64,000 nucleotides of DNA from a phage. Position numbers and translations under genes: made by a program. The notes beneath the pieces are model-generated. The model was not told the DNA's origin. It did not search any database and worked only from the letters and a program-made list of their open reading frames with translations. Shown piece by piece: positions 1 through 64,000 of this stretch; the stretch's first letter is position 1; each line of letters starts with the position of its first letter. The stretch lies in the NCBI GenBank assembly GCA_017822615.1, contig GCA_017822615.1_4530.1; one strand, written 5' to 3'.

Positions 1-177
1 GCAACACTTAATGGGAATGTTACTGTGGAGACTAAAACCATCTTCAAAGCACCAGAAGATTGCTATAACTCCTTGGTAACTTGGCCTCGTGATGATGATG
101 ATAAGGCAGAGTATCAGTGTTTTTACATTGAGGGTAATCCTGTAGAATTTGAGGTTAAAGTGAAGGAGGAAAAATGA
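1..177 (+). CDS. 3' end of an upstream gene (partial), hypothetical protein
   Basis: Open frame from window edge to TGA at 175-177; stop overlaps next start (ATGA). Confidence 0.4.
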   Translation, partial: ATLNGNVTVETKTIFKAPEDCYNSLVTWPRDDDDKAEYQCFYIEGNPVEFEVKVKEEK

Positions 178-644
178 GAATTAAAGTAACTAAAGCTTAC
201 GATGATAACCCGAAGTTTATCTCTTTGAATAAGAGTTATGGTGTCGAAAACGGCGATGAGTTCGAGGTTATCGATCTTTTTGAGGACCACGGTTATATTG
301 TCAAAGCCCCAATCACAGAGCAGGCTATTATCATCTTACGCACAGAGGCTGTTGAGGTAGGTTCTGATGAGCCTCAATATGACAGCCCATACATGACAGA
401 GTGGATCGTAGCTGTGGATGTTGGAGGTATGGTTTCTGTACTGAAGGCTCCTAATCTCCATCCTAGTTTTACAGAGAACGGTAAGACAGCTTTGGATTAT
501 GGGTTGCCAGAAGATGTTGAGAATACACCGCCAGGTATGTACCGTTGGATTTGCTCTTTCCATGAAGAGAAGGATTGGGAATCAGGGCTTGTTGATGATT
601 GGCATTTTGAAGTGGAAAGTTCTTTTTTAATCATGCCAGCTTAA
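174..644 (+). CDS. hypothetical protein
   Basis: ORF track; RBS aaggagg upstream of ATG 174. Confidence 0.6.
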   Translation: MRIKVTKAYDDNPKFISLNKSYGVENGDEFEVIDLFEDHGYIVKAPITEQAIIILRTEAVEVGSDEPQYDSPYMTEWIVAVDVGGMVSVLKAPNLHPSFTENGKTALDYGLPEDVENTPPGMYRWICSFHEEKDWESGLVDDWHFEVESSFLIMPA

Positions 645-654
645 AGGAGGTTAT

Positions 655-999
655 ATGAAAGTTTGGATAGATGATATGCGGAACCCAGCCGACTATGGAC
701 AGGAGGATGCAATTTGGTTTAAAACGTCACAAGAAGCTATGGCCTTTCTCAACGATCCTGCTAAACTGTATCGAAGAGTAACCGAGTGGTCTTTTGACAA
801 TGATTTAGGTATGGAGTCAGACCAAGATGGGTATGATGTTTTCCTGTACCTGGAAGAACTTCTGGCGTTTGGTAAACCTTGCTTTGGTTCACCCACCATT
901 TTCGTGCATACTTCTAATCCCGCCGCTGGGGATAAATTCATGCTTGCAAAAGAATCCATGCTGCGTTATGGTATTAAAATGATTCGTGTGCACTACTAA
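655..999 (+). CDS. hypothetical protein, possible cyclic-phosphate-processing receiver-like domain
   Basis: N-terminal MKVWIDDMRNP pattern recalled from receiver-like domains found beside RNA-repair genes; RBS aaaggagg; sits next to the RNA-repair cassette. Confidence 0.45.
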   Translation: MKVWIDDMRNPADYGQEDAIWFKTSQEAMAFLNDPAKLYRRVTEWSFDNDLGMESDQDGYDVFLYLEELLAFGKPCFGSPTIFVHTSNPAAGDKFMLAKESMLRYGIKMIRVHY

Positions 1000-1008
1000 G
1001 GAGAGAAC

Positions 1009-1152
1009 ATGCATCATTCGGTTTGGTCGGAACAAGAAGAGGACGAAGGTTACTTTATCTACCGAGAAGAAGAGGATTGGCCCGACACAAGTAATGATCT
1101 TTTACTTCCAGACGCTAGTTTTTTCGAGGATAACTTAAGAGAGGAGGATTAG
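1009..1152 (+). CDS. small acidic protein (47 aa)
   Basis: ATG with RBS aaggagag; not in track (<60 aa); fills intergenic gap. Confidence 0.35.
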   Translation: MHHSVWSEQEEDEGYFIYREEEDWPDTSNDLLLPDASFFEDNLREED

Positions 1153-1158
1153 GAAACA

Positions 1159-1515
1159 ATGAGTGGTATTGAAAACAATATTTGTTACCAACCTCTTACC
1201 TGGATGGGTGAGGGTCATTATGCGCAACGTGTTATCGTCTGTGCTGCAAATAAGTATATTTTGAATAATGGTGAAGAGTTAATTATTCCTTGTGTTCGAC
1301 ATGCAAATCCTGTACTATATGCACAGTTAAACGTGTTGAAAGAAGCAGGTGTAATCAACAAAACTTTGTGCACACCAGATAATCAAGGCTTTATCGATCA
1401 GTATTACAATTGGTGGAGTCGTGCGGATGCTTACATCATCGCGGAAAATGCTGACCAGATCGACCATGAGCGTAATGGTCACGACCATGAATTATTTAGC
1501 GAGGGATTATACTAA
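1159..1515 (+). CDS. hypothetical protein
   Basis: ORF track; RBS agaggagg. Confidence 0.6.
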   Translation: MSGIENNICYQPLTWMGEGHYAQRVIVCAANKYILNNGEELIIPCVRHANPVLYAQLNVLKEAGVINKTLCTPDNQGFIDQYYNWWSRADAYIIAENADQIDHERNGHDHELFSEGLY

Positions 1516-2066
1516 TGTTTATTACAAGTGATTTGCATTTTATGCACAAACGTATACGAGAGTTTGCTCCTGAATATCGACCGTGGGAAGATATGGACCA
1601 CATGACAGAAGCACTGATCGAAGCATGGAATAAATGTGCTACTACTCCTGGTGTTAAGATGTGGCATTTGGGCGACTTCTGTTTCGGAACTGAAGAAGAT
1701 ACCCGTAAAATTGCTTCTCGTCTCCAAGGAGATATCACCTACTGTGTTGGGAACCATGACTACAGCAAACACCGAGAAGTGCTTGCAGAGTATGGTGAAG
1801 TGGTGTATTATGACGAAGTGAAATATCAGAAGCTGTTCTTCGTCTTAAGTCATTACCCTATGGCCTCCTGGAATAAACAAGGTCGTGGATCAATCATGCT
1901 ACACGGGCATTCCCACGGATCTTTCCCTGATGAAGCTTATGGTAAAATGTTAGATGTGGGTTGGGATGCACATGGAAAAATCTTGCATTTTGATGAGATA
2001 ATTTCTATGATGAGTAAACGAGATATCGTGACTGTAGACCATCACAAAATAATCAAAGGAGAGTAA
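1515..2066 (+). CDS. calcineurin-like metallophosphoesterase (candidate RNA 3'-phosphatase / 2',3'-cyclic phosphodiesterase)
   Basis: Motifs SDLHF, GDFCFG, GNHDY, HGHSH typical of metallophosphoesterases; adjacent to RNA ligase and kinase. Confidence 0.7.
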   Translation: MFITSDLHFMHKRIREFAPEYRPWEDMDHMTEALIEAWNKCATTPGVKMWHLGDFCFGTEEDTRKIASRLQGDITYCVGNHDYSKHREVLAEYGEVVYYDEVKYQKLFFVLSHYPMASWNKQGRGSIMLHGHSHGSFPDEAYGKMLDVGWDAHGKILHFDEIISMMSKRDIVTVDHHKIIKGE

Positions 2067-2067
2067 T

Positions 2068-3000
2068 GTGGCTAAATTTAACTGCGACGATTTGGTTGAA
2101 AAAGGTTTAGTTCATAAGAAAACATATAAAGAAGGAGAGTATTCTGGTCTATCTGTTCTTAAGTATAAGAACAAAGTTTTCTGGGATAACTTATGGGGCA
2201 TTGATTCTCGTCTTCTGGAATGTCGCGGAATCGTTGTTGACGCTGATGACAATGTTGTTATTTGGCCTTTCACTAAGATTTTTAATCATTTTGAGAATGG
2301 CACAGATCTACCAGCGGATGAACTTGTAGATGTGGTTCGTAAAGTAAATGGTTTTATGGCCTCTGTGGGTGTATATAAAGGTCAACTTATTGTATCGACA
2401 ACAGGAAGCCTTGAATCAGATTTTGCAAGTATTGCAAAGAATCATATTGTTTCAGAGTGTGATGACATAGAACATTTCATCAAATGGACAGAGAGTGCAA
2501 AAGCAACTTTCCTTTTTGAAATCTGTGATCCTTCTGATCCGCATATTGTCGAAGAAGAACCAGGTGCATACTTAATTGGTGCCAGAATTCAAAACCCTGA
2601 TGGGACAAGTTTTATGTTACCTGAAGGTGCTCTTGATGGAATTGCTTCTGTCACCAAATTTAAGCGTCCTGAAGTTTATCCAATGGTTAAGTTTTCAGAT
2701 GTTGTTGAAATGTCTAAACATTGTAAACACGAAGGGTTTGTAGTTCGTGAAACAAACTATCCGTTCAACTTACTTTTAAAAATTAAATCACCACACTATC
2801 TTACTAAGAAGTTTCTTATGCGCGGTGGAGATAAAAAGTGGGATCTGATTTGGGATAATCCGAAAAATGCCAAACAAATTGTTGACGAAGAATATTACGC
2901 TTTGTTAGAATGGATTCGAAATAATTTTACGAAGACTCAATGGGCTGCTTTAAATCAGCAAGAGCGACGTGAAAAAATCGAAAACTTCTTTGGAGGATAA
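2068..3000 (+). CDS. rnlA: RNA ligase 1 (T4 RnlA-like)
   Basis: LLECRGIVVDADDN matches T4 RnlA ALECRGIMFEMDGE; nucleotidyltransferase motifs IV EGFVVR and V LLLKIKSP; motif I appears as KVNG. Confidence 0.65.
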   Translation: MAKFNCDDLVEKGLVHKKTYKEGEYSGLSVLKYKNKVFWDNLWGIDSRLLECRGIVVDADDNVVIWPFTKIFNHFENGTDLPADELVDVVRKVNGFMASVGVYKGQLIVSTTGSLESDFASIAKNHIVSECDDIEHFIKWTESAKATFLFEICDPSDPHIVEEEPGAYLIGARIQNPDGTSFMLPEGALDGIASVTKFKRPEVYPMVKFSDVVEMSKHCKHEGFVVRETNYPFNLLLKIKSPHYLTKKFLMRGGDKKWDLIWDNPKNAKQIVDEEYYALLEWIRNNFTKTQWAALNQQERREKIENFFGG

Positions 3001-3405
3001 ATGAAACAACTTATCATTTTACGTGGCGTTTCAGGTGCTGGTAAATCTACGGTAGCAGAAATTATTTCTGAAGGTTATTGGCCTATCTGTGAGGCAGATC
3101 AATATCATTACACAGAGAGTGGTGTTTACGATTGGAAGCCAGAAAATGTAGGTAAAGCACACGCATGGTGTCAGGGTATTGTTCGTGATGCTATGGCATC
3201 TAATCTTAACAAGATTATTGTTTCTAATACTTCAACCACAGAGAAAGAACTTAAACCTTATCTAGCTCTTGCTGAAGAGTTTGGTTATCAAGTTATCTCT
3301 TTAATTGTTGAAAATAGGCACGGTAATGATTCAATTCACGAGGTTCCACAATATATCCGTGATCAGCAAGAGAAACGTCTTCGTGGTTCACTTAAACTTC
3401 AATAA
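3001..3405 (+). CDS. P-loop polynucleotide/nucleotide kinase (Pnk kinase-domain-like)
   Basis: Walker A GVSGAGKST; 134 aa kinase-only protein following the RNA ligase. Confidence 0.6.
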   Translation: MKQLIILRGVSGAGKSTVAEIISEGYWPICEADQYHYTESGVYDWKPENVGKAHAWCQGIVRDAMASNLNKIIVSNTSTTEKELKPYLALAEEFGYQVISLIVENRHGNDSIHEVPQYIRDQQEKRLRGSLKLQ

Positions 3406-3414
3406 GGAGAAATA

Positions 3415-3741
3415 ATGCAGATTTATACAGATGATCGTAAATATGAGACAATTTTAGATGAAGATACTGGACGAATTACCGTTCTCCGTCACGGTGAAGA
3501 GTGGCGTGATGAAACGGGAGACAATTATATCTTGTCTCTGATTCATCTTATTGAACAAATGCGTGATGATTACGCTGAACTGCATTATGAAAATGAGGCT
3601 AATAAAGTAAAATTTGAAAATGAATTAGAAGAGAAAGAATCCGAAATGGTATATCTAAAAGAAGAGATCTCCCGTTTGGAGGAAGAGATTGATGCTCTTC
3701 AAGAAGAGATTTACGAACTCAACAACGAACTGAACGCTTAA
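3415..3741 (+). CDS. hypothetical acidic coiled-coil protein
   Basis: ORF track; RBS aaggag; heptad-like EEISRLEEEIDALQEEIYEL. Confidence 0.6.
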   Translation: MQIYTDDRKYETILDEDTGRITVLRHGEEWRDETGDNYILSLIHLIEQMRDDYAELHYENEANKVKFENELEEKESEMVYLKEEISRLEEEIDALQEEIYELNNELNA

Positions 3742-3750
3742 GGAGGGATT

Positions 3751-3939
3751 ATGAAAAAAGATATCGTTGTTGGTTGGCTGACTTGCCCTTGTGGTAGTAA
3801 TGACATAACTGTAAACACAGAGGGTGATAAAAATTATTTATTCTACGGGGATAAAATCACTTGCAATACCTGCGGACGTGTTGGTATTATAGAAACCGAT
3901 GATTGTTGTGCTTTTGAATCTTGGGATGAAGAAGAATGA
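3751..3939 (+). CDS. small zinc-ribbon protein
   Basis: CPCG...CNTCG cysteine pairs; RBS aaggaggg. Confidence 0.55.
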   Translation: MKKDIVVGWLTCPCGSNDITVNTEGDKNYLFYGDKITCNTCGRVGIIETDDCCAFESWDEEE

Positions 3940-4157
3940 GTACTGCATTTTATGTTCGTAGCGGAGACGAGGATTTTCTAGCTACTTTTGATGACGGTGA
4001 TCTTGAAGATATGTATGAAGATATGCTTGACTATGCCAAAGGGCAAGGTTTCACAAGCATTGATTATATGTTGGCAACATCTACAACGTTACTCGACGCA
4101 GATTTGGATGAAGTGTGTAACAGATTGAAAATTTCAGTTTTTAAATGGGAGGACTAA
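3936..4157 (+). CDS. hypothetical protein
   Basis: ORF track; overlapping start/stop with neighbours. Confidence 0.5.
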   Translation: MSTAFYVRSGDEDFLATFDDGDLEDMYEDMLDYAKGQGFTSIDYMLATSTTLLDADLDEVCNRLKISVFKWED

Positions 4158-5272
4158 TGCAACAAACAAATCAAACGCTGTATGGTAAAGATTCAAAAGG
4201 AAAACTTAAACAGTGGACAGTATATACAGATGGTGCAGTTGTTACTGTAGCTCATGGAAGAGTAGGTGGAAAGATCACAGAAAAATCTTATACAGCAGAA
4301 GCAAAAAACATTGGTCGTTCCAATGAAACAACACCGGAAGAACAAGCTGAACTTGAAGCTTTTGCCAAATGGACAAAACAGTTAAAGAATGGCTATTATA
4401 AAACAAAAGAAGAAGCTGAAAACCATGTTCCTTCCACACCAATGAAATGCCAGGATTATAAAGATTATCCTGAAAGGGTTGTGTTCCCTGGTTATGCACA
4501 ATACAAACTGAACGGGTTACGTTCTATGATTAACATGAAAGGGGAGTGTTTATCAAAAGCTGGGGAAGTGTATAACCTGCCACCTCATTGGAAAGGTATT
4601 CCAAACTTTATTAGTGAAGTTGTTGGTCATCCTCTTGATGGTGAAGTGTTTGCTGGGTTAGGTGTCCTTAGTCTGCAACAAATTAACAGTGCTTGGAAGA
4701 AGCATAATGCAAATACACCTTTGCTGAATTATTACGTATACGATATTCCAGTTCCAGGTCTACCGTTTGAAAAACGTGTTGATGCTCTTGCTGCTCTTAA
4801 GGCAGTAGTTGAAGATTATGGTCTTGACGAGCTTATTTGTGTAGTTCATACAGAGTATATTGAAAACCAAGAGCGGTTTGACGCTTTCTATGAAAAAGCT
4901 TTACTTGAGAAAGCTGAAGGTGTAGTATATCGTAATGCTCACGGAGTTTACGAATTTGATAAACGTTCTTATGACGTTATTAAACGTAAGCCTCGCCACA
5001 CCCTTGAAGTTAAAGTAACAAATTCAAAAAGCGATAAAAATGGCGATGGAGTGTTGACAGGTGAGATGGAAAATGGTAAAGTAGTCGAATTCTTAATGCG
5101 TAAAGATGCTCATGAGACTATCAATTATCGTAAAGCAGAGAATGCTTCTACCTTGATTAATCAGTTCGTTGAAATAGAGTATGAAGAATTTTCAGATGAA
5201 GGTATTCCAACAAAACCTGTTGGTGTTCGTATTCGAGAAATGATCCCAGGCACTTGGGAACCAGCAGAGTAA
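4145..5272 (+). CDS. ATP-dependent DNA ligase (T4 gp30-like)
   Basis: PGYAQYKLNGLR resembles T4 PAFAQLKADGAR (motif I); motif III LDGEVF, IV EGVVYR, V DVIKRK. Alternative start ATG 4157. Confidence 0.75.
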   Translation: MGGLMQQTNQTLYGKDSKGKLKQWTVYTDGAVVTVAHGRVGGKITEKSYTAEAKNIGRSNETTPEEQAELEAFAKWTKQLKNGYYKTKEEAENHVPSTPMKCQDYKDYPERVVFPGYAQYKLNGLRSMINMKGECLSKAGEVYNLPPHWKGIPNFISEVVGHPLDGEVFAGLGVLSLQQINSAWKKHNANTPLLNYYVYDIPVPGLPFEKRVDALAALKAVVEDYGLDELICVVHTEYIENQERFDAFYEKALLEKAEGVVYRNAHGVYEFDKRSYDVIKRKPRHTLEVKVTNSKSDKNGDGVLTGEMENGKVVEFLMRKDAHETINYRKAENASTLINQFVEIEYEEFSDEGIPTKPVGVRIREMIPGTWEPAE

Positions 5273-5281
5273 GGAGGAAAA

Positions 5282-5476
5282 ATGTTCTTAGCCATTTTAA
5301 TCGTTTTCAGTGTACTTTCTTTTTATTGTATGAATGCTTCGGAAAACTTTCCTAAGAATTCAAAGAAAAGAACCGTATGTGTTGTGATTGATTCATGTAT
5401 GTCTGGAGTTGGGTATGCGGTAGTTTCTTGTTTCTTAGCTTATCATTGTTCAAAATACCTGGAGGCATTTTTATGA
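5282..5476 (+). CDS. small hydrophobic protein
   Basis: RBS aaggagga; hydrophobic N-terminus. Confidence 0.45.
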   Translation: MFLAILIVFSVLSFYCMNASENFPKNSKKRTVCVVIDSCMSGVGYAVVSCFLAYHCSKYLEAFL

Positions 5477-5655
5477 TAATTTTAGCAACAATTCTTATGA
5501 TGCTGATAGCAATTGCTATTGTAATTCTGGCATCTTTTCCAGCGGATAAATGGTATTTCAATATTCCACGTATGCTTGTTTTCGGTTTCGCAGGAATTTA
5601 CATGGGTGAGACTGTAGTAAATATTAGCAACTTTCTAGAAAGCTATTTTAAATAA
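5473..5655 (+). CDS. small membrane protein (60 aa)
   Basis: ATG 5473 after ctggagg; two hydrophobic helices; track ORF 5395..5655 read as over-extended. Confidence 0.5.
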   Translation: MIILATILMMLIAIAIVILASFPADKWYFNIPRMLVFGFAGIYMGETVVNISNFLESYFK

Positions 5656-5664
5656 GGAGTTATA

Positions 5665-6390
5665 ATGATCGAGAATTTTTTTAAAGATATTAAGTTCGAT
5701 ACTGAATTTTTCAAAAATGCAGCGAAGCACGTGATTGATTGGAATGCTAAAGCACGAGGTGGTGAACAACCTGAATTCACTCAAGAGCTATTTATGTCCC
5801 AAATCGGATTCGTTCGTGAAGAGCTTAAAGAGTATGAAACAGCCGCGAAAGTAAACGATCATGTAGAACTCTTGGATGCAGCAGCGGATATTTTTGTAGT
5901 ATCCAGTTATCTGACCTACATGTTCTTTGGTGAAGAACATACGATGAATTTCTTGGACTATGCTGTAGGCGATGTTTTTACTCCAACTGTGTATACTGAT
6001 TTTGATGCTTTGGAACAAACATTTACAGAGCCAGTTCAAATGGCACTAATGGCTGCTGGTATTATGCGTATGTCTCGTGACACTCTAATCCGTTCAAAAT
6101 ATCCAGAAAAGAAAGTTATTAAAGAGGTATTGAAAAGTAATGATTCCAAGTATCCAACTAAACAACAGTTGCTGAAAACTTGGAAAACTTCGGATATCGA
6201 TTCAGCCATTGCACAAGAATGCGCTGCAATTGAAGAACGAAATGCCAATCGTCCAGAAGGGGCATACACTGGTGTTCATGCTGTTTATAATGAAAAACAG
6301 AAAGTGTATGTGTTCTTTGATGATAAAGGTAAGATCATGAAACCATCGACCTTTGTCAAACCTAATATTGCAGGTATTATTAATAAGTAA
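5665..6390 (+). CDS. hypothetical protein, possible MazG-like nucleotide pyrophosphohydrolase
   Basis: EELKEYETAA...ELLDAAADIF resembles all-alpha NTP-PPase motif; RBS aaggag. Confidence 0.45.
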   Translation: MIENFFKDIKFDTEFFKNAAKHVIDWNAKARGGEQPEFTQELFMSQIGFVREELKEYETAAKVNDHVELLDAAADIFVVSSYLTYMFFGEEHTMNFLDYAVGDVFTPTVYTDFDALEQTFTEPVQMALMAAGIMRMSRDTLIRSKYPEKKVIKEVLKSNDSKYPTKQQLLKTWKTSDIDSAIAQECAAIEERNANRPEGAYTGVHAVYNEKQKVYVFFDDKGKIMKPSTFVKPNIAGIINK

Positions 6391-6446
6391 TGTTGTAAGC
6401 CGCCCTTTATGGGCGGTAATGTGAGATGTATTAAATAGGAGGAAAC

Positions 6447-7325
6447 ATGTTTGTAAAATCTTTTAAATCCGCTCTGCCTATGGTTGTTGGTGACAATGCT
6501 TCTGTAGCATCCCTTAACAGCATTACAGATATTCCTCTGGAATTTGTAACAGCAGAAGGCTCCCAGTCACACACTATCGGTCTTGTTCGTTTCGAAGATG
6601 ACTCTAAATTTGTAAAAGAGTTTTCAGATCTTGAACTGCTTAATGTAGGTCAATCTGTGAAGAAGGTAGATAAAAAGAAAGTTAAACGTATTCTGAATGA
6701 ACGTCTAGAAGAAATGCGTCAGGACATGGAGAGCGAAGGTAAAGAGTTTTATGTCGATAAAGAAGTAGTCAAAGCAATGAAAGAAGATATTGAATTTGCA
6801 CTATTGCCTGAAACAGAACCTGAAGATTTCTTTAACTATGTTGTCTTGGATAAAACTACGAATCTTCTTTATGTTCTTAATGGAAGTAAAAAGGTTGCAG
6901 AAGAGATTACTTCTTTCCTCCGTTCCGTCCTGGGGACTTTCCCTTCGGTAGGTTTTAGTGTGCACGAAGAAGCTATTGTAAAAGGTTTTGGTGAATTGCT
7001 GGAGAATCACGAAGCAGATCGTATTACTCTCGGAAATTATATCAAAATGGAGGATAGCGAGGGCGTTGTTGTTTGGAGTAAAGAATCTCTATACGAGTCT
7101 AAAGCTGTCGAACTAAAAGAAGATGGTAAAGATGTTGTTGCAATCGGTCTTGAATATGACGGTGTTGTAGATTTTGTAGTGGATAAAGAGTTTAAACTTT
7201 CTAAACTACGTTTTCCGAAATATTTTGCAGACGAAGAAGGTAGTATTGAAGCTTCAGTCCTTCTGTGCTTCAATGAGATTCGAGGTCTGATGGAAGATTT
7301 AACCAAAGCAACAATCCTTAAATAA
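6447..7325 (+). CDS. recombination-associated protein RdgC-like
   Basis: LLYVLNGSKKVAEEITSFLRSVLGTFPSVGFS resembles E. coli RdgC [32 protein letters not shown]; about 290 aa. Confidence 0.65.
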   Translation: MFVKSFKSALPMVVGDNASVASLNSITDIPLEFVTAEGSQSHTIGLVRFEDDSKFVKEFSDLELLNVGQSVKKVDKKKVKRILNERLEEMRQDMESEGKEFYVDKEVVKAMKEDIEFALLPETEPEDFFNYVVLDKTTNLLYVLNGSKKVAEEITSFLRSVLGTFPSVGFSVHEEAIVKGFGELLENHEADRITLGNYIKMEDSEGVVVWSKESLYESKAVELKEDGKDVVAIGLEYDGVVDFVVDKEFKLSKLRFPKYFADEEGSIEASVLLCFNEIRGLMEDLTKATILK

Positions 7326-7329
7326 GTTC

Positions 7330-7382
7330 TTGACTTGCGGGATTAGTTATGATATTATGCCTACCTACTTAATGAGGTAGGC
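7330..7382 (+). promoter_or_regulatory. sigma70-type promoter with 5'-UTR hairpin
   Basis: TTGACT 7330-7335, 17-nt spacer, TATTAT 7353-7358; hairpin gcctacc...ggtaggc 7359-7382, then RBS aggagg. Confidence 0.6.
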
Positions 7383-7397
7383 TTTTTAGGAGGCGTT

Positions 7398-7607
7398 ATG
7401 AAAAAGATTCTGACAGTCGTTCTTTTAGCTTTTAGTTTCACAGTAGCAGCAGGTCAAATTACTTTAATCTTGTCTGATTCTGAAGTTAATGGCAACACAA
7501 AATATTGCTACTATTCTAACGCTAACCAAGATGAAGTTATAGCAATCCCGAAAAGTCGTCAATGTCCGTATACTAAAACATTCTCAACAGAGGATGACGA
7601 TGAATAA
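7398..7607 (+). CDS. small secreted protein (signal peptide)
   Basis: MKKILTVVLLAFSFTVAAGQ signal-peptide-like N-terminus; RBS aggagg. Confidence 0.6.
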   Translation: MKKILTVVLLAFSFTVAAGQITLILSDSEVNGNTKYCYYSNANQDEVIAIPKSRQCPYTKTFSTEDDDE

Positions 7608-7619
7608 TTAGGGGGAAAT

Positions 7620-8738
7620 ATTAGCGGTTATATTTTAATTAAACCTGAAGATCTTCATTTATATGTCAACGAAGAAACAATAGCTGCAATTGATTATGAT
7701 CAGATCGCTTTCCAAGCAGCGTCTGCATTAGAGAAAAGAACAATCATTGCGAAGCACATCCCTTCAGGTGCTCAAAAGGAATTTAAAAATAAGACAGAGT
7801 TTTGGGGTAAAAGCAAGACTAAAATTGGAGGTTGGCTAGGAGATACAAATGCAGAAAGAGCCTCCAAAAACAAACGTCCCTTCACAAAGGAAGAGTTCGA
7901 AATCATTGATAAGCAATATCCGCCAGAAGATATCGGACACACCTTCCAAGCAGCTAAAACAAAAGTCTTAGGTATTCTAAAACATCTACGTTTAGAAAAA
8001 TATTGCGGAGTTATTGGCGTAGGAAAAACTTTCAGACACGCCTTCAAAATGCCTGTAGAATATAAATCTGAACGATTAGATATCAAACCACTCCAGCTTT
8101 CAGAAACCAAAGATTATCTTGTGGAGTTCCACAATGGTGATGTTGTTACTGTAATAGAAGCTGATGATGAGTTAGAGAAGTATGGTTTCCAAGGTTATAA
8201 AGATTATAAAAGGACGGGTAAATTTTCTTATATCGTTGTATCTATAGATAAAGATAGTTTACATACTCCTAGTATCCTTTTTAATTTCTACAAAGAGGAT
8301 GGAGTATTTAAAAATCCAGATATAATTCTTATTGACGAGTCTATTGGCGACATATGGATCGTAGATAAAGGTAAAAAGAAAGAAGTTAAAGGTTGGGGCA
8401 GTTACTGGTTAGCATATCAGATGCTAATGGGAGATAAAACAGATAGTATCCGACCTTATCAAGATTTTGATATTAAGTTCGGAGATATTACTTGTTTTAA
8501 TCTTCTTTCAGCTTGTAAAACTCAAGCAGAACTTTTCCAAACAGTTAAAGATACTTACTACTCATGGTTCCCAGATGGTGTTAATTTTACTTCTTGGGAT
8601 GGAGAAGAAGTCCATATGACAACAGATGAATGGATAGAAACAATTTTCCAGTTGGTATACATGAAACGCTGGGATAATGACGATACAACATTTGAGAGTA
8701 TGCTTCAGTCATACATCTCGCAACAGGAGGCAGAGTGA
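7620..8738 (+). CDS. rnh: RNase H / 5'-3' flap endonuclease (T4 rnh-like); start codon non-canonical or missing
   Basis: IAAIDYDQIAF resembles T4 ICLIDFSQIA; IEADDE and MGDKTDSI resemble FEN motifs. Frame is open from 7608 but holds no ATG/GTG/TTG before 8049. Confidence 0.65.
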   Translation: MSGYILIKPEDLHLYVNEETIAAIDYDQIAFQAASALEKRTIIAKHIPSGAQKEFKNKTEFWGKSKTKIGGWLGDTNAERASKNKRPFTKEEFEIIDKQYPPEDIGHTFQAAKTKVLGILKHLRLEKYCGVIGVGKTFRHAFKMPVEYKSERLDIKPLQLSETKDYLVEFHNGDVVTVIEADDELEKYGFQGYKDYKRTGKFSYIVVSIDKDSLHTPSILFNFYKEDGVFKNPDIILIDESIGDIWIVDKGKKKEVKGWGSYWLAYQMLMGDKTDSIRPYQDFDIKFGDITCFNLLSACKTQAELFQTVKDTYYSWFPDGVNFTSWDGEEVHMTTDEWIETIFQLVYMKRWDNDDTTFESMLQSYISQQEAE

Positions 8739-9694
8739 GCAGATTAACAGAAGAGCAGAAAGCAGATATCCTTAGTATGAGTGCAGAGGGTATGTCTTCT
8801 CGCAATATTGCAGCAATTGTTTTAGGTAGTCCAACAAGAAAAAGCACAGTGAACGATTTCCTTGCACGATTCGGAGCAAGTAAACAAGAGCCAGTTAAAA
8901 AGAAACAACCAGTTATTAAAATTATTGATGTTGAAACTGCACCAGAGATTGCATATACTTTCCGTCGATTCAAAGCCTTCATTTCTCCAGATCAAGTAAT
9001 TCGTAGGGGTTATTTGTTATCTTACTCTTCTGCCGACCTGTATACTGGTGAAGTGGAAGGTAAGAACTTGTCTTCTTATCCTCTTTTTGATATTGATCAT
9101 ACAGATGATTGGGAGCTTTGCCAAGATCTTTGGAACCTTCTGAATGAGGCAGATGTAGTTGTGGCACACAACGGATATAAGTTTGACCGTGCATACATTA
9201 ACCAACGATTTGCATATCACGATATGGCTCCTCCTTCTAATTATGTAGTTGTTGATACATTGAAGGCAGCTAAGAAACAATTTGCACTTCCTTCCAACTC
9301 CCTTAAAGAAATGGGAGCATATTTCGAAACAGAAAGTGAAAAACTGGATAACGAGGGGTTCCCTTTATGGAAAGCATGTTGTGAAGGTGATCGTGATGCT
9401 TTTGAACGTATGCAGATTTACAATGATGGTGATGTTGTTTCGCTCCGTGATTTGTATATGAAAATCCTTCCGTGGATTCCACAGCATCCTAACTTATCCG
9501 CTTATTACACAGATGAGAAGGTCCGTTGTTCTCGTTGTGGCAGTGATCACGTTCACGTTGTTACTGGTAAACAATACCACACTGCGGTAAGTTCTTTCGA
9601 TATCATTCGTTGTGAATCTTGTGGAGGTTTGTCACGTAGTAGAGCAAACACCAGATCCAAAGATAAACGAGCAGCAACTATTATTGGAATCTAA
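8735..9694 (+). CDS. DnaQ-like 3'-5' exonuclease with N-terminal HTH and C-terminal Zn-ribbon
   Basis: Exo motifs IIDVETAP, AHNGYKFD, LRDLY; C-terminal CSRCG...CESCG. Confidence 0.6.
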   Translation: MSRLTEEQKADILSMSAEGMSSRNIAAIVLGSPTRKSTVNDFLARFGASKQEPVKKKQPVIKIIDVETAPEIAYTFRRFKAFISPDQVIRRGYLLSYSSADLYTGEVEGKNLSSYPLFDIDHTDDWELCQDLWNLLNEADVVVAHNGYKFDRAYINQRFAYHDMAPPSNYVVVDTLKAAKKQFALPSNSLKEMGAYFETESEKLDNEGFPLWKACCEGDRDAFERMQIYNDGDVVSLRDLYMKILPWIPQHPNLSAYYTDEKVRCSRCGSDHVHVVTGKQYHTAVSSFDIIRCESCGGLSRSRANTRSKDKRAATIIGI

Positions 9695-9700
9695 TAATCA

Positions 9701-9723
9701 GGGAGCTTATTGCTCCCTTTTTT
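9701..9723 (+). terminator. rho-independent terminator
   Basis: Hairpin gggagc-ttatt-gctccc followed by T6. Confidence 0.7.
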
Positions 9724-9724
9724 A

Positions 9725-9753
9725 TTGACAAAAATTTGATATTAGTGTATACT
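9725..9753 (+). promoter_or_regulatory. consensus sigma70 promoter
   Basis: TTGACA 9725-9730, 17-nt spacer, TATACT 9748-9753. Confidence 0.65.
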
Positions 9754-9780
9754 CTGCTAACCACAATAAAAGGAGGAAAT

Positions 9781-10008
9781 ATGAGCATTACATTAACAGG
9801 TAACGAAATTTTCGAACTGTTTGAAATGTTAGGTTTAAACTACACCATCGAGAAAGACCCAGATTTACTTGACGTTAAAATAACAATTCAAGAAGATACA
9901 GCAATCTACAATGATGATGGTGATGTTATCTATCAAGGTAGGGTAGCTTATTATACAGATTACCCAGAAGAAGGCGCAGTAGGAATTCAGGAGGAAAATT
10001 ATGTCTAA
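9781..10008 (+). CDS. hypothetical protein
   Basis: ATG 9781 after aaaggagg; track ORF 9736 overlaps the promoter, so the shorter start is preferred. Confidence 0.6.
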   Translation: MSITLTGNEIFELFEMLGLNYTIEKDPDLLDVKITIQEDTAIYNDDGDVIYQGRVAYYTDYPEEGAVGIQEENYV

Positions 10009-10402
10009 TGCTTTTGATAATCAGGTTGACGGTGATCACTACACAAAAATGGCAATGCAACCTATCGAACTAACTTATTTGGTTGGTGGCACACCTTGTT
10101 TTTGCAAATTGGCAAAATACGCAACACGTATTAAAGGTGAACGTCAGATTAACCTAGATAAAGCTATTCATTGTATCGAACTAGAAAGAACCCTTATGCA
10201 AAATAACACGTATATGGTTCGTGAAAATTATCCATCTATGACAAATGCAGCTAAACATGATCAAGCTATGCTTCTTATTGATTTCTTCACAAAAGATCCT
10301 TTAATCCGAGTGGCACTGAAACACATGTATAACTCTTCTTATGTAGATGCAGTTGAAGCTATTAAACAACTTAAGGAACGTATTAGTGGCGAGCAATACT
10401 AA
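10001..10402 (+). CDS. DUF3310-like protein
   Basis: GDHYTKMAMQPIE matches the G-x-HY...QPIE signature recalled for DUF3310. Confidence 0.55.
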   Translation: MSNAFDNQVDGDHYTKMAMQPIELTYLVGGTPCFCKLAKYATRIKGERQINLDKAIHCIELERTLMQNNTYMVRENYPSMTNAAKHDQAMLLIDFFTKDPLIRVALKHMYNSSYVDAVEAIKQLKERISGEQY

Positions 10403-10491
10403 ACAATATGGAGCAGGAGAAGTTTATAAAATATTCAACCGAAAAGGTGATAAACTTTTACTAACTTTGACTATTCCAGAAACAATGTGCA

Positions 10492-10520
10492 AGGCGGGGT
10501 TAGACCGCCTTTTGTTTTTT
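10492..10520 (+). terminator. rho-independent terminator
   Basis: Hairpin aggcgg...ccgcct followed by tttgtttttt. Confidence 0.65.
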
Positions 10521-10569
10521 AAACACAATATCCCACCAGGGGAATATACAGCTAAAAAGGTGAGCAATA

Positions 10570-11145
10570 TTGGCAGGTGAACCAAAAATAATGTGGGGTG
10601 AAGGAACACCCTGGAAAACACAAGCGGAATTTTATACTTATCTTAGAGGATGTTTTAGAAAAGCATGGATGAGACACCCTAATAAAATTAAGGTTATCAA
10701 TGCAAGGCGTTTTAAAGTTGATCGCGTAGATAAAGACGGCAATGTGATGATAGACAAGAAAACTGGAAAACCAAAACAAGTTTGGAATTGTGAGTGCGAA
10801 ATATGTGGACATAGAGGAGGAATGAAAGACTTCCAAGTGGATCATATTCACGCAGCAAAACAACTTCAATGTTTTGATGATATTCCTCTTTTTGTTTTCC
10901 GTTTAATCTATGTGAAAGAAGAAGATTTGCGAATGGTTTGTAAATTGTGCAACTCTATTCTTGCTTATGCAGACAAGCAAGGCATATCTTTTGAAGAAGC
11001 GAAAGCTGAAAAAGAAGCAATAGCTTTGTGTAGAGCTAAGAAAGATAAAGCTTGGTTGAAGAAGCGTAAAATAGAACCTGAAAGCACAGTAGCGAAACGC
11101 CGCAAACAAATAGTCAAAATCCTATTGCAGGAAATTGAAAGTTAG
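10570..11145 (+). CDS. HNH homing-type endonuclease
   Basis: CECEICGH...QVDHIHAA (Cys pair plus His-x-His); TTG start after aaggtga. Confidence 0.6.
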   Translation: MAGEPKIMWGEGTPWKTQAEFYTYLRGCFRKAWMRHPNKIKVINARRFKVDRVDKDGNVMIDKKTGKPKQVWNCECEICGHRGGMKDFQVDHIHAAKQLQCFDDIPLFVFRLIYVKEEDLRMVCKLCNSILAYADKQGISFEEAKAEKEAIALCRAKKDKAWLKKRKIEPESTVAKRRKQIVKILLQEIES

Positions 11146-11181
11146 TATAAGATAACTATACTAAAAGAGAGAGGAGGTTTT

Positions 11182-11791
11182 ATGCAGATAGTATGTGATT
11201 GGGATTTAGTTGTGGCTCCATTAGATGTTGCTTGGTTAGAATGGTTGAATAAGATTAGTGGACTTGGTGTTAAGATAGACACATTCACAAAAAAATGCAG
11301 ACTATGATCTTACCAACTACTTTCCTGGGTTCAGGGAGGAGTTCAATATAGATCCTTACGGATTTCTGGATAATCCTCATCTCTATGATACAATGGGTTT
11401 TGTTCCAGGTATGCCAGATTTCTTAAAGTATGTTTCAAGGAAAGGTAGCAATCTTTTGATCGCAAGTGTGACAAAAGGTGGTCACTTAAGTTCTAAACAT
11501 AAGCATGTTTTAAGAACGTTAGATACGATTGATTTTAGCAAAGGATCTGGTAACGGCTTTTTTGCTACGAAAGAAAAATACTTATTGCCTTGTGATATAG
11601 CAATAGATGACAGGGCTGATAACCTACTATATTTTCCAGATGAAGTGGTTAAAATATATTTTAATACGCCTTATAAAGATAACCATCTAGAAGAACTAAA
11701 GAAAAAACCAAATGTTGTGATCACAGGTTTAGAAGATCAGTGGCTAACATGTTTGGATGTTTTTAACACTTTGAACAATTTTAAAAACTAA
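11182..11791 (+). pseudogene. HAD-family 5'(3')-deoxyribonucleotidase interrupted by a +1 frameshift at an A7 run
   Basis: N-terminal ORF 11182-11307 carries DWDLV (HAD motif I); C-terminal frame (open from 11279, track ORF 11393..11791) carries IASVTKG and IDD. Frames differ by +1 at A7 11289-11295. Confidence 0.55.
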
Positions 11792-11800
11792 GGAGAAAAA

Positions 11801-12799
11801 ATGACAAAACAGATTTCGGCTAGTATTATTGCGCATTCCATCACTGAAGACGGAAAAGAGATTGTAACTTTTGAACTAGAGTATCCACGTATTATTCATT
11901 CAGAATTGATGACTCACCGCCTGTTCAGTCGTAATGCTGCTTCTAGCCGTGCTATACCTGTTAAAACACTGATTGAAATGGTGCGAAGTCAACCTGCTCG
12001 TCCTTATCGTTTTGGGGCTAACCAACCTGGTATGCAGGATAAAGGTGTTGACCATGATGCTCTTATTGATGCAGGTTATACTGCTCAAGAGTGGTGGGAT
12101 CTTGCCGCGCTTAGTGCAGCACGTTTTGCAGAAGAATTCTCTTTGGCAGGGTACCACAAACAAGTTGCAAACCGTCTTCTGGAACCTTTCCAACGAATTA
12201 AAACAGTTCTGACAGCAACAGAATATGAAAATTTCTGGTGGCTACGTGATGACAAAGAAGCCGATCCTACTATCGAGGCTTTGGCTAAAGAGATGCACAA
12301 AGAGTATGAAGAATCTACACCAGAAGTGCTGAAACCAGGGCAATGGCACACACCTTATGTAGACCATTTCTATGATAGTATTGGCACAGAAGGTGACGAT
12401 CATTTTGTTTTTGGTGGATACTATGTTCAAGATGAATCTGGAGAAGTTGTTGTGCTTACTTTGGAAGAAGCCAAAGCTATTTCAGCTTCGTGTTGTGCAC
12501 AGGTTAGCTATCGTCGTTTGAATGCAACTAAAGATAAAGCTTTAGATATCTATGGTCGTTTGCTAACTGGGCGCAAGGTTCATGCTTCTCCGTTTGAACA
12601 TCAAGCCACCCCAATGCAAGAAACATGCGAACAATACGGAGAGAACTGTTTTGAAGATTTGTTTATCAATGCTCCTTGGGATTTTAACTCTTGGGAACCA
12701 GGTATTACCCATGTAGATCGTAATGGTAAGTTTTGGTCTGGCAATTTCAAAGGCTGGATTCAACATCGTCAACTTTTAACAAATCATACTAAATGGTGA
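11801..12799 (+). CDS. thyX: flavin-dependent thymidylate synthase ThyX
   Basis: RHRLFSRNAASSRAIP matches the ThyX RHRxxSxxxxSxR signature; RBS aaggag. Confidence 0.9.
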   Translation: MTKQISASIIAHSITEDGKEIVTFELEYPRIIHSELMTHRLFSRNAASSRAIPVKTLIEMVRSQPARPYRFGANQPGMQDKGVDHDALIDAGYTAQEWWDLAALSAARFAEEFSLAGYHKQVANRLLEPFQRIKTVLTATEYENFWWLRDDKEADPTIEALAKEMHKEYEESTPEVLKPGQWHTPYVDHFYDSIGTEGDDHFVFGGYYVQDESGEVVVLTLEEAKAISASCCAQVSYRRLNATKDKALDIYGRLLTGRKVHASPFEHQATPMQETCEQYGENCFEDLFINAPWDFNSWEPGITHVDRNGKFWSGNFKGWIQHRQLLTNHTKW

Positions 12800-12815
12800 T
12801 CTGTTTAAATAGTTA

Positions 12816-12876
12816 TTGACTTTAGTATTAGTTTTAGTATAATATAGCACAATACTGGGAGGAGGTGAGTCCTCCC
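12816..12876 (+). promoter_or_regulatory. sigma70-type promoter with 5'-UTR hairpin
   Basis: TTGACT 12816-12821, 16-nt spacer, TATAAT 12838-12843; hairpin gggagga...tcctccc 12857-12876. Confidence 0.6.
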
Positions 12877-12897
12877 ATTCAAAATGAAGGAGAAAAT

Positions 12898-13308
12898 ATG
12901 TCATTAGTAAATACTACAACTTGGGCTACCGTAAGCATGTCTACTGTAATGTCTACCCCTATCTGGAAACTAGAATCAAATAAACACAATGGTAATATCC
13001 CACACGAGAAACAAAATGCTGTTATTAGAGCGTCGCTTGTAATGCTGGGTATGGCTGAAGATTCACACTATTCTGTTGAGCGTAATGTGAATATCCGAAG
13101 CAATAACGATAAGCGAGTAGTGTTTGCAAATACAACGCTTTTCACTTTCCCTGTTTCACCTAATTGTGGTTTTAAACGAATCTATCAAGAAAATGATATT
13201 TTTCATTTTGGTGATGAAGAATTTACAGGTTGGGGTGCGTCACATATTAAGATGGATGATTTCGGTAACTCTTATGATCCTGCGAAAGCAGATGATACTA
13301 ATCAATGA
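12898..13308 (+). CDS. hypothetical protein
   Basis: ATG 12898 after aaggag; track ORF 12865 overlaps the UTR hairpin. Confidence 0.6.
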   Translation: MSLVNTTTWATVSMSTVMSTPIWKLESNKHNGNIPHEKQNAVIRASLVMLGMAEDSHYSVERNVNIRSNNDKRVVFANTTLFTFPVSPNCGFKRIYQENDIFHFGDEEFTGWGASHIKMDDFGNSYDPAKADDTNQ

Positions 13309-13559
13309 GAGGGACAATGACTGATAATAAATATGAAGGCTGTGAAATCGAAGTCTATTTTGATGAAACTGTTGGTTGTAATGTAACTGTAATTCTAGAC
13401 ACTTCAAAACGTTTATCTCCTAAAAGACAAGAAGCAGACCGTCGAGCAAAAGCAAAAGGGTTTGATGACATAACTCATTTTGAAGGTTTTCTATATGCTA
13501 ATGGACTTTTTAATGAAATGAAGTTCGGTTATGATGTAGATGTTTTGAATATGCATTAA
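13305..13559 (+). CDS. hypothetical protein
   Basis: ORF track; ATGA start/stop overlap; alternative ATG 13317. Confidence 0.5.
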   Translation: MRGTMTDNKYEGCEIEVYFDETVGCNVTVILDTSKRLSPKRQEADRRAKAKGFDDITHFEGFLYANGLFNEMKFGYDVDVLNMH

Positions 13560-13575
13560 TAATAGGGAGGAGAAG

Positions 13576-15822
13576 TTGATTCGTTTTGTAACTAAATCTA
13601 ACGGTAAGACAGAGGAGTTTAATCCAGAAAAACTTCGCAAGTGGTCTGAATTTGCAGCAGGTAAACTAAACTGGTCTGAAATTGAATTAGAAGCTGTGAA
13701 GCGGTGTTATGACGGTGTGTCTACACGTGATCTGCATAAAGCAATGATTGCAGCGTGTATTGACAAGAAAACACAAGCTTACAGTGATATGGCAGGAAGA
13801 CTTCTTCTGGGTATGATTTACAAACAGGCTCATGGGGGATACCACAGTATCCCTTCACTGAATACCTTTTATCATGATATGGTAGAACGTGGACATTGGG
13901 CTAAAATGGATTATACTGATGAAGAGATCAAAGAAATCGGTAAGATTGTAAAGCATAATAAAAATCTAACTTATGGTTATTCTGTTTTACGTCAGATGGT
14001 AGATAAATATCTTATTCGAGATGCAGTAAACGATGTGGTGCATGAGTCTCCACAGTTTCTTTTCATTGGTATCGCAATGAAGGTTATGGAGATCCAACCA
14101 AAAGAACGCCGTATAGAAGATATTAAAAAACTTTATACTTATGTTAGCGATCTTAAGATTAATCTGCCATCGCCGTATCTGACAACTCTACGAACTCCAA
14201 TCAAAGGAAGTGCGTCTTGTTGTTTGTTCCGTGCAGACGATACGGCAGAGTCTTTAGCCATTGCTAATTACTTAGCTCATGAGTATACGTTGAATAACGC
14301 AGGTATTGGTGTTAATCTTCAAACTCGTGCCACAGGTCAAGGTGTTAAGAATAATCGTATTATTCATGGTGGTCTTCTTCCATATCTGAAATGGATGGAA
14401 GATAGTGTTGGAGCTTCGAAGCAAGCAAGCCGTGGAGGTAGTGCTACAGTTACCTTTACCATACTTGAACCAGACTTCGACGATCTGATTCGACTGAAGA
14501 ATCCAACAACACCTATAGATAAACGAGTGGATAAACTAGATTATTCTATTGTTGTTAACCGTTCGTTCTTGCGTAGAGCAGCAAAAAACGAAGACTGGAT
14601 GTTAGTTAGTTGTGATGATGCTCCTGAACTTTATGAAGCCTTGTATAAAAGTGAAGAAGAGTTTGATGCAGTTTATGACAAAGTAAGCCGTCGTCGCATT
14701 AAGAAAAAATTTGTTAAGGCTCGTGATCTTCTGACAGAGATTATTGTTCAACGTGCAGAAACAGGACGTATTTACATGTTCTTTGCTGACAACGTTAACA
14801 ACCATACACCTTTCCTGGATACGGTGTATCAATCAAACCTGTGTCAAGAGATCTTCTTACCAACTAAAGCTTTCCACAGTATGCCGGATCTCTTTACTGG
14901 TGAGAATACAGAAGATCAAGAATTGGCTTTATGCTTCTTATCTTCTATTGTCGCTGGTCGTGTCTTACCTGAAGAATATGAGGATGTTGCATACTACACT
15001 GTATTGACAATTGACAACGTTATTGAAACAATGGATTATCCATTTAAACATAACGAAATAACTGCTAAAGCACGTAGATCTATTGGTGTAGGTATTACAA
15101 ACTTAGCGCATTATTTGGCAAGTAATTTTGTAAATTATTCAGATGCTTATGCTAAAAAATTAATGCATGAACTTGCAGAACGTCATTACTTTTGGTTGGC
15201 AAAAGCCTCTCTGCGTCTGGCTAAGGAAAAAGGTAATGCAGAATGGATCGATAAGACCAAATGGCCTCAAGGTTGGCTACCAATTGACACTTATGCTAAA
15301 ACAGTAGATAGTATCGGTAATTTTGATCTTAAAATGGACTGGGAAGGCTTACGTGCTGAAATCATTGAACAAGGTGGTATCCGTAACAGTGTCTTGGCTG
15401 CTATTGCACCTAATGAGTCCAGCAGTTTGGTAAGCAATACTACTAACTCTCTGTACCCTGTTCGTGATACTATTATGTATAAACAAAGTCAGAAAGGTAG
15501 CGTATTATTTATTGTTCCAGATTATGAAAAACTGAAAATGTTCTACCAGTCTGCCTGGGACACTCCGGCTAAAGATCTTGCAGAAATGTATGGTATCTTT
15601 ACCAAGTTTACGGACCAAGGAATTTCTTGTGATTCTTGGCTAGATTATTCTAAATTGGTAGGTGGACGTTTATCAGTGAAAGCTGAGATGCAGTTTATTC
15701 TGAATTTTGCTAGACTGGGTGGCAAGTCATTGTATTACCTTAACAGTAGAACAAAATCAGCAGACTCTTTAGCACAAGAAGATAACTTAAAAGAATCTGG
15801 TTGTGAAGGCTGCTCTATGTGA
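13576..15822 (+). CDS. nrdA: ribonucleotide reductase class Ia alpha subunit
   Basis: 748 aa; ATP-cone-like N-terminus; NLCQEIFL active-site motif; TTG start after gggaggag. Confidence 0.9.
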   Translation: MIRFVTKSNGKTEEFNPEKLRKWSEFAAGKLNWSEIELEAVKRCYDGVSTRDLHKAMIAACIDKKTQAYSDMAGRLLLGMIYKQAHGGYHSIPSLNTFYHDMVERGHWAKMDYTDEEIKEIGKIVKHNKNLTYGYSVLRQMVDKYLIRDAVNDVVHESPQFLFIGIAMKVMEIQPKERRIEDIKKLYTYVSDLKINLPSPYLTTLRTPIKGSASCCLFRADDTAESLAIANYLAHEYTLNNAGIGVNLQTRATGQGVKNNRIIHGGLLPYLKWMEDSVGASKQASRGGSATVTFTILEPDFDDLIRLKNPTTPIDKRVDKLDYSIVVNRSFLRRAAKNEDWMLVSCDDAPELYEALYKSEEEFDAVYDKVSRRRIKKKFVKARDLLTEIIVQRAETGRIYMFFADNVNNHTPFLDTVYQSNLCQEIFLPTKAFHSMPDLFTGENTEDQELALCFLSSIVAGRVLPEEYEDVAYYTVLTIDNVIETMDYPFKHNEITAKARRSIGVGITNLAHYLASNFVNYSDAYAKKLMHELAERHYFWLAKASLRLAKEKGNAEWIDKTKWPQGWLPIDTYAKTVDSIGNFDLKMDWEGLRAEIIEQGGIRNSVLAAIAPNESSSLVSNTTNSLYPVRDTIMYKQSQKGSVLFIVPDYEKLKMFYQSAWDTPAKDLAEMYGIFTKFTDQGISCDSWLDYSKLVGGRLSVKAEMQFILNFARLGGKSLYYLNSRTKSADSLAQEDNLKESGCEGCSM

Positions 15823-15828
15823 TATCAA

Positions 15829-15850
15829 GGGGCTTCGGCCCCTTTATTTT
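15829..15850 (+). terminator. rho-independent terminator (UUCG tetraloop)
   Basis: ggggcttcggcccc followed by tttatttt. Confidence 0.7.
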
Positions 15851-15863
15851 CTAAGGAGAAAAT

Positions 15864-16202
15864 ATGGAAACATTAATAGTGTTACCAGGCGCATCACCTA
15901 TACATAAACGTGATGGAACCGTTATCTTGGTAGATTCCAAAGATTTTACTTTACATTGGTGTTGCAATTATATTGCTGCCTACCAACTTAGGGATATACA
16001 AATATGGGCTTCTGATGATCCTAGTGCAACGGCTTTTGCATTAGGTAGAGCAAGATCAGAAAATAACATAACAATAATCTTAACTAAAAGTGTATGGGAT
16101 GGTCTAGAAGGTGTTTATAAGATAGACGGAGCAAGCGAAGAAGATATTGCAGAACTTAAAAGCATGTGTTATATAGTGGAGGACTTAAATGGCAGCAATT
16201 AA
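15864..16202 (+). CDS. hypothetical protein between nrdA and nrdB
   Basis: ORF track; RBS aaggag. Confidence 0.6.
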   Translation: METLIVLPGASPIHKRDGTVILVDSKDFTLHWCCNYIAAYQLRDIQIWASDDPSATAFALGRARSENNITIILTKSVWDGLEGVYKIDGASEEDIAELKSMCYIVEDLNGSN

Positions 16203-17277
16203 TTTACACAATGAAGTTTACAAAACAGGAAAATATCCAGTATTTTTGGGGGAGCAATTAGGGATCTTTGATTCTGTTAACGTAACTTATCCAGAAATGC
16301 ACAAACTCTACAAACTTCAAAAAGCACAAGATTGGGATGAGAATGAAGTCAATCTGGATCAGACACGTAAAGATTTCGTAGCTTGTTCTAAAAACAACTA
16401 TGATGTTATGATTAAAAACTTATCGTTCCAATGGGAAAATGATTCTCTTGCAAAATCAATCATCACTTTGTTCTCTCCATTTTTGAGTAACAATGAAGCC
16501 TGTGCTATGATGATGAAGCAGAGTGAAATGGAAGTTCTCCATGCGTTAACGTATTCTGAAATAATCCGTCAATGTACTCCAGATCCAATTGAAGTCATCA
16601 ATCAGATTATGATTAATGATAAAATTTTCAATCGTATGGGTATCATTGCTGATATCATGGGTCAGTTGGAAGAAGCTGGTCATAAGTATGCTCTAGGATT
16701 GATTGAAGCTAACGATGAACTTCGACTGCTGATTCTTAAAGGGATGGTAGCCCTGATTGGATTAGAAGGTATTCAGTTTATATCTTCCTTCTCTGCTACT
16801 TTTGCTATGGCAGAACAACAACTGTTTGTTGGGGCTTGTAAACTGATCCAGAAAATTATGCTAGATGAAATCTTGCATGTTAAGATGGATTATGCTGTAA
16901 TTGATGCATTGATGCATGACCCAATTTGGCGTAAAATTTACGAAGACAATATTGAAGAGTTGACTTTGATCCTCGACACTGTTGTTGAACAAGAGGAACA
17001 GTGGTGTGACTACCTGTTTAGTGAAGGTCGTTTTATTGTAGGTCTTAACGCCGAATTGTCTAAACAGTGGGTTTATTTCAATGCTGCTCCTATTTATCGT
17101 CGATTGAAAATGAAAGCCAAGTTTAAAGCACCTAAACATAGCCCTTTAGCTTGGATGGAAAAATGGTTGAATCCTGATTTGATTCAGTCAGCAGCCCAAG
17201 AGATTCAGTTAACTAACTACAAATTGAATTCAGCTAACAAAGATCTCTCTGATGATGAGGAGCTTGACTTCGAATGA
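16189..17277 (+). CDS. nrdB: ribonucleotide reductase class Ia beta subunit
   Basis: 362 aa; E-x-x-H motifs (MEVLHALTYSEII); follows nrdA. Confidence 0.85.
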   Translation: MAAINLHNEVYKTGKYPVFLGEQLGIFDSVNVTYPEMHKLYKLQKAQDWDENEVNLDQTRKDFVACSKNNYDVMIKNLSFQWENDSLAKSIITLFSPFLSNNEACAMMMKQSEMEVLHALTYSEIIRQCTPDPIEVINQIMINDKIFNRMGIIADIMGQLEEAGHKYALGLIEANDELRLLILKGMVALIGLEGIQFISSFSATFAMAEQQLFVGACKLIQKIMLDEILHVKMDYAVIDALMHDPIWRKIYEDNIEELTLILDTVVEQEEQWCDYLFSEGRFIVGLNAELSKQWVYFNAAPIYRRLKMKAKFKAPKHSPLAWMEKWLNPDLIQSAAQEIQLTNYKLNSANKDLSDDEELDFE

Positions 17278-17483
17278 TTTTGAAATGTGTTGGTATAATC
17301 GACACATTCAAAGACGTTTTTGATAAAGGGGCTTCTTATGAAGCCTCTGAAATGAAGAATGGTTTTTGTGATGTATTCGGTAAACGCCTGAAGAAAAACG
17401 GCGATCCTTGGCTAGGAGTTATGTCTTGTGGTCATATTATTGTAAATGGTGTTGCCAAATTTGAAATAATTAAGGAGGAATAG
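17274..17483 (+). CDS. hypothetical protein
   Basis: ORF track; overlapping stop/start. Confidence 0.5.
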   Translation: MILKCVGIIDTFKDVFDKGASYEASEMKNGFCDVFGKRLKKNGDPWLGVMSCGHIIVNGVAKFEIIKEE

Positions 17484-17635
17484 TGGCTGAAAAACTTATT
17501 TTTTGTCCTGTGTGCGGTGGGACGGGACAGATGGAAGTGGAAATTATGGTAACATTTCCTTGCCTGAATTGTCATGGTGAGGGACGAGTAGTAGTCTTTG
17601 AAAAAGAAGGGTTGGAGGTAGAAGATGGAGAGTGA
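17483..17635 (+). CDS. small zinc-ribbon protein (50 aa)
   Basis: GTG after ttaaggagg; CPVCGG...CLNCHG; not in track. Confidence 0.4.
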   Translation: MAEKLIFCPVCGGTGQMEVEIMVTFPCLNCHGEGRVVVFEKEGLEVEDGE

Positions 17636-17789
17636 AAAAGAGTATGTTCGCATTCCACGAGAATTAACAGATCACATTGCAGAAGCAATAGCTTTCGAAG
17701 CTAGATGTTGTGGAGGCATTGCTTACAATATTTATGAAGCAATTATTAAAGCTGCTCAAGAAGAGGAGGAGATGAAAAATGGGTATTGA
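17625..17789 (+). CDS. small hypothetical protein (54 aa)
   Basis: ATG after ggaggtagaag; not in track. Confidence 0.3.
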   Translation: MESEKEYVRIPRELTDHIAEAIAFEARCCGGIAYNIYEAIIKAAQEEEEMKNGY

Positions 17790-18105
17790 TATCGAATGGC
17801 GTATGTTACAGGGTGCACCTTTAAATAAGTGGGAAGAGGCTGTAGGAGAAGATCCTAGAATTGAAGAAGAATTTGACGGAGATTTTAACTGGTTCTTACA
17901 AGAAGGTCTTGACTTAAGCCGCATCTCTCCTTTCTACGATGCGGATGAGTCTTATTGCATATATGGCCTTGATTTAGAAGGCGGAGAAGGAAGCATAGCT
18001 GTAGATCTTGAGCAATTGAATGAGAATGCAAAAGAAGCCTATGCAAAGCTACTTGAAAAATATAACATTAAAACGGAAACTATTATTTCTCAACATGTCT
18101 GGTAA
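17779..18105 (+). CDS. hypothetical acidic protein
   Basis: ORF track. Confidence 0.55.
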   Translation: MGIDIEWRMLQGAPLNKWEEAVGEDPRIEEEFDGDFNWFLQEGLDLSRISPFYDADESYCIYGLDLEGGEGSIAVDLEQLNENAKEAYAKLLEKYNIKTETIISQHVW

Positions 18106-18114
18106 GGAGAACTG

Positions 18115-19107
18115 ATGCGCTATCTGGTAACAGGTGGTCTTGGTTTTATTGGGAGTGCCGTGGTGCGCTCTCTTTGTCAAGATCCCAATAACGAAGTTTT
18201 TGTCGTTGATAAGATGGGCTATGCAGCAGATATTGAGAATGTAGGCGATATCACTCACGTTAAACTGAGCATAACAGATTTGGCAAACGAAACCCAGGTC
18301 AAAAGTTTAGTAGTAGAGTGCAATCCCGATTTCATCATTCACTTAGCGGCAGAGAGTCATGTGGATAATTCTATCAAGAATCCACGAGTTTTCATCGACT
18401 CCAATATTATTGGTACATACAATTTATTGGAAGCTGCAAGGCTCCTCCCAAAAAATAAACTTAAGATGTTCGTACATGTCTCCACAGACGAAGTGTACGG
18501 CGATATGGCAGACTCTGGCGTTCCCTTTACCGAAGAGACAGCTTATGCCCCTTCAAGCCCGTACAGTGCGTCTAAGGCAGCATCTGACCATCTTGTGAAA
18601 GCTTGGTACCGTACCTACGGTTTACCTGTTGTGATAACCAACTGCTCCAATAACTTTGGACCTTATCAACATCCAGAAAAGCTGATCCCAAAAATCATCA
18701 CAAGTATCTTGACGAATAAAGAGATTCCGGTGTATGGTAAAGGCGATCAGGTGCGAGACTGGCTTTTTGTTGAGGATCATGCGCGAGCTATTCTTCAAGT
18801 GGCAACAGGTGGAGAACCAGGTCAAACGTATAATGTTGGAACACGTAATCCCAAAACCAATATGGAGATCATCTATATGGTTTGTGACTACATGGATGCT
18901 GTACATCCAGAAGCAGGAACCTACCCTTCTTCCAACTTGATAACTTTTGTTGAAGATCGTAAAGGACATGACTTGCGTTATGAAATCAATCCTTCTAAAA
19001 TAGAGTCTGAACTGGGTTGGAGTGCAAACTCTACATTTGAACAAGATCTCTACTCAACGATTGAATGGTACTTAAACAACCCTCAATGGTGGAGTGAGAA
19101 GATTTAA
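18115..19107 (+). CDS. rmlB: dTDP-glucose 4,6-dehydratase
   Basis: [15 protein letters not shown]-binding motif; YSASKAASD (YxxxK). Confidence 0.9.
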
Positions 19108-19115
19108 GGAGGGTT

Positions 19116-19994
19116 ATGAAAGGTATTATTTTGGCGGGAGGAAGTGGAACCCGCCTTCATCCGGTAACACGCAGTGTGAGCAAGCAATTGCTCCCTGTGT
19201 ATGACAAACCCATGATCTACTACCCTTTATCGGTATTGATGTTGGCTGACATTAAGGATATCTTAATCATCACCACACCAGGCGATCAGGAAGACTTTGA
19301 GTATCTTCTTGGAGATGGGTCTATGTTTGGGATAAAACTCACTTACGCAATCCAATCCAAGCCACGAGGTCTTGCGGACGCTTTCATCATCGGTAAAGAT
19401 TTTATCGGAGAAGACTCTGTTGCTCTTATTTTAGGTGACAACCTATTCTTCGGACAAAGCTTTGGTAAACTACTGATTGACGCTAGTGAGATGGTAGATG
19501 TTTGGGGCGGAGCTTGTATCTTCGGGTGTTTGGTGAAAGATCCTGAACGATTCGGTGTGGTTGAATTTGGGAGTAATCGTCAAGTTATTTCTATTGAAGA
19601 GAAACCTGAAAATCCTAAATCAGATTATGCTGTCACAGGTTTGTATTTCTATGATAACTCTGTTATTCAACGTGCATTAGAAGTAACCCCTTCCGCGCGT
19701 GGAGAACTGGAGATCACTGATATCAATCGCAGCTACCTCGAAGACAGGAAGTTACAAGTGGAAGTTCTCGGACGAGGATTTACTTGGCTTGACACAGGAA
19801 CACACGCCAGTCTGATGGAAGCTGGTCAATTCGTGCAGACTATTGAGAACTGTCAAGGATTGAAGATTGCGTGCCTGGAAGAAATTGCTTTCAAAAAAGG
19901 GTGGATTTCTTTAGAGACTTTGGTCTACCATGGAAACTCACTGAAGAAAACAGAGTACGGGCAATACCTACTCAAATTAGCGGAGGGAAAATGA
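19116..19994 (+). CDS. rmlA: glucose-1-phosphate thymidylyltransferase
   Basis: [18 protein letters not shown] nucleotidyltransferase signature. Confidence 0.9.
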
Positions 19995-20557
19995 AAGTAG
20001 AAAAAACAAAAATTGAAGGTGCGGTAATTATCAAACCAGACGTTTATAAAGACGACCGTGGTTTCTTTTTAGAAACATATAATGAACAAAAATACGAAGA
20101 TATCATTGGTAGACAAACTTTCGTTCAAGATAACATGTCTAAATCAAACTTCGGTGTTTTGCGAGGAATGCACTTTCAAACAAATAATCCGCAAGGTAAG
20201 CTTGTTCGTTGTGTAAGTGGTGAAGTATTGGATTTCGCTGTAGACTTACGTAAAGATAGTCCTACTTACGGTGCTTGGGACGGTGTTGTTCTTCGTGCAC
20301 GACACCATACGCAGTTTTGGCTTCCACCTGGTTTGGCACATGGTTTTATAGTTTTGAGTATGGATGCTATCTTTGAATACAAATGCACAACTCCATACGA
20401 CCCTTCTAGTGAAGAAAGTTTACGTTGGGATGATCCTGATATAGGGATCGATTGGGGCTTCGATATGATTTTTGATGAAGGTTTTAAACCTATCCTATCA
20501 ACAAAAGATGCAATGGCTAAATCTTTTCAACAGTTACGTAGCGAGGGTGTATGCTAA
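19991..20557 (+). CDS. rmlC: dTDP-4-dehydrorhamnose 3,5-epimerase
   Basis: [10 protein letters not shown] and GVLRGMHFQ cupin motifs; ATG 19991 after ggaggg. Confidence 0.85.
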
Positions 20558-21393
20558 CATATCTGGTATTGGGTGGTAATGGACAACTGGGACAAGCTTT
20601 ACGTAAAGTTGCCCCTGCAAATGTATCTTTAATTTATCCTAAAGAACGTGTAGATATTACAAATTTTGAAGCTGTGCGAAACGCTATTGTTGAAGATTAT
20701 GTAGATGGTGTTATTAATTGCGCCGCTTATACGGCTGTAGATAAAGCCGAACAAGATTTTGCTACTGCTTTGGCTGTTAATGCTTATGGCCCTGCAAATA
20801 TTGCGGCAGTGTGCAGCAAACTTAAAATTGATTTTGTGCATATTTCCACAGACTATATTTTTAATTATTCTCATCCTATTTTTGAAGACACTACACCTAA
20901 CCCAATAAACAATTATGGGTATACGAAAGAACTTGGTGAAAAAATGGTGCGAGGAGTTAACCCAAATGCATATATTATTCGAACAGCCTCGGTATATAGC
21001 GAATTTGGAAATAACTTTCTAAAAACTATGTTGTCTCGCTATAATGATGGACAACGTGATTTTATTATTGTTGCTGATCAGTTCTCTTGTCCAACATATG
21101 CTCCAGATTTAGCAGAAGCTATTTTTGAAGTATTAAAAACAGGTTGGTCAAGGTCTGTTAAGACTTACCATTTTGCAGGAAGCCATCTTATTTCTTGGGC
21201 GGAGTTTGCGGAAAAGATCTTGACACAGATGCCAGAACCTGTTAAGATATCGGCGGTATCAGCTTCAACCTATAATGCTCCAGCAGCACGTCCGGTGAAG
21301 TCACAACTAGTAACCAGTCACTATCTTACAAAATCAGATTTAAATAAAGGTATTGAACAGTCTTTAGCAGTATTACTTAATAAGGAGAGGTAA
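20551..21393 (+). CDS. rmlD: dTDP-4-dehydrorhamnose reductase
   Basis: LVLGGNGQLGQAL Rossmann start; completes the rml gene set. Confidence 0.8.
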   Translation: MLTYLVLGGNGQLGQALRKVAPANVSLIYPKERVDITNFEAVRNAIVEDYVDGVINCAAYTAVDKAEQDFATALAVNAYGPANIAAVCSKLKIDFVHISTDYIFNYSHPIFEDTTPNPINNYGYTKELGEKMVRGVNPNAYIIRTASVYSEFGNNFLKTMLSRYNDGQRDFIIVADQFSCPTYAPDLAEAIFEVLKTGWSRSVKTYHFAGSHLISWAEFAEKILTQMPEPVKISAVSASTYNAPAARPVKSQLVTSHYLTKSDLNKGIEQSLAVLLNKER

Positions 21394-21653
21394 TGGAATT
21401 TGTAATTTTTGGTAAACCTAACTGTCAATTTTGTGAAATGTCAAAACAACTATTGACTATGCGCAATAAACAGTTTGAATATTTAAGTCTTGACCAAGAC
21501 TATGATTTAGAATCAATGACTAAAACAGTTGTTGATCTTACCGGAGTTCCTCCACGCACATTTCCACAAATTCTGTCTGAAGTGAACGGGGAGGTAACAT
21601 ACGTAGGCGGTTTTACCGAACTGCGTGATCTCATGGCTCAAATTGCGGAGTAA
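21393..21653 (+). CDS. glutaredoxin/NrdH-like redoxin
   Basis: 86 aa; CQFC active-site motif near N-terminus. Confidence 0.7.
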   Translation: MEFVIFGKPNCQFCEMSKQLLTMRNKQFEYLSLDQDYDLESMTKTVVDLTGVPPRTFPQILSEVNGEVTYVGGFTELRDLMAQIAE

Positions 21654-21658
21654 CAATT

Positions 21659-21808
21659 ATGAAAAGTAAACAGAAACGTAAGATCTTTTCTCGTGCTTTG
21701 GCAAATGAGCTGAAGTCCAACATAAAGAAAACGAAACCAAAACGTGAAACTTCTCCAGAACATCTGTTGTTTAATGAGTTGGATCACGGAGTAGGAGACG
21801 ACGAATAG
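21659..21808 (+). CDS. small basic protein (49 aa)
   Basis: ATG after gcggag; not in track. Confidence 0.3.
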   Translation: MKSKQKRKIFSRALANELKSNIKKTKPKRETSPEHLLFNELDHGVGDDE

Positions 21809-21815
21809 GAAGTAA

Positions 21816-22316
21816 ATGGCTAAAGTAGTAGATGAGTTTGATATGCTACGAGTCGATGAAGGACTGAAGCTTACTGTTTACCAAGATCATCTTGGTTATT
21901 GGACAGTTGGCATAGGACACCTTCTGACTAAAATAAAAGATAAAGCAAAGGCTATTCAAATCTTAGATAATCTCCTTGGTCGTAAGACCAATGGAGTTAT
22001 CACAGAAAAAGAAGCCCGTCAAATCTTTGCTGACGATGTTGCAAAAGTGAAGAGAGACATAAAAAACAGTGCTATCTTATCACCAATCTATGATAAGGTG
22101 AGTGATACTCGTAAATTGGGAATAATCAACATGGTTTTCCAGTTGGGGTTAAAAGGTGCTGAAGGGTTTAAAAATAGCTTGACTTTAATCAGCAATGCAT
22201 ATTATACTCAAGCAGGTAAAAACATGCGTAAAAGCCGATGGTATAGCCAAACGCCAAACCGTGCTGAACGAGTAATTAAAGTTCTGACTTCTGGAACTTT
22301 AGATGCTTACAACTAA
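21816..22316 (+). CDS. e: T4 e-type lysozyme (GH24 endolysin)
   Basis: LRVDEGLKLTVYQDHLGYWTVGIGHLL and SRWYSQTPNRAERVIKVLTSGTLDAY closely resemble T4 lysozyme. Confidence 0.9.
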   Translation: MAKVVDEFDMLRVDEGLKLTVYQDHLGYWTVGIGHLLTKIKDKAKAIQILDNLLGRKTNGVITEKEARQIFADDVAKVKRDIKNSAILSPIYDKVSDTRKLGIINMVFQLGLKGAEGFKNSLTLISNAYYTQAGKNMRKSRWYSQTPNRAERVIKVLTSGTLDAYN

Positions 22317-22353
22317 TAAAGGGGCTTCGGCCCCTTCTAAAAGGAGTGCTACT

Positions 22354-23112
22354 ATGGGAAATAAAACCGCAGCTAAAACACAACGGCAGAAACTGGCTAA
22401 TTCAGCAAAGATTGAAAGCCGTTATGCAGCAAAAGCGGTAGGTAATGACGATTACCGTTTAGATGAATTTATGCCTGAAGGGGACCAAAATAAGATTGTT
22501 CAAAGCATGATTTGGAATGATCTGACTGTTGTAAATGCTCCGGCAGGGACTGGTAAAACCTCTGTTGCTTTATGGAAAGCTTTGCAGATGCTTCGTTCAG
22601 GAGACTTCCGTAAACTACTTTTTATCAAGAACCCTACTGAAGTCGGAGATGATCAGATTGGTTTCTTGTCTGGAGATAAAACAGATAAACTAGCAGCACA
22701 CTATGAATCTACAAAACGTATTTTCCAGCAATTCATGACAGCCAACAAATTGGAAAACGATATTGGATCAGGTAAGATCGAATTGAATATTCCTAACTAT
22801 TTGTTGGGGGCCACCTTGGATAATACAATCGTCATTATTGACGAAGCACAACTTATGTCAACAGAAACACTTAAACTTCTTATTGAACGTGCAGGTATTA
22901 ATACGCATGTTATTGTATTAGGCGATGTTCGCCAGACATATGCAATTAAAAAACGTAGCAATGGTCTGCATCAAATTTTGGAACTTTTATATCCAGAAAA
23001 TGAAGAAGGTGTTCGTGAGCCAATTGTAGATTTTATTGGATACGTTGAACTGACAACGGACGATAATAAACGTGGACGTTTGTCTAAACTGATTACTGAA
23101 GTGTTTGTTTAA
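22354..23112 (+). CDS. phoH: PhoH-like ATPase
   Basis: Walker A NAPAGTGKT; ATG 22354 after aaaaggag. Confidence 0.85.
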   Translation: MGNKTAAKTQRQKLANSAKIESRYAAKAVGNDDYRLDEFMPEGDQNKIVQSMIWNDLTVVNAPAGTGKTSVALWKALQMLRSGDFRKLLFIKNPTEVGDDQIGFLSGDKTDKLAAHYESTKRIFQQFMTANKLENDIGSGKIELNIPNYLLGATLDNTIVIIDEAQLMSTETLKLLIERAGINTHVIVLGDVRQTYAIKKRSNGLHQILELLYPENEEGVREPIVDFIGYVELTTDDNKRGRLSKLITEVFV

Positions 23113-23147
23113 TAATGTGGCAGGGAAGCCATTTATAAGGAGGATTG

Positions 23148-23648
23148 ATGGGTGTAGCAACAATAGCTATCGGAAGAAGCGGTATAGATGAGTGCTATCA
23201 AACGGGACTCGTAAAACCTAACGAATTTCGTCAAATTTGTGTAAACCATATTGAAAAAGAGATTGCTCTTACTTTAGAGAATATGACCCTCCGAGATAAA
23301 CTGGAAATGTTTAAATGTTGGTGTCTAGGAGAAGATTGGCTTTTAAACCATTTTCAAGAACTTTCTGATAGTAAAGAAAGCTTGTTTGATTGTATAATAG
23401 GAATAGCTGGCTCCGATCCTAGCCTTCTGCACATAACAGAAGAAGAGGCGAAGTTACTGTTCTTAAGTAATTTGTTTAATAAGAAAGCACTGCTTGTTCG
23501 TGATTGTAGTGATCTTCTTAATAACCCGCTCGCAACGTCTGATCAAATTTTTGTTGACAAAGAGACACTACGTGCGATAGAATACATCTGCAAATATGTG
23601 AATGGCGGGAAAGCGGTTCTTAAAACATTAACAGAGGAGGAAGAATAG
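23148..23648 (+). CDS. hypothetical protein
   Basis: ORF track; RBS aggagg. Confidence 0.55.
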   Translation: MGVATIAIGRSGIDECYQTGLVKPNEFRQICVNHIEKEIALTLENMTLRDKLEMFKCWCLGEDWLLNHFQELSDSKESLFDCIIGIAGSDPSLLHITEEEAKLLFLSNLFNKKALLVRDCSDLLNNPLATSDQIFVDKETLRAIEYICKYVNGGKAVLKTLTEEEE

Positions 23649-24340
23649 TGACGACAATTATTGCAACCAAAAATAAGATTTTGAGTGACGGTAAGGTAAC
23701 TTTTGGTGGACGTGTAGATTCTATTAATTTCAAAAAGGTCCGAAAAATTGGAGATTACCTTGTAGGTGGTGCTGGTCGTCTGACCTCCGTGCTTTCTTTC
23801 TTTCAATGGTTTGAACAAAATCTACAGTGCGAAGCAGCACGTGATGCTGTCCCTGGTTTGATGATTCACTCTGATCCAGACAAAGAAGATGAAGAGTTTA
23901 TTGCACTTGTTGTTCATCCAGACGGACGTATTTTCCTGCATGAAGGTAACAACCCAACACGTGCATATCCGATTGATGAAGAATATTATGCAGTAGGAAG
24001 TGGGTCAGATTTTGCTTTAGCTGCTCTTGACGCAGGGGCAACACCAGAACAAGCTATGGAAGTAGCTAAAAAGCGAGATGCTTTTTCTGGTGGTGAAACA
24101 TTTGTTGAAGAACAAGATGAGATTATTGAATTAACAGACGATGATTTAGAAAACTTCTCCAAAGAAGAATTAATCAATCTTTTGAAATTCGGTAATCCCT
24201 ACGGTGAAGAAGAACCTCGTAACGTGGCAGGTAACGAGGCGGATACTGAAGAAAAATCTGTTGCAGAAAACAACTTGACTTCTAAATCTGAAAATATTAA
24301 TCTCGTAAATGTGGCGGATTTCGAAGGAACCGCTATTTAA
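23648..24340 (+). CDS. HslV-like N-terminal-nucleophile peptidase with acidic C-terminal extension
   Basis: MTTIIAT...KKVRKIGDYLVGGAG...AVGSGSDFALAALDAG aligns with E. coli HslV (MTTIVSV...KKVRRL...AGFAGG...AIGSGGPYAQAAA); Thr at position 2. Confidence 0.7.
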   Translation: MTTIIATKNKILSDGKVTFGGRVDSINFKKVRKIGDYLVGGAGRLTSVLSFFQWFEQNLQCEAARDAVPGLMIHSDPDKEDEEFIALVVHPDGRIFLHEGNNPTRAYPIDEEYYAVGSGSDFALAALDAGATPEQAMEVAKKRDAFSGGETFVEEQDEIIELTDDDLENFSKEELINLLKFGNPYGEEEPRNVAGNEADTEEKSVAENNLTSKSENINLVNVADFEGTAI

Positions 24341-24346
24341 CAAACT

Positions 24347-24366
24347 GCCCCTTCGGGGGCATTTCT
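24347..24366 (+). terminator. terminator-like hairpin (UUCG tetraloop)
   Basis: gccccttcgggggc followed by atttctt. Confidence 0.55.
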
Positions 24367-24385
24367 TAAACATAGGAGATTAATA

Positions 24386-24820
24386 ATGTTACAAGTTCCT
24401 GCTAAGTTTGTTGAAGGCGCTATCCACTCTTACCGTCAAACATGTAAGAGGGCAAGAAACTGTTTAGATGGTCTGGTGGCAAAAACCTATACTGTTGAAA
24501 AGAAGAAACGTTGGTTTGGCAAAGATGTTTACGAAGTTAATATTTTTGGTGAACATAAACTAAACCACGATACTCCTGAAAACATGTTAGAAATATTTCT
24601 AAGAGATGACAAAATATCTCCTATGGATTACCAACTTTTAAAATTTTATGATTCTTCTTTGGCTATTGATAAGTTTGTTGAAGATATTCTGTCTAGAAAA
24701 ACAGATAAAAACACTTATCCTCTAGAGGCTGATCAAATAGGATTATTAAACGAGATTTCATCCTTTAAAGAGTTGGATAATATTACAAAAGAGGAGATTT
24801 TAGATGGCATTAGATTATGA
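24386..24820 (+). CDS. hypothetical protein
   Basis: ORF track; RBS aggag. Confidence 0.6.
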   Translation: MLQVPAKFVEGAIHSYRQTCKRARNCLDGLVAKTYTVEKKKRWFGKDVYEVNIFGEHKLNHDTPENMLEIFLRDDKISPMDYQLLKFYDSSLAIDKFVEDILSRKTDKNTYPLEADQIGLLNEISSFKELDNITKEEILDGIRL

Positions 24821-25313
24821 TCGCCCAACAAGCGATTATTATCCGACACCGCAAAAAGCAATCAATAGTTTGTTTAGTGTTATAGATTTCAAAAATCTAA
24901 AGGAAGAAGGTTGGGTTTTTGCAGAACCTTGCAGAGGTGAAGCTGAAGCGATTTATCGCCATTTTCCTGAAGGTTCAGAATATTGCGAACTTGAAGAAGG
25001 TAAAGATTATTTTAGTCACGAATGGGAAAATCGTCCCGACATTATAATCACAAATCCTCCATTTAAGTTAGCAATGGAGTTCTTGGAAAAGAGCTTAAAA
25101 GAGGCGGATGTTTGTATTTATCTTCTTCGGTTGGGCTTCTTGGAGTCAAAGAAACGACGAGAGTTCCATCAAAAGAATCCACCAACAAACCTTATAGTCC
25201 TTTCAGAACGGCCTTCGTTTGTTGCAGGTGGAACAGATAAGACAGCATACGCTTGGTATGTATACGACCCAAAGAATCGTTTGGGCCTCTCTCAACCATT
25301 TTATTTTGTTTAA
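24804..25313 (+). CDS. phage Dam-like DNA N6-adenine methyltransferase (small)
   Basis: IIITNPPF (motif IV NPPF); N-terminal YYPTP and EPC resemble small phage Dam-family proteins. Confidence 0.55.
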   Translation: MALDYDRPTSDYYPTPQKAINSLFSVIDFKNLKEEGWVFAEPCRGEAEAIYRHFPEGSEYCELEEGKDYFSHEWENRPDIIITNPPFKLAMEFLEKSLKEADVCIYLLRLGFLESKKRREFHQKNPPTNLIVLSERPSFVAGGTDKTAYAWYVYDPKNRLGLSQPFYFV

Positions 25314-25325
25314 GGAGTGTGAACT

Positions 25326-25562
25326 ATGGGTAAACTAATTATGACAGTGGCTATTGATTTTGATGAAGTAGATGAAAGCCTCAACCTTTCACTTTCTACT
25401 GACGTAGATGGTGAAATGGATAATATTGAAGCAGCTACTGCTCTTTTCTTCAAAAAAGCCATTGAAGTTTATGCCGAACATGCTGCAAATCAGGCAGTAG
25501 ATTACGGTGGTATCGTGCGAGCTTTAGTTCACTCTACCGAGGGCAATGACTGGGAAGACTAA
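25326..25562 (+). CDS. hypothetical protein
   Basis: ORF track. Confidence 0.55.
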   Translation: MGKLIMTVAIDFDEVDESLNLSLSTDVDGEMDNIEAATALFFKKAIEVYAEHAANQAVDYGGIVRALVHSTEGNDWED

Positions 25563-25834
25563 TGGCTTACAATTATTACTGCATTTATGCACATGAAAAG
25601 AAAAAAGGTGACACTGGGACTAACGTTTATGCGGAGTCCGAATCTCATGCAAAAGAGATTGGTGCTATCCTTTTATCACGCTGGACTGGAAATAATTACA
25701 GTGCAGAAGATATGTTTGCAGAAGTGGATTCTAGAATCCAAGAAGACAACATAACAACTACGGATATACTTATACTCCCTTTTCGGAGGGAGTATTTTAA
25801 GGAGGGATTATGCAGAGCGGAGAAGAACTTTTAG
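25562..25834 (+). CDS. hypothetical protein
   Basis: ORF track. Confidence 0.55.
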   Translation: MAYNYYCIYAHEKKKGDTGTNVYAESESHAKEIGAILLSRWTGNNYSAEDMFAEVDSRIQEDNITTTDILILPFRREYFKEGLCRAEKNF

Positions 25835-26004
25835 AGAAACAATTCTCAACGCGTCAACAAGCTTTAAGTTATATGGTTTTTCTAAGCAATCTTGATGTGA
25901 ATGAGATACTTTTACGGCGCGAAGGTAATTTCTGGAGCGTTAAATATCATGCAACAAGGTCTGTAATCTACCTGGAAGAGGCGGAATTCTCTTTGGTAGA
26001 ATGA
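25810..26004 (+). CDS. hypothetical protein
   Basis: ORF track. Confidence 0.5.
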   Translation: MQSGEELLEKQFSTRQQALSYMVFLSNLDVNEILLRREGNFWSVKYHATRSVIYLEEAEFSLVE

Positions 26005-26018
26005 TCCGAGGAGTAGTT

Positions 26019-26591
26019 ATGCGTTCAACTTTCACTGGCAAAATAAATGCTGGTTTGATTTTTACAGCAGTAAGCATTCTTAGCAAAAAGTTTAAAGTTG
26101 TTAACTTACCTGTGTGTGTCGATTTCGATCATGTTTTTGATCCTTCGAACCCCACTCGTTGCATAGTAAGGAGTAATGTTGAAAACCCAACAGAAAATCT
26201 TTTTTATGTAACAAAACCATCTCAAAGCATACTTAACCAGGTTGAGGCGAAATTGATACCTAACGGTAAATATTACTCCTTTTTACCTTGTAAGTCGGTT
26301 GAAGTAGAGAATAGCAATACTTTCGCTAATAACTTGTCTGTATTCGTTTTCTTTGTTTCACAGGAAGACGAAACAGATGAAATGGTAGCAACAGTGAGAT
26401 CACTTTATGACTCTTTAGGGGTTGTTTATAGTCAACAAGTGTGCGAAAATAATAAAGCCTGTGTAGATTTCATTATCAACGGTATTTGTGTTTGTAGAGT
26501 AGAATCTTTTTGGCTGCACGATACATATGTGACTGTAGCAGAGGTTATATCTGAACCAAGATTTAGTCATGCGGTTTCGTTAATAATTTGA
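26019..26591 (+). CDS. hypothetical protein
   Basis: ATG 26019 after gaggag (track start 26001). Confidence 0.55.
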   Translation: MRSTFTGKINAGLIFTAVSILSKKFKVVNLPVCVDFDHVFDPSNPTRCIVRSNVENPTENLFYVTKPSQSILNQVEAKLIPNGKYYSFLPCKSVEVENSNTFANNLSVFVFFVSQEDETDEMVATVRSLYDSLGVVYSQQVCENNKACVDFIINGICVCRVESFWLHDTYVTVAEVISEPRFSHAVSLII

Positions 26592-26601
26592 GGAGGAAGG
26601 A

Positions 26602-26931
26602 ATGGAAATTACTACAGAACAAGCCCTTATCGACGAGGGTCGTAAAATCTTAGAAAAGTATTTAGGGGAGATTCATAAAACCCCTGGCTATTTGGGTTGG
26701 AGAATTGTTGAAGCTGTAGATTTCCTTCCTCGTAACAGTAAAAACGTCGAAATGCGATCTCTTTTCTTATTAGTAAAGGTGGATGGGGATACGCCTTTTA
26801 AAGATGCCGCAGAACATATTGAAAAAGTTGAAGAGAAAGCTTATGCAGAATTTGCCGATCTTGTTTTAGAACAAGAGATTGAAGGAAAGGTGAATATTTT
26901 TATTTTCTTAGATTTTGAGGAGGATAAGTGA
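26602..26931 (+). CDS. hypothetical protein
   Basis: ORF track; RBS gaggagg. Confidence 0.55.
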   Translation: MEITTEQALIDEGRKILEKYLGEIHKTPGYLGWRIVEAVDFLPRNSKNVEMRSLFLLVKVDGDTPFKDAAEHIEKVEEKAYAEFADLVLEQEIEGKVNIFIFLDFEEDK

Positions 26932-27671
26932 TCATACACAGAGAAATTACTGTTAAAAGCGATCAAGATCTTTTTATAATTGGAGATCTACACGGTTGTT
27001 ATAATTTGTATGAAAAAGGAAAGGCAAAGTTAGGTATCCGAGATACAGATGTGGTTGTATCTCTAGGAGATCTTACTGACCGTGGAAAGCAAAACTTTCG
27101 TTGTGTTTTAGAATTTACTCGTAAACACAATCGCTACGCTATTCGTGGCAATCATGAAGACATGATGATTAAAGGTATGCTGGAAGGAGATCGTAGCTAC
27201 TACGAGTGTTGGTATCAAAATGGAGGATATACGGTCTTTGAAGAATGTGGTGAAGAAGGAGCTACAGCCTTAGCAATGATGACAGAAGATTTACCTGTTG
27301 TTCTCATTGTTAACTACAGAGGCATGAAACTTGCGTTTATTCATGGTGGGTATCCATCTTCTTTGGAATATCTCCCTGTAACAGATATTCCAGAATACAT
27401 TTCGAAGATGACAAAAACACAGGAAAACCGTTTTGCTGAAGCACTTATGTGGGACAGAGATATGGTAGACTGTGCTAAAGAGGGAATGAAACTTCCTGTT
27501 GTGATGGGTGTGGATTATGTGTTTCATGGACACTCTTATGTAAAAACACCTATTATCAATGCGAATCGTGTTTATATGGATACTGGATCTGTGTTCAATA
27601 ATAACTTAACATTTGCTTATTTCGATATGGACGGTGGTCTTCAATTTTATTCAACTCTTGAGGAGGATTAA
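26928..27671 (+). CDS. Ser/Thr protein phosphatase (lambda-PPase-like metallophosphatase)
   Basis: GDLHG, GDLTDRG, GNHE motifs. Confidence 0.8.
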   Translation: MIIHREITVKSDQDLFIIGDLHGCYNLYEKGKAKLGIRDTDVVVSLGDLTDRGKQNFRCVLEFTRKHNRYAIRGNHEDMMIKGMLEGDRSYYECWYQNGGYTVFEECGEEGATALAMMTEDLPVVLIVNYRGMKLAFIHGGYPSSLEYLPVTDIPEYISKMTKTQENRFAEALMWDRDMVDCAKEGMKLPVVMGVDYVFHGHSYVKTPIINANRVYMDTGSVFNNNLTFAYFDMDGGLQFYSTLEED

Positions 27672-27979
27672 TGTATAAGATTACAATTATTCAAAGTGTA
27701 GGTAATATCCGTAAAGAAGTTATCTTAGAAACAGAAGATGTTAATCTTGTTCGTGAGATTGTTCTTAAGGAAGATAACCTGCAAGCTGTAGAATCAGATG
27801 CACCGAATCTTATGGTGGATCAAGAATATTCTGAACTTCGTCGTATTTTTGAAGAGATTCAGAAGAAAGAAACACAACCGACCATAAAACCTTTTGGTCC
27901 TTATGATCCGAGCAATCCTAGCAGTCCTTGGATCATGAGAAATACGGAACCGTATACACCTTTTGAAATTACTTGTTGA
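27671..27979 (+). CDS. hypothetical protein
   Basis: ORF track. Confidence 0.55.
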   Translation: MYKITIIQSVGNIRKEVILETEDVNLVREIVLKEDNLQAVESDAPNLMVDQEYSELRRIFEEIQKKETQPTIKPFGPYDPSNPSSPWIMRNTEPYTPFEITC

Positions 27980-27986
27980 GGTGATT

Positions 27987-28568
27987 ATGGCAGAACTGTT
28001 CTATACGGGAGTTGGAAGTAGAGACATATCCGAAGAAGAGTGGGCTTTGATGGTAGGCATAGGGAAATGGCTTTCAAACCTTGGGTTTAAATTAAGGTCT
28101 GGGAAGGCAGAGGGTAGTGATTCTGCTTTTGAAACAGGTGTCCAAGAGTCTGAAAATCCTACTAACAAGGAGATTTATGTTCCTTGGGAAAATTTCAAAG
28201 GTAATCAGATTCCAGGGGATGTTATTGTTCTTGCAAAACCAGATACAATGAACTATGCTATCTCTGTGCAATGGATCAAAGATGTTCACCCAGCTTATGA
28301 AAAGCTTAAGCAGGGTGCTAGAAAATTGCACCAACGTAATGTGCATCAAGTGTTAGGTAGAGATTTGGAAAATCCTGCTCCATCCTGTTTCTTGTTGGCT
28401 TGTGCTAATACTGATAAACATGGAGATGCAAAAGGTGGAACAGCTACGGCTTGGAAGATAGCTAAAGCCAATAATGTTCCTTGTTTAAACATTCGTGGGA
28501 AAACAAAACAAGAGATTTACGATTTTCTACGACCTTTGGTAATGAGGGCAATAACAAGTGATTCCTAA
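27987..28568 (+). CDS. SLOG-superfamily (DprA/Smf- or LOG-like) Rossmann protein
   Basis: GVGSRDIS...IGKWLSNLGFKLRSGKAEGSDSAFETGV follows the GSR...SG-A-G-D-A pattern of DprA/SLOG domains. Confidence 0.45.
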   Translation: MAELFYTGVGSRDISEEEWALMVGIGKWLSNLGFKLRSGKAEGSDSAFETGVQESENPTNKEIYVPWENFKGNQIPGDVIVLAKPDTMNYAISVQWIKDVHPAYEKLKQGARKLHQRNVHQVLGRDLENPAPSCFLLACANTDKHGDAKGGTATAWKIAKANNVPCLNIRGKTKQEIYDFLRPLVMRAITSDS

Positions 28569-29070
28569 ACGTAAACGTGGTGAACAAAGAACAAACTTGG
28601 CAGAAATCTTAGATTACAACATGGTTAATGATGTGACAAAAGAAATTCTCCCTGTTGTAGAAGATATTCTTCATAGAGGGTTACGATTCTGCTCTGATCG
28701 GGTGCATTTCATGTGGACACATAAAAGTGACTCCGCTTTGAATTTCTATCCTTTGGACTATACTCTGAACAATACGGAGATGAAAGATATCAACAAATAC
28801 TTAATGGGATATAAAGATATAACAGAAACTGTTCTTGGAGAATTGGCAGAAATCTTGGCTAACGATATCCTTAGAAATATTAATAAGGCTCTTGACAGAA
28901 GCCCAGCAGGAGTAGTAGTATCTTTTGCTGTGCCAGATATGGTTAAATATGAGTCTACAATACCTAATAAAGCTTATGCCTTTCTTCGGAGAGACGTTCG
29001 TGGAAATGTGTTGGAGATGGAGTCAAACTACAAGATTGAGGAGGTTTTATGGCAGAGTTCGGATCAGTAA
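28558..29070 (+). CDS. hypothetical protein
   Basis: ORF track. Confidence 0.55.
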   Translation: MIPKRKRGEQRTNLAEILDYNMVNDVTKEILPVVEDILHRGLRFCSDRVHFMWTHKSDSALNFYPLDYTLNNTEMKDINKYLMGYKDITETVLGELAEILANDILRNINKALDRSPAGVVVSFAVPDMVKYESTIPNKAYAFLRRDVRGNVLEMESNYKIEEVLWQSSDQ

Positions 29071-29339
29071 CAAGTTTTGAAAGTAACTTCGTTACCGCTT
29101 GGGAAGCTTGGGATGAAATGGGTGTTGGGGAACTTTATTTTTACAATGTAACACTACGTCCAGAGTATGCTTACCTGGTACCAGAAGGAACAGTTCAAAT
29201 TGGCATGTATTTGTCTTCTCAAGACGGTGTTGTTCAATTTGAGTTTTATTCTAACACAACGGACAACGAATTTACATACCGCGCATTTCATGTCAACATG
29301 TCTTTAGGAGAGGAGAAATTTTATGACGACCAAGTTTAA
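29049..29339 (+). CDS. hypothetical protein
   Basis: ORF track. Confidence 0.5.
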   Translation: MAEFGSVTSFESNFVTAWEAWDEMGVGELYFYNVTLRPEYAYLVPEGTVQIGMYLSSQDGVVQFEFYSNTTDNEFTYRAFHVNMSLGEEKFYDDQV

Positions 29340-29520
29340 AACAGTAGAAGAAGCCGTAAAAGCAGCTTATGAGGCTTTAGCGGAAGCAGAGCAGTTAGCA
29401 GATGAGACTGGTAAAGGTTTCCGTTTCTCCCCTGAGTATGGGATGGGTGGTTATTATGATCCAGAAGACGAAAATGAGAACACTGGAACAAATTGGCATC
29501 CATCTTCTTTAAGTTGTTAA
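29323..29520 (+). CDS. small acidic protein, W-x-SSS-C C-terminal family member 1
   Basis: C-terminus ...TNWHPSSLSC. Confidence 0.5.
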   Translation: MTTKFKTVEEAVKAAYEALAEAEQLADETGKGFRFSPEYGMGGYYDPEDENENTGTNWHPSSLSC

Positions 29521-29531
29521 TAGGAGGTAAA

Positions 29532-29801
29532 GTGGGAATCGAAGATATCAAAGGTTATAAACCGCATACCGATGACAAAATTGGTAAAGTGAATGCTATT
29601 AAAGATGCTGAAGTTCGATTAGGATTAATCTTTGATGCTCTAATGTCTGAATTGTGGGCTGAACTGGATGATTGTGAAGATTTGGAAGAGTCTACCAATA
29701 TATCCACCCGCCTTGACCAAATTTCAATAGCAAAGACTAAGTTGAAAGAAGCTTCTATGTGGGCCTGTCGTTCCGTTTTCCAACCAGAGGAGAAATACTA
29801 A
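29532..29801 (+). CDS. hypothetical protein
   Basis: GTG 29532 after taggagg (track start 29493). Confidence 0.5.
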   Translation: MGIEDIKGYKPHTDDKIGKVNAIKDAEVRLGLIFDALMSELWAELDDCEDLEESTNISTRLDQISIAKTKLKEASMWACRSVFQPEEKY

Positions 29802-30019
29802 TGAGTGATCGTAATGTTGAAGAATTAACTGAAAAAGCCCAAGCTATTATGGCTTTAGTGGACGAACTTACAAAAGAAGCTGAAGATGCTGGTTTTGGTC
29901 TTAGTTTAGAAAATGACGCAATCTGTTTTGAAGATTGGCAATCCTCTTCTTGTTATGGTGAAGGTGATGATGGTTTCGTCGTTAATTCTCAAGGCGTTTG
30001 GCACAGTAGTAGCTGTTAA
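29801..30019 (+). CDS. small acidic protein, W-x-SSS-C C-terminal family member 2
   Basis: C-terminus ...GVWHSSSC; internal DWQSSSC; ATG 29801 after agaggag. Confidence 0.55.
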   Translation: MSDRNVEELTEKAQAIMALVDELTKEAEDAGFGLSLENDAICFEDWQSSSCYGEGDDGFVVNSQGVWHSSSC

Positions 30020-30028
30020 GGAGAGATT

Positions 30029-30301
30029 GTGGAGTCTGAAGGCGAACTGCTGATAAAAAAGAAAGTTAAAGAGATGGAACAAGCACAAAGAAAGTTTCGT
30101 AAGGAGATTGAAGAACTTTGTGAACAGTTTCAGGAACAAGCTTGGATAGGTGACTACGGTAACGGAGAAACTTATTACCCTACAGGAACGCCAGCCGCAG
30201 ATCACTATATTGATTTCATTTGTGAAGATTATGGTGTAGAGTTGGATGAAAATGGTTTAACCACAAGAGGTGTTTGGATCTCTTCTTCCTCAATGTGTTA
30301 G
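30029..30301 (+). CDS. small acidic protein, W-x-SSS-C C-terminal family member 3
   Basis: C-terminus ...GVWISSSSMC; GTG start after aaggagag. Confidence 0.55.
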   Translation: MESEGELLIKKKVKEMEQAQRKFRKEIEELCEQFQEQAWIGDYGNGETYYPTGTPAADHYIDFICEDYGVELDENGLTTRGVWISSSSMC

Positions 30302-30311
30302 TAAATAATAA

Positions 30312-30331
30312 CCCGCTTCGGCGGGTTTTTT
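30312..30331 (+). terminator. rho-independent terminator (UUCG tetraloop)
   Basis: cccgcttcggcggg followed by T6. Confidence 0.7.
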
Positions 30332-30332
30332 A

Positions 30333-30361
30333 TTGACAGGAATCTGGAAGCTTGATAAACT
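30333..30361 (+). promoter_or_regulatory. sigma70-type promoter
   Basis: TTGACA 30333-30338, 17-nt spacer, TAAACT 30356-30361. Confidence 0.6.
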
Positions 30362-30391
30362 TAACCTATCAACCAATAGAGGAGAAATATT

Positions 30392-31333
30392 ATGGTGTTA
30401 ATTGGTAGCCGTGCATTGCAAATTCATGCTATGGACATGGGAAAAGACTTGTATCGCCCTTGTGTAGATTTAGATTACCTGTGTACAGAACAAGAGTGGG
30501 AAGAATTATCAAAAATGTTCTCTCAAGAGGAGTTTGTTGAACTTGTAGAACGTAAAGGAAACAAAGGCCATGTCAAAATGATAGCTGGTGCACATTTGGA
30601 ATACGATATTGCTTCTCAAGGAGATAGCACAGAAGCTTTGATTAGTTATTGTGAAGATTCTGATGATGTTCGTCGAACTTACGCTGGACATGTTGTTGCT
30701 CCTTTAGATGTGCTCTACCTTCTTAAAATGAGTCATCGTTTTAAAAAGGATAGTCCTCACTTCTTTAAAACTATGAAAGATATTCATTTCATGCGGTCAC
30801 TGGGCGCAAAGATCCCAGAAAATCTTAAGAGTATTTATGAGTTGCGTGAGAAAGAAACATACACTTACTCTCATCCGAACTTAAACGTAAAAAGTAAAGA
30901 CTTTTTTAAAGGTGATGAGGTTCCGTATGTTTATGATCATGATTCTATCCATGAAGCAATCGCGGTAATGGATGCTCCGGCATATAAATCTTATATGAAA
31001 GATGGAAGTGAAGTTATGACCAGCAAAGAAAAGTTTTTTGCTCAACCAAAACATGTGCGCCTGTTAGGTGTTTATGAAGAAGCGTGTGTTTTGGCTTTGG
31101 AACGTTCACAAATTCCTTTCGGTGGAGAGATCGGAGGTCCAACCCCTAAGCAAAGTTTTATAATGGCTTTATCTAAAGTCTGCACATCCATCACTAGTGG
31201 TTGGTTTAGGGAATATGCTTGGGAAAACTTTTATGTTGTTATTAAGCTATATGAAAACATGGGCGAAAACGACTATGTTGAACGTTTTAAAGCTAATCAA
31301 CATGTAGTAAAGCCTTTTGAAGGAGGTTATTAA
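30392..31333 (+). CDS. hypothetical protein, possible Pol-beta-type nucleotidyltransferase fold
   Basis: N-terminal LIGSRALQ...VDLDYL loosely fits the GS...DxD nucleotidyltransferase signature (spacing atypical). Confidence 0.4.
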   Translation: MVLIGSRALQIHAMDMGKDLYRPCVDLDYLCTEQEWEELSKMFSQEEFVELVERKGNKGHVKMIAGAHLEYDIASQGDSTEALISYCEDSDDVRRTYAGHVVAPLDVLYLLKMSHRFKKDSPHFFKTMKDIHFMRSLGAKIPENLKSIYELREKETYTYSHPNLNVKSKDFFKGDEVPYVYDHDSIHEAIAVMDAPAYKSYMKDGSEVMTSKEKFFAQPKHVRLLGVYEEACVLALERSQIPFGGEIGGPTPKQSFIMALSKVCTSITSGWFREYAWENFYVVIKLYENMGENDYVERFKANQHVVKPFEGGY

Positions 31334-31334
31334 T

Positions 31335-31730
31335 ATGTGTGGATATCTTTCAGAAAGTTATTTCAAAGTGACGCATGAGGATTTAGAAAAAGCACGATTG
31401 AAACTGACAGCTATTATTGAATACTCTAATACTGTTGATCACAGATTAAAGACTACTAAAGTATCTGTTCCTTGTTGGTTAGGTTTACGGCATAAAATAA
31501 TGTCTCAACATGACCATGTTGTTCGAGAGATGCATGGTTGGTGTTGGTTTCACGATGTGGCTCTGCATTTTGGTTATATTACAGAAGAAGAGCATAGATT
31601 CTGTGAACTAACATATCGTATTCCAACCCTTCACGATTTAGATTTGTGGAAGAAAGCAAACGAGATTTTTCTTACAGAAAGTGATTGGCGTAAAGTTATG
31701 GCTTGTCTTGAATGGAGGGGTAATGAGTAA
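31335..31730 (+). CDS. hypothetical protein
   Basis: ATG 31335 after aggagg (track start 31317). Confidence 0.55.
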   Translation: MCGYLSESYFKVTHEDLEKARLKLTAIIEYSNTVDHRLKTTKVSVPCWLGLRHKIMSQHDHVVREMHGWCWFHDVALHFGYITEEEHRFCELTYRIPTLHDLDLWKKANEIFLTESDWRKVMACLEWRGNE

Positions 31731-32406
31731 AACAGTTTTGTCTATGTTTGACGGATCTGGGATCATGGTGTTACGTTATGCCGAAGCAGGTCACAAGTGT
31801 TTTTGTGTAAACGCTGATGAAGGGGATCACGGTAAATACGAGGTTAGGATGGAGCACCCAAACATAACCTATGTGAATGCCTGGATAGATTCTACATTCA
31901 ACCCTGAAGATCATGGGATACCTAAACCCGATATTATTTTTGGATTTCCACCTTGCACTATGTTAGCAGGTAGTGGTAGCAAACACGAACGCAGCACAGA
32001 GGAATTGGATGAAGCTTTAGCTAATATTCGTGTAGTGGAAGCTTTGGGTAACAAATATAATGTTCCTTGGATGATTGAGAACCCAGTAGGTAAACTTTCA
32101 ACCTTATGGCGTAAACCCGATTTTTACTTTGATCCTTATGAGTATGGTGGGTATTTGTTTGAAGAGGAAGGAAGCTTTCATCCTAAAATGCCTACCCGTG
32201 ATGGGTATACAAAGAAAACTTGTATTTGGCACGGCAATGGTTTTGTTCAACCAGTGAAGAAACCAGTAGATCATATAGGCTGCTTCTGGGGTTGGAAAAG
32301 CTTAGGTGGAGCTAGTGCAAAAACAAAACAACTTAGATCACTAACCGCACGTGGTTTTGCTCGTGCAGTGTTTTTGTCTAACAATCTTCTAGATAAGGAG
32401 AAATAA
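31723..32406 (+). CDS. small C5-cytosine methyltransferase-like protein (227 aa)
   Basis: Motif I LSMFDGSG, motif IV GFPPCT (Pro-Cys), motif VI ENPVG; no obvious target-recognition domain. Confidence 0.5.
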   Translation: MSKTVLSMFDGSGIMVLRYAEAGHKCFCVNADEGDHGKYEVRMEHPNITYVNAWIDSTFNPEDHGIPKPDIIFGFPPCTMLAGSGSKHERSTEELDEALANIRVVEALGNKYNVPWMIENPVGKLSTLWRKPDFYFDPYEYGGYLFEEEGSFHPKMPTRDGYTKKTCIWHGNGFVQPVKKPVDHIGCFWGWKSLGGASAKTKQLRSLTARGFARAVFLSNNLLDKEK

Positions 32407-33059
32407 TGTCAAATTCAAAACCAGTGGTTGCTTATCAAGTAGATCGTAATGATGGTGAAGGAAGTGTTGTTATTTTCAGTACACACGGTCTTGAGGCTCG
32501 TCGGAAAGGTGCATATCGTTTAGAATGTGAGTTTGAAGACTGCACAAGCCACCGTGTCAAACAATTCGATCAATATGCTGATAAAGGCTTCGTCCCTATC
32601 AAAGCGTTACTGGAAGATGGTTGGTGGGTATATTCTGCTTTTGATTACTCAAAACTGGAGGAGTCAGCTTCGTGCGCCTCCGAGATCGAATATGATGATT
32701 ACTATGACACTCTCTACCTTCCAGAATGGCTTGTCTTTTCCCCTGATGAGAGAAGCGTCTGGAAAACTTGGGAAGAAATGGAGAGACATGCGTATAGCAT
32801 CAATGAAGCCTTAGATCGTAAAGCTTGGTTTATTGAGGCAGTAAAGGCGGCATACCCTCAATTTTCATTCTGTGATTTCACTGGTGGCCCAGGGTACATT
32901 ACACATACAGCCTCTTTTGAGTTCCCTGGCTCACGTTATAAAGGTAATGTTTATTGGGATTGGGATGAAAATAAACAACCTTCGGCTCAAGACTTCCGTT
33001 GCTATGTTTGTCAAGGTGATCAAGAAGCCCTTGACAAATACCTTCAAAGTCTGGTATAG
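32406..33059 (+). CDS. hypothetical protein
   Basis: ORF track. Confidence 0.6.
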   Translation: MSNSKPVVAYQVDRNDGEGSVVIFSTHGLEARRKGAYRLECEFEDCTSHRVKQFDQYADKGFVPIKALLEDGWWVYSAFDYSKLEESASCASEIEYDDYYDTLYLPEWLVFSPDERSVWKTWEEMERHAYSINEALDRKAWFIEAVKAAYPQFSFCDFTGGPGYITHTASFEFPGSRYKGNVYWDWDENKQPSAQDFRCYVCQGDQEALDKYLQSLV

Positions 33060-33076
33060 TGCCGATATCTGAACAA

Positions 33077-33105
33077 AGCCTCCTGTTTCAGGGGGCTTTT
33101 CTTTT
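33077..33105 (+). terminator. rho-independent terminator
   Basis: Hairpin agcctcc...gggggct followed by tttcttttat. Confidence 0.6.
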
Positions 33106-33117
33106 ATAGGAGGGAAT

Positions 33118-33591
33118 ATGTTTCAAGTAAATGTCAATGTGCATAATAGTTACTCTGATTGTGAAACGTGTGGCTATAATTCATCTAATGTTGTTCGTAT
33201 TAGTGGCGATTTAGGAGAAGCTTCTTTTGGAGAAGAAGCAAGTTGCTTTAGTGGTATGGATGCAGAATGGAATGATATTGCACATTGGTTGGTGAGCAAA
33301 CTAAAAGAAAAAGAGAAACCATTTCCTACCCTGCTTGATCGTTCTCTTGTGGAAGATGCAGGTAAAGCATATGCAGACTATGCGTATGCAGACGGGAAAT
33401 ATTTGGAAGATGATAAGGCTAACCATTTGCTTTATGTTTACTATGAAGCTGAATCTGCCTACGATAATTATTATAGCATGTCTAACATCCTCCGTCTATT
33501 TGCAGAGTTTGATATTTATTTCGAAGTAGAATTTTCAGAAGATGATACTTACGAATATGATTCTTATGATCCATTTGAGGAGGATGAATAA
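33118..33591 (+). CDS. hypothetical acidic protein
   Basis: ORF track; RBS aggaggg. Confidence 0.6.
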   Translation: MFQVNVNVHNSYSDCETCGYNSSNVVRISGDLGEASFGEEASCFSGMDAEWNDIAHWLVSKLKEKEKPFPTLLDRSLVEDAGKAYADYAYADGKYLEDDKANHLLYVYYEAESAYDNYYSMSNILRLFAEFDIYFEVEFSEDDTYEYDSYDPFEEDE

Positions 33592-34391
33592 TGCCAAGAC
33601 GTGTATATTTTATTAGTGGTGCGGGACTAAGTGCTGACAGCGGAATCCAAACATTTCGCACAGAAACAGATTCTGGAAAGGCATTATGGGATGAATATGA
33701 TTTAACAGAAGTCTGTGACATTTTCAACTTCCGTGACGGTTATCAGCAAGAACAGGGTATTCCTGATGCTATGGGTGGCTTAGATGTGGAAGGATATAAC
33801 CTCTACCGTAAAACTCACGACTTCTACAATAAACGTCGCGTGGAATTAGAGAAAGTTGACCCGAATCCAGCACATCTTCAGATTGGAGAATGGTTCGAAA
33901 AATACGGTGCAGAAAGGATTATTAACATCACTACTAACGTTGACGATCTATTAGAACGCGCTGGAATCGATAGAGAAGAAATATTGCACGTTCATGGTTT
34001 CTTGCCAGAAGTTGTTGTTGATAACAAAATTATCAAAGATGTGGGTTACGCAGCTATTGATGTAGACGATTACAAATATGTGAAGCCTAATGTGGTGTTT
34101 TTTGGTGAGAATGCACCACTCTACACAGACATGTATCACAAACTGGATCAACTAACATCACAAGATATGGTTATCGTTGTAGGCTGCTCTAACCAAGTAA
34201 TCAACTTCAACTGGGAACTCTTCCCTGCCCTGAATATTGGGGTTAAGATGGTTGTAGTTAACCCAGGTTTGAATTTTGTAGAACAAACTCTCTACGAAGA
34301 ACGTGGAGTGCTTGTCTACCGAGAGAAAGCAGGAACAGTCTTCAGTGATGAAGGCTTTATCAAAATGGTTGAAGACCATTTAAACAAATAA
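33591..34391 (+). CDS. Sir2-family (sirtuin-like) protein lacking the zinc-ribbon cysteines
   Basis: ISGAGLSADSGIQTFR, ITTNVDDLLERAG, HVHG, VVFFGE, IVVGCSN match sirtuin motifs; no CxxC pairs between HG and VVFFGE. Confidence 0.75.
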   Translation: MPRRVYFISGAGLSADSGIQTFRTETDSGKALWDEYDLTEVCDIFNFRDGYQQEQGIPDAMGGLDVEGYNLYRKTHDFYNKRRVELEKVDPNPAHLQIGEWFEKYGAERIINITTNVDDLLERAGIDREEILHVHGFLPEVVVDNKIIKDVGYAAIDVDDYKYVKPNVVFFGENAPLYTDMYHKLDQLTSQDMVIVVGCSNQVINFNWELFPALNIGVKMVVVNPGLNFVEQTLYEERGVLVYREKAGTVFSDEGFIKMVEDHLNK

Positions 34392-34400
34392 ACCACTCAA

Positions 34401-34420
34401 GGGGCTTCGGCCCCTTTCTT
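34401..34420 (+). terminator. rho-independent terminator (UUCG tetraloop)
   Basis: ggggcttcggcccc followed by tttctt. Confidence 0.65.
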
Positions 34421-34434
34421 ATTAGGAGAACAAA

Positions 34435-34707
34435 ATGACTGAAGAAATCCGTGATTACTACCTTGCACATTACGTTTACTACTTTGCTAATGCTACACAA
34501 AAAGGGGAAGGTAATCTTTACTTGGCAACAGGGCATGGAACAGGTGTTAGGAAATCAAATATTGATAATGCCTTGGCTCAAGTGGCTGCTGGGCTAGAAG
34601 ATAAACTTCAAACACCTGTAGTTGTAGTGATGCAAAACATAAGTTACCTAGCAAGTTGTACTGAAACCGAATTTAACGCGTCTGAAACGCAATCTAACGA
34701 AGAATAA
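34435..34707 (+). CDS. hypothetical protein
   Basis: ORF track; RBS aggag. Confidence 0.55.
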   Translation: MTEEIRDYYLAHYVYYFANATQKGEGNLYLATGHGTGVRKSNIDNALAQVAAGLEDKLQTPVVVVMQNISYLASCTETEFNASETQSNEE

Positions 34708-34711
34708 AATA

Positions 34712-34745
34712 AAGGCACCCACTTGGGTGCCTTTTCTATTTTAGA
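34712..34745. terminator. bidirectional terminator at the convergent junction
   Basis: Hairpin aaggcaccc-actt-gggtgcctt with T-runs on both sides; plus genes end at 34707, minus genes at 34777. Confidence 0.65.
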
Positions 34746-34776
34746 GCGTCTCTGTTCGATTTAGGTGGGTTCTAGC

Positions 34777-35007
34777 TTACTTGTGTAGTGCTCTCTCGTA
34801 TAACTCAATGATCAATTCATCCTCTACTGTAATACGCGCCATTTGATCCGTCTTAAGTATTGTTGGTTGGTAGTGGTGCATTTCACTATTGATACTACAA
34901 TCCCATTCGTCATAACCTAAATACTCTCCTACATGGACCTTAACCATAAAGGGAAACGGGTTATCTACCAAAAATGCCATACAACCTTCTTCGATTTTAT
35001 TTAACAC
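34777..35007 (-). CDS. hypothetical protein
   Basis: ORF track. Confidence 0.55.
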   Translation of the reverse strand: MLNKIEEGCMAFLVDNPFPFMVKVHVGEYLGYDEWDCSINSEMHHYQPTILKTDQMARITVEDELIIELYERALHK

Positions 35008-35032
35008 ACGACCTCCTATTGCTATAGATATG

Positions 35033-35052
35033 AAAAAACCCGCCGAAGCGGG
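35033..35052 (-). terminator. rho-independent terminator (UUCG tetraloop)
   Basis: Reverse strand reads cccgcttcggcggg followed by T6. Confidence 0.6.
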
Positions 35053-35098
35053 TTCTATTGCTACGATAGGATCACTATCCTATAGTATTGTTTCTGTG

Positions 35099-35380
35099 TC
35101 AAGCCTTAGCGTAGAAAAACTTCTCATATTCAGATTTTGTTACGATTGTGGGGCAACCTTTTGTTCCATCCTCGATAACAGGGGCTTCTACCATTCTGGT
35201 GTTGAATAAGCAATAAGTTCCACGCATGTAAATACCCAGTTTTGTTTCTACGATGTGCTCTTTACTTACGCTTGAAAACTTAATCTCACCATCGGAGTCT
35301 CTTATAGCAATAAGTGCATGTTCGGGCCAATCTTTTCCTTTTGCTCCTAAAGCATTATACAATTCTTGAACGAGTTCCAT
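35099..35380 (-). CDS. hypothetical protein
   Basis: ORF track. Confidence 0.55.
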   Translation of the reverse strand: MELVQELYNALGAKGKDWPEHALIAIRDSDGEIKFSSVSKEHIVETKLGIYMRGTYCLFNTRMVEAPVIEDGTKGCPTIVTKSEYEKFFYAKA

Positions 35381-35392
35381 ATGACCTCCTTA

Positions 35393-35593
35393 TTAAATAA
35401 CAAATTTTTCTTCTTCTGGCTTATCGTAATCTGGAGAATAAACATGTGCGGGATTAAAACCTTTAAAATTTCCGCGACCTTTACGTGGACAGTTGAATGT
35501 GCGAGCTTGATGATCCCCAAAAGATTTCCCACAATGCATACATTTAAAATCAGTGCGTTTAGTCATGCCATATCTCCTTTTAAAAGGCTGCAC
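35393..35593 (-). CDS. small zinc-finger protein
   Basis: CMHCG...NCPRKG cysteine pairs. Confidence 0.5.
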   Translation of the reverse strand: MQPFKRRYGMTKRTDFKCMHCGKSFGDHQARTFNCPRKGRGNFKGFNPAHVYSPDYDKPEEEKFVI

Positions 35594-35729
35594 CTATTGA
35601 AGATGCAGCTTTGATAGATTATTTAGATGAGTCTAAAATGTCTTTTACTTTTGCCGTGATAACGTCTTGATATTTGTTAATAAGATAGCCTACAACTACA
35701 CCTACGATAAATGAAACCATTATTTCTCC

Positions 35730-36338
35730 TTATTTAAGTGGTGAGAGAACAATCTCTCGGTTTTTTAAGAACCAAAGCATGTCATCTTGATCATAGTCTG
35801 ATCCCTCTGTAGTAGAATTTTTGATAGAATCAAAAAACCAACGAGGTATACCAAAACAACTTCCAGATGACTGTATGTCTTTCTGCGACATTTTAAATGT
35901 GATTGGAAAATCACAATTATCAATCTCTCGGATATCTGCTGAAGATAAGATTGTAACTTCAACCAGTTCGTCGTTAGATGTAGTATCGTTGTCTTCCTGA
36001 ATAATGTCAAATGCTTTTTGCACATCTTTTGCATCTAATGTTAAACCTGTGGCTTTCTGAAAAGCCGAAACAAAAATTAGAGCTTCTTCAGAGCAAGGGG
36101 CTTCCAGCAAATGAGCCATAATAGGTGACAAGCAAATGTTAAGATCTTTGTCATACCAACGAACAATCCATACAGGCGTTGCTCCGTTTTGTTTGTCACG
36201 AGCCAAAATTGTAACGTGCTGACCTTCTTCTGGTATATGATACAAACCAGAAAAACCAGGGCCTGTAGTAGATTTTTTGACACGTGCTACGTGTCCAACT
36301 TCTAAAGGATCTTTACCATCCCAAATCTTCTCTTCCAT
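35730..36338 (-). CDS. hypothetical protein
   Basis: ORF track. Confidence 0.6.
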   Translation of the reverse strand: MEEKIWDGKDPLEVGHVARVKKSTTGPGFSGLYHIPEEGQHVTILARDKQNGATPVWIVRWYDKDLNICLSPIMAHLLEAPCSEEALIFVSAFQKATGLTLDAKDVQKAFDIIQEDNDTTSNDELVEVTILSSADIREIDNCDFPITFKMSQKDIQSSGSCFGIPRWFFDSIKNSTTEGSDYDQDDMLWFLKNREIVLSPLK

Positions 36339-36346
36339 ATAACCTC

Positions 36347-36610
36347 CTAAATAACATCTTTGAAATAGTGAATCACTTCAATATTATGGTACAAAGTGCT
36401 TCGCTCTTTTGTGTACTCTGTTTTAGTAACAAACACTTTTGCAATACCGTACTTATGTGCTGGTAGGTTTGGATTGGTTTGCATAATTTCTTTCACTACA
36501 CTTATAGTTTCGTGCTCGGATTCCCAATAAGTGAAGTAACCCTCACTATCAACGATTAAAGACTCGTTTTCAAGATCTACAAAACAGAAAAATATTGACG
36601 GATGGCTCAT
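36347..36610 (-). CDS. hypothetical protein
   Basis: ORF track. Confidence 0.55.
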   Translation of the reverse strand: MSHPSIFFCFVDLENESLIVDSEGYFTYWESEHETISVVKEIMQTNPNLPAHKYGIAKVFVTKTEYTKERSTLYHNIEVIHYFKDVI

Positions 36611-36774
36611 TCTTTTTCTTCAACCTTCCTCAAAGCTTTTTGATCGAATATGGCGTGTTGCAATTCCCCGTTTTCATCGAACCAAGTTACTTTACAAGAT
36701 TCACCATAACTTTCTATTACTGTCATTTGTTTGTTTGCACCTTTAAGGCAAACCACATCACCTACTTGCATCAT
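36607..36774 (-). CDS. small hypothetical protein (55 aa)
   Basis: Reverse-strand ATG with ATGA overlaps to both neighbours; not in track. Confidence 0.4.
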   Translation of the reverse strand: MMQVGDVVCLKGANKQMTVIESYGESCKVTWFDENGELQHAIFDQKALRKVEEKE

Positions 36775-37220
36775 GATTGAGTTCCTTTTTGTTTTTCAAT
36801 AGCTGCACGAATTTCTGCTAAAGGTTCTGCTACCAAGTCTTCAACTTCTTGGATTTGTTCATTCATCACATCACGAACCATTTGAATCCGCTCTTCAAGG
36901 GAAACAGCAAGTTCATCTGCATAAGCCATATTAAGAACGTGGTAGAAATTTTCTTGTGCACTTAAAGCACCAGATAACAAATAATCCTGATCTTCCTCTG
37001 GTAAAAGCATGTGTTGCTCATATTCGGCAAAAGTGTTTTTGTTAATCTCAAGTAAAGCACCCATCATAACATCATACTGATAATCTTTATGATCAGGATT
37101 GTTTAAAATAACATCTTCAAAGATATTAAGAAGAATCTTAGTAACAAAAGCATTGTTTTCGGCACCTTCCATCTGACGGATTACCGTGATTACTTCTTTT
37201 TCTTTAGCGTTTTGGCTCAT
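36771..37220 (-). CDS. hypothetical protein
   Basis: ORF track. Confidence 0.6.
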   Translation of the reverse strand: MSQNAKEKEVITVIRQMEGAENNAFVTKILLNIFEDVILNNPDHKDYQYDVMMGALLEINKNTFAEYEQHMLLPEEDQDYLLSGALSAQENFYHVLNMAYADELAVSLEERIQMVRDVMNEQIQEVEDLVAEPLAEIRAAIEKQKGTQS

Positions 37221-37410
37221 AGTATTTCTCCTCTGACTCTGCTTGGATATAACCCGTGGTTTTGCACGGATTACACTCGTAGATTTGACCTACATCCGCC
37301 ATAACATACCCTGCACCACCACAATAGGGGCAAGACATAGGAGGACAAGGTATGGACGTAGTAATTGTTACAACATCATCAATTGCTAACATTTTCGCCA
37401 TTATTACCAC
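37204..37410 (-). CDS. small zinc-binding protein
   Basis: CPYCGGAGY...CNPCKTTGY, DnaJ-type CxxCxGxG repeats. Confidence 0.55.
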   Translation of the reverse strand: MVIMAKMLAIDDVVTITTSIPCPPMSCPYCGGAGYVMADVGQIYECNPCKTTGYIQAESEEKYYEPKR

Positions 37411-37652
37411 TCCGCTATTAATGTCAGACCAAGTGCATCGTTAAAACGTTCAACATTTGAATATAGGTATGGAGGGGTTATTTGCTCTAAAATTTGTGCT
37501 GCTTCCACTTGGTGCTCTATGTTTTGAGAAGTTCGGGCATAAACTAAGACACCCATTTTATTCAAAATAAAAACAGAATCAGACCCATCCAGCTTATCAA
37601 CGGCTGCATACATTTTAGTCATATTTTCTCCTGGATTACCATTCAGCAACAA
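37404..37652 (-). CDS. hypothetical protein
   Basis: ORF track. Confidence 0.55.
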   Translation of the reverse strand: MLLNGNPGENMTKMYAAVDKLDGSDSVFILNKMGVLVYARTSQNIEHQVEAAQILEQITPPYLYSNVERFNDALGLTLIAEW

Positions 37653-37851
37653 GACTAGGATTCATAGCAAAAGCTTTGAAAGTTGTTATGTCATGACTAA
37701 CATTAAAACTAACACCTTTTACTTTCTCTAGTATTTGAACTTTCGTCTCTCCGTCCCACGGTAGGATGATAACACCATCTTCTGTGATCAACCACCAATG
37801 GTTCTCTCCATCTCGTGAATCTTTTGCTTTGTATAGAAAATTGGAACTCAT
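37636..37851 (-). CDS. hypothetical protein
   Basis: ORF track; RBS aggaggaag on reverse strand. Confidence 0.55.
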   Translation of the reverse strand: MSSNFLYKAKDSRDGENHWWLITEDGVIILPWDGETKVQILEKVKGVSFNVSHDITTFKAFAMNPSLVAEW

Positions 37852-38212
37852 TCTTCCTCCTGTTCGGTATTATTCACCTGTGAGACACAATGTAACACAA
37901 GCTTTGTGAGTTTGTCAAGGATCTAATTACATTCTACACAAGAAGAGGGGTTAATAACTATAGGAATAGTCTTACTATAGGTGCAATACAAGTTAAGAGT
38001 TAGATTGATAGGTAAGACTTATCTTAAACACATAATTGATAGGTGAACCAGCATTGACTTTTTCAAAAAAATATGGTACCCTAAACATATGTTTACGAGC
38101 GATAGCGAGTAGTAGATTTCTATATAATAATGTTTCATGTTACTCACGATAGTGAGGTATGAAACGTAAGTGAAGGTAGATAAACTATGATCATCTATCT
38201 ACCATCTATTAA

Positions 38213-38422
38213 TCAATATAGATCTAATGTTAGACTAACAGTTATCCAACAAACAATAGCAGTCCATATAACAAGTAATGATCTACAAACTACATTCCAT
38301 TCAAATACATTGTATGTTAACCATTCTCCCATCACAACACAAGAACCTAACCAACATCCGACAATAACTATAATCCAATAAAAGAATCCTACAGTAGAGT
38401 ATACAGCAAAAGCTTTTAACAT
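38213..38422 (-). CDS. small membrane protein
   Basis: Two hydrophobic segments; RBS ggaggaaag on reverse strand. Confidence 0.5.
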   Translation of the reverse strand: MLKAFAVYSTVGFFYWIIVIVGCWLGSCVVMGEWLTYNVFEWNVVCRSLLVIWTAIVCWITVSLTLDLY

Positions 38423-38835
38423 CTTTCCTCCAGAAGTTGTTCAACAGTTTGACGAGTATGATTGTCCCAGTAAACCTTAGTGAAGTCAAGAGTTCCTTGT
38501 TCGTTTCTCTTAGTTTCGAAGAAGTATCCGCCTTCTCTTTCTACTCTGTCTCTAATGTGCTCTATGAGGTGCTTTTTACAAGATGCTGATAAACAATAGT
38601 CATACTCCCCACGAAGCAATACTATAGCTGCAAGTCTGTTATCACCAACTTGGGATATTGTCCAAGAAAGCATACTACCTTTTATACCTAAAGGTGTTTG
38701 TCGAATGGAATATCCACCATGCCGACTGATAGAAATTATGGCAAGCTGTTCTCCTGTTAGAGATCTTCCTAATGCACCTTCTGTTGGACTTCCTTCAATA
38801 ATACTTTTGAAAAAAGCTTTGATCTTACCTAACAT
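38416..38835 (-). CDS. hypothetical protein
   Basis: ORF track. Confidence 0.55.
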   Translation of the reverse strand: MLGKIKAFFKSIIEGSPTEGALGRSLTGEQLAIISISRHGGYSIRQTPLGIKGSMLSWTISQVGDNRLAAIVLLRGEYDYCLSASCKKHLIEHIRDRVEREGGYFFETKRNEQGTLDFTKVYWDNHTRQTVEQLLEERC

Positions 38836-38853
38836 AAGTCCCCCCTTAAAAAT

Positions 38854-38988
38854 TTACTTGTTTAAAGTATCTCTTACTTGTTCTGCTTGACGTTTAGTAA
38901 TAAAAGTCCCAACCGAAACGTTAAACTCATTGACTACAGAGAACGATCCATCACGGTTCTCACGAATATTAAACAATTTCTTACTCAT
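38854..38988 (-). CDS. small hypothetical protein (44 aa)
   Basis: Reverse-strand ATG after gaaggaggtaga; not in track. Confidence 0.4.
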   Translation of the reverse strand: MSKKLFNIRENRDGSFSVVNEFNVSVGTFITKRQAEQVRDTLNK

Positions 38989-39184
38989 TTCTACCTCCTT
39001 CAATGCTTTGTGCCGTACCATCCCAAGCCATTAGAATGTTTTCCAATAGTTCACGAGGCTCTTTAAACCAAACTTCCATTTCATCAAGAATCTCGTCCGT
39101 GTCGTAAGTATAGCCTGGAACACCAAGTTCACATTTCTTAATATAACTTTCTAACCAACGATGATAAGTCTTAGCCCCATTCAT
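38981..39184 (-). CDS. hypothetical protein
   Basis: ORF track. Confidence 0.5.
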   Translation of the reverse strand: MNGAKTYHRWLESYIKKCELGVPGYTYDTDEILDEMEVWFKEPRELLENILMAWDGTAQSIEGGRNE

Positions 39185-39461
39185 ACTGTGCTACCTTTTC
39201 TTTTACCCAATCTACGCGATCTTTGTCATAATGTTGAGTGCCAAGAAAAAGACCATTGTGGAAGCTTTCAGCACCGAAAGGATAAATCGGATCTAAACCA
39301 TCTTCTTCAAATAACATTTTTAGTCTCTTTGATGTAGATTTCTTAGTCTCTGAATTGTAGCTTGTGGTTATAAGCCAGTCTTCCAAACAACGACACAAAC
39401 CTTGACGAGAGTCCCAAGGAAAAACACAATCTCCAACAGGAGCTTTTTCCGCCCATTCCAA
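39171..39461 (-). CDS. GLC/WVK paralog family member (N-terminal region in another frame)
   Basis: Carries GLCRCL, PFG and RVDWVKEK; the family N-terminal helix is encoded in the -1 frame upstream (ORF 39368..39508). Confidence 0.5.
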   Translation of the reverse strand: MEWAEKAPVGDCVFPWDSRQGLCRCLEDWLITTSYNSETKKSTSKRLKMLFEEDGLDPIYPFGAESFHNGLFLGTQHYDKDRVDWVKEKVAQYEWG

Positions 39462-39508
39462 CCAGCCTTTAAAAAGTTATACAATATGTAGTCTTCAGTG
39501 TAATACAT
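39368..39508 (-). CDS. small ORF with strong RBS; candidate frameshift partner of 39171..39461
   Basis: Reverse-strand AAGGAGG 5 nt before ATG at 39508; encodes MYYTEDYILYNFLKAGW...; track lists it from an upstream start. Confidence 0.4.
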   Translation of the reverse strand: MYYTEDYILYNFLKAGWNGRKKLLLEIVFFLGTLVKVCVVVWKTGL

Positions 39509-39559
39509 TAGCGCCTCCTTTACGTATACAATAACACCCCGCAGAACGGGGTGCAACTA

Positions 39560-40171
39560 TTATTTAATCTGTTTAAAAATTTCGTTTGGAACGGTACCGT
39601 TTAAAATACCTTCTACGATCTCTTGTGCAGATGTGTAAGAGAGTCCAAAAGAAGCTACGCCTAAAATTGCCTCCTTCAAAGGATCTGGCAGGGGTTCAAA
39701 ATTACCTGCAACAAAGCCACCTGCACAAGCAGCGCCTTCATCATCCCAGAAAACAACTGCTACATCGTTACCATGCGAAGTTGTGCGATGTGCAATAACT
39801 TCAACTTCGGTGCCTTCTTTAGGAACAGAATAAGAACTGTCCCAAGAATATCTTTCCAAATCAGGAACAAAGATAACCTTTTCACCTACTGGCGGCAGTT
39901 CACAACGATAATACCAAGAATTTTTTTCGTTCATTGCTTTATTTTCCTCCACGTCTTCAAAAGTAACGATCCAATCGTAGCCGTAAGAAAACGGATATTT
40001 TAGATCTAAAGAATAAGTTTGACCTAAATCGTCCTCAACAAGAACCATCCTGTCAAAGTTTGCGATGTTAGGATTATGTTTAATGACAGGGTATGTTTCC
40101 CCTACAGTAAATTGTCCTAAATGGTAAAGTTCATCTCTCCAAGTAATTTGGATATGAGTGCATTGAATCAT
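39560..40171 (-). CDS. hypothetical protein
   Basis: ORF track. Confidence 0.6.
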   Translation of the reverse strand: MIQCTHIQITWRDELYHLGQFTVGETYPVIKHNPNIANFDRMVLVEDDLGQTYSLDLKYPFSYGYDWIVTFEDVEENKAMNEKNSWYYRCELPPVGEKVIFVPDLERYSWDSSYSVPKEGTEVEVIAHRTTSHGNDVAVVFWDDEGAACAGGFVAGNFEPLPDPLKEAILGVASFGLSYTSAQEIVEGILNGTVPNEIFKQIK

Positions 40172-40175
40172 AAAA

Positions 40176-40448
40176 TCACCCCCAAGAAATATTTATATAT
40201 CTTACAATGTTTGCACTGTCTAAAGCCATGTTTGCACCACACCCACGCTCGCGCCAATAACTAACAATACCTTCACAGATACTCTCTTGTATCTTCTTAT
40301 CACTTGGCATTTCTAGTATAAGACTTGGGTTGTGGATGTTTATGTTATAATATCCTTCCTCTGCGGCTTGAGCTACCAATTTACTTACTTTTTCAAAGTA
40401 CGGGGAATTAGTGGCATCTGCCATTGTTTTTAAGGTTTGTCTATCCAT
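40176..40448 (-). CDS. hypothetical protein
   Basis: ORF track. Confidence 0.55.
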   Translation of the reverse strand: MDRQTLKTMADATNSPYFEKVSKLVAQAAEEGYYNINIHNPSLILEMPSDKKIQESICEGIVSYWRERGCGANMALDSANIVRYINISWG

Positions 40449-40846
40449 TATTCTGCCTCATCATAGAAGAAATCCAACTCTTGTTCCAGTTGTTTAACTC
40501 GCTCCTTAACCCACTGTACACGTTTTTCATTAAACATGCAACGTTTTTCCTTACACTCTTGCTCAAAAGATTTTGCTGTGTTAAACGGGAAAGTTGTATC
40601 TAAACCAGCATTTTCAAAACTGGCTAATTGCATACCATAAACAGAATATGCTAAAGAATGATCGGCTCGAAATTCATCACTTATATACATACGTAGACCT
40701 CGACATAAGCCAACATCAGCGTAACCACTTTCTCGTGGAAAGAGACGGAGGTGTTCTAACCAATTATTATAGAAATCTAAAAGAATCCTCTTACACTTCA
40801 AATCAATTGTCATAAAAAGTTTCTCCTTCATCGAACAAGTTGGCAA
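40448..40846 (-). CDS. GLC/WVK paralog family member
   Basis: LLDFYNNWL...GLCRGL...FPFN...RVQWVKERV. Confidence 0.6.
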   Translation of the reverse strand: MPTCSMKEKLFMTIDLKCKRILLDFYNNWLEHLRLFPRESGYADVGLCRGLRMYISDEFRADHSLAYSVYGMQLASFENAGLDTTFPFNTAKSFEQECKEKRCMFNEKRVQWVKERVKQLEQELDFFYDEAE

Positions 40847-41213
40847 GATTGTTCACCGCAATTTGGGTGGAAAGAAGACAACTGTTTGCAGACACATAAG
40901 CACGGGCTATTTTGTAAACATAAGCTTTCGTATTGCAATCTTCTAAAATCGGAAGACTTTCATCGATAGCATCTATAACACTAAACATCACATCTAAAAC
41001 TTTAATTGTAAGTATTGTATCTATATCTTCGTAACCTTTTTCAATCCGACCTGAATAGAAAGTATAGTCCTCAACAGTTCGTCGTTTAAATTGGCGCATA
41101 AAATCAGAACCATCTGTAGCAGAATTGAACAAATTTTCAAAAAATACCTCCCATCCGGCAAAAAGGGCTGACAGCATGATTAAGTGATCTACAGATTCAT
41201 TTTCTTGTTTCAT
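40803..41213 (-). CDS. hypothetical protein
   Basis: ORF track. Confidence 0.55.
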   Translation of the reverse strand: MKQENESVDHLIMLSALFAGWEVFFENLFNSATDGSDFMRQFKRRTVEDYTFYSGRIEKGYEDIDTILTIKVLDVMFSVIDAIDESLPILEDCNTKAYVYKIARAYVSANSCLLSTQIAVNNLANLFDEGETFYDN

Positions 41214-41221
41214 ATCCTCTC

Positions 41222-41899
41222 CTATTTAATGTTCAATCTAGCACACAAGCGAGAAACAGTTTTAGCATCCCACTTACCACCACGTGCTGTTGCGATTTTC
41301 TTACTATTGAATTTTTCAGCAATAGTTTTGTAAGGTGTATTTAAATCTCTAAGGATCTCCAAGCGTTCACGGAATGTCTCTGCAAAAGCGTCTGCTTTAA
41401 CAGAATTGTATTCCATTTTTCCTTTTCTACGTGCAGCGGCAGTTTTAGGATTAGCACTGCCTAATAAAACACCTTTGCTTTTTGCTACAGCAAGACCCTT
41501 TTTAATACGATCAGCAATACCTCTGACTTCTTGTTCAGCCAGAACAGACAGAAGCTGTATAACCATTTTATCTGCATCTGGCATGATGGCTATCTTAACA
41601 TCGATCATTTCTAGAAGAGTTGCTACGGAGGCGTTGTTACGACCCAAGCGGTCAACTTTAGCTACCAATAAAGTTGCTCCGGTAGCTTTACACATTTCAA
41701 CCGCTTTGACCAGTTCCTTACGTTGCTTCCAATCGCCCTTACCCGAATAGTATTCAGAAAATTGACCAATAACTTCAGCATCAGGCACAGAGTCTAAGAA
41801 GTAACGGATATCGTTCTCTTGGCTCTCCATACCATATTGTGCCTCACCTTTTTTCTGTTTAGAAAGACGACTGTAAACAACAAACTTTTTCATAACCAC
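41222..41899 (-). CDS. serine recombinase (resolvase/invertase family)
   Basis: YSRLS catalytic region, YYSGKG, LLVAKVDRLGRN, EQEVRGIADRIKKG; C-terminal HTH; reverse-strand TTGACA-17-TAAAGT upstream. Confidence 0.8.
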   Translation of the reverse strand: MVMKKFVVYSRLSKQKKGEAQYGMESQENDIRYFLDSVPDAEVIGQFSEYYSGKGDWKQRKELVKAVEMCKATGATLLVAKVDRLGRNNASVATLLEMIDVKIAIMPDADKMVIQLLSVLAEQEVRGIADRIKKGLAVAKSKGVLLGSANPKTAAARRKGKMEYNSVKADAFAETFRERLEILRDLNTPYKTIAEKFNSKKIATARGGKWDAKTVSRLCARLNIK

Positions 41900-41963
41900 T
41901 CCTAAACCATTGCTGTATTCTCACTTTACAAAACGAATAAACACTTGTCAAGGTATTTATTAT

Positions 41964-42176
41964 TTACAGCCATTCTACTTTTAAGCAGTATTCTTCGACA
42001 TGTTGTTTACGCTTGTTTTTGTCTATGTAAGTGTATTCAACAAATGTCCCAAGATAATCCTTGTCCACATTGTGTTGGCTATTAATTGGACATTTAGTAC
42101 GACAAACCCGTTGCCACTGACGAAGAATTACGGCTTTGTTTTTAGGATCAAAGGGATGAGGGTAATGTGCCTTCAT
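41964..42176 (-). CDS. hypothetical protein
   Basis: ORF track. Confidence 0.5.
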   Translation of the reverse strand: MKAHYPHPFDPKNKAVILRQWQRVCRTKCPINSQHNVDKDYLGTFVEYTYIDKNKRKQHVEEYCLKVEWL

Positions 42177-42500
42177 TCACGCCTCCTGTTTTAGTCGAAA
42201 AATATTTTGAATAACGAGAGATGTATAGTTATCACTTAGTCCCATAAGTTCTACTTCCAAGTTTCGAATATCTTCCACCGTAGGAGGATATGTTGGTAAA
42301 AATGCTTGAGCATTACCAGATCCAACCTCATTGCTGTAAGCAGTTGTAAAATTGTAAGATACAAAACATGAAACACCTTTTTGTCGGTACCCGATTAATC
42401 GACGAATACACCAGATAAGAGCCAAACCTATGAGAACACCTCCTAAACCAGCTAACAAGAAAGATAAGTTCATAATAGCTTCGTTAACAACTGCTTGCAT
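42177..42500 (-). CDS. membrane protein
   Basis: Hydrophobic LSFLLAGLGGVLIGLALIWCI. Confidence 0.55.
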   Translation of the reverse strand: MQAVVNEAIMNLSFLLAGLGGVLIGLALIWCIRRLIGYRQKGVSCFVSYNFTTAYSNEVGSGNAQAFLPTYPPTVEDIRNLEVELMGLSDNYTSLVIQNIFRLKQEA

Positions 42501-42510
42501 TCTTTTCTCC

Positions 42511-42858
42511 TTAGTTATGTAAACCCAAATGTGCTACAACTTCTCTACGATAAGATAACTGCATAGCGATTTTATAGCCAGGATGAAAACCATTTACATC
42601 AATGTCATCAAACCAAACCTCAAATGAACCGTGTTTAAGAGTCATTAAGTTAATATACCATTCAATAGTATAATGATCGTTAGCAATACCTTCGATGTAA
42701 AATTCTCGACAACAGTGAGATAAATCTTCACTTGTTTCACGTTTCCAGTCTTTGATAGCACCCTTCTCTTTGGCTTTATTCAGAATGTGGATCAGGTCTT
42801 CAACTTGCATATTCTCTCCTTTAGTTCCAACTAATAATGATGTGTTTGATAATCCCAA
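42511..42858 (-). CDS. hypothetical protein
   Basis: ORF track. Confidence 0.55.
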   Translation of the reverse strand: MGLSNTSLLVGTKGENMQVEDLIHILNKAKEKGAIKDWKRETSEDLSHCCREFYIEGIANDHYTIEWYINLMTLKHGSFEVWFDDIDVNGFHPGYKIAMQLSYRREVVAHLGLHN

Positions 42859-43375
42859 AAATACTGTGCTCTGCGGTTGCCAATGTTACATCCAAACCTT
42901 TTGCACGTAGTATTGTAGCTACAACATTTGCCCCTCTTTTCTGTTCACTTATCTGTTCATAAGAAGAAGGGTTATTGCACAAACCAAAACTGGAAGGTTC
43001 AAAGTATTTTTCAAACTTCCCTTGTTCCGCACAATCTTCAATCTCTAATAGAACGGCGTCTACCATTTCAGTAAAATGGGAATTTGCTTGCAGTGCTTTA
43101 TTACGCAGTTTATCACGTAAACTTCCCGTAGATTCTTCCTGCTCTTCTGTCTGTCCATCTTCACAGAAAGGATGAAGTTCAGCCCAGTCCCAAGCATCTC
43201 CTTCTAAAGCAAATGGAGTGTTGTAATTGAAGAAAGTGCAGCGCGGATATTCCCCGTTGAAAGAATCTTTCAGCAGGATATATTTCTTACCGTTTGCATG
43301 GAAGAGTTCTCCTTTGATAACCTTACCTACAAGGATATCACTGTTAGTGGAACGGGTGCAAATAAACTTTTTCAT
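42821..43375 (-). CDS. hypothetical protein
   Basis: ORF track. Confidence 0.6.
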   Translation of the reverse strand: MKKFICTRSTNSDILVGKVIKGELFHANGKKYILLKDSFNGEYPRCTFFNYNTPFALEGDAWDWAELHPFCEDGQTEEQEESTGSLRDKLRNKALQANSHFTEMVDAVLLEIEDCAEQGKFEKYFEPSSFGLCNNPSSYEQISEQKRGANVVATILRAKGLDVTLATAEHSIFGIIKHIIISWN

Positions 43376-43429
43376 GATTTTCTCCTCTCTGTTTCGATGA
43401 GATGATTATGACAAAGACAGATCCTTCTG

Positions 43430-43756
43430 TCAACCAATTATTTCTTCTGCTACACGTTCTTTTACCCAGTTCACACGATCCATATTCAAATGACAGCGGC
43501 TTTTTTCCGCTTCTAAGGTGTACTTTCCAAAATTACTGTTGAAAGGCAACACCATAACCAAATCTTTGCGGTAGAACTGCTCATGCATTTCATCCAGTAC
43601 AGGTTCGTATCGTTCGCTTTCCCCCATATCGTAAAAATCATAGAGGTTAGAGCACAAACCTGTGCAACGGGTGAACGGTTCACCTTCAGGAGCACCAGCT
43701 TCCAACCATGCCAAATACGTGCGGTAAAATGTTAATAGTTCTTCGCTCATTTCCAC
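43430..43756 (-). CDS. GLC/WVK paralog family member
   Basis: LTFYRTYLAWLEAGAPEG...GLCSNL...LPFN...RVNWVKERV. Confidence 0.65.
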   Translation of the reverse strand: MEMSEELLTFYRTYLAWLEAGAPEGEPFTRCTGLCSNLYDFYDMGESERYEPVLDEMHEQFYRKDLVMVLPFNSNFGKYTLEAEKSRCHLNMDRVNWVKERVAEEIIG

Positions 43757-43962
43757 TCTCCTTCATGTTTTTTAATATCATAGGAGTAGTATTCAAACAT
43801 ACTCATGCTCACCACACCTGCCATCTCTAAACAAAGAGGTTTGTCATTATAGAAGGCACTTACTGCTCTTCCTGCTTTGTGTGCTGCTTCTTCGGAATCG
43901 CAACCACAAACATTATGCACCCAAGAACCTGGACCATCATATTTAAGACGGACAATCCACAT
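43747..43962 (-). CDS. hypothetical protein
   Basis: ORF track. Confidence 0.55.
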   Translation of the reverse strand: MWIVRLKYDGPGSWVHNVCGCDSEEAAHKAGRAVSAFYNDKPLCLEMAGVVSMSMFEYYSYDIKKHEGEWK

Positions 43963-43964
43963 GG

Positions 43965-44192
43965 TTATTCCTCCATCTCAAACCATTCAGGGAACACTTT
44001 GCGGAAGACCCGCGTGTTTTCTAAGAGAAATGCCAACTCTTTTTCCAAATCTGCGTTCCAACCGTTTATTTTAACACGGATTGCCAATGCACTTGCACGG
44101 CGACTTAATTCTTGACAGATTGGATCACGCAGAACTATTGAATCATAAAACTGACAAACAGCTTCAAGTTCATACCAGTTATAATCCGACAT
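43965..44192 (-). CDS. hypothetical protein
   Basis: ORF track. Confidence 0.55.
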   Translation of the reverse strand: MSDYNWYELEAVCQFYDSIVLRDPICQELSRRASALAIRVKINGWNADLEKELAFLLENTRVFRKVFPEWFEMEE

Positions 44193-44518
44193 TATTCATC
44201 CTCCTCTGCAATACGATTTCTTACCCAATTAATTCTGTCCACGTTCAGGTGACAGGCATCTGCATCTGACTCTAAGACATATGCATCGTAGTTCTCATTG
44301 AAAGGGAGTTCTTGATTCAACCCTTTATGGTAAAACTGTGCGTGCATTTCATCTGACAAGGTTGTTATAATGGGGTTGTAATTACCTCTGTGCACATAAT
44401 CGAACAAGTTGGCACACAAACCACAATCCCGCCGAAAAGGTTTACCATCAGGAGCACCAACATCAATCCATGCTAGATAAATTTTATAAAACTCCATCAA
44501 CCTTGCGCTTGTTTTCAT
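44192..44518 (-). CDS. GLC/WVK paralog family member
   Basis: MEFYKIYLAWIDVGAPDG...GLCANL...LPFN...RINWVRNRI. Confidence 0.65.
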   Translation of the reverse strand: MKTSARLMEFYKIYLAWIDVGAPDGKPFRRDCGLCANLFDYVHRGNYNPIITTLSDEMHAQFYHKGLNQELPFNENYDAYVLESDADACHLNVDRINWVRNRIAEEDE

Positions 44519-44756
44519 TTAGCCACCTCGTTAGTTTTTCTTGCTCTTTGTTTGCGCGTTCTAAGCTTCTGAACTTTAAACAGAGGGAACGAGAATCCCT
44601 ACCCATGCACAAGCTTTCATCTAAGCTGTGCTCCCCAACCAACCAAAGAGAGTATGTTTGAACATCTAACCCATAGTTTCTGTCTTTCCATAATCTCACC
44701 CCAAGAACATCAAAAGGAGCTTCCGCGACTAAAGAAAGAAACCGATCTTTATTCAT
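44484..44756 (-). CDS. hypothetical protein
   Basis: ORF track. Confidence 0.5.
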   Translation of the reverse strand: MNKDRFLSLVAEAPFDVLGVRLWKDRNYGLDVQTYSLWLVGEHSLDESLCMGRDSRSLCLKFRSLERANKEQEKLTRWLNENKRKVDGVL

Positions 44757-44818
44757 ATTACACCACCTTGCTCACGTTGATAATGTATGTATACCATACA
44801 TAAAATAAATGTCAAGGC

Positions 44819-45019
44819 TTATCGACACAGATAGTTGTAACGATCTGCTTTATCCTCGGCTTCAGCAAAGTCAGCAATCAAGGAAGTTTTGAGTTCTTCC
44901 AACTCTTTCACCCAAGAGTCGTAATCGTTCTGTGTTTCTCCAATAGTTTGGAGAAAACAATCGTCGTAGCCAATAGACATGGCTAACTCGATAATACGTT
45001 CCAGTTTTTCTTCCATCAC
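44819..45019 (-). CDS. hypothetical protein
   Basis: ORF track. Confidence 0.5.
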   Translation of the reverse strand: MMEEKLERIIELAMSIGYDDCFLQTIGETQNDYDSWVKELEELKTSLIADFAEAEDKADRYNYLCR

Positions 45020-45498
45020 TTCTCTCCTTCTACAGACTTCTGTTTAACATAAAAGTAAGCACCACGAGCAAGATACAAATCATGTTCAATATCGCTCACA
45101 GGAAAACCATCTGGATTTTTAAAACCATCTTCTACAGCCAAAATGAGAGATCGTAAACTGATAGCTAACAACTCCATTTGATCTTGTAGTTTTCTATTTT
45201 CTGCGTAAAGGTTTTTGCATTTTTGTTCTGCATTTTTCCATTGTTCTAATGCATGATCATAGCGGTGCATAAGAATAGCTTTTTCTTGTTCACGCTTAAA
45301 AGTTTCTTCGCAAATGAAACCTGTGCCTAAACCAGTTTCTTCGTCTTTGACAAACACTTCAACAAAATCTTTAGACATATTATCTCCTATTTGCTTTCGG
45401 ATACTCCCAACCCTCTGGGAGATCTTCTTTACACATCCACTCAAAAGGCCAGCGACAATAACTGTGCCACTTTCCATTGAGATACAAACAATCTTCAT
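45016..45498 (-). CDS. hypothetical coiled-coil protein
   Basis: ORF track. Confidence 0.6.
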   Translation of the reverse strand: MKIVCISMESGTVIVAGLLSGCVKKISQRVGSIRKQIGDNMSKDFVEVFVKDEETGLGTGFICEETFKREQEKAILMHRYDHALEQWKNAEQKCKNLYAENRKLQDQMELLAISLRSLILAVEDGFKNPDGFPVSDIEHDLYLARGAYFYVKQKSVEGEK

Positions 45499-45643
45499 CT
45501 ACTGGTCCACAAGGGTTGATAACTACAACACACCCTTTTGCTCGCCAATATTGAACTATTTCAGGGTAAAAACAAGAAACGTCGGTCCACTCCCAAATAC
45601 GCTCATCATTCAAACGATATGCTGCTGGTAATGTTTCTTCCAT
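45380..45643 (-). CDS. hypothetical protein
   Basis: ATG at 45643 chosen so it does not overlap 45648..46103; track start 45670. Confidence 0.5.
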   Translation of the reverse strand: MEETLPAAYRLNDERIWEWTDVSCFYPEIVQYWRAKGCVVVINPCGPVDEDCLYLNGKWHSYCRWPFEWMCKEDLPEGWEYPKANRR

Positions 45644-45647
45644 ATTG

Positions 45648-46103
45648 TTAAACCTGAACCAAGGAGTCACGCCAATTAAGGTTGTTTCCTTCTCCTAAAT
45701 ACCAGCAATCTGCAACATTAAAAACTTCATAAGGAATACGCCACGCATAAGCGAAATCTGGAATCTCCGGTTTATGAGTGTAACCATAACGCTCGCCACT
45801 CGAATCTGTTGCAATATAATTAACAAATTCAGGAACATCTAAAGTTTCACCTTGATACTCTACACGCTTGAAGCCATCTTCCACTTCTTTCTCACCTTCA
45901 ACCAGACAAGCAAGAAGTTTGATGTGAGGGCAAGTGAAATCTTGTCCTGGATAACGTGAACGGATATCAGTTAACAATGCGATCACAGCATCCGATAACT
46001 CTTTATAATCCTCATATTTTACAAATGTGCCTTCTGTCGGATCATCAGGACACAAACGCCAAACATCGTTGCAGTTTACAGCATAATGTCTTATTTTAGT
46101 CAT
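45648..46103 (-). CDS. hypothetical protein
   Basis: ORF track. Confidence 0.6.
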   Translation of the reverse strand: MTKIRHYAVNCNDVWRLCPDDPTEGTFVKYEDYKELSDAVIALLTDIRSRYPGQDFTCPHIKLLACLVEGEKEVEDGFKRVEYQGETLDVPEFVNYIATDSSGERYGYTHKPEIPDFAYAWRIPYEVFNVADCWYLGEGNNLNWRDSLVQV

Positions 46104-46175
46104 AAATACCTCTATTCATATATTAAGAAACCCAAAATAATAACCAGAACAACGAAAATGATAGTCTCTATCATA

Positions 46176-46424
46176 TTACCAAGCTGCCACTACCCCAGTG
46201 CGTAGGGTTTCTTCATACCCCCAAATATCTGCACTAAGAGCAACAGCGGTCCATTCTGGGGACCAAGTAAAACCCAACAGGTCTGTCATCTTTTCAGCAT
46301 CTTTTTTAATGCTTTCTTCATCAGAGAAAACACGGTAAAGATCTTCCAACTCTTTTGTAATCTCTACACGTTCTTCTTCGGTAATCGGTGTTCCTACACG
46401 ATCAGTAGTAAAAACATTCAGCAT
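46176..46424 (-). CDS. hypothetical protein
   Basis: ORF track. Confidence 0.55.
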   Translation of the reverse strand: MLNVFTTDRVGTPITEEERVEITKELEDLYRVFSDEESIKKDAEKMTDLLGFTWSPEWTAVALSADIWGYEETLRTGVVAAW

Positions 46425-46433
46425 AATATCCCC

Positions 46434-46832
46434 TTATCGTTGCGTACAATCAGCTTCTAGAGTAAGAACATTCGTTATTGTTTTATCATTTTTTAGAAAT
46501 GCAAACCAAGCCAAAGTGTCTCGATACTCTGTGCGCATCATCACAACTTCAGTAGTGCCAATAAACTGCTGTGAACCGTACATAGAACTTCCATCTTTAC
46601 TCTTTCCTCCTGTGTTTTGAAGAATACCGCTCATCAAAGCACCACCCGAATTTTTAAGGATAAAAGAGTTATCTTTATTAATGACAACAGAAGCCATTTT
46701 CTTAGGACCAGAAATCACTTCACCTTTCAGATTTTTAACAACTACATCTGATACACACTCATAAACTTGAGACGCACTTGCTGTTCCAAGTGATGCAATG
46801 AGTAACAAGAAACCTACGATGATCTTTTTCAT
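46434..46832 (-). CDS. secreted protein with signal peptide
   Basis: Internal start MKKIIVGFLLLIASLGTASASQ is signal-peptide-like; track start 46907. Confidence 0.55.
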   Translation of the reverse strand: MKKIIVGFLLLIASLGTASASQVYECVSDVVVKNLKGEVISGPKKMASVVINKDNSFILKNSGGALMSGILQNTGGKSKDGSSMYGSQQFIGTTEVVMMRTEYRDTLAWFAFLKNDKTITNVLTLEADCTQR

Positions 46833-46927
46833 ATAAACTCTCCTCTTTATTTGCCCGACGCGCCCCTGTTGGGCGGAAAGGGTTGTACGCAAAATTTTTA
46901 GCTCCAATCGTCGGGTGTCCCGACTCC

Positions 46928-47134
46928 TTACGCTTTTAATGTTTTAACAGAATGACAAGCTTTGCAAACAATAACCGGAACAAGTTCATCTCCATTATCC
47001 GCATAAATCACTGTTTTCTTCATTCTGCCACCGCATGAACAATACTCTGTATGATCCGCAGGAATATTAAATATTCCGTAATCACTTTCATACTGTTTCT
47101 TACATATGGACACTGCTTTCGTAAAACAAGACAT
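46928..47134 (-). CDS. small zinc-ribbon protein
   Basis: CSCGG...CKAC cysteine pairs. Confidence 0.5.
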   Translation of the reverse strand: MSCFTKAVSICKKQYESDYGIFNIPADHTEYCSCGGRMKKTVIYADNGDELVPVIVCKACHSVKTLKA

Positions 47135-47136
47135 GC

Positions 47137-47358
47137 CTACTCCGCAAGAACCTTCACTTCGTCAGAGAAGAATACGTAATCACAACCTTCCCAAACATCT
47201 TCTTCAAACCACTCCCATCCCTCGACTTTGGACATTTCTTCTATCGTAACAAAGAATGTTGTCATATCATCGCTAACAAGATGTGCTTCAACAACAAAAG
47301 GAATCTGAACATTCTCAAAACCAACATAACCCAATACATCACAAACTCTAATTTTCAT
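47137..47358 (-). CDS. hypothetical protein (MKIRV/DYVFF pair, member 1)
   Basis: Shares MKIR..., EGWEWFEED..., DYVFF with 50650..50880. Confidence 0.55.
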   Translation of the reverse strand: MKIRVCDVLGYVGFENVQIPFVVEAHLVSDDMTTFFVTIEEMSKVEGWEWFEEDVWEGCDYVFFSDEVKVLAE

Positions 47359-47359
47359 A

Positions 47360-47560
47360 TTATGCTCCTTTGTAGATTATGTTGGTGCGTTCACACTCTG
47401 CCACCAGCAAGCGATTAGCAATGTTGTCCATAGGAACATCAATCTCTACGCTCCAAGCGTTGATATACACTTCTTCAATCTTTGCTCCAAGCATTTGTGC
47501 GATCAGAGCAACAGCGCCAGCATACTCAAGTTTAATCTCAATTACCATTTTGCACCTCAA
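47360..47560 (-). CDS. hypothetical protein
   Basis: ORF track. Confidence 0.5.
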   Translation of the reverse strand: MRCKMVIEIKLEYAGAVALIAQMLGAKIEEVYINAWSVEIDVPMDNIANRLLVAECERTNIIYKGA

Positions 47561-47562
47561 GG

Positions 47563-47799
47563 TTATTTGTCTTGCTTGTATCTTACAAGGCGATCACACT
47601 CCAGGTCAAGAAATTTCTCCGCATTTCGTTCATGTTTGAGCACAATACATTGTTCTTTCCAGTCTGTAGCTCTTTGCTGCGCTGCTCCTGGGTCAAAATC
47701 CCAAAGCCATGCCGCGAAAAGAACAACCATAACAATTACCAAGAAACTAAACACTATTGGCATTGCACATCCTCCTGTGTAGCATGATCTTTTACCCAT
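47563..47799 (-). CDS. hypothetical membrane-anchored protein
   Basis: Hydrophobic IVFSFLVIVMVVLFAAWL. Confidence 0.5.
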   Translation of the reverse strand: MGKRSCYTGGCAMPIVFSFLVIVMVVLFAAWLWDFDPGAAQQRATDWKEQCIVLKHERNAEKFLDLECDRLVRYKQDK

Positions 47800-48068
47800 T
47801 TTATACGGGCAGCATTCAAATGCAATAGCCCGTTTCTTTGTGCAAAATCATATTTAAACCAATCTCCGTCATCAAACGGGTATTCTTCAGACAACCCTGC
47901 TTCGTGGAATTGCATTTGCATTTCATAATTTAGATCATCATAGCCACCAGACCAAAGATAGAGGCAACTGCACAAACCTTTATCATGCCAGAAAGGATTA
48001 TTATCTGGAGCACCAGCTAACAGCCAATTATGATAGGTTTGATAAAATTCTTTAAGTTCCTCTGACAT
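47754..48068 (-). CDS. GLC/WVK paralog family member
   Basis: KEFYQTYHNWLLAGAPDN...GLCSCL...YPFD...RIKWVKDH. Confidence 0.65.
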   Translation of the reverse strand: MSEELKEFYQTYHNWLLAGAPDNNPFWHDKGLCSCLYLWSGGYDDLNYEMQMQFHEAGLSEEYPFDDGDWFKYDFAQRNGLLHLNAARIKWVKDHATQEDVQCQ

Positions 48069-48266
48069 TTAGCCTCCCGTATGCAGTGTTGAAAGATACA
48101 CAGCAAAAGCATTCTCGGCTGTTTTAACCTCCTCTTCAAGATCTTCACGCTCTGCTGGCGTTAGCGCATTTCGCACAGCAGCGTCTGCTTCTCGGATTTT
48201 TCTTACTAAACGTGAAACATCTTTCAATTGTTGAAAAGTAGCCATAATCTTCCTCCTTTTAGTCAA
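48069..48266 (-). CDS. hypothetical protein
   Basis: ORF track. Confidence 0.5.
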   Translation of the reverse strand: MTKRRKIMATFQQLKDVSRLVRKIREADAAVRNALTPAEREDLEEEVKTAENAFAVYLSTLHTGG

Positions 48267-48558
48267 ACCAGTTGTATTCAGAAGGGTAACGAGCGTAGTT
48301 TGGCTTATACCCCAGCCTTTTCATCTTAACAGACATACGAGTGAAGCCAAAGGTTGTTTTGCCCTTAGACATAAACTTCTTCCCGCTCTTCATTGGCTTC
48401 TTAGGGTTTTTGATCGTCTGGTGTAACGCTCGCGCAAGCCACAAAGTGTATGCGCTCGGCACTTGATTAACTTTCATCTTGTTACCTTTCATCGAAACCT
48501 CCTCAGTGAACTTCGTGCCAAGTGCCAAACTCTTCTGCTGATACTTTAGGAACGGCAT
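48259..48558 (-). CDS. hypothetical basic protein
   Basis: ORF track. Confidence 0.5.
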   Translation of the reverse strand: MPFLKYQQKSLALGTKFTEEVSMKGNKMKVNQVPSAYTLWLARALHQTIKNPKKPMKSGKKFMSKGKTTFGFTRMSVKMKRLGYKPNYARYPSEYNWFD

Positions 48559-48730
48559 GAGTTTCTCGGTATTTGTTTAAAGCTTTCTCAATGGCTGTAG
48601 CAAAAACATCTTGTGATTTATAAGGCATATAATAAGAGCGTCCCATGTATGCCACTGCATCACGTAATTCTTCTGCTTGCTCTTGTGTAACTGTCAATGT
48701 GATAGTAACCATTATTTCACCTCCGACCAA
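48503..48730 (-). CDS. hypothetical protein
   Basis: ORF track. Confidence 0.5.
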   Translation of the reverse strand: MVGGEIMVTITLTVTQEQAEELRDAVAYMGRSYYMPYKSQDVFATAIEKALNKYRETHAVPKVSAEEFGTWHEVH

Positions 48731-49011
48731 TCAATAGTGATCCACTCGTATGCCCCGTTCAGATCCATTTCTTTATAAACAATAAGCCCACGCTCACGAA
48801 GAATTGCTACTGCTTCATCCATCCACTTCACCTGATTGTAGATCTCCCCTGGGTGGGTAGGGGAATTATCCAGACCAAAATCAGATGGCGTGAAATTTCT
48901 TGAAGAGTTTCCCGCTCGTGCTTCAGCAAAACATGTCTCGATCACTTCTTCAACAGGGAAGTTGAAGGAAGCTTCTTTTGCAATACGGCGTAACTGTTCG
49001 GTCAGATTCAT
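48712..49011 (-). CDS. hypothetical protein
   Basis: ORF track. Confidence 0.55.
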   Translation of the reverse strand: MNLTEQLRRIAKEASFNFPVEEVIETCFAEARAGNSSRNFTPSDFGLDNSPTHPGEIYNQVKWMDEAVAILRERGLIVYKEMDLNGAYEWITIDWSEVK

Positions 49012-49038
49012 TTTATTCTCCTTTCGTTGTGCGAAACA

Positions 49039-49476
49039 TTACAGCAGATCTAATGCTTTCAACTCTTCTTTCAATGATTCAGGCAGGTCACATTCAATGT
49101 CAATCAGAGATAACAAGTGACCAACAATGCCTTCCAGATGTTGATACTCACTATAACTTATAAATTCAGAATTGTAAACAGAAACATCCTTAGTTTCTTT
49201 CACAACTTCCCCCGCAGACACGCACATAAAAAAGTTACGCTCTCCGCGAGCTAACAATATCTCCCAACTTCTGAACGGATACTGTCCAGCTTCAATAATA
49301 TCTCCGCTGTCCAATAAAGTCAATGAGCAAACAGACCCTGATTCACTAACATCTTCGACGCGGAAACAAGACCCTTCAATCAAAGCTGCCATTTTGAAAT
49401 TTTCATCAGAGATCATAGAGAAAGCTTCACATGCAGCTTTGCTTTTGAAACAGTAAACAGCATTAATTTTAAACAT
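49039..49476 (-). CDS. hypothetical protein
   Basis: ORF track. Confidence 0.6.
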   Translation of the reverse strand: MFKINAVYCFKSKAACEAFSMISDENFKMAALIEGSCFRVEDVSESGSVCSLTLLDSGDIIEAGQYPFRSWEILLARGERNFFMCVSAGEVVKETKDVSVYNSEFISYSEYQHLEGIVGHLLSLIDIECDLPESLKEELKALDLL

Positions 49477-49488
49477 AACATTCTCCTT

Positions 49489-49947
49489 TTAAACAAAAGA
49501 TACGCCGATGGTAGCAACAACCAAACGTTTATAAACTTCAACCTCTTCTGTAGGATTAGCCATTTTATGCTCCGCTGCTTCTTTCAAAGCTTCTTCATAA
49601 TTTTGAGATCCAGAAATACAGGTGTCACCAGTCATTACAACATACCACTCTTCTTTTGTTGTATCAACAGGTTCTTCTTGGGGTTTTCCACGACCACCAC
49701 GAACACCACCGTCAACAAAATAATCTATATGAGCAGAATTGATTATGTAACGATCCCCATCACCAGCAGTGATAATACCATCTCTCATACCTATTACAAC
49801 CATTGACAAGATATTACCATTTGCATCAGTGCTCAACACCTCGAAAAAATTCTCTCCAATGATAGCCGCAATACTGTTATCAAAGGTAGAATATAGTCGC
49901 ATATAATCCTCATCCTGGAAACGGTAGACATGACCTTCTTTAAACAT
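49489..49947 (-). CDS. hypothetical protein
   Basis: ORF track. Confidence 0.6.
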   Translation of the reverse strand: MFKEGHVYRFQDEDYMRLYSTFDNSIAAIIGENFFEVLSTDANGNILSMVVIGMRDGIITAGDGDRYIINSAHIDYFVDGGVRGGRGKPQEEPVDTTKEEWYVVMTGDTCISGSQNYEEALKEAAEHKMANPTEEVEVYKRLVVATIGVSFV

Positions 49948-50401
49948 TGCTCTCTCCTCCTAGTTCATCATACCATTTCAAAGCGTCTTTTGGAAGCATA
50001 CCAAAATCTTCTTTCAATTCTTTTTCAATCTCTTCTTGCATTTCCATCAGCATTTTCAGTTGGCGTATTTTCTTCCGTAACAAAGCTTCCCGTTCACTGT
50101 TGCTTGGTGTTACTTCGTTTGCTGTTACCATTACATATCCTGTCGGAGAGCAAGGAAGATAATCATCAATATTTTCTAAAGCATAACGATAATTGGAGTC
50201 CAGGAAGTTTACATGCACTCGATCACATCCAAACAACGTGGCACGAAATACTTCATAACGAGTTTCAGATAAGATATGTTGCACACAGACAATGCCTACA
50301 TCATTTTGCACTGCACAGGTTACATTTAATAAACTTGAGTGTTCTTTGACATAATCTACAACACATTGCACATGCGCTTCCAGTATAGATGGTTGTCTCA
50401 T
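49940..50401 (-). CDS. hypothetical protein
   Basis: ORF track. Confidence 0.6.
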   Translation of the reverse strand: MRQPSILEAHVQCVVDYVKEHSSLLNVTCAVQNDVGIVCVQHILSETRYEVFRATLFGCDRVHVNFLDSNYRYALENIDDYLPCSPTGYVMVTANEVTPSNSEREALLRKKIRQLKMLMEMQEEIEKELKEDFGMLPKDALKWYDELGGESNV

Positions 50402-50646
50402 TTTCTACCTCCCCATAATGCTAACATTTTATTGAAAATGGAAACGCGTCGTGCGCGAGATGCCATATCATAATTCATTCTTTCCGTCTCTGCAAGAAAT
50501 TGATCTACTGTAATCAACGCTTCTGTCTTCTCTTTCAGAGTTTGCATATTCATCCATTCACATTCAGAGTACCAATTATCGAAATACAAACTATCGAGAA
50601 GATCCATTGCTGCTTCATTCTGTTGTGGTGTGATCATTGCACACAA
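50398..50646 (-). CDS. hypothetical protein
   Basis: ORF track. Confidence 0.55.
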   Translation of the reverse strand: MCAMITPQQNEAAMDLLDSLYFDNWYSECEWMNMQTLKEKTEALITVDQFLAETERMNYDMASRARRVSIFNKMLALWGGRK

Positions 50647-50649
50647 CCT

Positions 50650-50880
50650 TTAATAGACAATTTCATATTCGTGAGGAAAGAAAACATAATCTTCCCCTTC
50701 TCGTGCATCTATCTCGTCCCAAAACCATTCCTGCACTTCCATCATCTTCGAGAATCGCACATGAGCAAGCCCACTGTATTCCACTGTAGCTTCCAACACA
50801 AGTGGAAATTTTGCATGTGCCAATCCTTTATAACCACCATCATTCTCAATACGAATTTTCATGCGTTTCATGTTATGCAT
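50650..50880 (-). CDS. hypothetical protein (MKIRV/DYVFF pair, member 2)
   Basis: MKIRIENDGG...WFWDEIDAREGEDYVFF parallels 47137..47358. Confidence 0.55.
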   Translation of the reverse strand: MHNMKRMKIRIENDGGYKGLAHAKFPLVLEATVEYSGLAHVRFSKMMEVQEWFWDEIDAREGEDYVFFPHEYEIVY

Positions 50881-51082
50881 CCTTCAGACCCTTAATAAAG
50901 TAACGACCAACCGGATTCCCTCGGAAGTATTCGTTAATGAAATCGATAACACACGTTTCACTGCCTGTCACAACGGACGGCTTAAAGTTTTGGAATTCTA
51001 CAACTACACGGCTGGCTTTAGCCAGTGCTTGCACACGTGTAGGATCAGTCAAGAACATTGTGACAGTTTTCAAATTCTTCAT
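50873..51082 (-). CDS. hypothetical protein
   Basis: ORF track. Confidence 0.5.
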   Translation of the reverse strand: MKNLKTVTMFLTDPTRVQALAKASRVVVEFQNFKPSVVTGSETCVIDFINEYFRGNPVGRYFIKGLKDA

Positions 51083-51131
51083 TTCATCTCCTCATTGGCT
51101 ATCTGTTATGTCATCCATTATACAAACATCT

Positions 51132-51515
51132 TTATTCAATGCAAGCATTATTTGCATCTTCAATCCGATCTTTCACCCACTGAAGACGTAACGTGTTGGT
51201 ATGACACGCCAAGTTTATACACTCTGAAAGGTAATCCATGCAATCCACATTGAACGGAAGATTGTAGTCCAGCCCTGCACATGTAAATTGTTTCCTCATT
51301 TCATATTTCAAACGGTCCAACAAATGATCACGCCATTTTCTATCTTCTTCTCTAGGTGTATCACCAACAAAATCATCTACATAATCTACCAGACAACCAC
51401 ATAAGCCACTCGTTGTGCGATTCATTGCAGGATAGTTGGCAATCCATGCTTTATAGAAGCGAAGCAATGTTGCACTGCTCAATGGAATACTATTTGTCAT
51501 CTTTCTCTCCTTCAT
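51132..51515 (-). CDS. GLC/WVK paralog family member
   Basis: LLRFYKAWIA...SGLCGCL...LPFN...RLQWVKDRI. Confidence 0.65.
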   Translation of the reverse strand: MKERKMTNSIPLSSATLLRFYKAWIANYPAMNRTTSGLCGCLVDYVDDFVGDTPREEDRKWRDHLLDRLKYEMRKQFTCAGLDYNLPFNVDCMDYLSECINLACHTNTLRLQWVKDRIEDANNACIE

Positions 51516-51834
51516 AATCTTGAATTCTATCTAGCACCCATTGTATACGATGTTTGTTTTTATGGCAAATATGTTTTTTATGTTCAAAGGTGTATTCCTC
51601 ATAACCACCTTCATTAAACGGGAAATTGTAATCCAATCCTGCACCAATAAACTGTGATTTCATCTCTTGTTGTAGACGAGGTAACAGTTCATCAGGGTAT
51701 GTTCCCTCTACATACTTAATCAAACATATGCACAAACCACTCGTTGTGTGACCTTCTACCTCACCAGCAAGCCAAGCTTTGTAAAACTTCATTAGACGTA
51801 AACTACTTAACGGAACATTTTTACTCTCTTGCAT
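51490..51834 (-). CDS. GLC/WVK paralog family member
   Basis: LMKFYKAWLA...SGLCICL...FPFN...RIQWVLDRI; RBS gagaggag on reverse strand. Confidence 0.65.
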   Translation of the reverse strand: MQESKNVPLSSLRLMKFYKAWLAGEVEGHTTSGLCICLIKYVEGTYPDELLPRLQQEMKSQFIGAGLDYNFPFNEGGYEEYTFEHKKHICHKNKHRIQWVLDRIQDYEGEKDDK

Positions 51835-52173
51835 GACAATCTCCTCTCATCGTTAGCCATCTTTCATGGCAATCATCAATCACCAACATCATACGATCAA
51901 TCTTAAGGAATTACAATCGATTTATCATAGGGGATTCCTATCAATTATCCCATATATACCGATTATTTTTGACACCCCGCTCTTGTATAAAAAGTAACCC
52001 AAAATATCTACGGGGAGAGATTATTTCGGGACACCCTGTTTCATGGCAATCATGGCAAGAATATCTAATAGAATCAATATCATATGGCAAAAATCATGGC
52101 GCATACGTAAGAAGTGCTTAACGCGAATTTTCGGGCCGTCAGGTCCACGCAGCGACAATTCCCAAATATCATG

Positions 52174-52196
52174 CGAATGAGAATAATTATCATTCG
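52174..52196. promoter_or_regulatory. 23-bp near-perfect palindrome, Fur-box-like operator
   Basis: cgaatgagaataattatcattcg; resembles the GATAATGATAATCATTATC-type AT-rich dyad. Confidence 0.4.
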
Positions 52197-52353
52197 TATT
52201 CAATGACTTATGCAAGGCTCATGCCAACATAGCGACAAGGTGGGCCACCTGATTATAAATCACACAAACACTTATTTATCAATGGCTTGGCAACTTCATC
52301 ATATGACGGAACAATGTCAACTAATCCCGCTCATGACAGACGGACTATTATTT

Positions 52354-52374
52354 ATATGAGAATGATTATTATTT
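52354..52374. promoter_or_regulatory. iteron-like site (ATGAGAATGATT motif)
   Basis: atatgagaatgattattattt shares the ATGAGAATGATT core with the iterons at 63829-63944. Confidence 0.35.
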
Positions 52375-53089
52375 AAACGTTTATTAACATATAAACTAAA
52401 ATAAATCAAGAATTTTCTGATTTTATTTACGTTTAAGAGAACTTGCTCAACATATCGCTACGCGATAGTATTCGCCCCCAAAAGATTAGCCTTTATTTTC
52501 TTGTATGTTTATACACTATGTGCACACTATGCAACCTGTCGCTATTCGCTCATGTTGCTACGTGCAATTATTCATCTTGCTAATGATCTCATCTTGTAAT
52601 TACCACAATGATTATTGTTATTGCGCTAATGTTATGATCTTGGTAATTACATATAATGCTAATAATAAGCCAGCGCAATAAGTGTAAGCGTCATTACGCT
52701 TGCAATTATTGCAAGCTACGCAGTAACAAGAAATAACCGTCACCGATGGTTATGATTGTTGGGGTGTAGTTGGCTTATTATTAGCTCGCTATGTGTCCGG
52801 CATAGCGTGCTAATGATGACTCTGTGAATGATTCGTTTTGTAATGATTTCATTCATGCACTATTTTGCTAATAGTTATTATTTTAATGGTTTCGTTTGTT
52901 ATTGTTCGTTAGTTGGTTGTTTTGTCGTGTTATCGTTATCTTGCTTAGTATTCATCATGGTTTGATTGTTTGTCGTTATCAATCATCTTGCTATTATTCC
53001 TTTGATTATGATTAGTTTGCTTATTGTTTTAGGTTGTTGGTTAGTTAGTTGTTGCGAACTATTATCAACATTATAATTATGCGCTTATA

Positions 53090-53130
53090 TTGCATAGATA
53101 ATCATGGGTAGATGATAATGGTTATCATTG
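53090..53130 (+). promoter_or_regulatory. promoter-like element overlapped by a Fur-box-like site
   Basis: TTGCAT 53090-53095, about 17 nt, GATAAT; gatgataatggttatcattg 53111-53130 matches about 14/19 of the Fur consensus. Confidence 0.35.
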
Positions 53131-53151
53131 CACTAGAAAGGAGGTAAAAGG

Positions 53152-53250
53152 GTGTTTTTGATGGTTTGTTGTTGGTTGTTGATCGATTTTAACCGCTATA
53201 AATGGCTCTCTAACAGCCTGTTACCCTGGGAGGTATGGTTATTCGTTTAA
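53152..53250 (+). CDS. candidate small hydrophobic Trp/Cys-rich peptide (32 aa)
   Basis: AAGGAGG 53138-53144 placed 7 nt before GTG 53152; peptide MFLMVCCWLLIDFNRYKWLSNSLLPWEVWLFV; not in track. Confidence 0.25.
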   Translation: MFLMVCCWLLIDFNRYKWLSNSLLPWEVWLFV

Positions 53251-53333
53251 TGGTTGATTAGCTCGATACCGCGATTTATTCAATTTTGTTCTGTGTCGGT
53301 TTTTCATAGGCGAAAGCTATCAACATTGTTCGG

Positions 53334-53364
53334 GCAAAAAGAAAGGGCGCTTGGTGCGCCCCTT
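53334..53364 (-). terminator. rho-independent terminator (aagggcgc hairpin family)
   Basis: Hairpin aagggcgc-ttggt-gcgcccctt; reverse strand followed by ctttcttttt; ends the early block. Confidence 0.65.
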
Positions 53365-53377
53365 GTTTTGTTGTCAA

Positions 53378-53797
53378 TTATAACGCTTCATAGATTGAGT
53401 AGATCCGGTTTGCCAGGTCATTACGAAAGCGGAATTTTTCATCACGTTTGATCATCAGATCCTTAAAACCGCATTCTTTCAGTGCTTCATTAACTTTATG
53501 GCGGCAAACGTTCATATTATCCTGCGCGTCACCAATAAACTTATTACTGTGATGCATTGCTTTGATCTCTTCCTCTAATACCAGGGCAACTACACGGATC
53601 GGATCAAGCTGATATGCGGTAACATCCATGCGGCATTGTAAACGGCTTTTAACATCGTTTACCGGATACACTGCAACCTCTTCCCCGTCAACGTTCACGA
53701 TAACCAATTTACCATCGATTTCGAAGCCTTTGGCGGCGCTACCGTGACAAAAAGCGTTATCGAAGGAGTAAGCTGGATTATTTGATTTAATGTTCAT
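53378..53797 (-). CDS. hypothetical early protein
   Basis: ORF track; RBS aaggataa on reverse strand. Confidence 0.6.
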   Translation of the reverse strand: MNIKSNNPAYSFDNAFCHGSAAKGFEIDGKLVIVNVDGEEVAVYPVNDVKSRLQCRMDVTAYQLDPIRVVALVLEEEIKAMHHSNKFIGDAQDNMNVCRHKVNEALKECGFKDLMIKRDEKFRFRNDLANRIYSIYEAL

Positions 53798-53842
53798 AGT
53801 GTTATCCTTTGTTTCGTTTCGTTGTTTGCTGCCAGTGAGTTA

Positions 53843-53877
53843 AATATAATATAACGCCGATCCCCTGTCAATAGGGG
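53843..53877 (-). promoter_or_regulatory. sigma70-type promoter with palindrome around -35
   Basis: Reverse strand TTGACA (53866-53871), 17 nt, TATATT (53843-53848); palindrome cccctgtcaatagggg 53862-53877. Confidence 0.55.
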
Positions 53878-53907
53878 ATAGCGCATTATTTACATTTCTT
53901 TACGTTA

Positions 53908-53929
53908 AAGGGCGCTTAGTGCGCCCCTT
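53908..53929 (-). terminator. terminator-like hairpin (aagggcgc family)
   Basis: aagggcgc-ttagt-gcgcccctt just downstream of 53938..54306; weak T-run. Confidence 0.4.
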
Positions 53930-53937
53930 GTATAATC

Positions 53938-54306
53938 TTACTTTGTGCGGTTGTGAACGTTATCGCGTTCAACCATCAGGGCAAGGCGGATCAGTTGATC
54001 AGTTGTATCGCGTAAATTGTCGGGCCATGTTTTACTGTTCCAGCTATCTAAATTTGATTGAATATAGGTTTCAATGGCTTGATCCATATTATCAAACAAG
54101 TTTTCCTCCAGGCTCTCGGCTGTTTCACACTGGAAAGCATTAGCGACACTATTAATCAATAAGCAAGCCAGTAAATCAGCATTACGCCAATTTTTACGGA
54201 TAGTTTCATCTGTCAGATAACCAACGAGATTAACCTTTGCGCCAGTAGTTGACGTTGCGATCACTTCTTGTGCTTTTTCAAGTGCTTTAATTGCTGATTT
54301 GCTCAT
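53938..54306 (-). CDS. hypothetical early protein
   Basis: ORF track. Confidence 0.6.
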   Translation of the reverse strand: MSKSAIKALEKAQEVIATSTTGAKVNLVGYLTDETIRKNWRNADLLACLLINSVANAFQCETAESLEENLFDNMDQAIETYIQSNLDSWNSKTWPDNLRDTTDQLIRLALMVERDNVHNRTK

Positions 54307-54323
54307 TTTATTTTCCTCTTTGT

Positions 54324-54383
54324 GGGCTTGCTGTATTGCTCGCCCTACGCAATAACTATAAGTTAACAGGAGCTATAAAGCAA
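54324..54383 (-). promoter_or_regulatory. early promoter + 5' GC-hairpin cassette (degenerate hairpin)
   Basis: Reverse strand TTGCTT (54378-54383), 17 nt, TATAGT (54355-54360), then TAGGGCG and weak hairpin 54324-54345. Confidence 0.55.
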
Positions 54384-54384
54384 G

Positions 54385-54618
54385 TTATTTTTTATAAAAT
54401 TTTTCTGCTGTGATATTCTTCCCAGTAGGCTTAACCACTTGCAAGATCTTATCATGTGCCGAACGTCCAAAAGAGTAAGATCCGTACACGGTAAACCAAT
54501 AATCCCCGTTAGGTTGAACGGTTACGGCGGCGTACGGTGTACCTCTTTCATTATCCCCGATAAAGTGAGAAACATTACCGTTAACATTTGGTGTAGTGCT
54601 TTTAATTTGTTCGATCAT
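54385..54618 (-). CDS. hypothetical early protein
   Basis: ORF track. Confidence 0.6.
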   Translation of the reverse strand: MIEQIKSTTPNVNGNVSHFIGDNERGTPYAAVTVQPNGDYWFTVYGSYSFGRSAHDKILQVVKPTGKNITAEKFYKK

Positions 54619-54639
54619 GATATGACTCCTAAATCAGAT

Positions 54640-54695
54640 GGGAAACATTCCCGCCCTACGTGATAAATAATAATGTAAGCGTGATCCGGTGTCAA
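54640..54695 (-). promoter_or_regulatory. early promoter + 5' GC-hairpin cassette
   Basis: Reverse strand TTGACA (54690-54695), 17 nt, TATTAT (54667-54672), TAGGGCGG, hairpin gggaa-aca-ttccc 54640-54652. Confidence 0.6.
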
Positions 54696-55007
54696 TAGGT
54701 GGGATTGTAAAGATTTGATAGTTTATCTCTTTGATGTTTTGTTGTTTGATAGGTGTTAGCTATCAATATATAGCGGGGTCTTCCGGTGATTATCTTCCCC
54801 TGCTCCCAGGTGCCGCCCGTTCAATAAGTATAACAAAAAACAGGACTATTGCAAGCCCTGTTTATTTATCTTAAAACCAGTTGCCAACCGTTTCTAATAG
54901 GTCGCTGACTACCAGGACAACATTGATCAGCACATGTTCAACCATGAAGGGAATAAGCGCCAGCGTTGCTACTACGATCCCCATTGTGATGATTACCTTT
55001 CTCATGG

Positions 55008-55292
55008 TTAGCGGCTTACGTAAGCTTTACCGTTTACGGTCATCGGTATGGCCTCAAGGTCTGGATCTTCCTTAAGGTCGCGTGCAAGCTCACCGCACCG
55101 GATACCCTCGAATCCGTAGTACTCTGTTGTGCCATCCTGGAAAGTTTTAGCGGCAAGGCATAGGCGATAATTAACACCGATCCGGTTCACTGCGTTGATA
55201 TCGGTTAACGTGATGGATTCAGGCAACTCATTAGCCAGTACAGGCGCGTTAATACCAACAACCAGGGCAACTACTGCGATCATCTTTTTCAT
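55008..55292 (-). CDS. secreted early protein (signal peptide)
   Basis: MKKMIAVVALVVGINAPVLA signal-peptide-like N-terminus. Confidence 0.6.
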   Translation of the reverse strand: MKKMIAVVALVVGINAPVLANELPESITLTDINAVNRIGVNYRLCLAAKTFQDGTTEYYGFEGIRCGELARDLKEDPDLEAIPMTVNGKAYVSR

Positions 55293-55322
55293 GCTTTCTA
55301 GCCTCTTCCTATTGCGTTTAAT

Positions 55323-55338
55323 GGGGCGTTACCGCCCC
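55323..55338 (-). promoter_or_regulatory. intercistronic GC hairpin (no promoter)
   Basis: ggggcg-ttac-cgcccc between the stop at 55348 and the next RBS. Confidence 0.5.
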
Positions 55339-55347
55339 GCTTATGGT

Positions 55348-55584
55348 TTATTGATTGATGTTATAATGAAAGTTATTTTCTTCAATAGCTTTTAAAATAA
55401 AAGCTGTGATCGCTTTCGTGTCTACTTGTTCGAACGTATCAGAATAGCACCAATAATGATCATCCCCTACTTTCGGCGGGTAAACCTGGACAAGGAGATC
55501 GCCACCTGGTTGATCTATAAGCTCAACATGCAAGCCGGATGATTCAGCGGTTTTAACGGCGTTTAATACTGTTGCAATACTCAT
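55348..55584 (-). CDS. hypothetical early protein
   Basis: ORF track. Confidence 0.6.
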   Translation of the reverse strand: MSIATVLNAVKTAESSGLHVELIDQPGGDLLVQVYPPKVGDDHYWCYSDTFEQVDTKAITAFILKAIEENNFHYNINQ

Positions 55585-55604
55585 AATCTTTTCCTTTCTG
55601 ATGT

Positions 55605-55620
55605 GGGGCGTTGCCGCCCC
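55605..55620 (-). promoter_or_regulatory. intercistronic GC hairpin (no promoter)
   Basis: ggggcg-ttgc-cgcccc, 8 nt after the upstream stop and about 20 nt before the next RBS. Confidence 0.5.
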
Positions 55621-55628
55621 TTTGTTGA

Positions 55629-55928
55629 TTAGATCGCTGTTTCCAGTAGTTCGGCTAACGTCTTACCGCCTGATAGTTGGTCTAACGTTTGCTCTTCTGG
55701 CAAGAAATTAGCTGATATTAAACCGACTTGATTCCCTTTGTGCCAGTTAGCCTGGCGGATGATTCCATCCTTTAAAGATTTTACCGCCATTGTGCAACCG
55801 TCGCCAAATGATTCATTTTTATGATCCATTACTTCATAAGCGCCCAGCTTGCTGCTGTTAGGCACCATTAACGCGAATACATCACCAACAACCAGTTTTT
55901 CTACGGTAACAATAGCGATAGTTTCCAT
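55629..55928 (-). CDS. hypothetical early protein
   Basis: ORF track. Confidence 0.6.
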   Translation of the reverse strand: METIAIVTVEKLVVGDVFALMVPNSSKLGAYEVMDHKNESFGDGCTMAVKSLKDGIIRQANWHKGNQVGLISANFLPEEQTLDQLSGGKTLAELLETAI

Positions 55929-55947
55929 TTTACTTTCCTCATTATCG

Positions 55948-56003
55948 GCGGCACCATTGCCGCCCTACGTGGTAAATATTAGCACACTGGCGATCTGTGT
56001 CAA
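55948..56003 (-). promoter_or_regulatory. early promoter + 5' GC-hairpin cassette
   Basis: Reverse strand TTGACA (55998-56003); hairpin gcggca-ccat-tgccgc 55948-55963; 35-nt segment identical to 61609-61642. Confidence 0.6.
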
Positions 56004-56009
56004 TACTTT

Positions 56010-56396
56010 TTATTCAATATAAATCAAATTATCTTCACCAATGTAAGCCGACACGTCCGGCATGAATTTAGCGGCATTTGTTAGGCGGTTCGCCGTGTTA
56101 GTGGTGTATATTTCAGGGCGATCCCAAAAGCCTACGCCGTGACTGTTACGGGTAAAATGTAAATCATTCCCGATCTGGTTGGCTGTTGCGCCGTCGCTCA
56201 TTGCCTCAGAGATAGCGGCAAGATTAGCATTAATAAAGGCTGTTACATCCTGGGCGATCCGTTGATCCGCGCTAGGAGAAAAATCATAATCGTCTAAGTT
56301 ATCAATAAAATTACCTTCATGATCCCTTGCTGATTCAGCAAAAATAAAGGCTTCTTTATAGCCGTTGATGATTTCGTTAATGATTTCTGTTTTCAT
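56010..56396 (-). CDS. hypothetical early protein
   Basis: ORF track. Confidence 0.6.
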   Translation of the reverse strand: MKTEIINEIINGYKEAFIFAESARDHEGNFIDNLDDYDFSPSADQRIAQDVTAFINANLAAISEAMSDGATANQIGNDLHFTRNSHGVGFWDRPEIYTTNTANRLTNAAKFMPDVSAYIGEDNLIYIE

Positions 56397-56608
56397 GCTG
56401 TACGCTCGACAATAATAATAGTTTGCGGGATCTCGTTTTCTACTACTAACAAGGCTTTTTTCTGTGTGATAGATATTTTAACACGTTGTAAAGTAGCGGT
56501 GAAATCTTTCATTTCATTATGCGCGGACTTCGTGCAATGCCAGATCTCAGGCTTACCAACTTGTAAGCCGCGTAAAAATTCCGTTTTGCCTGTTTTGTTC
56601 GTGATCAT
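56393..56608 (-). CDS. hypothetical early protein
   Basis: ATG at 56608 after aaggtga; track GTG start 56617. Confidence 0.55.
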   Translation of the reverse strand: MITNKTGKTEFLRGLQVGKPEIWHCTKSAHNEMKDFTATLQRVKISITQKKALLVVENEIPQTIIIVERTA

Positions 56609-56618
56609 TTGTTTCACC

Positions 56619-56723
56619 TTAACCGATACCGTGGGAAGATAGGATCATGTTAGCCATAGTTGCAACCACTCCAACCGATAACGCCAGGCCCACTATTACA
56701 ACCGTGAAAATTTTCTCTAACAT
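56619..56723 (-). CDS. small membrane peptide (34 aa)
   Basis: Reverse-strand ATG after gagggtag; hydrophobic MLEKIFTVVIVGLALSVGVVA; not in track. Confidence 0.4.
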   Translation of the reverse strand: MLEKIFTVVIVGLALSVGVVATMANMILSSHGIG

Positions 56724-56741
56724 GATTCTACCCTCATTAAT

Positions 56742-56803
56742 GGGCGTTGCACCATTGCCCCGCCCTACGAAATACATTCTATCAGATAACAAATTATCGT
56801 CAA
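56742..56803 (-). promoter_or_regulatory. early promoter + 5' GC-hairpin cassette
   Basis: Reverse strand TTGACG (56798-56803), 16 nt, TAGAAT (56776-56781), TAGGGCGG, hairpin region 56742-56765. Confidence 0.55.
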
Positions 56804-56946
56804 GATTTATTTTTTACTTCCCAAACGGAAAATTCACTGCCTATCGGGATCATTCTTTTAATCTTGTTTGCTGCTGCTACCAGATCCACGGCTTGCACTG
56901 TAATAATATAACCAATTGTCGGGGCTGTTGCGTTGAAAGTTTTCAT
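56800..56946 (-). CDS. small hypothetical protein (48 aa)
   Basis: Reverse-strand ATG after aaggataat; stop overlaps the next -35; not in track. Confidence 0.4.
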   Translation of the reverse strand: MKTFNATAPTIGYIITVQAVDLVAAANKIKRMIPIGSEFSVWEVKNKS

Positions 56947-56990
56947 TATATTATCCTTTAATACAGGCGGGATTAATCCCGCCTTATTAA

Positions 56991-57161
56991 TTACTCTTCA
57001 TCGTCGCCGTTATAGTATTCAATGCCGTTTTCATCGGTTACAGTGATGTTAACGCCACCGATAGCGACACGATCACGGGCAAACGTCATAGCTTCATTTA
57101 AATCTTCGGACCAAAAAATATTGTGACCTTTGCGCGATACATAAAACATAGTCGGGGTCAT
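56991..57161 (-). CDS. hypothetical early protein
   Basis: ATG at 57161 (MTPTMFYV...); track TTG start 57245 lies inside the promoter. Confidence 0.55.
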   Translation of the reverse strand: MTPTMFYVSRKGHNIFWSEDLNEAMTFARDRVAIGGVNITVTDENGIEYYNGDDEE

Positions 57162-57184
57162 GATTTGTTTCTCTTCTGTTTTGA

Positions 57185-57245
57185 GCGGTGGACCATTCCG
57201 CCGCCCTATGTGATAAACTTTACTACGTTGTTTGCCTACTGTCAA
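57185..57245 (-). promoter_or_regulatory. early promoter + 5' GC-hairpin cassette
   Basis: Reverse strand TTGACA (57240-57245), 17 nt, TAAAGT (57217-57222), TAGGGCGG, hairpin 57185-57204 with one mismatch. Confidence 0.6.
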
Positions 57246-57246
57246 A

Positions 57247-57531
57247 TTATTTTTTAATGTTTTGCCCTACAAAATTGATCACTTCCTTAAGCTGTTTCTC
57301 TGTCATGATCGTACCTGGTAATTCCTCTTTAATTTCTTCCGGTAAATAAATATTACCGCGCCAGGTTAACAAACAACCGTTTTGATCTTCGCAGATAGAA
57401 TAAGAGAAGATCCACTCATTATCATTTTCAAGCTCCCAAAAACACAAAAAGTCTTCTTTCCCTAAGTTTTCAACGGTTAAGCATAATCCGCGACGTGCTG
57501 CATAATTAGTTAGGCTTTTTGTGATTTTCAT
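57247..57531 (-). CDS. hypothetical early protein
   Basis: ORF track. Confidence 0.6.
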   Translation of the reverse strand: MKITKSLTNYAARRGLCLTVENLGKEDFLCFWELENDNEWIFSYSICEDQNGCLLTWRGNIYLPEEIKEELPGTIMTEKQLKEVINFVGQNIKK

Positions 57532-57552
57532 GATTTTTCTCTCTTCTTGTGA

Positions 57553-57607
57553 GCGGCATCATTGCCGCCCTACGCAATAACTATAACACAATATAAAACC
57601 GGATCAA
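57553..57607 (-). promoter_or_regulatory. early promoter + 5' GC-hairpin cassette
   Basis: Reverse strand TTGATC (57602-57607), 16 nt, TATAGT (57580-57585), hairpin gcggca-tcat-tgccgc 57553-57568. Confidence 0.6.
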
Positions 57608-57816
57608 CCTTTATTTTTCCACGGTGTCAGCTTGTTAATCATTGGTGATAAATAACGTTTACCAACGTAAAACAGTACGCCAACTGATGCAACGGCGGCG
57701 ATCTCATGTAAGGAGGAAGGCCGCGCGGTGTCATAATAGGTACCAATAATAGCAATAGCGGCGACGGCGGTGATGTCAATAATGATTTTTTCTTGTTTTG
57801 CTGTGATAGTGGTCAT
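57604..57816 (-). CDS. small membrane protein
   Basis: Hydrophobic ITAVAAIAIIGTYY and AAVASVGVLFYV. Confidence 0.55.
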   Translation of the reverse strand: MTTITAKQEKIIIDITAVAAIAIIGTYYDTARPSSLHEIAAVASVGVLFYVGKRYLSPMINKLTPWKNKG

Positions 57817-57838
57817 AATGTTTTCTCTTCTGTGTGGT

Positions 57839-57894
57839 CGGGAACTATTCCCGCCCTATGTGATACATCTTAGTAAATCTGGTTATAATGTCAA
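57839..57894 (-). promoter_or_regulatory. early promoter + 5' GC-hairpin cassette
   Basis: Reverse strand TTGACA (57889-57894), 16 nt, TAAGAT (57867-57872), hairpin cgggaa-cta-ttcccg 57839-57853. Confidence 0.65.
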
Positions 57895-57900
57895 CCATTT

Positions 57901-58086
57901 TTAAAGATATTTTATACTGATAACATTTTCAGGTTTTACCTTATTATGCTGTGCATCTATATAGATTAAACCATCCTCAGAAAAGCCCAGGATCACGCCC
58001 TGCGCAATAAAACCGTATTGGTCACGGTAACGCACGGCTATTTTTAATGTTGCATTGTAGGCTGTTTTAAGCTCATTTAAAGTCAT
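57901..58086 (-). CDS. hypothetical early protein
   Basis: ORF track; RBS gaggataaa on reverse strand. Confidence 0.55.
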   Translation of the reverse strand: MTLNELKTAYNATLKIAVRYRDQYGFIAQGVILGFSEDGLIYIDAQHNKVKPENVISIKYL

Positions 58087-58105
58087 TTGTGTTTATCCTC
58101 TAGAT

Positions 58106-58136
58106 ATAAAAAGAAAGGGCGCTTGATGCGCCCTTG
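58106..58136 (-). terminator. rho-independent terminator (aagggcgc family)
   Basis: aagggcgc-ttgat-gcgccctt; reverse strand followed by tttcttttta. Confidence 0.65.
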
Positions 58137-58141
58137 TTATG

Positions 58142-58287
58142 TTAATCCTCTAAATCCATCCAATTATATTTATCACTCTTCCCGCGCTTTGTTTTATTGC
58201 GTTTATCACCTTTGCGGATCACTTCTTCATTCCATGCCTTGCGGATCTTGGAAGATTGAATTTTTTCTGCGCGATTAGATGTATTCA
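58142..58287 (-). CDS. small basic early protein
   Basis: ATG at 58287 (MNTSNRAEK...) after aagaggaaac; track start 58327 lies inside the hairpin element. Confidence 0.5.
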
Positions 58288-58308
58288 TTTTGTTTCCTCT
58301 TTGTATGA

Positions 58309-58361
58309 GCGGCATCATTGCCGCCATGTGGTTAATCTAAACTATTTTGTAAAATTGTCAA
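58309..58361 (-). promoter_or_regulatory. early promoter + 5' GC-hairpin cassette
   Basis: Reverse strand TTGACA (58356-58361), 16 nt, TAGATT (58334-58339), hairpin gcggca-tcat-tgccgc 58309-58324. Confidence 0.6.
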
Positions 58362-58367
58362 GGTTTA

Positions 58368-58721
58368 TCATTCATAAGAGCAAGCAAGGATCACGCCTGC
58401 AATATAAAGCCAATAATTTTCCCTTTCTCGTTGGATTTTATCATCGTTGCTATTCTCTTTAATGTATCCCCAGGATGTTAACAAGCGATCAATTTCCCAA
58501 TATTCGAAAGCGATATTGATATCTGATGGCAAACCTTGTAACCATGATGCAAGTGCTTTAACAATACTATAATTAAAACGTGATTGGTTATCAGGGTACC
58601 AGTACTCGGAATTAAAACGGCGCATCAATTCCGCGATCTTCTCTTTTTCGGTTGTAATACCGTAATCATTAAAATCGATAGCGGCAAGTATGTACTCTTT
58701 AATTGCATTTTGTGCTTTCAT
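58368..58721 (-). CDS. hypothetical early protein
   Basis: ORF track. Confidence 0.6.
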   Translation of the reverse strand: MKAQNAIKEYILAAIDFNDYGITTEKEKIAELMRRFNSEYWYPDNQSRFNYSIVKALASWLQGLPSDINIAFEYWEIDRLLTSWGYIKENSNDDKIQRERENYWLYIAGVILACSYE

Positions 58722-58740
58722 GGTCTTTCTCTCTTTTTGA

Positions 58741-58797
58741 GCGGGAACTATTCCCGCCCTACGTGTAACAGTTTACTAAAAATTAAATCGGTGTCAA
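58741..58797 (-). promoter_or_regulatory. early promoter + 5' GC-hairpin cassette
   Basis: Reverse strand TTGACA (58792-58797), 16 nt, TAAACT (58770-58775), hairpin gcgggaa-cta-ttcccgc 58741-58757. Confidence 0.65.
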
Positions 58798-58800
58798 GCT

Positions 58801-59022
58801 TTATTTTGTTACTACCATTTGGTACCCTGTTTCAATGTTAGTAAATACTGTTATTCCGTCCTGGCGTTCACTCATTAGCATACAAGGCGCTAACATCCTT
58901 TCTACTGCCTTGCACTCATTGTAAACGGCGGTTATGTCTCCTGCGGCCTTGTCTTCTGTGGTGAATGTATCGTTTATGTAAACCTGACCAGCGACAACGG
59001 CGACAATAGCGAAAGTGATCAT
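58801..59022 (-). CDS. hypothetical early protein (MITFA N-terminus)
   Basis: ORF track; first 15 nt of the CDS identical to 59097..59264. Confidence 0.55.
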   Translation of the reverse strand: MITFAIVAVVAGQVYINDTFTTEDKAAGDITAVYNECKAVERMLAPCMLMSERQDGITVFTNIETGYQMVVTK

Positions 59023-59055
59023 GATGTTTCCTTGTTAGTAGTGGTTTCTCTTCTC

Positions 59056-59093
59056 TATAGCGCCCATTATAAGGCGCTATAACGAAAAGTCAA
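59056..59093 (-). promoter_or_regulatory. promoter with palindrome spanning the -10
   Basis: Reverse strand TTGACT (59088-59093), 16 nt, TATAAT (59066-59071) inside inverted repeat tatagcgcc...ggcgctata 59056-59081. Confidence 0.5.
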
Positions 59094-59096
59094 CGA

Positions 59097-59264
59097 TTAT
59101 TTTTTAAGGCTTAAAGTACCTAACTTGTCAGCATGACGCAGACCAGGGAAGATCCATTTTCCTGATTCATCTTTTACAGGGGCTTTAAGCGTAGCGCCCA
59201 GGTTGGCGGCGTTAACTTTACGGGCAACGTTGCGAGCGGCTTCACGGGTAGCGAAAGTGATCAT
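59097..59264 (-). CDS. small early protein (55 aa, MITFA N-terminus)
   Basis: Reverse-strand ATG with the same initiation region as 58801..59022; not in track. Confidence 0.45.
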   Translation of the reverse strand: MITFATREAARNVARKVNAANLGATLKAPVKDESGKWIFPGLRHADKLGTLSLKK

Positions 59265-59288
59265 GATGTTTTCCTCTTCTCTTTGTTA

Positions 59289-59350
59289 GGCGGTGGACCA
59301 TTCCGCCGCCTTGATGTAATACAGTTTACTTTATTTTATTAAGATTGCAA
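59289..59350 (-). promoter_or_regulatory. early promoter + 5' GC-hairpin cassette
   Basis: Reverse strand TTGCAA (59345-59350), 16 nt, TAAACT (59323-59328), hairpin ggcggtgga-cca-ttccgccgcc 59289-59310. Confidence 0.55.
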
Positions 59351-59356
59351 GCGGTT

Positions 59357-59572
59357 TTATGAAATAATTGTCAAAGTAAAATCATAAGACTGATTTAATT
59401 TATATTGTACTTTATTGCCGTAGTAGTCACCTTTACGTAAAGATCCTCGAATACCTATTACATCCTTAACGTCTTTTAAATTTTTCACGCCTGTAATGTC
59501 TTTATTGAAATACTCGTCATCTGAAAATAAAACTTGACTTGCATTTTTTAACAGTGTGCGGATATTAGCCAT
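59357..59572 (-). CDS. hypothetical early protein
   Basis: ATG at 59572 (MANIRTLL...); track start 59620 lies inside the hairpin element. Confidence 0.5.
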   Translation of the reverse strand: MANIRTLLKNASQVLFSDDEYFNKDITGVKNLKDVKDVIGIRGSLRKGDYYGNKVQYKLNQSYDFTLTIIS

Positions 59573-59595
59573 TTTGATAATCCCTCTTACTATGA

Positions 59596-59651
59596 GCGGC
59601 ACTATTGCCGCCCTATGCATTACATTTTACTGATTTTAGTTATCTTGTCAA
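59596..59651 (-). promoter_or_regulatory. early promoter + 5' GC-hairpin cassette
   Basis: Reverse strand TTGACA (59646-59651), 16 nt, TAAAAT (59624-59629), hairpin gcggca-ctat-tgccgc 59596-59611. Confidence 0.65.
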
Positions 59652-59658
59652 TATTATT

Positions 59659-59886
59659 TTAGTTTAATTCATCCAGGCATAACAGGCGATCAACGTTGAG
59701 ATCGGTTAGGCTGATGGTCGGCACCTGGTAGGATTCGATGTACTCGACGCTTGCATATTCTCCAAAATTAGCAATAGCCCACTTATTCAAGATCTCACAT
59801 ACATCATTAATCTTTTTGTTTGTTACAACTGCTACAACCTGGGAATAGCCAACGGTGCCGGATACGCGAACAATATTGATAGCCAT
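59659..59886 (-). CDS. hypothetical early protein
   Basis: ORF track. Confidence 0.6.
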   Translation of the reverse strand: MAINIVRVSGTVGYSQVVAVVTNKKINDVCEILNKWAIANFGEYASVEYIESYQVPTISLTDLNVDRLLCLDELN

Positions 59887-59909
59887 AATCTTTAATCTCT
59901 CTGTTGTGA

Positions 59910-59968
59910 GCGGGAAACCATTTCCCGCCCTATGTGATACATCTTACACTAATTTTAAACGTTGTCAA
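59910..59968 (-). promoter_or_regulatory. early promoter + 5' GC-hairpin cassette
   Basis: Reverse strand TTGACA (59963-59968), 16 nt, TAAGAT (59941-59946), hairpin gcgggaaa-cca-tttcccgc 59910-59928. Confidence 0.65.
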
Positions 59969-59977
59969 CTGTTTTTA

Positions 59978-60217
59978 TTACATTCCAACCATCGCGGCAC
60001 GGATTGCAGTTTTACTATACTTGAAACCGTCTGGAGTTTTATCTTGTCCAGTTTGTTCCAGGAATAACATCATATCACGGGCAGCATCATTACGATTAGT
60101 ATTAGCGGCGATAAATTCTTTCGCCAACCGATATAATGATTCGTCGTTATTAATCCAAAGGCTTACATTCCAATGAGTTTTATTTTTGTGACCTAAGAAC
60201 ATTTTTGATTTAGCCAT
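59978..60217 (-). CDS. hypothetical early protein
   Basis: ORF track. Confidence 0.6.
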   Translation of the reverse strand: MAKSKMFLGHKNKTHWNVSLWINNDESLYRLAKEFIAANTNRNDAARDMMLFLEQTGQDKTPDGFKYSKTAIRAAMVGM

Positions 60218-60241
60218 GATGTTAATCTCTTTTTCAGTGAG

Positions 60242-60300
60242 GCGGGAAGTGTTCCCGCTCTCTATGTAATACAGTTTACTCTTTTTATTCGTGCTGTCAA
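60242..60300 (-). promoter_or_regulatory. early promoter + 5' GC-hairpin cassette
   Basis: Reverse strand TTGACA (60295-60300), 16 nt, TAAACT (60273-60278), hairpin gcgggaa-gtg-ttcccgc 60242-60258. Confidence 0.65.
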
Positions 60301-60306
60301 TGCTTT

Positions 60307-60672
60307 TTATAAATCTTTTTTACGTTTAACATCGCTTGCATGACTGTATACAGTGATCCCATTGTCACGGCAAAAACGGGAAAGATACGCGCCGCGTGAA
60401 AACTCTTTACCTTCCATATTAATAACCTTGCTAAATTCTTCCAGGGCGACGGTATCAAAATGATCACCATAACCATATTGAAACGGAACGTTAACCACCT
60501 CGATCAGTTTACCGCCGATCTCAACGTCAACCATTAAAGAAAAATATGTGTTACCGTAGGACTGTTGAAACCAACGACGGGCGCTAATATGCACCGCCTC
60601 AATGCTGGATAATTCAATTTTAGCCGTGTCAGCCAGGGTAGCATAAGAGGAAACATTGATATTAATAGCCAT
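60307..60672 (-). CDS. hypothetical early protein
   Basis: ORF track. Confidence 0.6.
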   Translation of the reverse strand: MAININVSSYATLADTAKIELSSIEAVHISARRWFQQSYGNTYFSLMVDVEIGGKLIEVVNVPFQYGYGDHFDTVALEEFSKVINMEGKEFSRGAYLSRFCRDNGITVYSHASDVKRKKDL

Positions 60673-60698
60673 GATATTACTCTCTTTTTTTGGTTAGT

Positions 60699-60750
60699 GG
60701 GAAGTATTCCCGATAAAAGTTATTATGCTTATACTATCACTCATTGTCAA
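60699..60750 (-). promoter_or_regulatory. early promoter + 5' GC-hairpin cassette (short hairpin)
   Basis: Reverse strand TTGACA (60745-60750); hairpin gggaa-gta-ttccc 60699-60711. Confidence 0.55.
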
Positions 60751-60769
60751 TAGTATAAGATTAAAACTT

Positions 60770-60949
60770 TTAACGATAATCGTTATAGGCTTTATTGACC
60801 TGGCGAATGTAACATTCGAAAGCAAGATCAATGTATTCGTATTCACGCACATAATCACCATAGGTCACTACATACATTTTTAAAGTTTCCTCATAAGCCA
60901 GGAGGATCGAATCTAAACCTATAATCTCAGTTTTTGCAATGATAGTCAT
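60770..60949 (-). CDS. small early protein (59 aa)
   Basis: Reverse-strand ATG; fills the gap between cassettes; not in track. Confidence 0.45.
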   Translation of the reverse strand: MTIIAKTEIIGLDSILLAYEETLKMYVVTYGDYVREYEYIDLAFECYIRQVNKAYNDYR

Positions 60950-60970
60950 GATGTTAACCTTTTATTGTTG

Positions 60971-61026
60971 GCGGCACCATTGCCGCCCTACGTGATAAAC
61001 TACACCAGAATTTTAAACAGTGTCAA
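60971..61026 (-). promoter_or_regulatory. early promoter + 5' GC-hairpin cassette
   Basis: Reverse strand TTGACA (61021-61026); hairpin gcggca-ccat-tgccgc 60971-60986, then TAGGGCGG. Confidence 0.6.
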
Positions 61027-61031
61027 CCGTT

Positions 61032-61394
61032 TTATTCGTAAATTTTACCGCTTTCGGCCCATACCATAACGCGGCGCATACTATCCCAAGTGTTCTGATC
61101 CAGGTTTAAGCCGTGCAACTCTTCGGTACTTCCCAGACCAGGTACCGCCTTGTTGTAAGTAGCATATAAGCGCCCTTGATACTCATACGCCAGGATGAGA
61201 TCCGTTTGAATCATCTTTTTAAGCATAGCATTAAGCATCATGTTAGCGGCATGTTGATCACGTTTTAGCGGTAACATGTCAATAAGGGCGCGATAAGCTG
61301 AAACATGAATATCAACCGTTTCACGTGGTAAATTTTTCATATCATCGCGGAAGGATACCAGGTTTAACATGATAGTATTGATTTGCTTGCTCAT
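61032..61394 (-). CDS. hypothetical early protein
   Basis: ORF track. Confidence 0.6.
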   Translation of the reverse strand: MSKQINTIMLNLVSFRDDMKNLPRETVDIHVSAYRALIDMLPLKRDQHAANMMLNAMLKKMIQTDLILAYEYQGRLYATYNKAVPGLGSTEELHGLNLDQNTWDSMRRVMVWAESGKIYE

Positions 61395-61416
61395 TGTGTT
61401 ACCCTTTTTTGTTTTG

Positions 61417-61476
61417 GCGGGGAAGTATTCCGCCGCCCTATGTGATACATCTTATCAGATTAAAAAACGTTGTCAA
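61417..61476 (-). promoter_or_regulatory. early promoter + 5' GC-hairpin cassette
   Basis: Reverse strand TTGACA (61471-61476), 16 nt, TAAGAT (61449-61454); imperfect hairpin 61417-61436. Confidence 0.6.
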
Positions 61477-61484
61477 GAATATTT

Positions 61485-61580
61485 TTAGAAAATAATAGCC
61501 GCTACTACAATCCAAAATGGAACGGCTAGAATGATAGCGTTAATCGTTCCAACCGTCAAGCTATTTTCTTTATTAATCAT
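61485..61580 (-). CDS. small membrane peptide (31 aa)
   Basis: Reverse-strand ATG; hydrophobic GTINAIILAVPFWIVVAAIIF; not in track. Confidence 0.35.
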   Translation of the reverse strand: MINKENSLTVGTINAIILAVPFWIVVAAIIF

Positions 61581-61609
61581 TGTAAGCCTCTTGCATAATT
61601 TCACTATGA

Positions 61610-61666
61610 GCGGCACCATTGCCGCCCTACGTGGTAAATATTATGCCAGTGGCGGCGATATGTCAA
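61610..61666 (-). promoter_or_regulatory. early promoter + 5' GC-hairpin cassette
   Basis: Reverse strand TTGACA (61661-61666), 17 nt, TAATAT (61638-61643), hairpin gcggca-ccat-tgccgc 61610-61625. Confidence 0.65.
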
Positions 61667-62220
61667 AGACTATTTTCAAAGTTTTCTAGTGCGATCCTTT
61701 TTTCTTCCTCTGTCGGCTGATAATCAGGAAAAGCATCAACACACAACAACGGCGGGATCTCTTCGTACTCTTCCTCTTCCGTTGTCTCCTCGTCTTCCTC
61801 CTGGGCTATGGCTGCAATTTTGGCTAATTTTCTTTCAGCTTGAATCAATTTACCATCAAGTACGTTTTTTGCCATGTTGTAAGCGGTCCAGGTGATGCGC
61901 TTACTTTCCAGGGCCTGATCGAGCGCCGCTATCTTGCTGGGGTATTCATCCAGGACACGAAAAGCCGGATCAACTTTGTACAAAGGATTATCTTTCGCGC
62001 CGTCGCTCGCATCTTCCGCACTGGATAAATCAGCGTTACCATTTGCCAGCCAGCCAGGGCGCACATAACGCGCTTTTACGTTGCCGTTACTACGTGCTAA
62101 TCTGTTACCTATTTGCTCACCGCTATATCCCGTGGATTCATCGATAAGATGATCGGGAATGATGCGCGGATCATCTGCTTCATGTTTTACCCAAGACTGG
62201 ATCACATATTCGCGGCCCAT
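61663..62220 (-). CDS. hypothetical early protein with acidic C-terminus
   Basis: ATG at 62220 (MGREYV...); track GTG start 62229 overlaps the upstream gene. Confidence 0.6.
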   Translation of the reverse strand: MGREYVIQSWVKHEADDPRIIPDHLIDESTGYSGEQIGNRLARSNGNVKARYVRPGWLANGNADLSSAEDASDGAKDNPLYKVDPAFRVLDEYPSKIAALDQALESKRITWTAYNMAKNVLDGKLIQAERKLAKIAAIAQEEDEETTEEEEYEEIPPLLCVDAFPDYQPTEEEKRIALENFENSL

Positions 62221-62221
62221 A

Positions 62222-62479
62222 TTAACCACCTTTTTTCAACAATTGGCATACTTTAAAAAGACTTGCTGAATCCTTGCAAGGGTAGAAAGATGTACGATAA
62301 TCACGTACGCCAACCTTGCGGATCTCGATGTTCTCGCATGTTGTTTGATCAAAGATATTTATTTCATCACGCCCCCTTATATAAACATAGTGGGGATGTA
62401 TTAACGCATATTTTGCTAATCTGTAAAAAGCGTTATCTTTGAACGCGATCACGTGACCTTTTAATTTGATGTAAAACAT
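62222..62479 (-). CDS. hypothetical early protein
   Basis: ORF track. Confidence 0.6.
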   Translation of the reverse strand: MFYIKLKGHVIAFKDNAFYRLAKYALIHPHYVYIRGRDEINIFDQTTCENIEIRKVGVRDYRTSFYPCKDSASLFKVCQLLKKGG

Positions 62480-62497
62480 TCTACCACCTTACAAATA

Positions 62498-62552
62498 GCG
62501 GGAACTATTCCCGCTTTATGTAACATATTAACAAATTATTCGTTAATGTCAA
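62498..62552 (-). promoter_or_regulatory. early promoter + 5' GC-hairpin cassette
   Basis: Reverse strand TTGACA (62547-62552), 16 nt, TAATAT (62525-62530), hairpin gcgggaa-cta-ttcccgc 62498-62514. Confidence 0.65.
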
Positions 62553-62555
62553 GCC

Positions 62556-62828
62556 TTAAAGCAAAAACGCTACATCTTGCGCTTTTAGTGTAGTATCAAC
62601 CATTTTCGGGCTTTTATAATCAACAAAGCGCGCGGTTTTTTCAATAGCGAAACCGAGATAATCTTGCTTGTTGAAATTACATTCTTTCTTAAATGTTTCC
62701 CGTGCAATAGCGATCGCTGCGTCCAGGGATAAACGCCCGTCAATATTGATATTAGCGAAAGATCCGCCACCGCTCATAGGTTTACCAGTTGTGCCAGCTA
62801 CGATCATTGTTGCGCTATATGATGCCAT
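62556..62828 (-). CDS. hypothetical early protein
   Basis: ORF track. Confidence 0.6.
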   Translation of the reverse strand: MASYSATMIVAGTTGKPMSGGGSFANINIDGRLSLDAAIAIARETFKKECNFNKQDYLGFAIEKTARFVDYKSPKMVDTTLKAQDVAFLL

Positions 62829-62853
62829 GATGATAATCTCTCTTCTGTTACGA

Positions 62854-62912
62854 GCGGGAAACCACTTCCCGCCCTATGTGATACATCTTATCAGGTTGTT
62901 GTTTGTTGTCAA
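62854..62912 (-). promoter_or_regulatory. early promoter + 5' GC-hairpin cassette
   Basis: Reverse strand TTGACA (62907-62912), 16 nt, TAAGAT (62885-62890), hairpin gcgggaa-accac-ttcccgc 62854-62872. Confidence 0.65.
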
Positions 62913-62918
62913 TAGTTT

Positions 62919-63117
62919 TTATTCTATTCCTGCGATTTGATTAACGCGCTTGCATTTTGTAGCGTGCTGGTCTTCTGTAATGACTCCCATTTCTAACAGG
63001 GAATCAATGAAAGATAAAACCGTTTCATGATCATCCTGGGGGTGACTGAACTCAGTAAAACCGTTTACCACTACGTTGATTTGTCCAGCTTTCGCCACAA
63101 TGTGCAATGTTGCCATG
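62919..63117 (-). CDS. hypothetical early protein
   Basis: ATG at 63117 (MATLHIV...); track TTG start 63194 lies inside the promoter -35. Confidence 0.55.
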
Positions 63118-63137
63118 ATCTTAACTCCAAATAGTGA

Positions 63138-63194
63138 GCGGCACCATTGCCGCCCTACAAGATGAATACTACGCCGCCGCCTGGTTAACGTCAA
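63138..63194 (-). promoter_or_regulatory. early promoter + 5' GC-hairpin cassette
   Basis: Reverse strand TTGACG (63189-63194), 17 nt, TAGTAT (63166-63171), hairpin gcggca-ccat-tgccgc 63138-63153. Confidence 0.6.
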
Positions 63195-63302
63195 CCATTT
63201 TTCAATCTTTTTTATTTTCTTTTTGCTTGCTATATATAAAGAAAAGGGCTATTATCTTTCTACCGCGCCAACCAGGGCGCACAACAAAGAAAGGGCGATA
63301 TC

Positions 63303-63569
63303 ATGACAAATACTACATTACACCTTATGCACTCATTGGGCTGGCAAGGCGGCACGGTGCACCAGGTAGCAAGCGCAACGGGCTTAAAGGTTGAAACCGT
63401 TCTCAACCTGGGCGATCATAAGGTGGAAGAGATAGATCATTTTGATACGTTCGCAAATGGTTATCTATGGGCTTGCAGTGGCGGCGGGGAAAGCAAGATA
63501 CCACCAGGGGCGCGGGGCGATATGTATTTTTGGTTAGGTGTCCTATCCTGGCAAGAAAACAAAAAATAA
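63303..63569 (+). CDS. hypothetical protein
   Basis: ORF track; RBS aagggcg; only plus-strand gene in this segment. Confidence 0.5.
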   Translation: MTNTTLHLMHSLGWQGGTVHQVASATGLKVETVLNLGDHKVEEIDHFDTFANGYLWACSGGGESKIPPGARGDMYFWLGVLSWQENKK

Positions 63570-63571
63570 TC

Positions 63572-63600
63572 TTGACAAGCCCAGGGATCGGGCTTATACT
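63572..63600 (+). promoter_or_regulatory. sigma70-type promoter with palindromic spacer
   Basis: TTGACA 63572-63577, 17-nt spacer agcccagggatcgggct (dyad agccc/gggct), TATACT 63595-63600. Confidence 0.5.
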
Positions 63601-63828
63601 GTTTTACATACAGAAGAGGAAGCGCCACCCCACGGCGTAAAGGCGGGGCTAACATACCAGGGGGCACTGGTTGGAAGGTTGATCGCCGGTAGGCTGGGTG
63701 CTATATATTTGTAAAGAAATGCAAAGATAAAATAATCGCTTGCTTTCCTGGCTGGATCTGTTATTCTTATTACATGGCGAGGGGACACGGGAGCGCGAGA
63801 CAAACACCGCCCCTGCGCGTCATTCTCT

Positions 63829-63944
63829 AAATGAGAATGATTGTCATTTACCTTATTAAATAAGAATCAATCTCATTTATAAACTTAAATGCGAATCATT
63901 ATCATTTGCATTTCCATATGAGAACTCTTCTCATTTTCACCTGC
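63829..63944. repeat. four tandem 29-bp iterons, each an imperfect dyad (ATGAGAA...TTCTCAT)
   Basis: Repeat units start at 63829, 63858, 63887, 63916 with consensus aAtgaGAAtcatTcTCATTT; followed by AT-rich tract 63945-64000. Confidence 0.6.
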
Positions 63945-64000
63945 ATAAAAATTTTTGTAAACTTTAAATTTTGCTTTTGTACTTTCATTTTTGTAAAAGC

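What the first reader, a model, noticed from the sequence alone, without database searches (positions are those of the whole stretch)
53800..63200. About 22 copies of a promoter + conserved GC-hairpin cassette, one per small early gene
Across about 10 kb of minus-strand small genes, nearly every gene has its own TTGACA-16/17-TAnnAT promoter followed within about 8 nt by TAGGGCGG and a perfect 6-8 bp GC stem-loop, then an RBS about 20 nt downstream. Stem sequences differ between copies (GCGGCA, GCGGGAA, GGGGCG) but pairing is preserved, which argues for a selected structure. Two copies (55323-55338, 55605-55620) lack a promoter, so the hairpin is a 5'-UTR or intercistronic element in its own right. 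Sub-families share 30-35 nt identical blocks (for example 55947-55980 and 61609-61642). Possible roles are a 5'-terminal stabiliser, an RNA processing site, or an operator for a phage or host regulator. No equivalent element in T4 early promoters is known to me.
Basis: seen in the sequence. Interest (0 to 1): 0.75.

Follow-up and report, generated by a model that had tools for sequence, protein, structure and literature searches.

The report
Repeated promoter–hairpin cassettes before phage genes
About twenty small genes of a phAPEC8-like coliphage each carry the same ready-made control unit (host-type promoter, GC hairpin at the start of the transcript, ribosome site); this resembles the promoter/stem-loop cassettes already described in T4-like phages, and related phages have gained and lost genes at these units.

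Summary
On the minus strand, 54.3-63.2 kb, 20 genes are each preceded by TTGACA-16/17-TAnnnT. A conserved R-TAGGGCGG box starts 7-8 nt after the -10, and the GC hairpin (7-10 bp) it opens starts 10 nt after the -10. An unstructured A-rich ribosome site follows. Two further promoters carry a hairpin inside the promoter, and three GC hairpins have no promoter.

The context given was wrong: this is a Phapecoctavirus (phAPEC8-like), not a T4-like phage. An equivalent class is also known, the PeSL "promoter-early stem-loop" cassettes of T4-like phages.

The cassette occurs only in this one ~9 kb array of a 151 kb genome. It recurs in Phapecoctavirus and Justusliebigvirus, and partly in Vequintavirus. 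Pairing is kept through compensatory changes, but the GCGG/CCGC core never varies.

Gene gains and losses between relatives break inside or next to the hairpins, and one window cassette is a demonstrable chimera.

Unlike PeSLs, the hairpin sits at a fixed place after the predicted transcription start and has no U-tract. It is therefore most likely a 5'-proximal mRNA-protecting structure rather than a terminator. That function is inferred, not shown.

Verdict: a new variant of a known kind, of moderate interest.

The parts
63117..63194 (-). Cassette 1: TTGACG-17-TAGTAT, GTAGGGCGG box, hairpin 63136-63155 (GGGCGGCA-AUGG-UGCCGCUC), ATG 63116
   Evidence: MFE -14.6, z -2.2; model hit
62829..62912 (-). 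Cassette 2: TTGACA-16-TAAGAT, ATAGGGCGG, hairpin 62852-62874 (GGGCGGGAAG...UUUCCCGCUC), ATG 62828
   Evidence: -15.8, z -2.8
62480..62552 (-). Cassette 3, box variant: TTGACA-16-TAATAT, AUAAAGCGGG, hairpin 62497-62515, ATG 62479
   Evidence: -12.4, z -3.0
61581..61666 (-). Cassette 4: TTGACA-17-TAATAT, GTAGGGCGG, hairpin 61608-61627, ATG 61580. It shares a 34-nt identical block with cassette 18
61395..61476 (-). Cassette 5: TTGACA-16-TAAGAT, ATAGGGCGG, bulged hairpin 61416-61437 (GGCGGCGGAA...UUCCCCGCC), ATG 61394
60950..61026 (-). Cassette 6: TTGACA, weak -10 (TGTAGT or TAGTTT), GTAGGGCGG, hairpin 60970-60987, ATG 60949
60673..60750 (-). Cassette 7, decayed: TTGACA-17-CATAAT, no box, weak 5-bp hairpin 60699-60711, ATG 60672
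   Evidence: -5.5, z -0.9
60218..60300 (-). Cassette 8, box variant: TTGACA-16-TAAACT, AUAGAGAGCGGG, hairpin 60239-60262 with one bulge, ATG 60217
   Evidence: -15.3, z -4.75
59887..59968 (-). Cassette 9: TTGACA-16-TAAGAT, ATAGGGCGG, 10-bp hairpin 59908-59930, ATG 59886
   Evidence: -15.8, z -3.8
59573..59651 (-). Cassette 10: TTGACA-16-TAAAAT, ATAGGGCGG, hairpin 59594-59613 (loop AAUAGU; loop inverted in phage SKA64), ATG 59572
59265..59350 (-). Cassette 11, box variant: TTGCAA-16-TAAACT, AUCAAGGCGG, hairpin 59288-59311 with a C.A mismatch, ATG 59264
   Evidence: -15.8, z -3.6
59023..59093 (-). Promoter with the hairpin over the -10 (TTGACT-16-TATAAT inside UUAUAGCGCCU...GGGCGCUAUAG, 59055-59082). 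This is the classical PeSL-type arrangement. ATG 59022
58722..58797 (-). Cassette 12: TTGACA-16-TAAACT, GTAGGGCGG, hairpin 58739-58759, ATG 58721
   Evidence: -14.9, z -4.0
58289..58361 (-). Cassette 13, shortened box: TTGACA-16-TAGATT, CAUGGCGGCA, hairpin 58308-58325, ATG 58288
   Evidence: -11.4, z -3.5
58115..58135 (-). Canonical intrinsic terminator inside the array (AAGGGCGC-AUCAA-GCGCCCUU followed by UCUUUUUAUA). It serves as a contrast to the cassette hairpins
57817..57894 (-). Cassette 14: TTGACA-16-TAAGAT, ATAGGGCGG, hairpin 57836-57855 (one G.A mismatch), ATG 57816
   Evidence: -10.7, z -3.3
57532..57607 (-). Cassette 15, a chimera: TTGATC-16-TATAGT, GTAGGGCGG, hairpin 57551-57570, ATG 57531. 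The promoter half matches one Mt1B1_P17 cassette and the leader and gene match another one 1.2 kb away
   Evidence: -14.4, z -4.2
57162..57245 (-). Cassette 16: TTGACA-17-TAAAGT, ATAGGGCGG, hairpin 57183-57206 (GGGCGGCGGA...UCCACCGCUC, C.A mismatch), ATG 57161
   Evidence: (best model hit, 50.4 bits)
56965..56984 (-). Promoter-less intercistronic GC hairpin AGGCGGGA-UUAA-UCCCGCCU
   Evidence: E 0.93
56724..56803 (-). Cassette 17: TTGACG-16-TAGAAT, GTAGGGCGG, hairpin 56742-56765 with an internal loop, ATG 56723
   Evidence: -17.6, z -3.3
55929..56003 (-). Cassette 18: TTGACA-16-TAATAT, GTAGGGCGG, hairpin 55947-55964, ATG 55928
   Evidence: -14.2, z -3.6
55605..55620 (-). Promoter-less hairpin GGGGCG-GCAA-CGCCCC (GNRA loop) before the gene starting at 55584
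   Evidence: a near-identical hairpin follows a promoter in phage alia
55323..55338 (-). Promoter-less hairpin GGGGCG-GUAA-CGCCCC before the gene starting at 55292
54838..54863 (-). Terminator (hairpin + U-run) whose loop and tail hold TTGCAA-16-TATACT. Breakpoints against SKA64 and phiWec179 recur here
54619..54695 (-). Cassette 19: TTGACA-17-TATTAT, GTAGGGCGG, decayed hairpin 54636-54656 (UUCCCAUCU here; intact UUCCCGCCU in relatives), ATG 54618
   Evidence: z +0.2
54307..54384 (-). Cassette 20: weak -35 (TTGCTT)-17-TATAGT, GTAGGGCGA, hairpin 54324-54345 with an internal loop, ATG 54306
   Evidence: -11.5, z -4.1
53798..53879 (-). Promoter TTGACA-17-TATATT with a hairpin over the -35 (AUCCCCU-AUUGAC-AGGGGAU, 53860-53879) and no downstream hairpin. 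ATG 53797. Lower edge of the array

Best explanation
This is a standardised regulatory cassette, repeated before about 20 small genes of unknown function in a single array of a phAPEC8-like phage.

Each copy has four parts:
- a near-consensus sigma-70 promoter with an A/T-rich upstream stretch;
- a purine placed where transcription should start, followed by UAGGGCGG;
- a 7-10 bp GC hairpin that begins at about nucleotide +4 of the RNA;
- a 15-27 nt unstructured A-rich leader carrying the ribosome site.

Shown here: the anatomy, its restriction to one array, the conservation of pairing, and the use of the cassettes as crossover points between related phages.

Inferred, RNA level: every transcript started at a cassette promoter begins with this hairpin. 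The hairpin prolongs the life of these presumably immediate-early mRNAs. It does so by hindering 5'-end-dependent attack (RppH and the RNase E 5' sensor) or RNase E scanning from the 5' end. The ribosome site stays open.

Inferred, other transcripts: read-through from upstream promoters meets no U-tract, so the hairpin does not terminate it. In such transcripts, and at the promoter-less copies, the hairpin would act as an internal barrier to nucleases.

Inferred, DNA level: the 25-35 nt stretches that are identical between copies, centred on the hairpin, supply the homology for recombination. That recombination deletes, inserts and swaps gene-plus-cassette modules, as proposed for PeSLs.
For: Anatomy and chance
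- The -10 to GGGCGG distance is 10 +/- 1 nt in nearly all copies. This holds although the 16-17 nt spacers and the 6-8 nt after the -10 differ between copies.
- The same 10-nt offset is found in Vequintavirus NHEP1, with different flanking sequence.

Predicted leaders
- 18 of 20 fold into one 5' hairpin starting at nt 2-5. The ribosome site and start codon are unpaired.
- When the first base is G, G1 and U2 can also pair, leaving no free 5' tail.

Not a terminator
- The 8 nt after the stems hold 0-4 T, mostly 0-2.
- The scan classed only one cassette hairpin (the decayed copy at 54652-54640) as terminator-like on this strand. It did call canonical terminators at 58135, 54863 and 53364.

Structure is kept
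- 70 distinct sense copies from 16 loci give 91% standard pairs against 82.5% shuffled (0 of 500 shuffles reach it).
- The pair at columns 15-40 reads CG 33, GC 11, GU 11, AU 9, unpaired 0.
- The outer pairs switch between GC, GU and AU.
- Between orthologues, hairpin identity is 0.85-0.95. That is above the promoter spacer (0.78-0.90) and third codon positions (0.75-0.93).

Restriction to one array
- All model hits in the 151-kb Mt1B1_P17 genome lie at 3.8-12.3 kb of the record.
- In the window, 14 of 21 promoter-like sites in the array are followed by a hairpin, against 6 of 103 elsewhere.

Recombination joints
- 11 of 38 alignment-block ends lie inside a GC hairpin, which together cover 6% of the region.
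- 15 of 38 lie within 10 nt, against 12% expected (p about 2e-5).
- The window cassette at 57607 is a promoter/leader chimera of two Mt1B1_P17 cassettes that flank a 1.2-kb block.

Established knowledge
- RppH and RNase E need single-stranded 5' ends, which explains stabilisation by 5' structures (PMC3997798).
- RppH disfavours a pyrimidine at nucleotide 2, and the cassette has U there (PMC8833179).
- Obstacles protect downstream sites from scanning RNase E (PMC11194081 abstract).
Against: - No transcription start has been mapped. The start could be 2 nt further upstream (A at the 6th nt after the -10), leaving about 5 free nucleotides.
- Even the preferred start leaves about 3 unpaired nucleotides (R-U-A). 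RppH and RNase E work with 2 or more and prefer 3 or more, so 5'-end blocking would be partial at best.
- The GCGG/CCGC core and the UAGGGCGG box are conserved in sequence, beyond what pairing alone requires. That hints at sequence-specific recognition or at homogenisation by recombination.
- 2-3 copies have decayed (60750, 54695, partly 57894) without loss of the gene, so the hairpin is not indispensable.
- Covariation rests on a handful of alleles that spread by recombination, and on an alignment fitted to the structure.
- 'Early' expression is inferred from promoter type only.
Confidence: 0.55

Rival explanations
1. The hairpin is a transcriptional attenuator or insulator, as proposed for PeSLs. 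It damps read-through from the many upstream tandem promoters, so that each gene is driven mainly by its own promoter.
For: - Twenty co-directional strong promoters with only three or four canonical terminators among them would otherwise pile up transcription downstream.
- In RB49 a PeSL stem-loop placed between a promoter and lacZ cut expression about as much as rrnB T1 (PMC2839356).
- Two promoters in the window (59093, 53871) and the terminator at 54863 do have the classical PeSL layout.
Against: - There is no U-tract after the cassette hairpins: 0-4 T in 8 nt, mostly 0-2.
- The phage uses canonical hairpin + U-run terminators where it does terminate.
- A terminator at +25 would also stop transcripts from the cassette's own promoter.
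- The fixed offset from the -10 has no explanation under this model. In RB49 the stem-loop position varies.
Confidence: 0.18
2. The box plus hairpin is a recognition site for a dedicated factor that controls the whole gene set together. This could be a phage or host RNA-binding protein or nuclease acting on the 5' leader, or a DNA-binding repressor sitting at +4 to +25. Its role would be, for example, to shut off or selectively protect immediate-early messages.
For: - Sequence conservation exceeds what the structure needs. R-UAGGGCGG and the GCGG/CCGC core are almost invariant across Phapecoctavirus and Justusliebigvirus.
- Loop motifs AAUGGU and AAUAGU recur.
- The element is confined to one co-regulated-looking array.
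Against: - Inner-stem sequences differ between alleles with pairing kept, which argues against a double-stranded DNA operator.
- Loops are found inverted at orthologous sites without loss of the cassette.
- Variants with other boxes (AAAGCGGG, AAGGCGG, GCCGGG) occupy the same position.
- No candidate binding protein was identified. The array proteins tested have no known domains.
Confidence: 0.15
3. The hairpin has no role in gene expression. It is kept because it is the recombination site itself: a structure-prone repeat that mobilises single-gene modules, integron- or MITE-like. It spreads for that reason alone.
For: - Crossovers fall inside the hairpins, and a chimeric cassette exists.
- Loop inversions show that the palindromes undergo DNA-level events.
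- A Stephanstirmvirinae-type cassette turns up in a Vequintavirus.
Against: - The identical stretch shared by neighbouring cassettes is longest at the hairpin. Ordinary homologous recombination would therefore cross there anyway, without any special site.
- All copies have one orientation and a fixed offset relative to a promoter, which points to a transcript-level constraint.
- No recombinase was identified.
- Compensatory changes imply selection on pairing.
Confidence: 0.09
4. The hairpin plus the following GCUCACAACA is a nut- or rrn-like antitermination site (boxB + boxA). It would make polymerase resistant to the terminators further down the array.
For: - A hairpin just downstream of an early promoter, followed in many copies by CGCUC-A-AACA, loosely recalls boxB-boxA (by eye).
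- Terminators do lie downstream in the array.
Against: - The boxA consensus GCTCTTTAACAA with up to 3 mismatches gives 95 hits against 93.8 expected. None of them sits at a cassette.
- The loops are not of the GNRA-like pentaloop type.
- Rfam finds nothing.
- Each gene has its own promoter, so antitermination is not needed.
Confidence: 0.03

Closest known systems
PeSL (promoter-early stem-loop) cassettes of T4-like phages RB49/phi1, PST/T4 and nt-1/KVP40 (Arbiol et al. 2010, PMC2839356; Comeau et al. 2014, PMC4122927)
   Same: - It is a composite repeated motif: A/T-rich stretch, sigma-70-like promoter, stable stem-loop, Shine-Dalgarno and start codon.
- It is clustered in a plastic region of small genes without known function.
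- Indels and replacements between close relatives have their crossovers inside the motifs, including inside the stem-loop, and chimeric motifs result.
   Different: - Here the stem-loop sits at one fixed place, 10 nt after the -10. It is therefore inside the cassette's own transcript. In PeSLs it occupies five variable positions, all before the transcription start.
- It has no U-tract and is unlikely to terminate.
- It carries a conserved box, R-TAGGGCGG.
- The host lineage is Stephanstirmvirinae (and partly Vequintavirinae), not T4-like.
- Mini-circles were not tested.
5'-terminal stabilising stem-loops of E. coli and phage mRNAs. The ompA and papA leaders are covered in the review PMC3997798. 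The T7 gene 10 leader GGGAGACCACAACGGUUUCCC is from my own knowledge.
   Same: - A stable hairpin sits at or within a few nucleotides of the 5' end.
- An open ribosome site follows it.
- As in T7 late transcripts, it is hard-wired to a phage promoter.
   Different: - Function is untested here.
- The predicted free 5' tail is about 3 nt (range 0-5), which is borderline for blocking RppH and RNase E.
- The element is repeated about 20 times with a conserved sequence box, and it doubles as a recombination joint.
Intrinsic (Rho-independent) terminators and intercistronic stabiliser hairpins (REP-like)
   Same: - It is a GC-rich hairpin between genes.
- The promoter-less copies (56984, 55620, 55338) sit just after stop codons.
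   Different: - There is no U-run on the transcribed strand.
- Most copies are tied to a promoter at a fixed distance.

Membership tests
PeSL (promoter-early stem-loop cassette) | Sigma-70-like promoter with an A/T-rich upstream region | tested here: met
   - 20 cassettes match TTGACA-16/17-TAnnnT, mostly at 9-11 of 12 positions.
- The 25 nt upstream are 73% A+T, against 59-61% background.
- These are consensus matches only; promoter activity was not tested.
PeSL (promoter-early stem-loop cassette) | Adjacent sequence able to form a stable stem-loop | tested here: met
   Mean hairpin energy is -12.3 kcal/mol. The leaders fold better than shuffles in 18 of 20 copies.
PeSL (promoter-early stem-loop cassette) | Shine-Dalgarno sequence and start codon at the 3' end of the motif | tested here: met
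   An ATG lies 15-27 nt after the stem, preceded by a purine-rich AGAGA/GAGG stretch.
PeSL (promoter-early stem-loop cassette) | Concentrated in a hyperplastic region of small ORFan genes | tested here: met
   - All hits in a 151-kb relative lie in one ~9-kb array.
- Ten array proteins match only PHROGs of unknown function and have no Pfam domain above the curated threshold.
PeSL (promoter-early stem-loop cassette) | Indels and replacements between close relatives have crossovers in the motifs, giving chimeric motifs | tested here: met
   - 28 of 38 block ends lie within 35 nt of a cassette (29% expected).
- 11 of 38 lie inside a hairpin (6% expected).
- A chimeric cassette is shown at 57607.
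PeSL (promoter-early stem-loop cassette) | Stem-loop placed upstream of, within, or just after the promoter hexamers but before the transcription start (five subclasses) | tested here: not met
   - In all 20 cassettes the stem starts 6-11 nt after the -10 (GGGCGG at 10 nt) and ends about 30 nt after it. It must therefore be transcribed.
- The feature is met only by the two extra promoters at 59093 and 53871.
PeSL (promoter-early stem-loop cassette) | Stem-loop acts as a terminator or attenuator | not testable with these tools
   The sequence argues against it: there is no U-tract. Only an assay can decide.
PeSL (promoter-early stem-loop cassette) | Formation of excised mini-circles by recombination between neighbouring motifs | not testable with these tools
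   This needs inverse PCR on infected cells or virions.
5'-terminal stabilising stem-loop (ompA / papA / T7 g10 type) | Hairpin at the very 5' end, with too few unpaired nucleotides for RppH or the RNase E 5' sensor (fewer than 2) | tested here: inconclusive
   - The predicted start (a purine 8 nt after the -10) leaves about 3 free nt.
- G-start copies can pair G1 and U2, leaving 0 free.
- An alternative start leaves about 5 free.
- Thresholds are taken from PMC8833179. The start site is not mapped.
5'-terminal stabilising stem-loop (ompA / papA / T7 g10 type) | Lengthens mRNA half-life in a stem-dependent way | not testable with these tools
   This needs rifampicin-chase experiments with stem and compensatory mutants.
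Intrinsic terminator | GC-rich hairpin followed directly by a U-run | tested here: not met
   - On the transcribed strand, only one of the 20 cassette hairpins (the decayed copy at 54652-54640) scored terminator-like.
- The true terminators at 58135, 54863 and 53364 did score.
- T counts after the cassette stems are 0-4 of 8.
Any curated RNA family (Rfam 15) | Match to a covariance model | tested here: not met
   No match at E up to 1 in 52000-64000, either strand.
nut / rrn antitermination site (boxB + boxA) | boxA consensus next to the hairpin | tested here: not met
   GCTCTTTAACAA with up to 3 mismatches gives 95 hits against 93.8 expected. None is at a cassette.

The most novel reading that the evidence does not exclude
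The invariant leader (R-UAGGGCGG plus hairpin, fixed at +4) is a molecular tag read by a dedicated factor. One possibility is a protein that selectively protects, translates or later destroys the whole immediate-early message set. Another is a structure-specific recombination activity that moves promoter-plus-gene modules between phages in an integron-like way. Either would make this a coordinated system rather than a passive hairpin.
Probability: 0.15. Interest if true: 0.75.

Novelty: new variant of a known kind. Interest (0 to 1): 0.45.

Why it matters
- It would extend 'mobile regulatory cassettes' beyond T4-like phages to the phAPEC8/phi92 group, and partly to the rV5 group. These phages are widely isolated for therapy.
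- It gives a concrete sequence-level account of why their early regions differ so much between isolates. Genes come and go as promoter-hairpin-gene modules, with crossovers in the hairpin.
- The fixed, transcribed position of the hairpin separates two roles that the PeSL concept merges: RNA-level function and DNA-level recombination.
- The cassette is a natural, 20-fold replicated, self-contained expression unit (promoter, 5' hairpin, open ribosome site). It is easy to test, and possibly useful as an insulated expression part.
- For annotators, the covariance model marks the immediate-early array and the correct start codons of its tiny genes.

Tried and rejected
- Rfam scan of 52-64 kb at E up to 1: nothing.
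- Terminator reading: the consensus scan and T counts show no U-tract.
- nut/rrn boxA idea: no enrichment, and no hit at a cassette.
- Fur-box idea for the palindromes at 63.83-63.94 kb: no match within 3 mismatches.
- MAFFT alignments of the cassettes (A1, A2) put the 3' arms of long and short stems out of register. I replaced them with a gap-free 13-sequence seed (A3), a covariance model (R1) and a model-guided alignment (A4).
- A4 contained about 22 antisense hits of the palindromes, which would inflate covariation. I recounted on the 70 distinct sense rows and also give the tool's count on all rows.
- My first relaxed promoter/hairpin screen of all loci was too noisy and was tightened.
- The IMG/VR pattern scan returned many single-copy hits in unrelated contigs. 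I treated these as likely chance and did not pursue them. Only the ~150-kb contigs hold multiple copies.
- PHROGs and Pfam scans of ten array proteins gave no function.
- Literature searches for this cassette in phAPEC8, phi92, rV5 or Phapecoctavirus, for the motif string, and for transcriptomes of these phages found nothing relevant. The PVP-SE1 genome paper is not held.
- A 125-nt non-coding stretch at 54700-54826 gave no convincing fold.

Full report
WHAT IS THERE

Reading the minus strand from 63.2 kb down to 54.3 kb shows a run of about 30 short genes. Twenty of them are preceded by the same unit:
- an A/T-rich stretch (73% A+T in the 25 nt before the -35, against 59-61% background);
- TTGACA (or a one-off variant), a 16-17 nt spacer and TAnnnT;
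- 6-8 variable nucleotides, then a purine followed by TAGGGCGG;
- a GC hairpin of 7-10 pairs whose 5' arm begins with the GGGCGG of the box;
- 15-27 nt of A-rich sequence holding a purine-rich ribosome site, then ATG.

Two further promoters have a hairpin over the -10 (59093) or over the -35 (53871). Three GC hairpins have no promoter (56965-56984, 55605-55620, 55323-55338). Canonical hairpin + U-run terminators lie at 58135, 54863 and 53364. Eight genes have no promoter of their own.

IS IT MORE THAN CHANCE

Yes.
- TAGGGCG occurs 15 times on the minus strand, all between 54347 and 63157, and never on the plus strand.
- The composite promoter + box pattern has 11 exact matches, against none in 100 shuffles.
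- A covariance model of the hairpin and its flanks, run with all filters off over the 64 kb, gives 15 matches at E<0.01. All are in the array and on the minus strand, and nothing elsewhere is below E=1.
- Of the promoter-like sites in the array, 14 of 21 are followed by a strong hairpin in the right place, against 6 of 103 elsewhere in the window.

WHICH GENOME

The region is 95-98% identical to Phapecoctavirus genomes (Mt1B1_P17, tuntematon, ESCO37, REC; subfamily Stephanstirmvirinae). It is not from a T4-like phage.

GEOMETRY AND THE PREDICTED RNA

The GGGCGG of the box starts 10 +/- 1 nt after the -10 in nearly all copies. This holds although the sequences between -35 and -10, and between the -10 and the box, differ freely among copies. 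The purine before UAGGGCGG is the 8th nucleotide after the -10 and follows a pyrimidine. From general knowledge of sigma-70 start-site choice, that is where a start is expected. An A two positions upstream is an alternative. No start has been mapped.

With the preferred start, the RNA begins R-U-A and then the hairpin. When the first base is G, G1 and U2 can pair with the AC after the 3' arm, leaving no free tail.

Folding the 20 predicted leaders gives a single 5' hairpin in 18 of them (in 17 of these the MFE is -10.7 to -17.6 kcal/mol). Most z-scores lie between -2.2 and -4.75, and the ribosome site and start codon are unpaired. Copies 60750 and 54695 are decayed.

The 8 nt after the stems hold 0-4 T, mostly 0-2. 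The terminator scan classed only one cassette hairpin on this strand (the decayed copy at 54652-54640) as terminator-like.

IS THE STRUCTURE SELECTED

I collected copies from the window and from 15 related loci: four GenBank phages and IMG/VR contigs of about 150 kb. I aligned them to the model.

On the 70 distinct sense-strand copies:
- 91% of cells are standard pairs, against 82.5% when 3' partners are shuffled (0 of 500 shuffles reach the observed value). The figure is 35-61% when partners are slid by 1-2 columns.
- The tool's own count, on all rows, agrees.
- The inner pair (columns 15-40) reads C-G in 33 copies, G-C in 11, G-U in 11, A-U in 9, and is unpaired in none.
- The two outer pairs switch among G-C, G-U and A-U.
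- One position tolerates C.A or G.A mismatches.

The four core pairs (GCGG/CCGC) practically never vary, so they say nothing about structure. They show that sequence is conserved too.

Caveats: the alignment is fitted to the structure, and the copies are related and exchange by recombination. The number of independent events is therefore small, a handful of alleles.

Between orthologous copies in four relatives, hairpin identity is 0.85-0.95. That exceeds the promoter spacer (0.78-0.90) and third codon positions (0.75-0.93), and is below the -35 (0.97-1.0).

DISTRIBUTION

- In the complete 151-kb genome of Mt1B1_P17, every model hit lies between about 3.8 and 12.3 kb of the record. The other long arrays of small genes, which are tightly packed without intergenic gaps, have none.
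- A single cassette used as a BLAST query finds 132 phage records. They are Phapecoctavirus at high identity and Justusliebigvirus (phi92-like) at 74-80%, each with several copies.
- In Justusliebigvirus alia the array has the same layout with further alleles. One is a GCGGGGCAACGCCCC hairpin behind a promoter. It is near-identical to the hairpin that stands without a promoter at 55605-55620 in the window.
- In Vequintavirus NHEP1 (rV5-like), some early promoters have GC hairpins that again start exactly 10 nt after the -10, with different flanks. Other promoters there have none.

RECOMBINATION JOINTS

I aligned the window array with Mt1B1_P17, SKA64 and phiWec179. This breaks it into colinear blocks separated by insertions, deletions and replacements.
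- Of the 38 internal block ends, 11 lie inside a GC hairpin. The hairpins together cover 6% of the region.
- 15 lie within 10 nt of a hairpin (12% expected; binomial p about 2e-5). The ends are not fully independent.
- 28 lie within 35 nt of a cassette (29% expected).
- Adjacent blocks often overlap by the hairpin itself (57553-57573, 63129-63149, 55948-55979).

The clearest case is the cassette at 57607. Its promoter half equals one Mt1B1_P17 cassette. Its leader and gene equal another cassette 1.2 kb away. The switch falls within the shared hairpin.

At two orthologous cassettes the loop is exactly reverse-complemented between phages while the stems and flanks are unchanged (AATAGC/GCTATT and AATAGT/ACTATT). 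So the palindromes also undergo DNA-level flips, and loop polarity is not essential.

HOW IT MOST LIKELY WORKS

Shown: the anatomy, the restriction to one array, the preservation of pairing, and the use of the cassettes as crossover points.

Inferred:
- Transcripts start just before the hairpin.
- The hairpin protects the message.
- The genes are immediate-early.

[quoted passage not shown] In the PeSLs of RB49 the stem-loop position varies. The missing U-tract argues against termination. A terminator at +25 would also defeat the cassette's own promoter.

RppH and RNase E need single-stranded 5' ends, which explains why 5' structures stabilise mRNAs (PMC3997798). RppH also disfavours a pyrimidine at position 2 (PMC8833179), and the cassette has U there. 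Obstacles near the 5' end shield downstream sites from scanning RNase E (PMC11194081 abstract).

Against a simple 5'-end block: about 3 free nucleotides would still be usable by both enzymes. I therefore hold the stabiliser reading at moderate confidence.

The conserved box remains unexplained by structure alone. It may reflect homogenisation by recombination, a constraint on the initially transcribed sequence, or a specific binder.

COMPARISON WITH WHAT IS KNOWN

The closest described thing is the PeSL of T4-like phages. It is a composite of A/T-rich region, sigma-70 promoter, stem-loop and Shine-Dalgarno sequence, concentrated among ORFans in hyperplastic regions. It recombines to delete, insert and exchange genes (PMC2839356, PMC4122927). 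Its authors expected 'analogous conserved regulatory cassettes' elsewhere.

The window's element meets those features. The exceptions are:
- The position of the stem-loop differs: transcribed and fixed here, before the start and variable there.
- Its likely role differs as a result.
- The host lineage is different.

The terminator function and the mini-circles could not be tested.

For the hairpin itself, the nearest functional analogues are the 5' stem-loops of ompA and papA, and of the T7 gene 10 leader (the last from my own knowledge).

I found no paper in the held library that describes this cassette in phAPEC8-, phi92- or rV5-like phages. The rV5 paper lists promoters and terminators only. 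The library lacks many subscription-journal genome papers, so absence there is weak evidence.

VERDICT

This is a real, strongly non-random, structured element. It is best filed as a new variant of a known kind: a PeSL-like regulatory and recombination cassette with a transcribed 5' hairpin. The T4 framing and the claim that nothing equivalent is known were not. Interest is moderate. The concept exists, but the fixed 5' hairpin, the conserved box and the very clean comparative evidence make it an attractive, easily tested system.

Noticed in passing
window 63828-63936: Four copies of a ~22-bp near-palindrome (TAAATGAGAATGATTGTCATTTA and variants) lie at 29-bp spacing. They sit about 650 bp upstream of the first cassette, beyond a divergent plus-strand ORF (63303-63569). 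They look Fur-box-like by eye, but nothing matches the Fur consensus within 3 mismatches. The equivalent place in phage alia is annotated 'repeat_region'. They may be an operator array or an origin.
   Followed up: partly
L043 11108-11141 vs L017 658-691; L045 (SKA64) orthologue of window 59594-59613: At two orthologous cassettes the hairpin loop is exactly reverse-complemented between phages (AATAGC/GCTATT and AATAGT/ACTATT). Stems and flanks are identical. These are small inversions across the palindrome arms.
   Followed up: yes
window 59001-59043 and 59243-59285: Two neighbouring genes (ATG at 59264 and at 59022) share an identical 22-nt block, AACATCATGATCACTTTCGCTA. It runs across the start codon, so both proteins begin MITFA. 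Breakpoints against Mt1B1_P17 and phiWec179 fall at 59027-59042, so homology used for shuffling can extend into the first codons.
   Followed up: partly
window 54700-54863: The terminator hairpin at 54838-54863 carries a -35 (TTGCAA) in its loop, with TATACT 16 nt on. A GGGCGG-containing 125-nt stretch without an ORF follows. SKA64 and phiWec179 both have extra genes inserted exactly at 54861-54863. This could be a cassette remnant or a small RNA. No convincing fold was found.
   Followed up: partly
window 55323-55338, 55605-55620, 56965-56984: The promoter-less hairpins have no U-run on the gene strand, but the scan scores them as terminator-like on the opposite (plus) strand. Two of them have GNRA tetraloops (GCAA, GUAA), unlike the cassette loops.
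   Followed up: no
window 54636-54656 (cassette 19): The hairpin is decayed in this phage (3' arm TTCCCATCT). It is intact (TTCCCGCCT) at the same cassette in Mt1B1_P17, phiWec179 and an IMG/VR contig. An individual copy can therefore lose the stem.
   Followed up: partly
L050 (Vequintavirus NHEP1) 8979-9060: One cassette in this rV5-like phage matches the Stephanstirmvirinae type through the promoter hexamers, box and hairpin (TAAGAT-GTATCACATAGGGCGGGAAATGGTTTCCCGCTCACAAC). Its neighbours have other leaders or none. This suggests transfer of a cassette, perhaps with its gene, between subfamilies.
   Followed up: partly
window 12816-12900 (+) and 7330-7400 (+): Two strong promoter-like sites outside the array are also followed by hairpins of unrelated sequence. 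One is GGGAGGAGGTGAGTCCTCCC, 14 nt after TATAAT. The other is GCCTACCTACTTAATGAGGTAGGC followed by a T-run.
   Followed up: no
L002 (IMG/VR contig of 148.8 kb) 1330-1359, 4581-4613: Here the cassettes have the box changed to GCCGGG or GGCCGGG, with the 3' arm changed to match (CCCGGC, CCCGGTC). This is the only departure from the otherwise invariant GCGG/CCGC core.
   Followed up: no

What the first reader, a model, noticed from the sequence alone, without database searches (positions are those of the whole stretch)
63572..63800. Promoter with palindromic spacer followed by a GC-rich untranslated stretch (possible sRNA)
A consensus TTGACA-17-TATACT promoter whose spacer is the dyad agcccagggatcgggct is followed by about 200 nt with no credible ORF but several GC-rich self-complementary segments, ending just before the iteron array. 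This could be an operator-controlled ncRNA or a primer or leader transcript for the putative origin.
Basis: inference. Interest (0 to 1): 0.4.

Follow-up and report, generated by a model that had tools for sequence, protein, structure and literature searches.

The report
Unannotated pseudoknotted small RNA gene in phage
The promoter is real and drives a previously undescribed, strongly conserved small non-coding RNA (a pseudoknot, a hairpin and an invariant tail) that is shared by hundreds of large lytic phages of enterobacteria and Aeromonas; what it does is unknown.

Summary
The window is a Phapecoctavirus (phAPEC8/ESCO13-like lytic myovirus).

**Observation:** confirmed. TTGACA-17-TATACT lies at 63572-63600 with the dyad in its spacer. 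No credible ORF follows.

**What follows the promoter:** an about 75-nt structured RNA core at 63619-63692 on the + strand. It consists of:
- an H-type pseudoknot (CGCC/GGCG and CCCC/GGGG);
- a bulged hairpin with a variable loop;
- an invariant tail, AAGGUNRAUCGCCGGUAG.

**Evidence that it is a real RNA:**
- It is conserved in Stephanstirmvirinae, Vequintavirinae and Aeromonas Plateaulakevirus.
- 10 of 15 base pairs show compensatory changes; 0 of 500 shuffles reach this.
- Loop indels that are not multiples of three rule out coding.
- There is no Rfam match, and most records annotate nothing there.
- In the Aeromonas phages it is a stand-alone unit with its own promoter and terminator and no repeat array nearby. 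This argues against an origin primer or leader.

**The spacer dyad:** it appears only where a + strand ORF ends just upstream. Its arm sequences differ between lineages, often with GNRA loops. It is best read as that ORF's terminator or 3' hairpin, not an operator.

**Function:** unknown. My best guess is an early, trans-acting RNA that binds a conserved partner. No expression data exist.

The parts
63303..63569 (+). Upstream 88-aa ORF. It is the only + strand gene among - strand early genes, and its stop lies 2 nt before the -35 of P1.
   Evidence: ORF list. Annotated as hypothetical in relatives. Matches PHROG 19316 of unknown function. No Pfam match. AlphaFold2 pLDDT 93, five helices, no PDB fold match.
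63572..63600 (+). Promoter P1: -35 TTGACA at 63572-63577, 17-nt spacer, -10 TATACT at 63595-63600. The start site is inferred at about 63606-63608.
   Evidence: The hexamers and their spacing are conserved in all lineages while the spacer sequence changes.
63577..63595 (+). Dyad AAGCCC-AGGGATC-GGGCTT inside the P1 spacer. Inferred to be the terminator or 3'-end hairpin of the upstream ORF's mRNA.
   Evidence: Flagged as terminator-like. Fold energies are -8.7 to -15.9 kcal/mol in six lineages. Arm sequences differ between lineages, with GAAA or GCAA loops. The dyad is absent where no + ORF precedes.
63606..63622 (+). Purine-rich 5' leader (ACAGAAGAGGAAG) of the RNA.
   Evidence: Alignments. 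It is purine-rich in most lineages but not invariant.
63623..63648 (+). H-type pseudoknot. S1 is CGCC (63623-63626) paired with GGCG (63634-63637). S2 is the loop CCCC (63628-63631) paired with GGGG (63645-63648). The A-rich crossing loop UAAAGGC lies at 63638-63644.
   Evidence: S1 was predicted by RNAalifold. S2 covaries: CCCC:GGGG, CCAA:UUGG, CCAG:CUGG, CCAU:AUGG. S1 covaries: CGCC:GGCG and GGAC:GUCU.
63649..63673 (+). Linker CUAAC and bulged hairpin P3. Outer pairs are C63653:G63673 and A63654:U63672, with U63655 bulged. The inner stem is ACCAG (63656-63660) paired with CUGGU (63667-63671). The loop is variable.
   Evidence: All 26 distinct P3 versions fold to the same topology. Six of seven pairs show compensatory changes.
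63675..63692 (+). Invariant, apparently single-stranded 3' tail AAGGUUGAUCGCCGGUAG.
   Evidence: AUCGCCGG is invariant in the 24 seed sequences. The tail is kept in all lineages, Aeromonas included. The covariance-model hit spans 63619-63692 at 89 bits, E 8e-22.
63708..63727 (+). Direct repeat TTTGTAAAGA-AA-TGCAAAGA between the RNA core and P2. Its role is unknown; it could be an A/U-rich part of the transcript or an upstream element of P2.
   Evidence: Conserved in the enterobacterial lineages and absent in Aeromonas.
63740..63767 (+). Second promoter-like site P2: -35 TTGCTT at 63740-63745, -10 TATTCT at 63762-63767.
   Evidence: Read from the sequence. Equivalent TTGCAA/TTGATC ... TATATT/TATTAT sites are conserved in relatives. 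It is weaker than P1 and was not listed by the scan.
63774..63823 (+). Second conserved G+C-rich block (GAGACAAACACC ... CUGCGCG UCAUUC). It is the possible 3' hairpin of the P1 transcript and/or a short P2 transcript.
   Evidence: Conserved in sequence. RNAalifold finds no consensus structure. Only a 6-bp closing helix, AUGGCG:CGUCAU, varies as G:C, G:U or A:U, by my own reading of alignment A4.
63829..63935 (.).
   Evidence: 6 matches in the window against 0.11 expected. Similar palindromes occur in the terminal-repeat untranslated region of T5-like phages.

Best explanation
This is a stand-alone small-RNA gene of the phage.

A near-consensus sigma-70 promoter (63572-63600) is read by host RNA polymerase, presumably early in infection. 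It produces a non-coding + strand transcript. The first ~90 nt of that transcript (about 63606-63692) fold into three elements: a compact H-type pseudoknot, a bulged hairpin with a variable loop, and an invariant single-stranded tail (AAGGUNRAUCGCCGGUAG). In this phage the transcript probably runs on through an A/U-rich stretch to the G+C-rich block at 63774-63823, giving about 220 nt in total. An internal promoter (P2) may also make a short 3' RNA.

The dyad in the promoter spacer is not part of the RNA's control. It is the terminator or 3' hairpin of the upstream 88-aa gene, nested inside the next promoter.

The RNA combines covarying helices with invariant junctions and an invariant tail, it is conserved across hosts from Escherichia to Aeromonas, and it has no downstream gene. 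I therefore infer that it acts in trans, through its invariant unpaired nucleotides, by binding a conserved protein or RNA of the host or phage as a decoy, sponge or regulator.

Shown: the promoter match and its conservation, non-coding status, structure, strand, family breadth, and independence from the repeat array.
Inferred: transcription itself, both RNA ends, early timing, the terminator role of the dyad, and the trans-acting mode. The partner is unknown.
For: Promoter: 11/12 consensus. Hexamers and spacing are kept in all lineages while the spacer changes.

Conservation: about 70% DNA identity of a gene-free stretch between subfamilies. Exact core motifs occur in IMG/VR and metagenome contigs of about 115-153 kb. 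Covariance model R1 gives 47-94 bits for true members against 21 bits or less for background.

Structure: RNAalifold helices. On 43 distinct sequences, 89% of cells are paired and 10 of 15 pairs have compensatory changes; 0 of 500 shuffles reach this, and slid controls reach at most 47% paired. The pseudoknot helix was not part of the model that made the alignment, yet it covaries. All 26 hairpin variants fold alike.

Strand: the promoter orientation; changes that give G:U on + but A-C on - (4MG CUCC, L045, L016/L031); GNRA loops (GAAA, GCAA) on +; a + strand terminator in Aeromonas phages. The + strand folds better than shuffles (z -2.3) and the - strand does not (z -0.8).

Non-coding: 1-6-nt loop indels among close relatives.

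Stand-alone gene: in Plateaulakevirus the order is promoter TTGCTT-17-TATAAT, core, A/U-rich spacer, G+C hairpin terminator, in a 310-bp gap between - strand genes.

Under selection: an ORF matching PHROG 'HNH endonuclease' families (E 8e-79) is inserted exactly at the 3' end of the core in Raoultella phage Ro1. It is followed by a second promoter and a divergent copy of the RNA with compensated pseudoknot pairs.

Spacer dyad.
Against: - There are no transcript data of any kind. The start site, 3' end and timing are all inferred.
- No canonical intrinsic terminator follows the core in this window. The 63774-63823 block has no consensus structure.
- The U-tracts after the spacer hairpin are weak in some lineages (UPEC06, CR3), so 'terminator' may really mean a 3' stabiliser.
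- No partner or target was found. The tail's complement has no better-than-chance match in the 64-kb window, and E. coli genomes hold no similar sequence.
- Most sequences are closely related, so cell counts of covariation overstate the number of independent events. Helices 1 and 3 were aligned with a model that contains them.
- In the enterobacterial phages the RNA always lies next to a repeat-rich gap, so a local, cis role is not excluded.
Confidence: 0.6

Rival explanations
1. Origin transcript. P1 and P2 fire into the palindrome and A/T-rich repeat region, and the structured RNA primes or activates replication there. The analogies are ColE1 RNA II and the R-loop at T4 ori(uvsY)/ori(34) (recalled from memory).
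For: In Stephanstirmvirinae and Vequintavirinae the RNA always lies at the left edge of an ~800-bp gene-free gap. That gap holds palindromes, direct repeats about 80 bp apart and A/T-rich DNA. The transcript is G-rich: 32 G against 22 C in 89 nt. No terminator separates it from the array in this window.
Against: In Plateaulakevirus the RNA has its own terminator and no repeats nearby. The repeat types next to it differ between lineages while the RNA is constant. A conserved pseudoknot and an invariant tail are not features of known primer transcripts. GC skew in the window follows gene orientation and does not mark this site. The rV5 authors likewise found only skew changes that track transcription (PMC3606486).
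Confidence: 0.12
2. A catalytic or ligand-binding RNA: a new self-cleaving ribozyme with a pistol-like topology, or a free-standing aptamer that soaks up a small molecule. The invariant junction nucleotides would form the active site or binding pocket.
For: The signature is helices that covary around invariant junctions and an A-rich crossing strand. The hairpin loop pairs with the strand between the left arms of two further helices (P2 GGCGG:UCGCC, and P3). This is the arrangement described for pistol ribozymes, which are also phage-associated (PMC4604425). An invariant GU lies in the 3' junction (AAGGU).
Against: There is no Rfam hit to pistol or any ribozyme or riboswitch, even at E up to 10 on a 236-nt stretch. 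The junction between P3 and P2 is 11 nt here, against a strictly conserved 2 nt in pistol. P2 cannot form in the CCAA-type and Aeromonas members. No regulated gene lies downstream.
Confidence: 0.1
3. A cis-acting element that modifies the transcribing RNA polymerase, as the HK022 put RNAs do (recalled from memory), so that transcription reads through downstream hairpins and bound proteins.
For: The structured core begins only about 16 nt after the inferred start of a strong promoter in every lineage. Hairpins and palindromes follow it in this phage.
Against: In Aeromonas phages it is followed about 45 nt later by a good terminator and then by the 3' end of a convergent gene, so read-through has no obvious purpose. 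Put RNAs are two stem-loops without a pseudoknot. Nothing was tested.
Confidence: 0.08
4. An operator-controlled promoter. The spacer dyad would be the binding site of a dimeric regulator, for example the upstream 88-aa protein.
For: The dyad sits between -35 and -10, a classic repressor position. The upstream ORF is syntenic with it and has a helical fold.
Against: The arms differ completely between lineages, while the N-terminal half of the protein is conserved. The loops are GNRA tetraloops in several lineages, and G-U pairs appear in the stem (phiTE), which only matter in RNA. A like dyad follows the unrelated inserted ORF in phage Ro1. The protein has no significant DNA-binding fold match.
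Confidence: 0.07
5. A protein-coding gene: the 69-aa - strand ORF (63594-63803) annotated in phage Ro121lw, or the 58-aa + strand ORF.
For: One GenBank record annotates the - strand ORF as a CDS. ORFs of that length exist.
Against: Relatives at 85-99% identity differ by 1-, 2- and 4-6-nt indels in the hairpin loop inside both ORFs. The start codons are TTG or GTG. Most records annotate nothing here. The pattern of change is base-pair covariation, not codon-wise.
Confidence: 0.02

Closest known systems
Phage-encoded trans-acting small RNAs of enterobacteria, such as prophage DicF and IpeX (recalled from memory)
   Same: A short non-coding transcript from its own sigma-70 promoter. In the Aeromonas members there is an A/U-rich stretch and then a terminator hairpin. 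A conserved unpaired segment could serve as a seed.
   Different: There is no sequence relation and no Rfam family. It is carried by strictly lytic ~115-150-kb phages. The core is a pseudoknot with invariant junctions, unlike typical seed-plus-terminator sRNAs. No target is known.
Pistol self-cleaving ribozyme (Rfam RF02679; PMC4604425)
   Same: A hairpin whose loop pairs with the strand joining the left arms of two further helices. An A-rich strand follows the first hairpin. The third hairpin is variable, a GU lies in the 3' junction, and the context is a phage.
   Different: The P3-P2 junction is 11 nt, not 2. P2 is not conserved across the family. The pseudoknot is 4 bp. There is no covariance-model hit. 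Cleavage has not been tested.
ToxI / pseudo-ToxI antitoxic RNA of type III toxin-antitoxin systems (PMC3475682)
   Same: A pseudoknot-forming phage RNA could neutralise a host protein. Phage phiTE carries both elements.
   Different: The pseudo-ToxI locus of phiTE is at 106.7 kb, between genes 202 and 203, not here at 39.5 kb. The RNA here is single-copy, not a tandem 36-nt repeat. The only sequence likeness is a 9-of-11 match, AGGUGAUUUGC against AGGUGAAUCGC, by my own comparison from memory.
Origin transcripts: ColE1 RNA II and the T4 ori(uvsY)/ori(34) R-loop RNAs (recalled from memory)
   Same: A promoter firing toward an A/T-rich, repeat-bearing gene-free region. The transcript is G-rich.
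   Different: The RNA occurs without any such region in Plateaulakevirus. Its conserved tertiary-type structure has no counterpart in those primers.
HK022 put RNAs (recalled from memory)
   Same: A structured RNA immediately downstream of a strong early promoter.
   Different: Put RNAs are two stem-loops with no pseudoknot. Here a terminator directly follows in some members.

Membership tests
Sigma-70 promoter | -35 and -10 hexamers close to TTGACA and TATAAT, 16-18 bp apart | tested here: met
   TTGACA-17-TATACT, 11 of 12. Equivalent hexamers lie at the same spacing in all lineages.
Sigma-70 promoter | Transcription starts about 7 nt downstream in vivo or in vitro | not testable with these tools
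   No transcript data are available.
Any described RNA family (Rfam 15) | Covariance-model match at or near the gathering score | tested here: not met
   No hit at E up to 1 in 60000-64000. The only hit at E up to 10 in 63595-63830 is a 12-bit chance match to Bp1_684, whose gathering score is 44.
tRNA / tmRNA | Cloverleaf detected by ARAGORN | tested here: not met
   None in the window or in four related loci. This includes the locus where record OY978796 annotates tRNA-Ile and tRNA-Met.
Pistol ribozyme | P1 loop pairs with the junction between the left arms of P2 and P3 | tested here: met
   The loop CCCC pairs with GGGG, which lies between GGCG (P2 5' arm) and P3. This helix covaries.
Pistol ribozyme | P2 helix conserved; 2-nt junction (GU) between P3 and P2 of strictly fixed length | tested here: not met
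   The junction is 11 nt (UGGAAGGUUGA). P2 cannot form in the CCAA-type and Aeromonas members. The criterion comes from PMC4604425.
Pistol ribozyme | Mg2+-dependent site-specific self-cleavage | not testable with these tools
   This needs an in vitro transcription and cleavage assay.
Type III antitoxin RNA (ToxI-like) | Tandem direct repeats of about 34-36 nt next to, or mimicking those next to, a toxin gene | tested here: not met
   There is a single copy in the window. The known pseudo-ToxI locus of phiTE is elsewhere.
Intrinsic terminator (for the spacer dyad) | G+C-rich hairpin directly followed by a U-run, at the end of a transcription unit | tested here: inconclusive
   The hairpin lies just past the stop of the 88-aa ORF (its first arm starts 8 nt after the stop codon) and is followed by UAUACUGUUUU. 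It was flagged by the scan. Hairpins of -8.7 to -15.9 kcal/mol occur in six lineages, but the U-run is poor in UPEC06 and CR3.
Origin primer or activator transcript | Constant association with the replication origin | tested here: not met
   The RNA occurs without repeats or an A/T-rich gap in Plateaulakevirus. The origin itself is not mapped in any of these phages.
Protein-coding gene | Reading frame kept in relatives | tested here: not met
   Indels that are not multiples of three occur among close relatives.

The most novel reading that the evidence does not exclude
The RNA is a new functional class. One option is a self-cleaving ribozyme with a pistol-like fold. The other is a pseudoknotted decoy that captures a conserved host factor or defence protein early in infection. 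In either case it would be shared by three groups of large lytic phages, many of them used in phage therapy.
Probability: 0.15. Interest if true: 0.85.

Novelty: new variant of a known kind. Interest (0 to 1): 0.6.

Why it matters
Phage small RNAs are few, and almost all known ones come from temperate phages.

This one is a structured RNA with good comparative support. It is present in more than 300 sequenced lytic phages of Escherichia, Klebsiella, Salmonella, Cronobacter, Pectobacterium, Erwinia, Serratia and Aeromonas. It is absent from Rfam, and in most GenBank records nothing is annotated there; in some the region is called a hypothetical protein.

Its invariant unpaired nucleotides across hosts point to a conserved partner, so it is a direct handle on an unknown early host-takeover or anti-defence step.

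In practical terms:
- it gives annotators a model to remove false ORFs;
- it gives experimenters a 75-nt element with clear compensatory-mutation tests.

Tried and rejected
- **Plasmid iteron origin.** Rejected: there is no plasmid match, and the window is a lytic Phapecoctavirus.
- **tRNA genes on the - strand**, as annotated in OY978796. ARAGORN finds none.
- **Pseudo-ToxI of phiTE.** It lies at a different locus.
- **Host-derived RNA or mimic.** No similar sequence in 5,426 E. coli genomes. The only hit in 185,579 species genomes is a 4-kb MAG contig whose promoter-and-RNA stretch is almost identical to the window's, so it is evidently a phage contig.
- **Targets inside the window** for the invariant tail, or for the GAGACAAACACC block. 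Matches are no better than chance.
- **A loose pattern scan of IMG/VR**. It returned mostly G+C-rich chance matches, and the covariance model separated them cleanly.
- **A conserved structure for the second block, 63774-63823.** RNAalifold found none.
- **Function of the 88-aa ORF.** No Pfam match, no PDB sequence match and no fold match.
- **Gene neighbours shared** by the Aeromonas and enterobacterial loci. None recognised.
- **Literature.** No paper holds the core sequences, and no transcriptome of these phages was found. The rV5 genome paper only draws a 'non-coding' box.
- **Similarity of the tail to the 3' end of 16S rRNA, SRP RNA and CsrA sites.** Considered by eye only and judged superficial.
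Full report
**Where the window comes from.** The 801 bases around the finding match 147 phage records. The best matches, at 99.9% identity, are Escherichia phages of the genus Phapecoctavirus (subfamily Stephanstirmvirinae; ESCO13 and phAPEC8 relatives). These are strictly lytic myoviruses of about 150 kb. No plasmid matches.

The finding lies at the left edge of a gene-free gap of about 800 bp, from window 63570 to about 64378, which runs past the end of the window. To its left is a single + strand ORF of 88 aa (63303-63569). That ORF is surrounded by small - strand early genes, each with its own sigma-70-type promoter. To its right, beyond the window, - strand genes resume; the first has a NADAR domain.

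- TTGACA (63572-63577), a 17-nt spacer and TATACT (63595-63600) give 11 of 12 consensus positions.
- The spacer AGCCCAGGGATCGGGCT is a dyad, AAGCCC/GGGCTT including the flanking bases.
- At 71% G+C it is the most G+C-rich spacer among the 40 strong promoter-like sites in the window.
- The only ORFs downstream are short and overlapping, with GTG or TTG starts.

**The untranslated stretch is conserved far beyond its genus.** A sensitive DNA search with 63560-64000 finds 313 phage records. Window 63603-63877 is about 70% identical in Vequintavirinae (phiTE, CR3, GAP31, 4MG, KB57, SSE121, PVP-SE1 and others). Most of those records annotate nothing there.

Exact-pattern scans with the most conserved words recovered further copies:
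- from IMG/VR and metagenome contigs of about 115-153 kb;
- a more divergent group that includes Erwinia phage pEp_SNUABM_01;
- Aeromonas phages of the genus Plateaulakevirus, namely 2L372D, 2L372X, 4L372XY and 4L372D.

Host genomes do not carry it. There is no similar sequence in 5,426 complete E. coli genomes. Among 185,579 species genomes the only hit is a 4-kb MAG contig whose promoter-and-RNA stretch is almost identical to the window's.

**It is not coding.** Phapecoctavirus and Justusliebigvirus relatives are 85-99% identical here. Even so, the hairpin loop at 63661-63666 differs in length by 1, 2 or more nucleotides: GGGGCA, GGGCA, GGGGGCA, GGGGGGCA and GGCACUA. More distant relatives differ by 4-6 nt. 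These indels fall inside both the 58-aa + strand ORF and the 69-aa - strand ORF that one GenBank record annotates.

**It is a structured RNA.** RNAalifold on 29 sequences predicts two elements. One is a hairpin, CGCC (63623-63626) paired with GGCG (63634-63637). The other is a bulged hairpin around 63653-63673. One pair in the latter switches between A:U (17 sequences) and G:C (12 sequences).

The divergent members add the decisive evidence.
- The loop of the first hairpin (CCCC, 63628-63631) and a segment seven nucleotides downstream of that hairpin (GGGG, 63645-63648) change together. The observed combinations are CCCC:GGGG, CCAA:UUGG, CCAG:CUGG and CCAU:AUGG.
- In the Aeromonas phages the first hairpin itself changes from CGCC:GGCG to GGAC:GUCU.
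- This defines an H-type pseudoknot with an A-rich crossing strand (UAAAGGC, CUAAAC or UUAAAU).
- The second hairpin exists in 26 distinct versions. All fold to the same shape: 2-4 outer pairs, a one-base bulge or purine-purine mismatch, 3-5 inner pairs and a 3-8-nt loop.

I built a covariance model from 24 seed sequences using only the two nested helices.
- It finds one copy in the window, 63619-63692, at 89 bits and E 8e-22.
- It scores true members at 47-94 bits and background at 21 bits or less.
- On its alignment of 43 distinct sequences, with the pseudoknot added by hand, 89% of cells are paired.
- 10 of 15 pairs show compensatory changes.
- No shuffle out of 500 reaches the observed values.
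- Sliding the partners by one to three columns drops pairing to 19-47%.

Two caveats apply. Many sequences are close relatives, so the number of independent events is smaller than the cell counts suggest. Helices 1 and 3 were aligned with a model that contains them. The pseudoknot helix was not in the model.

After the hairpin comes the tail AAGGU-N-R-AUCGCCGGUAG (63675-63692). It is essentially invariant in every lineage, Aeromonas included, and has no constant pairing partner.

**The + strand is the one that matters.**
- The promoter faces that way in every lineage.
- Several single changes give G:U on the + strand but A-C on the - strand: CUCC in phage 4MG, G:U in L045, and CGCU in L016 and L031.
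- The hairpin loops GAAA and GCAA are GNRA tetraloops only on the + strand.
- The Aeromonas copies end in a + strand terminator.
- The + strand folds better than shuffled sequence (z -2.3). The - strand does not (z -0.8).

**The spacer dyad.** Across lineages the -35 and -10 hexamers stay, while the spacer keeps only its ability to form a G+C-rich hairpin. The sequences differ:
- AAGCCC-N7-GGGCTT;
- GCCCGGC-GAAA-GCTGGGC, which includes a G-T pair;
- GGCCCC-GCCA-GGGGCC;
- CCAGGC-GCAA-GCCTGG;
- GCCCC-N7-GGGGC.

Fold energies are -8.7 to -15.9 kcal/mol.

The hairpin is present wherever a + strand ORF stops just upstream. This includes the second promoter that follows the inserted ORF in Raoultella phage Ro1. 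It is weak or absent where no such ORF precedes, as in pEp_SNUABM_01 and the Aeromonas phages.

GNRA loops and G-U pairs are properties of RNA, not of a protein-binding DNA site. I therefore read the dyad as the terminator or 3' hairpin of the upstream gene's mRNA, nested in the next promoter. The scan also flags it as terminator-like. This remains an inference, because the U-run after it is poor in some lineages.

The upstream protein gave no functional clue. Its model is confident (pLDDT 93, five helices), but it has no Pfam, PDB-sequence or fold match.

**Relation to the repeat array.** In the enterobacterial phages, five features follow the RNA in order:
1. a conserved direct repeat, TTTGTAAAGA-N2-TGYAAAGA (63708-63727);
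2. a second promoter-like site (63740-63767);
3. a second conserved G+C-rich block (63774-63823);
4. four 19-bp palindromes exactly 29 bp apart (63830-63935);
5. A/T-rich direct repeats.

The second block is conserved in sequence, but RNAalifold finds no consensus structure. By my reading, only a 6-bp closing helix (AUGGCG:CGUCAU) varies in an RNA-like way (G:C, G:U, A:U). It may be the 3' hairpin of the P1 transcript, or a short RNA of its own.

The RNA core does not depend on any of this. In Plateaulakevirus it sits in a 310-bp gap between - strand genes. The order there is promoter TTGCTT-17-TATAAT, about 18 nt of leader, the pseudoknot, a hairpin with a GCAA loop, the invariant tail, about 45 nt of A/U-rich sequence and a G+C hairpin terminator. 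There are no repeats. In the L093, L113, L152 and L164 group the neighbouring repeats are of a different type. This is the main argument against a primer or leader role for an origin.

**Signs of selection and of mobile-element targeting.** In Raoultella phage Ro1 (L016) a 197-aa ORF is inserted directly after the core. It matches PHROG families named HNH endonuclease (E 8e-79) and has no Pfam match. A second P1-like promoter follows it, and then a divergent copy of the RNA (55 bits) with the compensated CCAA:UUGG pseudoknot. In L158 another ORF, with a weak HNH-endonuclease PHROG match (E 2e-6), interrupts the second block. Free-standing homing endonucleases usually sit next to conserved, functionally constrained targets. 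That statement is established knowledge, not something tested here.

**Comparison with known systems.** No Rfam 15 family matches, even with permissive settings on a 236-nt stretch. ARAGORN finds no tRNA, despite a tRNA annotation in one record. The pseudo-ToxI RNA of phiTE is a different locus.

The closest known architecture is the pistol ribozyme. There, the loop of P1 pairs with the junction between the left arms of P2 and P3 (PMC4604425). Here the same topology can be drawn for the canonical members, with P2 as GGCGG:UCGCC. However:
- the P3-P2 junction is 11 nt rather than a strictly conserved 2 nt;
- P2 cannot form in the divergent members;
- the Rfam model does not hit.

It is therefore not a member of that family, and catalysis is untested. 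The literature search found neither the sequence nor a transcriptome of these phages. The rV5 genome paper only marks a 'non-coding' box.

**Verdict.** What is there is an unannotated family of pseudoknotted small RNAs with a conserved strong promoter.
- That it is a real, + strand, non-coding structured RNA gene: about 0.85.
- That the spacer dyad is the upstream gene's terminator or 3' hairpin: about 0.6.
- That the RNA acts in trans by binding a conserved partner: about 0.4.
- The origin-primer, ribozyme/aptamer and put-like readings: about 0.1 each.

Everything about expression is inferred.

Noticed in passing
window 63830-63935, also 52176-52194 and 52355-52373: There are four 19-bp palindromes of the type AATGAGAAT-N-ATTCTCATT exactly 29 bp apart, plus two more copies 11.5 kb to the left. 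That is 6 matches against 0.11 expected. Very similar palindromes, each preceded by a G+C hairpin and ATTCTC, occur in the untranslated 'Repeat Region 3' of the left terminal repeat of T5-like phages, next to DnaA boxes. The core TGAGAATNATTCTCA differs from the 7-1-7 Fur-box TGATAATNATTATCA at two symmetric positions; that comparison is from memory and untested.
   Followed up: partly
window 54651-63157, - strand: TAGGGCGG occurs 14 times, all on the - strand within the early-gene cluster, against 0.47 expected. Each of the copies I inspected lies a few bases after a sigma-70-like -10 and begins a short hairpin in the 5' leader of a small gene. This looks like a shared 5'-UTR element of the early genes.
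   Followed up: partly
window 63774-63823: A second conserved G+C-rich block (GAGACAAACACC ... CUGCGCGUCAUUC) has its own promoter-like site at 63740-63767. It is conserved across subfamilies but has no consensus secondary structure. In contig L158 an ORF is inserted inside it.
   Followed up: partly
window 63303-63569: The lone + strand 88-aa ORF is conserved upstream of the RNA in the enterobacterial lineages. It gives a confident all-helical model (pLDDT 93) with no match in the PDB, Pfam or any named PHROG.
   Followed up: yes
L016 (Raoultella phage Ro1), reverse strand about 2700-3560 as printed: An ORF of the HNH-endonuclease PHROG family is inserted between a canonical copy and a divergent second copy of the RNA. 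Each copy has its own promoter. This looks like a homing event that carried a variant allele with it.
   Followed up: partly
L003 1616-1769 (record OY978796.1): The record annotates tRNA-Ile and tRNA-Met on the - strand over the homologous region. ARAGORN finds no tRNA there. It is probably an annotation artefact.
   Followed up: yes
window 63708-63727 and 63950-64000; L001 4740-4960: TTTGTAAA(G) and AACTTTAAAT words recur through the A/T-rich right part of the gap. They look like direct repeats of a possible origin or packaging region. They were not analysed.
   Followed up: no
L001 5179-5721 and 6270-7598 (just right of the window): The first genes after the gap encode a NADAR-domain protein (E 3e-35) and a protein with CapR homology domains. 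In a Klebsiella relative a nicotinamide phosphoribosyl transferase gene lies nearby.
   Followed up: no
records MG065689.1 and MG065650.1; L041 (JAEZZU010000352.1): Records named 'Campylobacter phage A110a/B15' encode the 88-aa protein at 94-97% amino-acid identity to the window's, and A110a also matches the RNA region at 84% DNA identity. A contig of a 'Proteobacteria bacterium' MAG matches the window almost exactly over the promoter-and-RNA stretch. The host labels or the binning are probably wrong.
   Followed up: no
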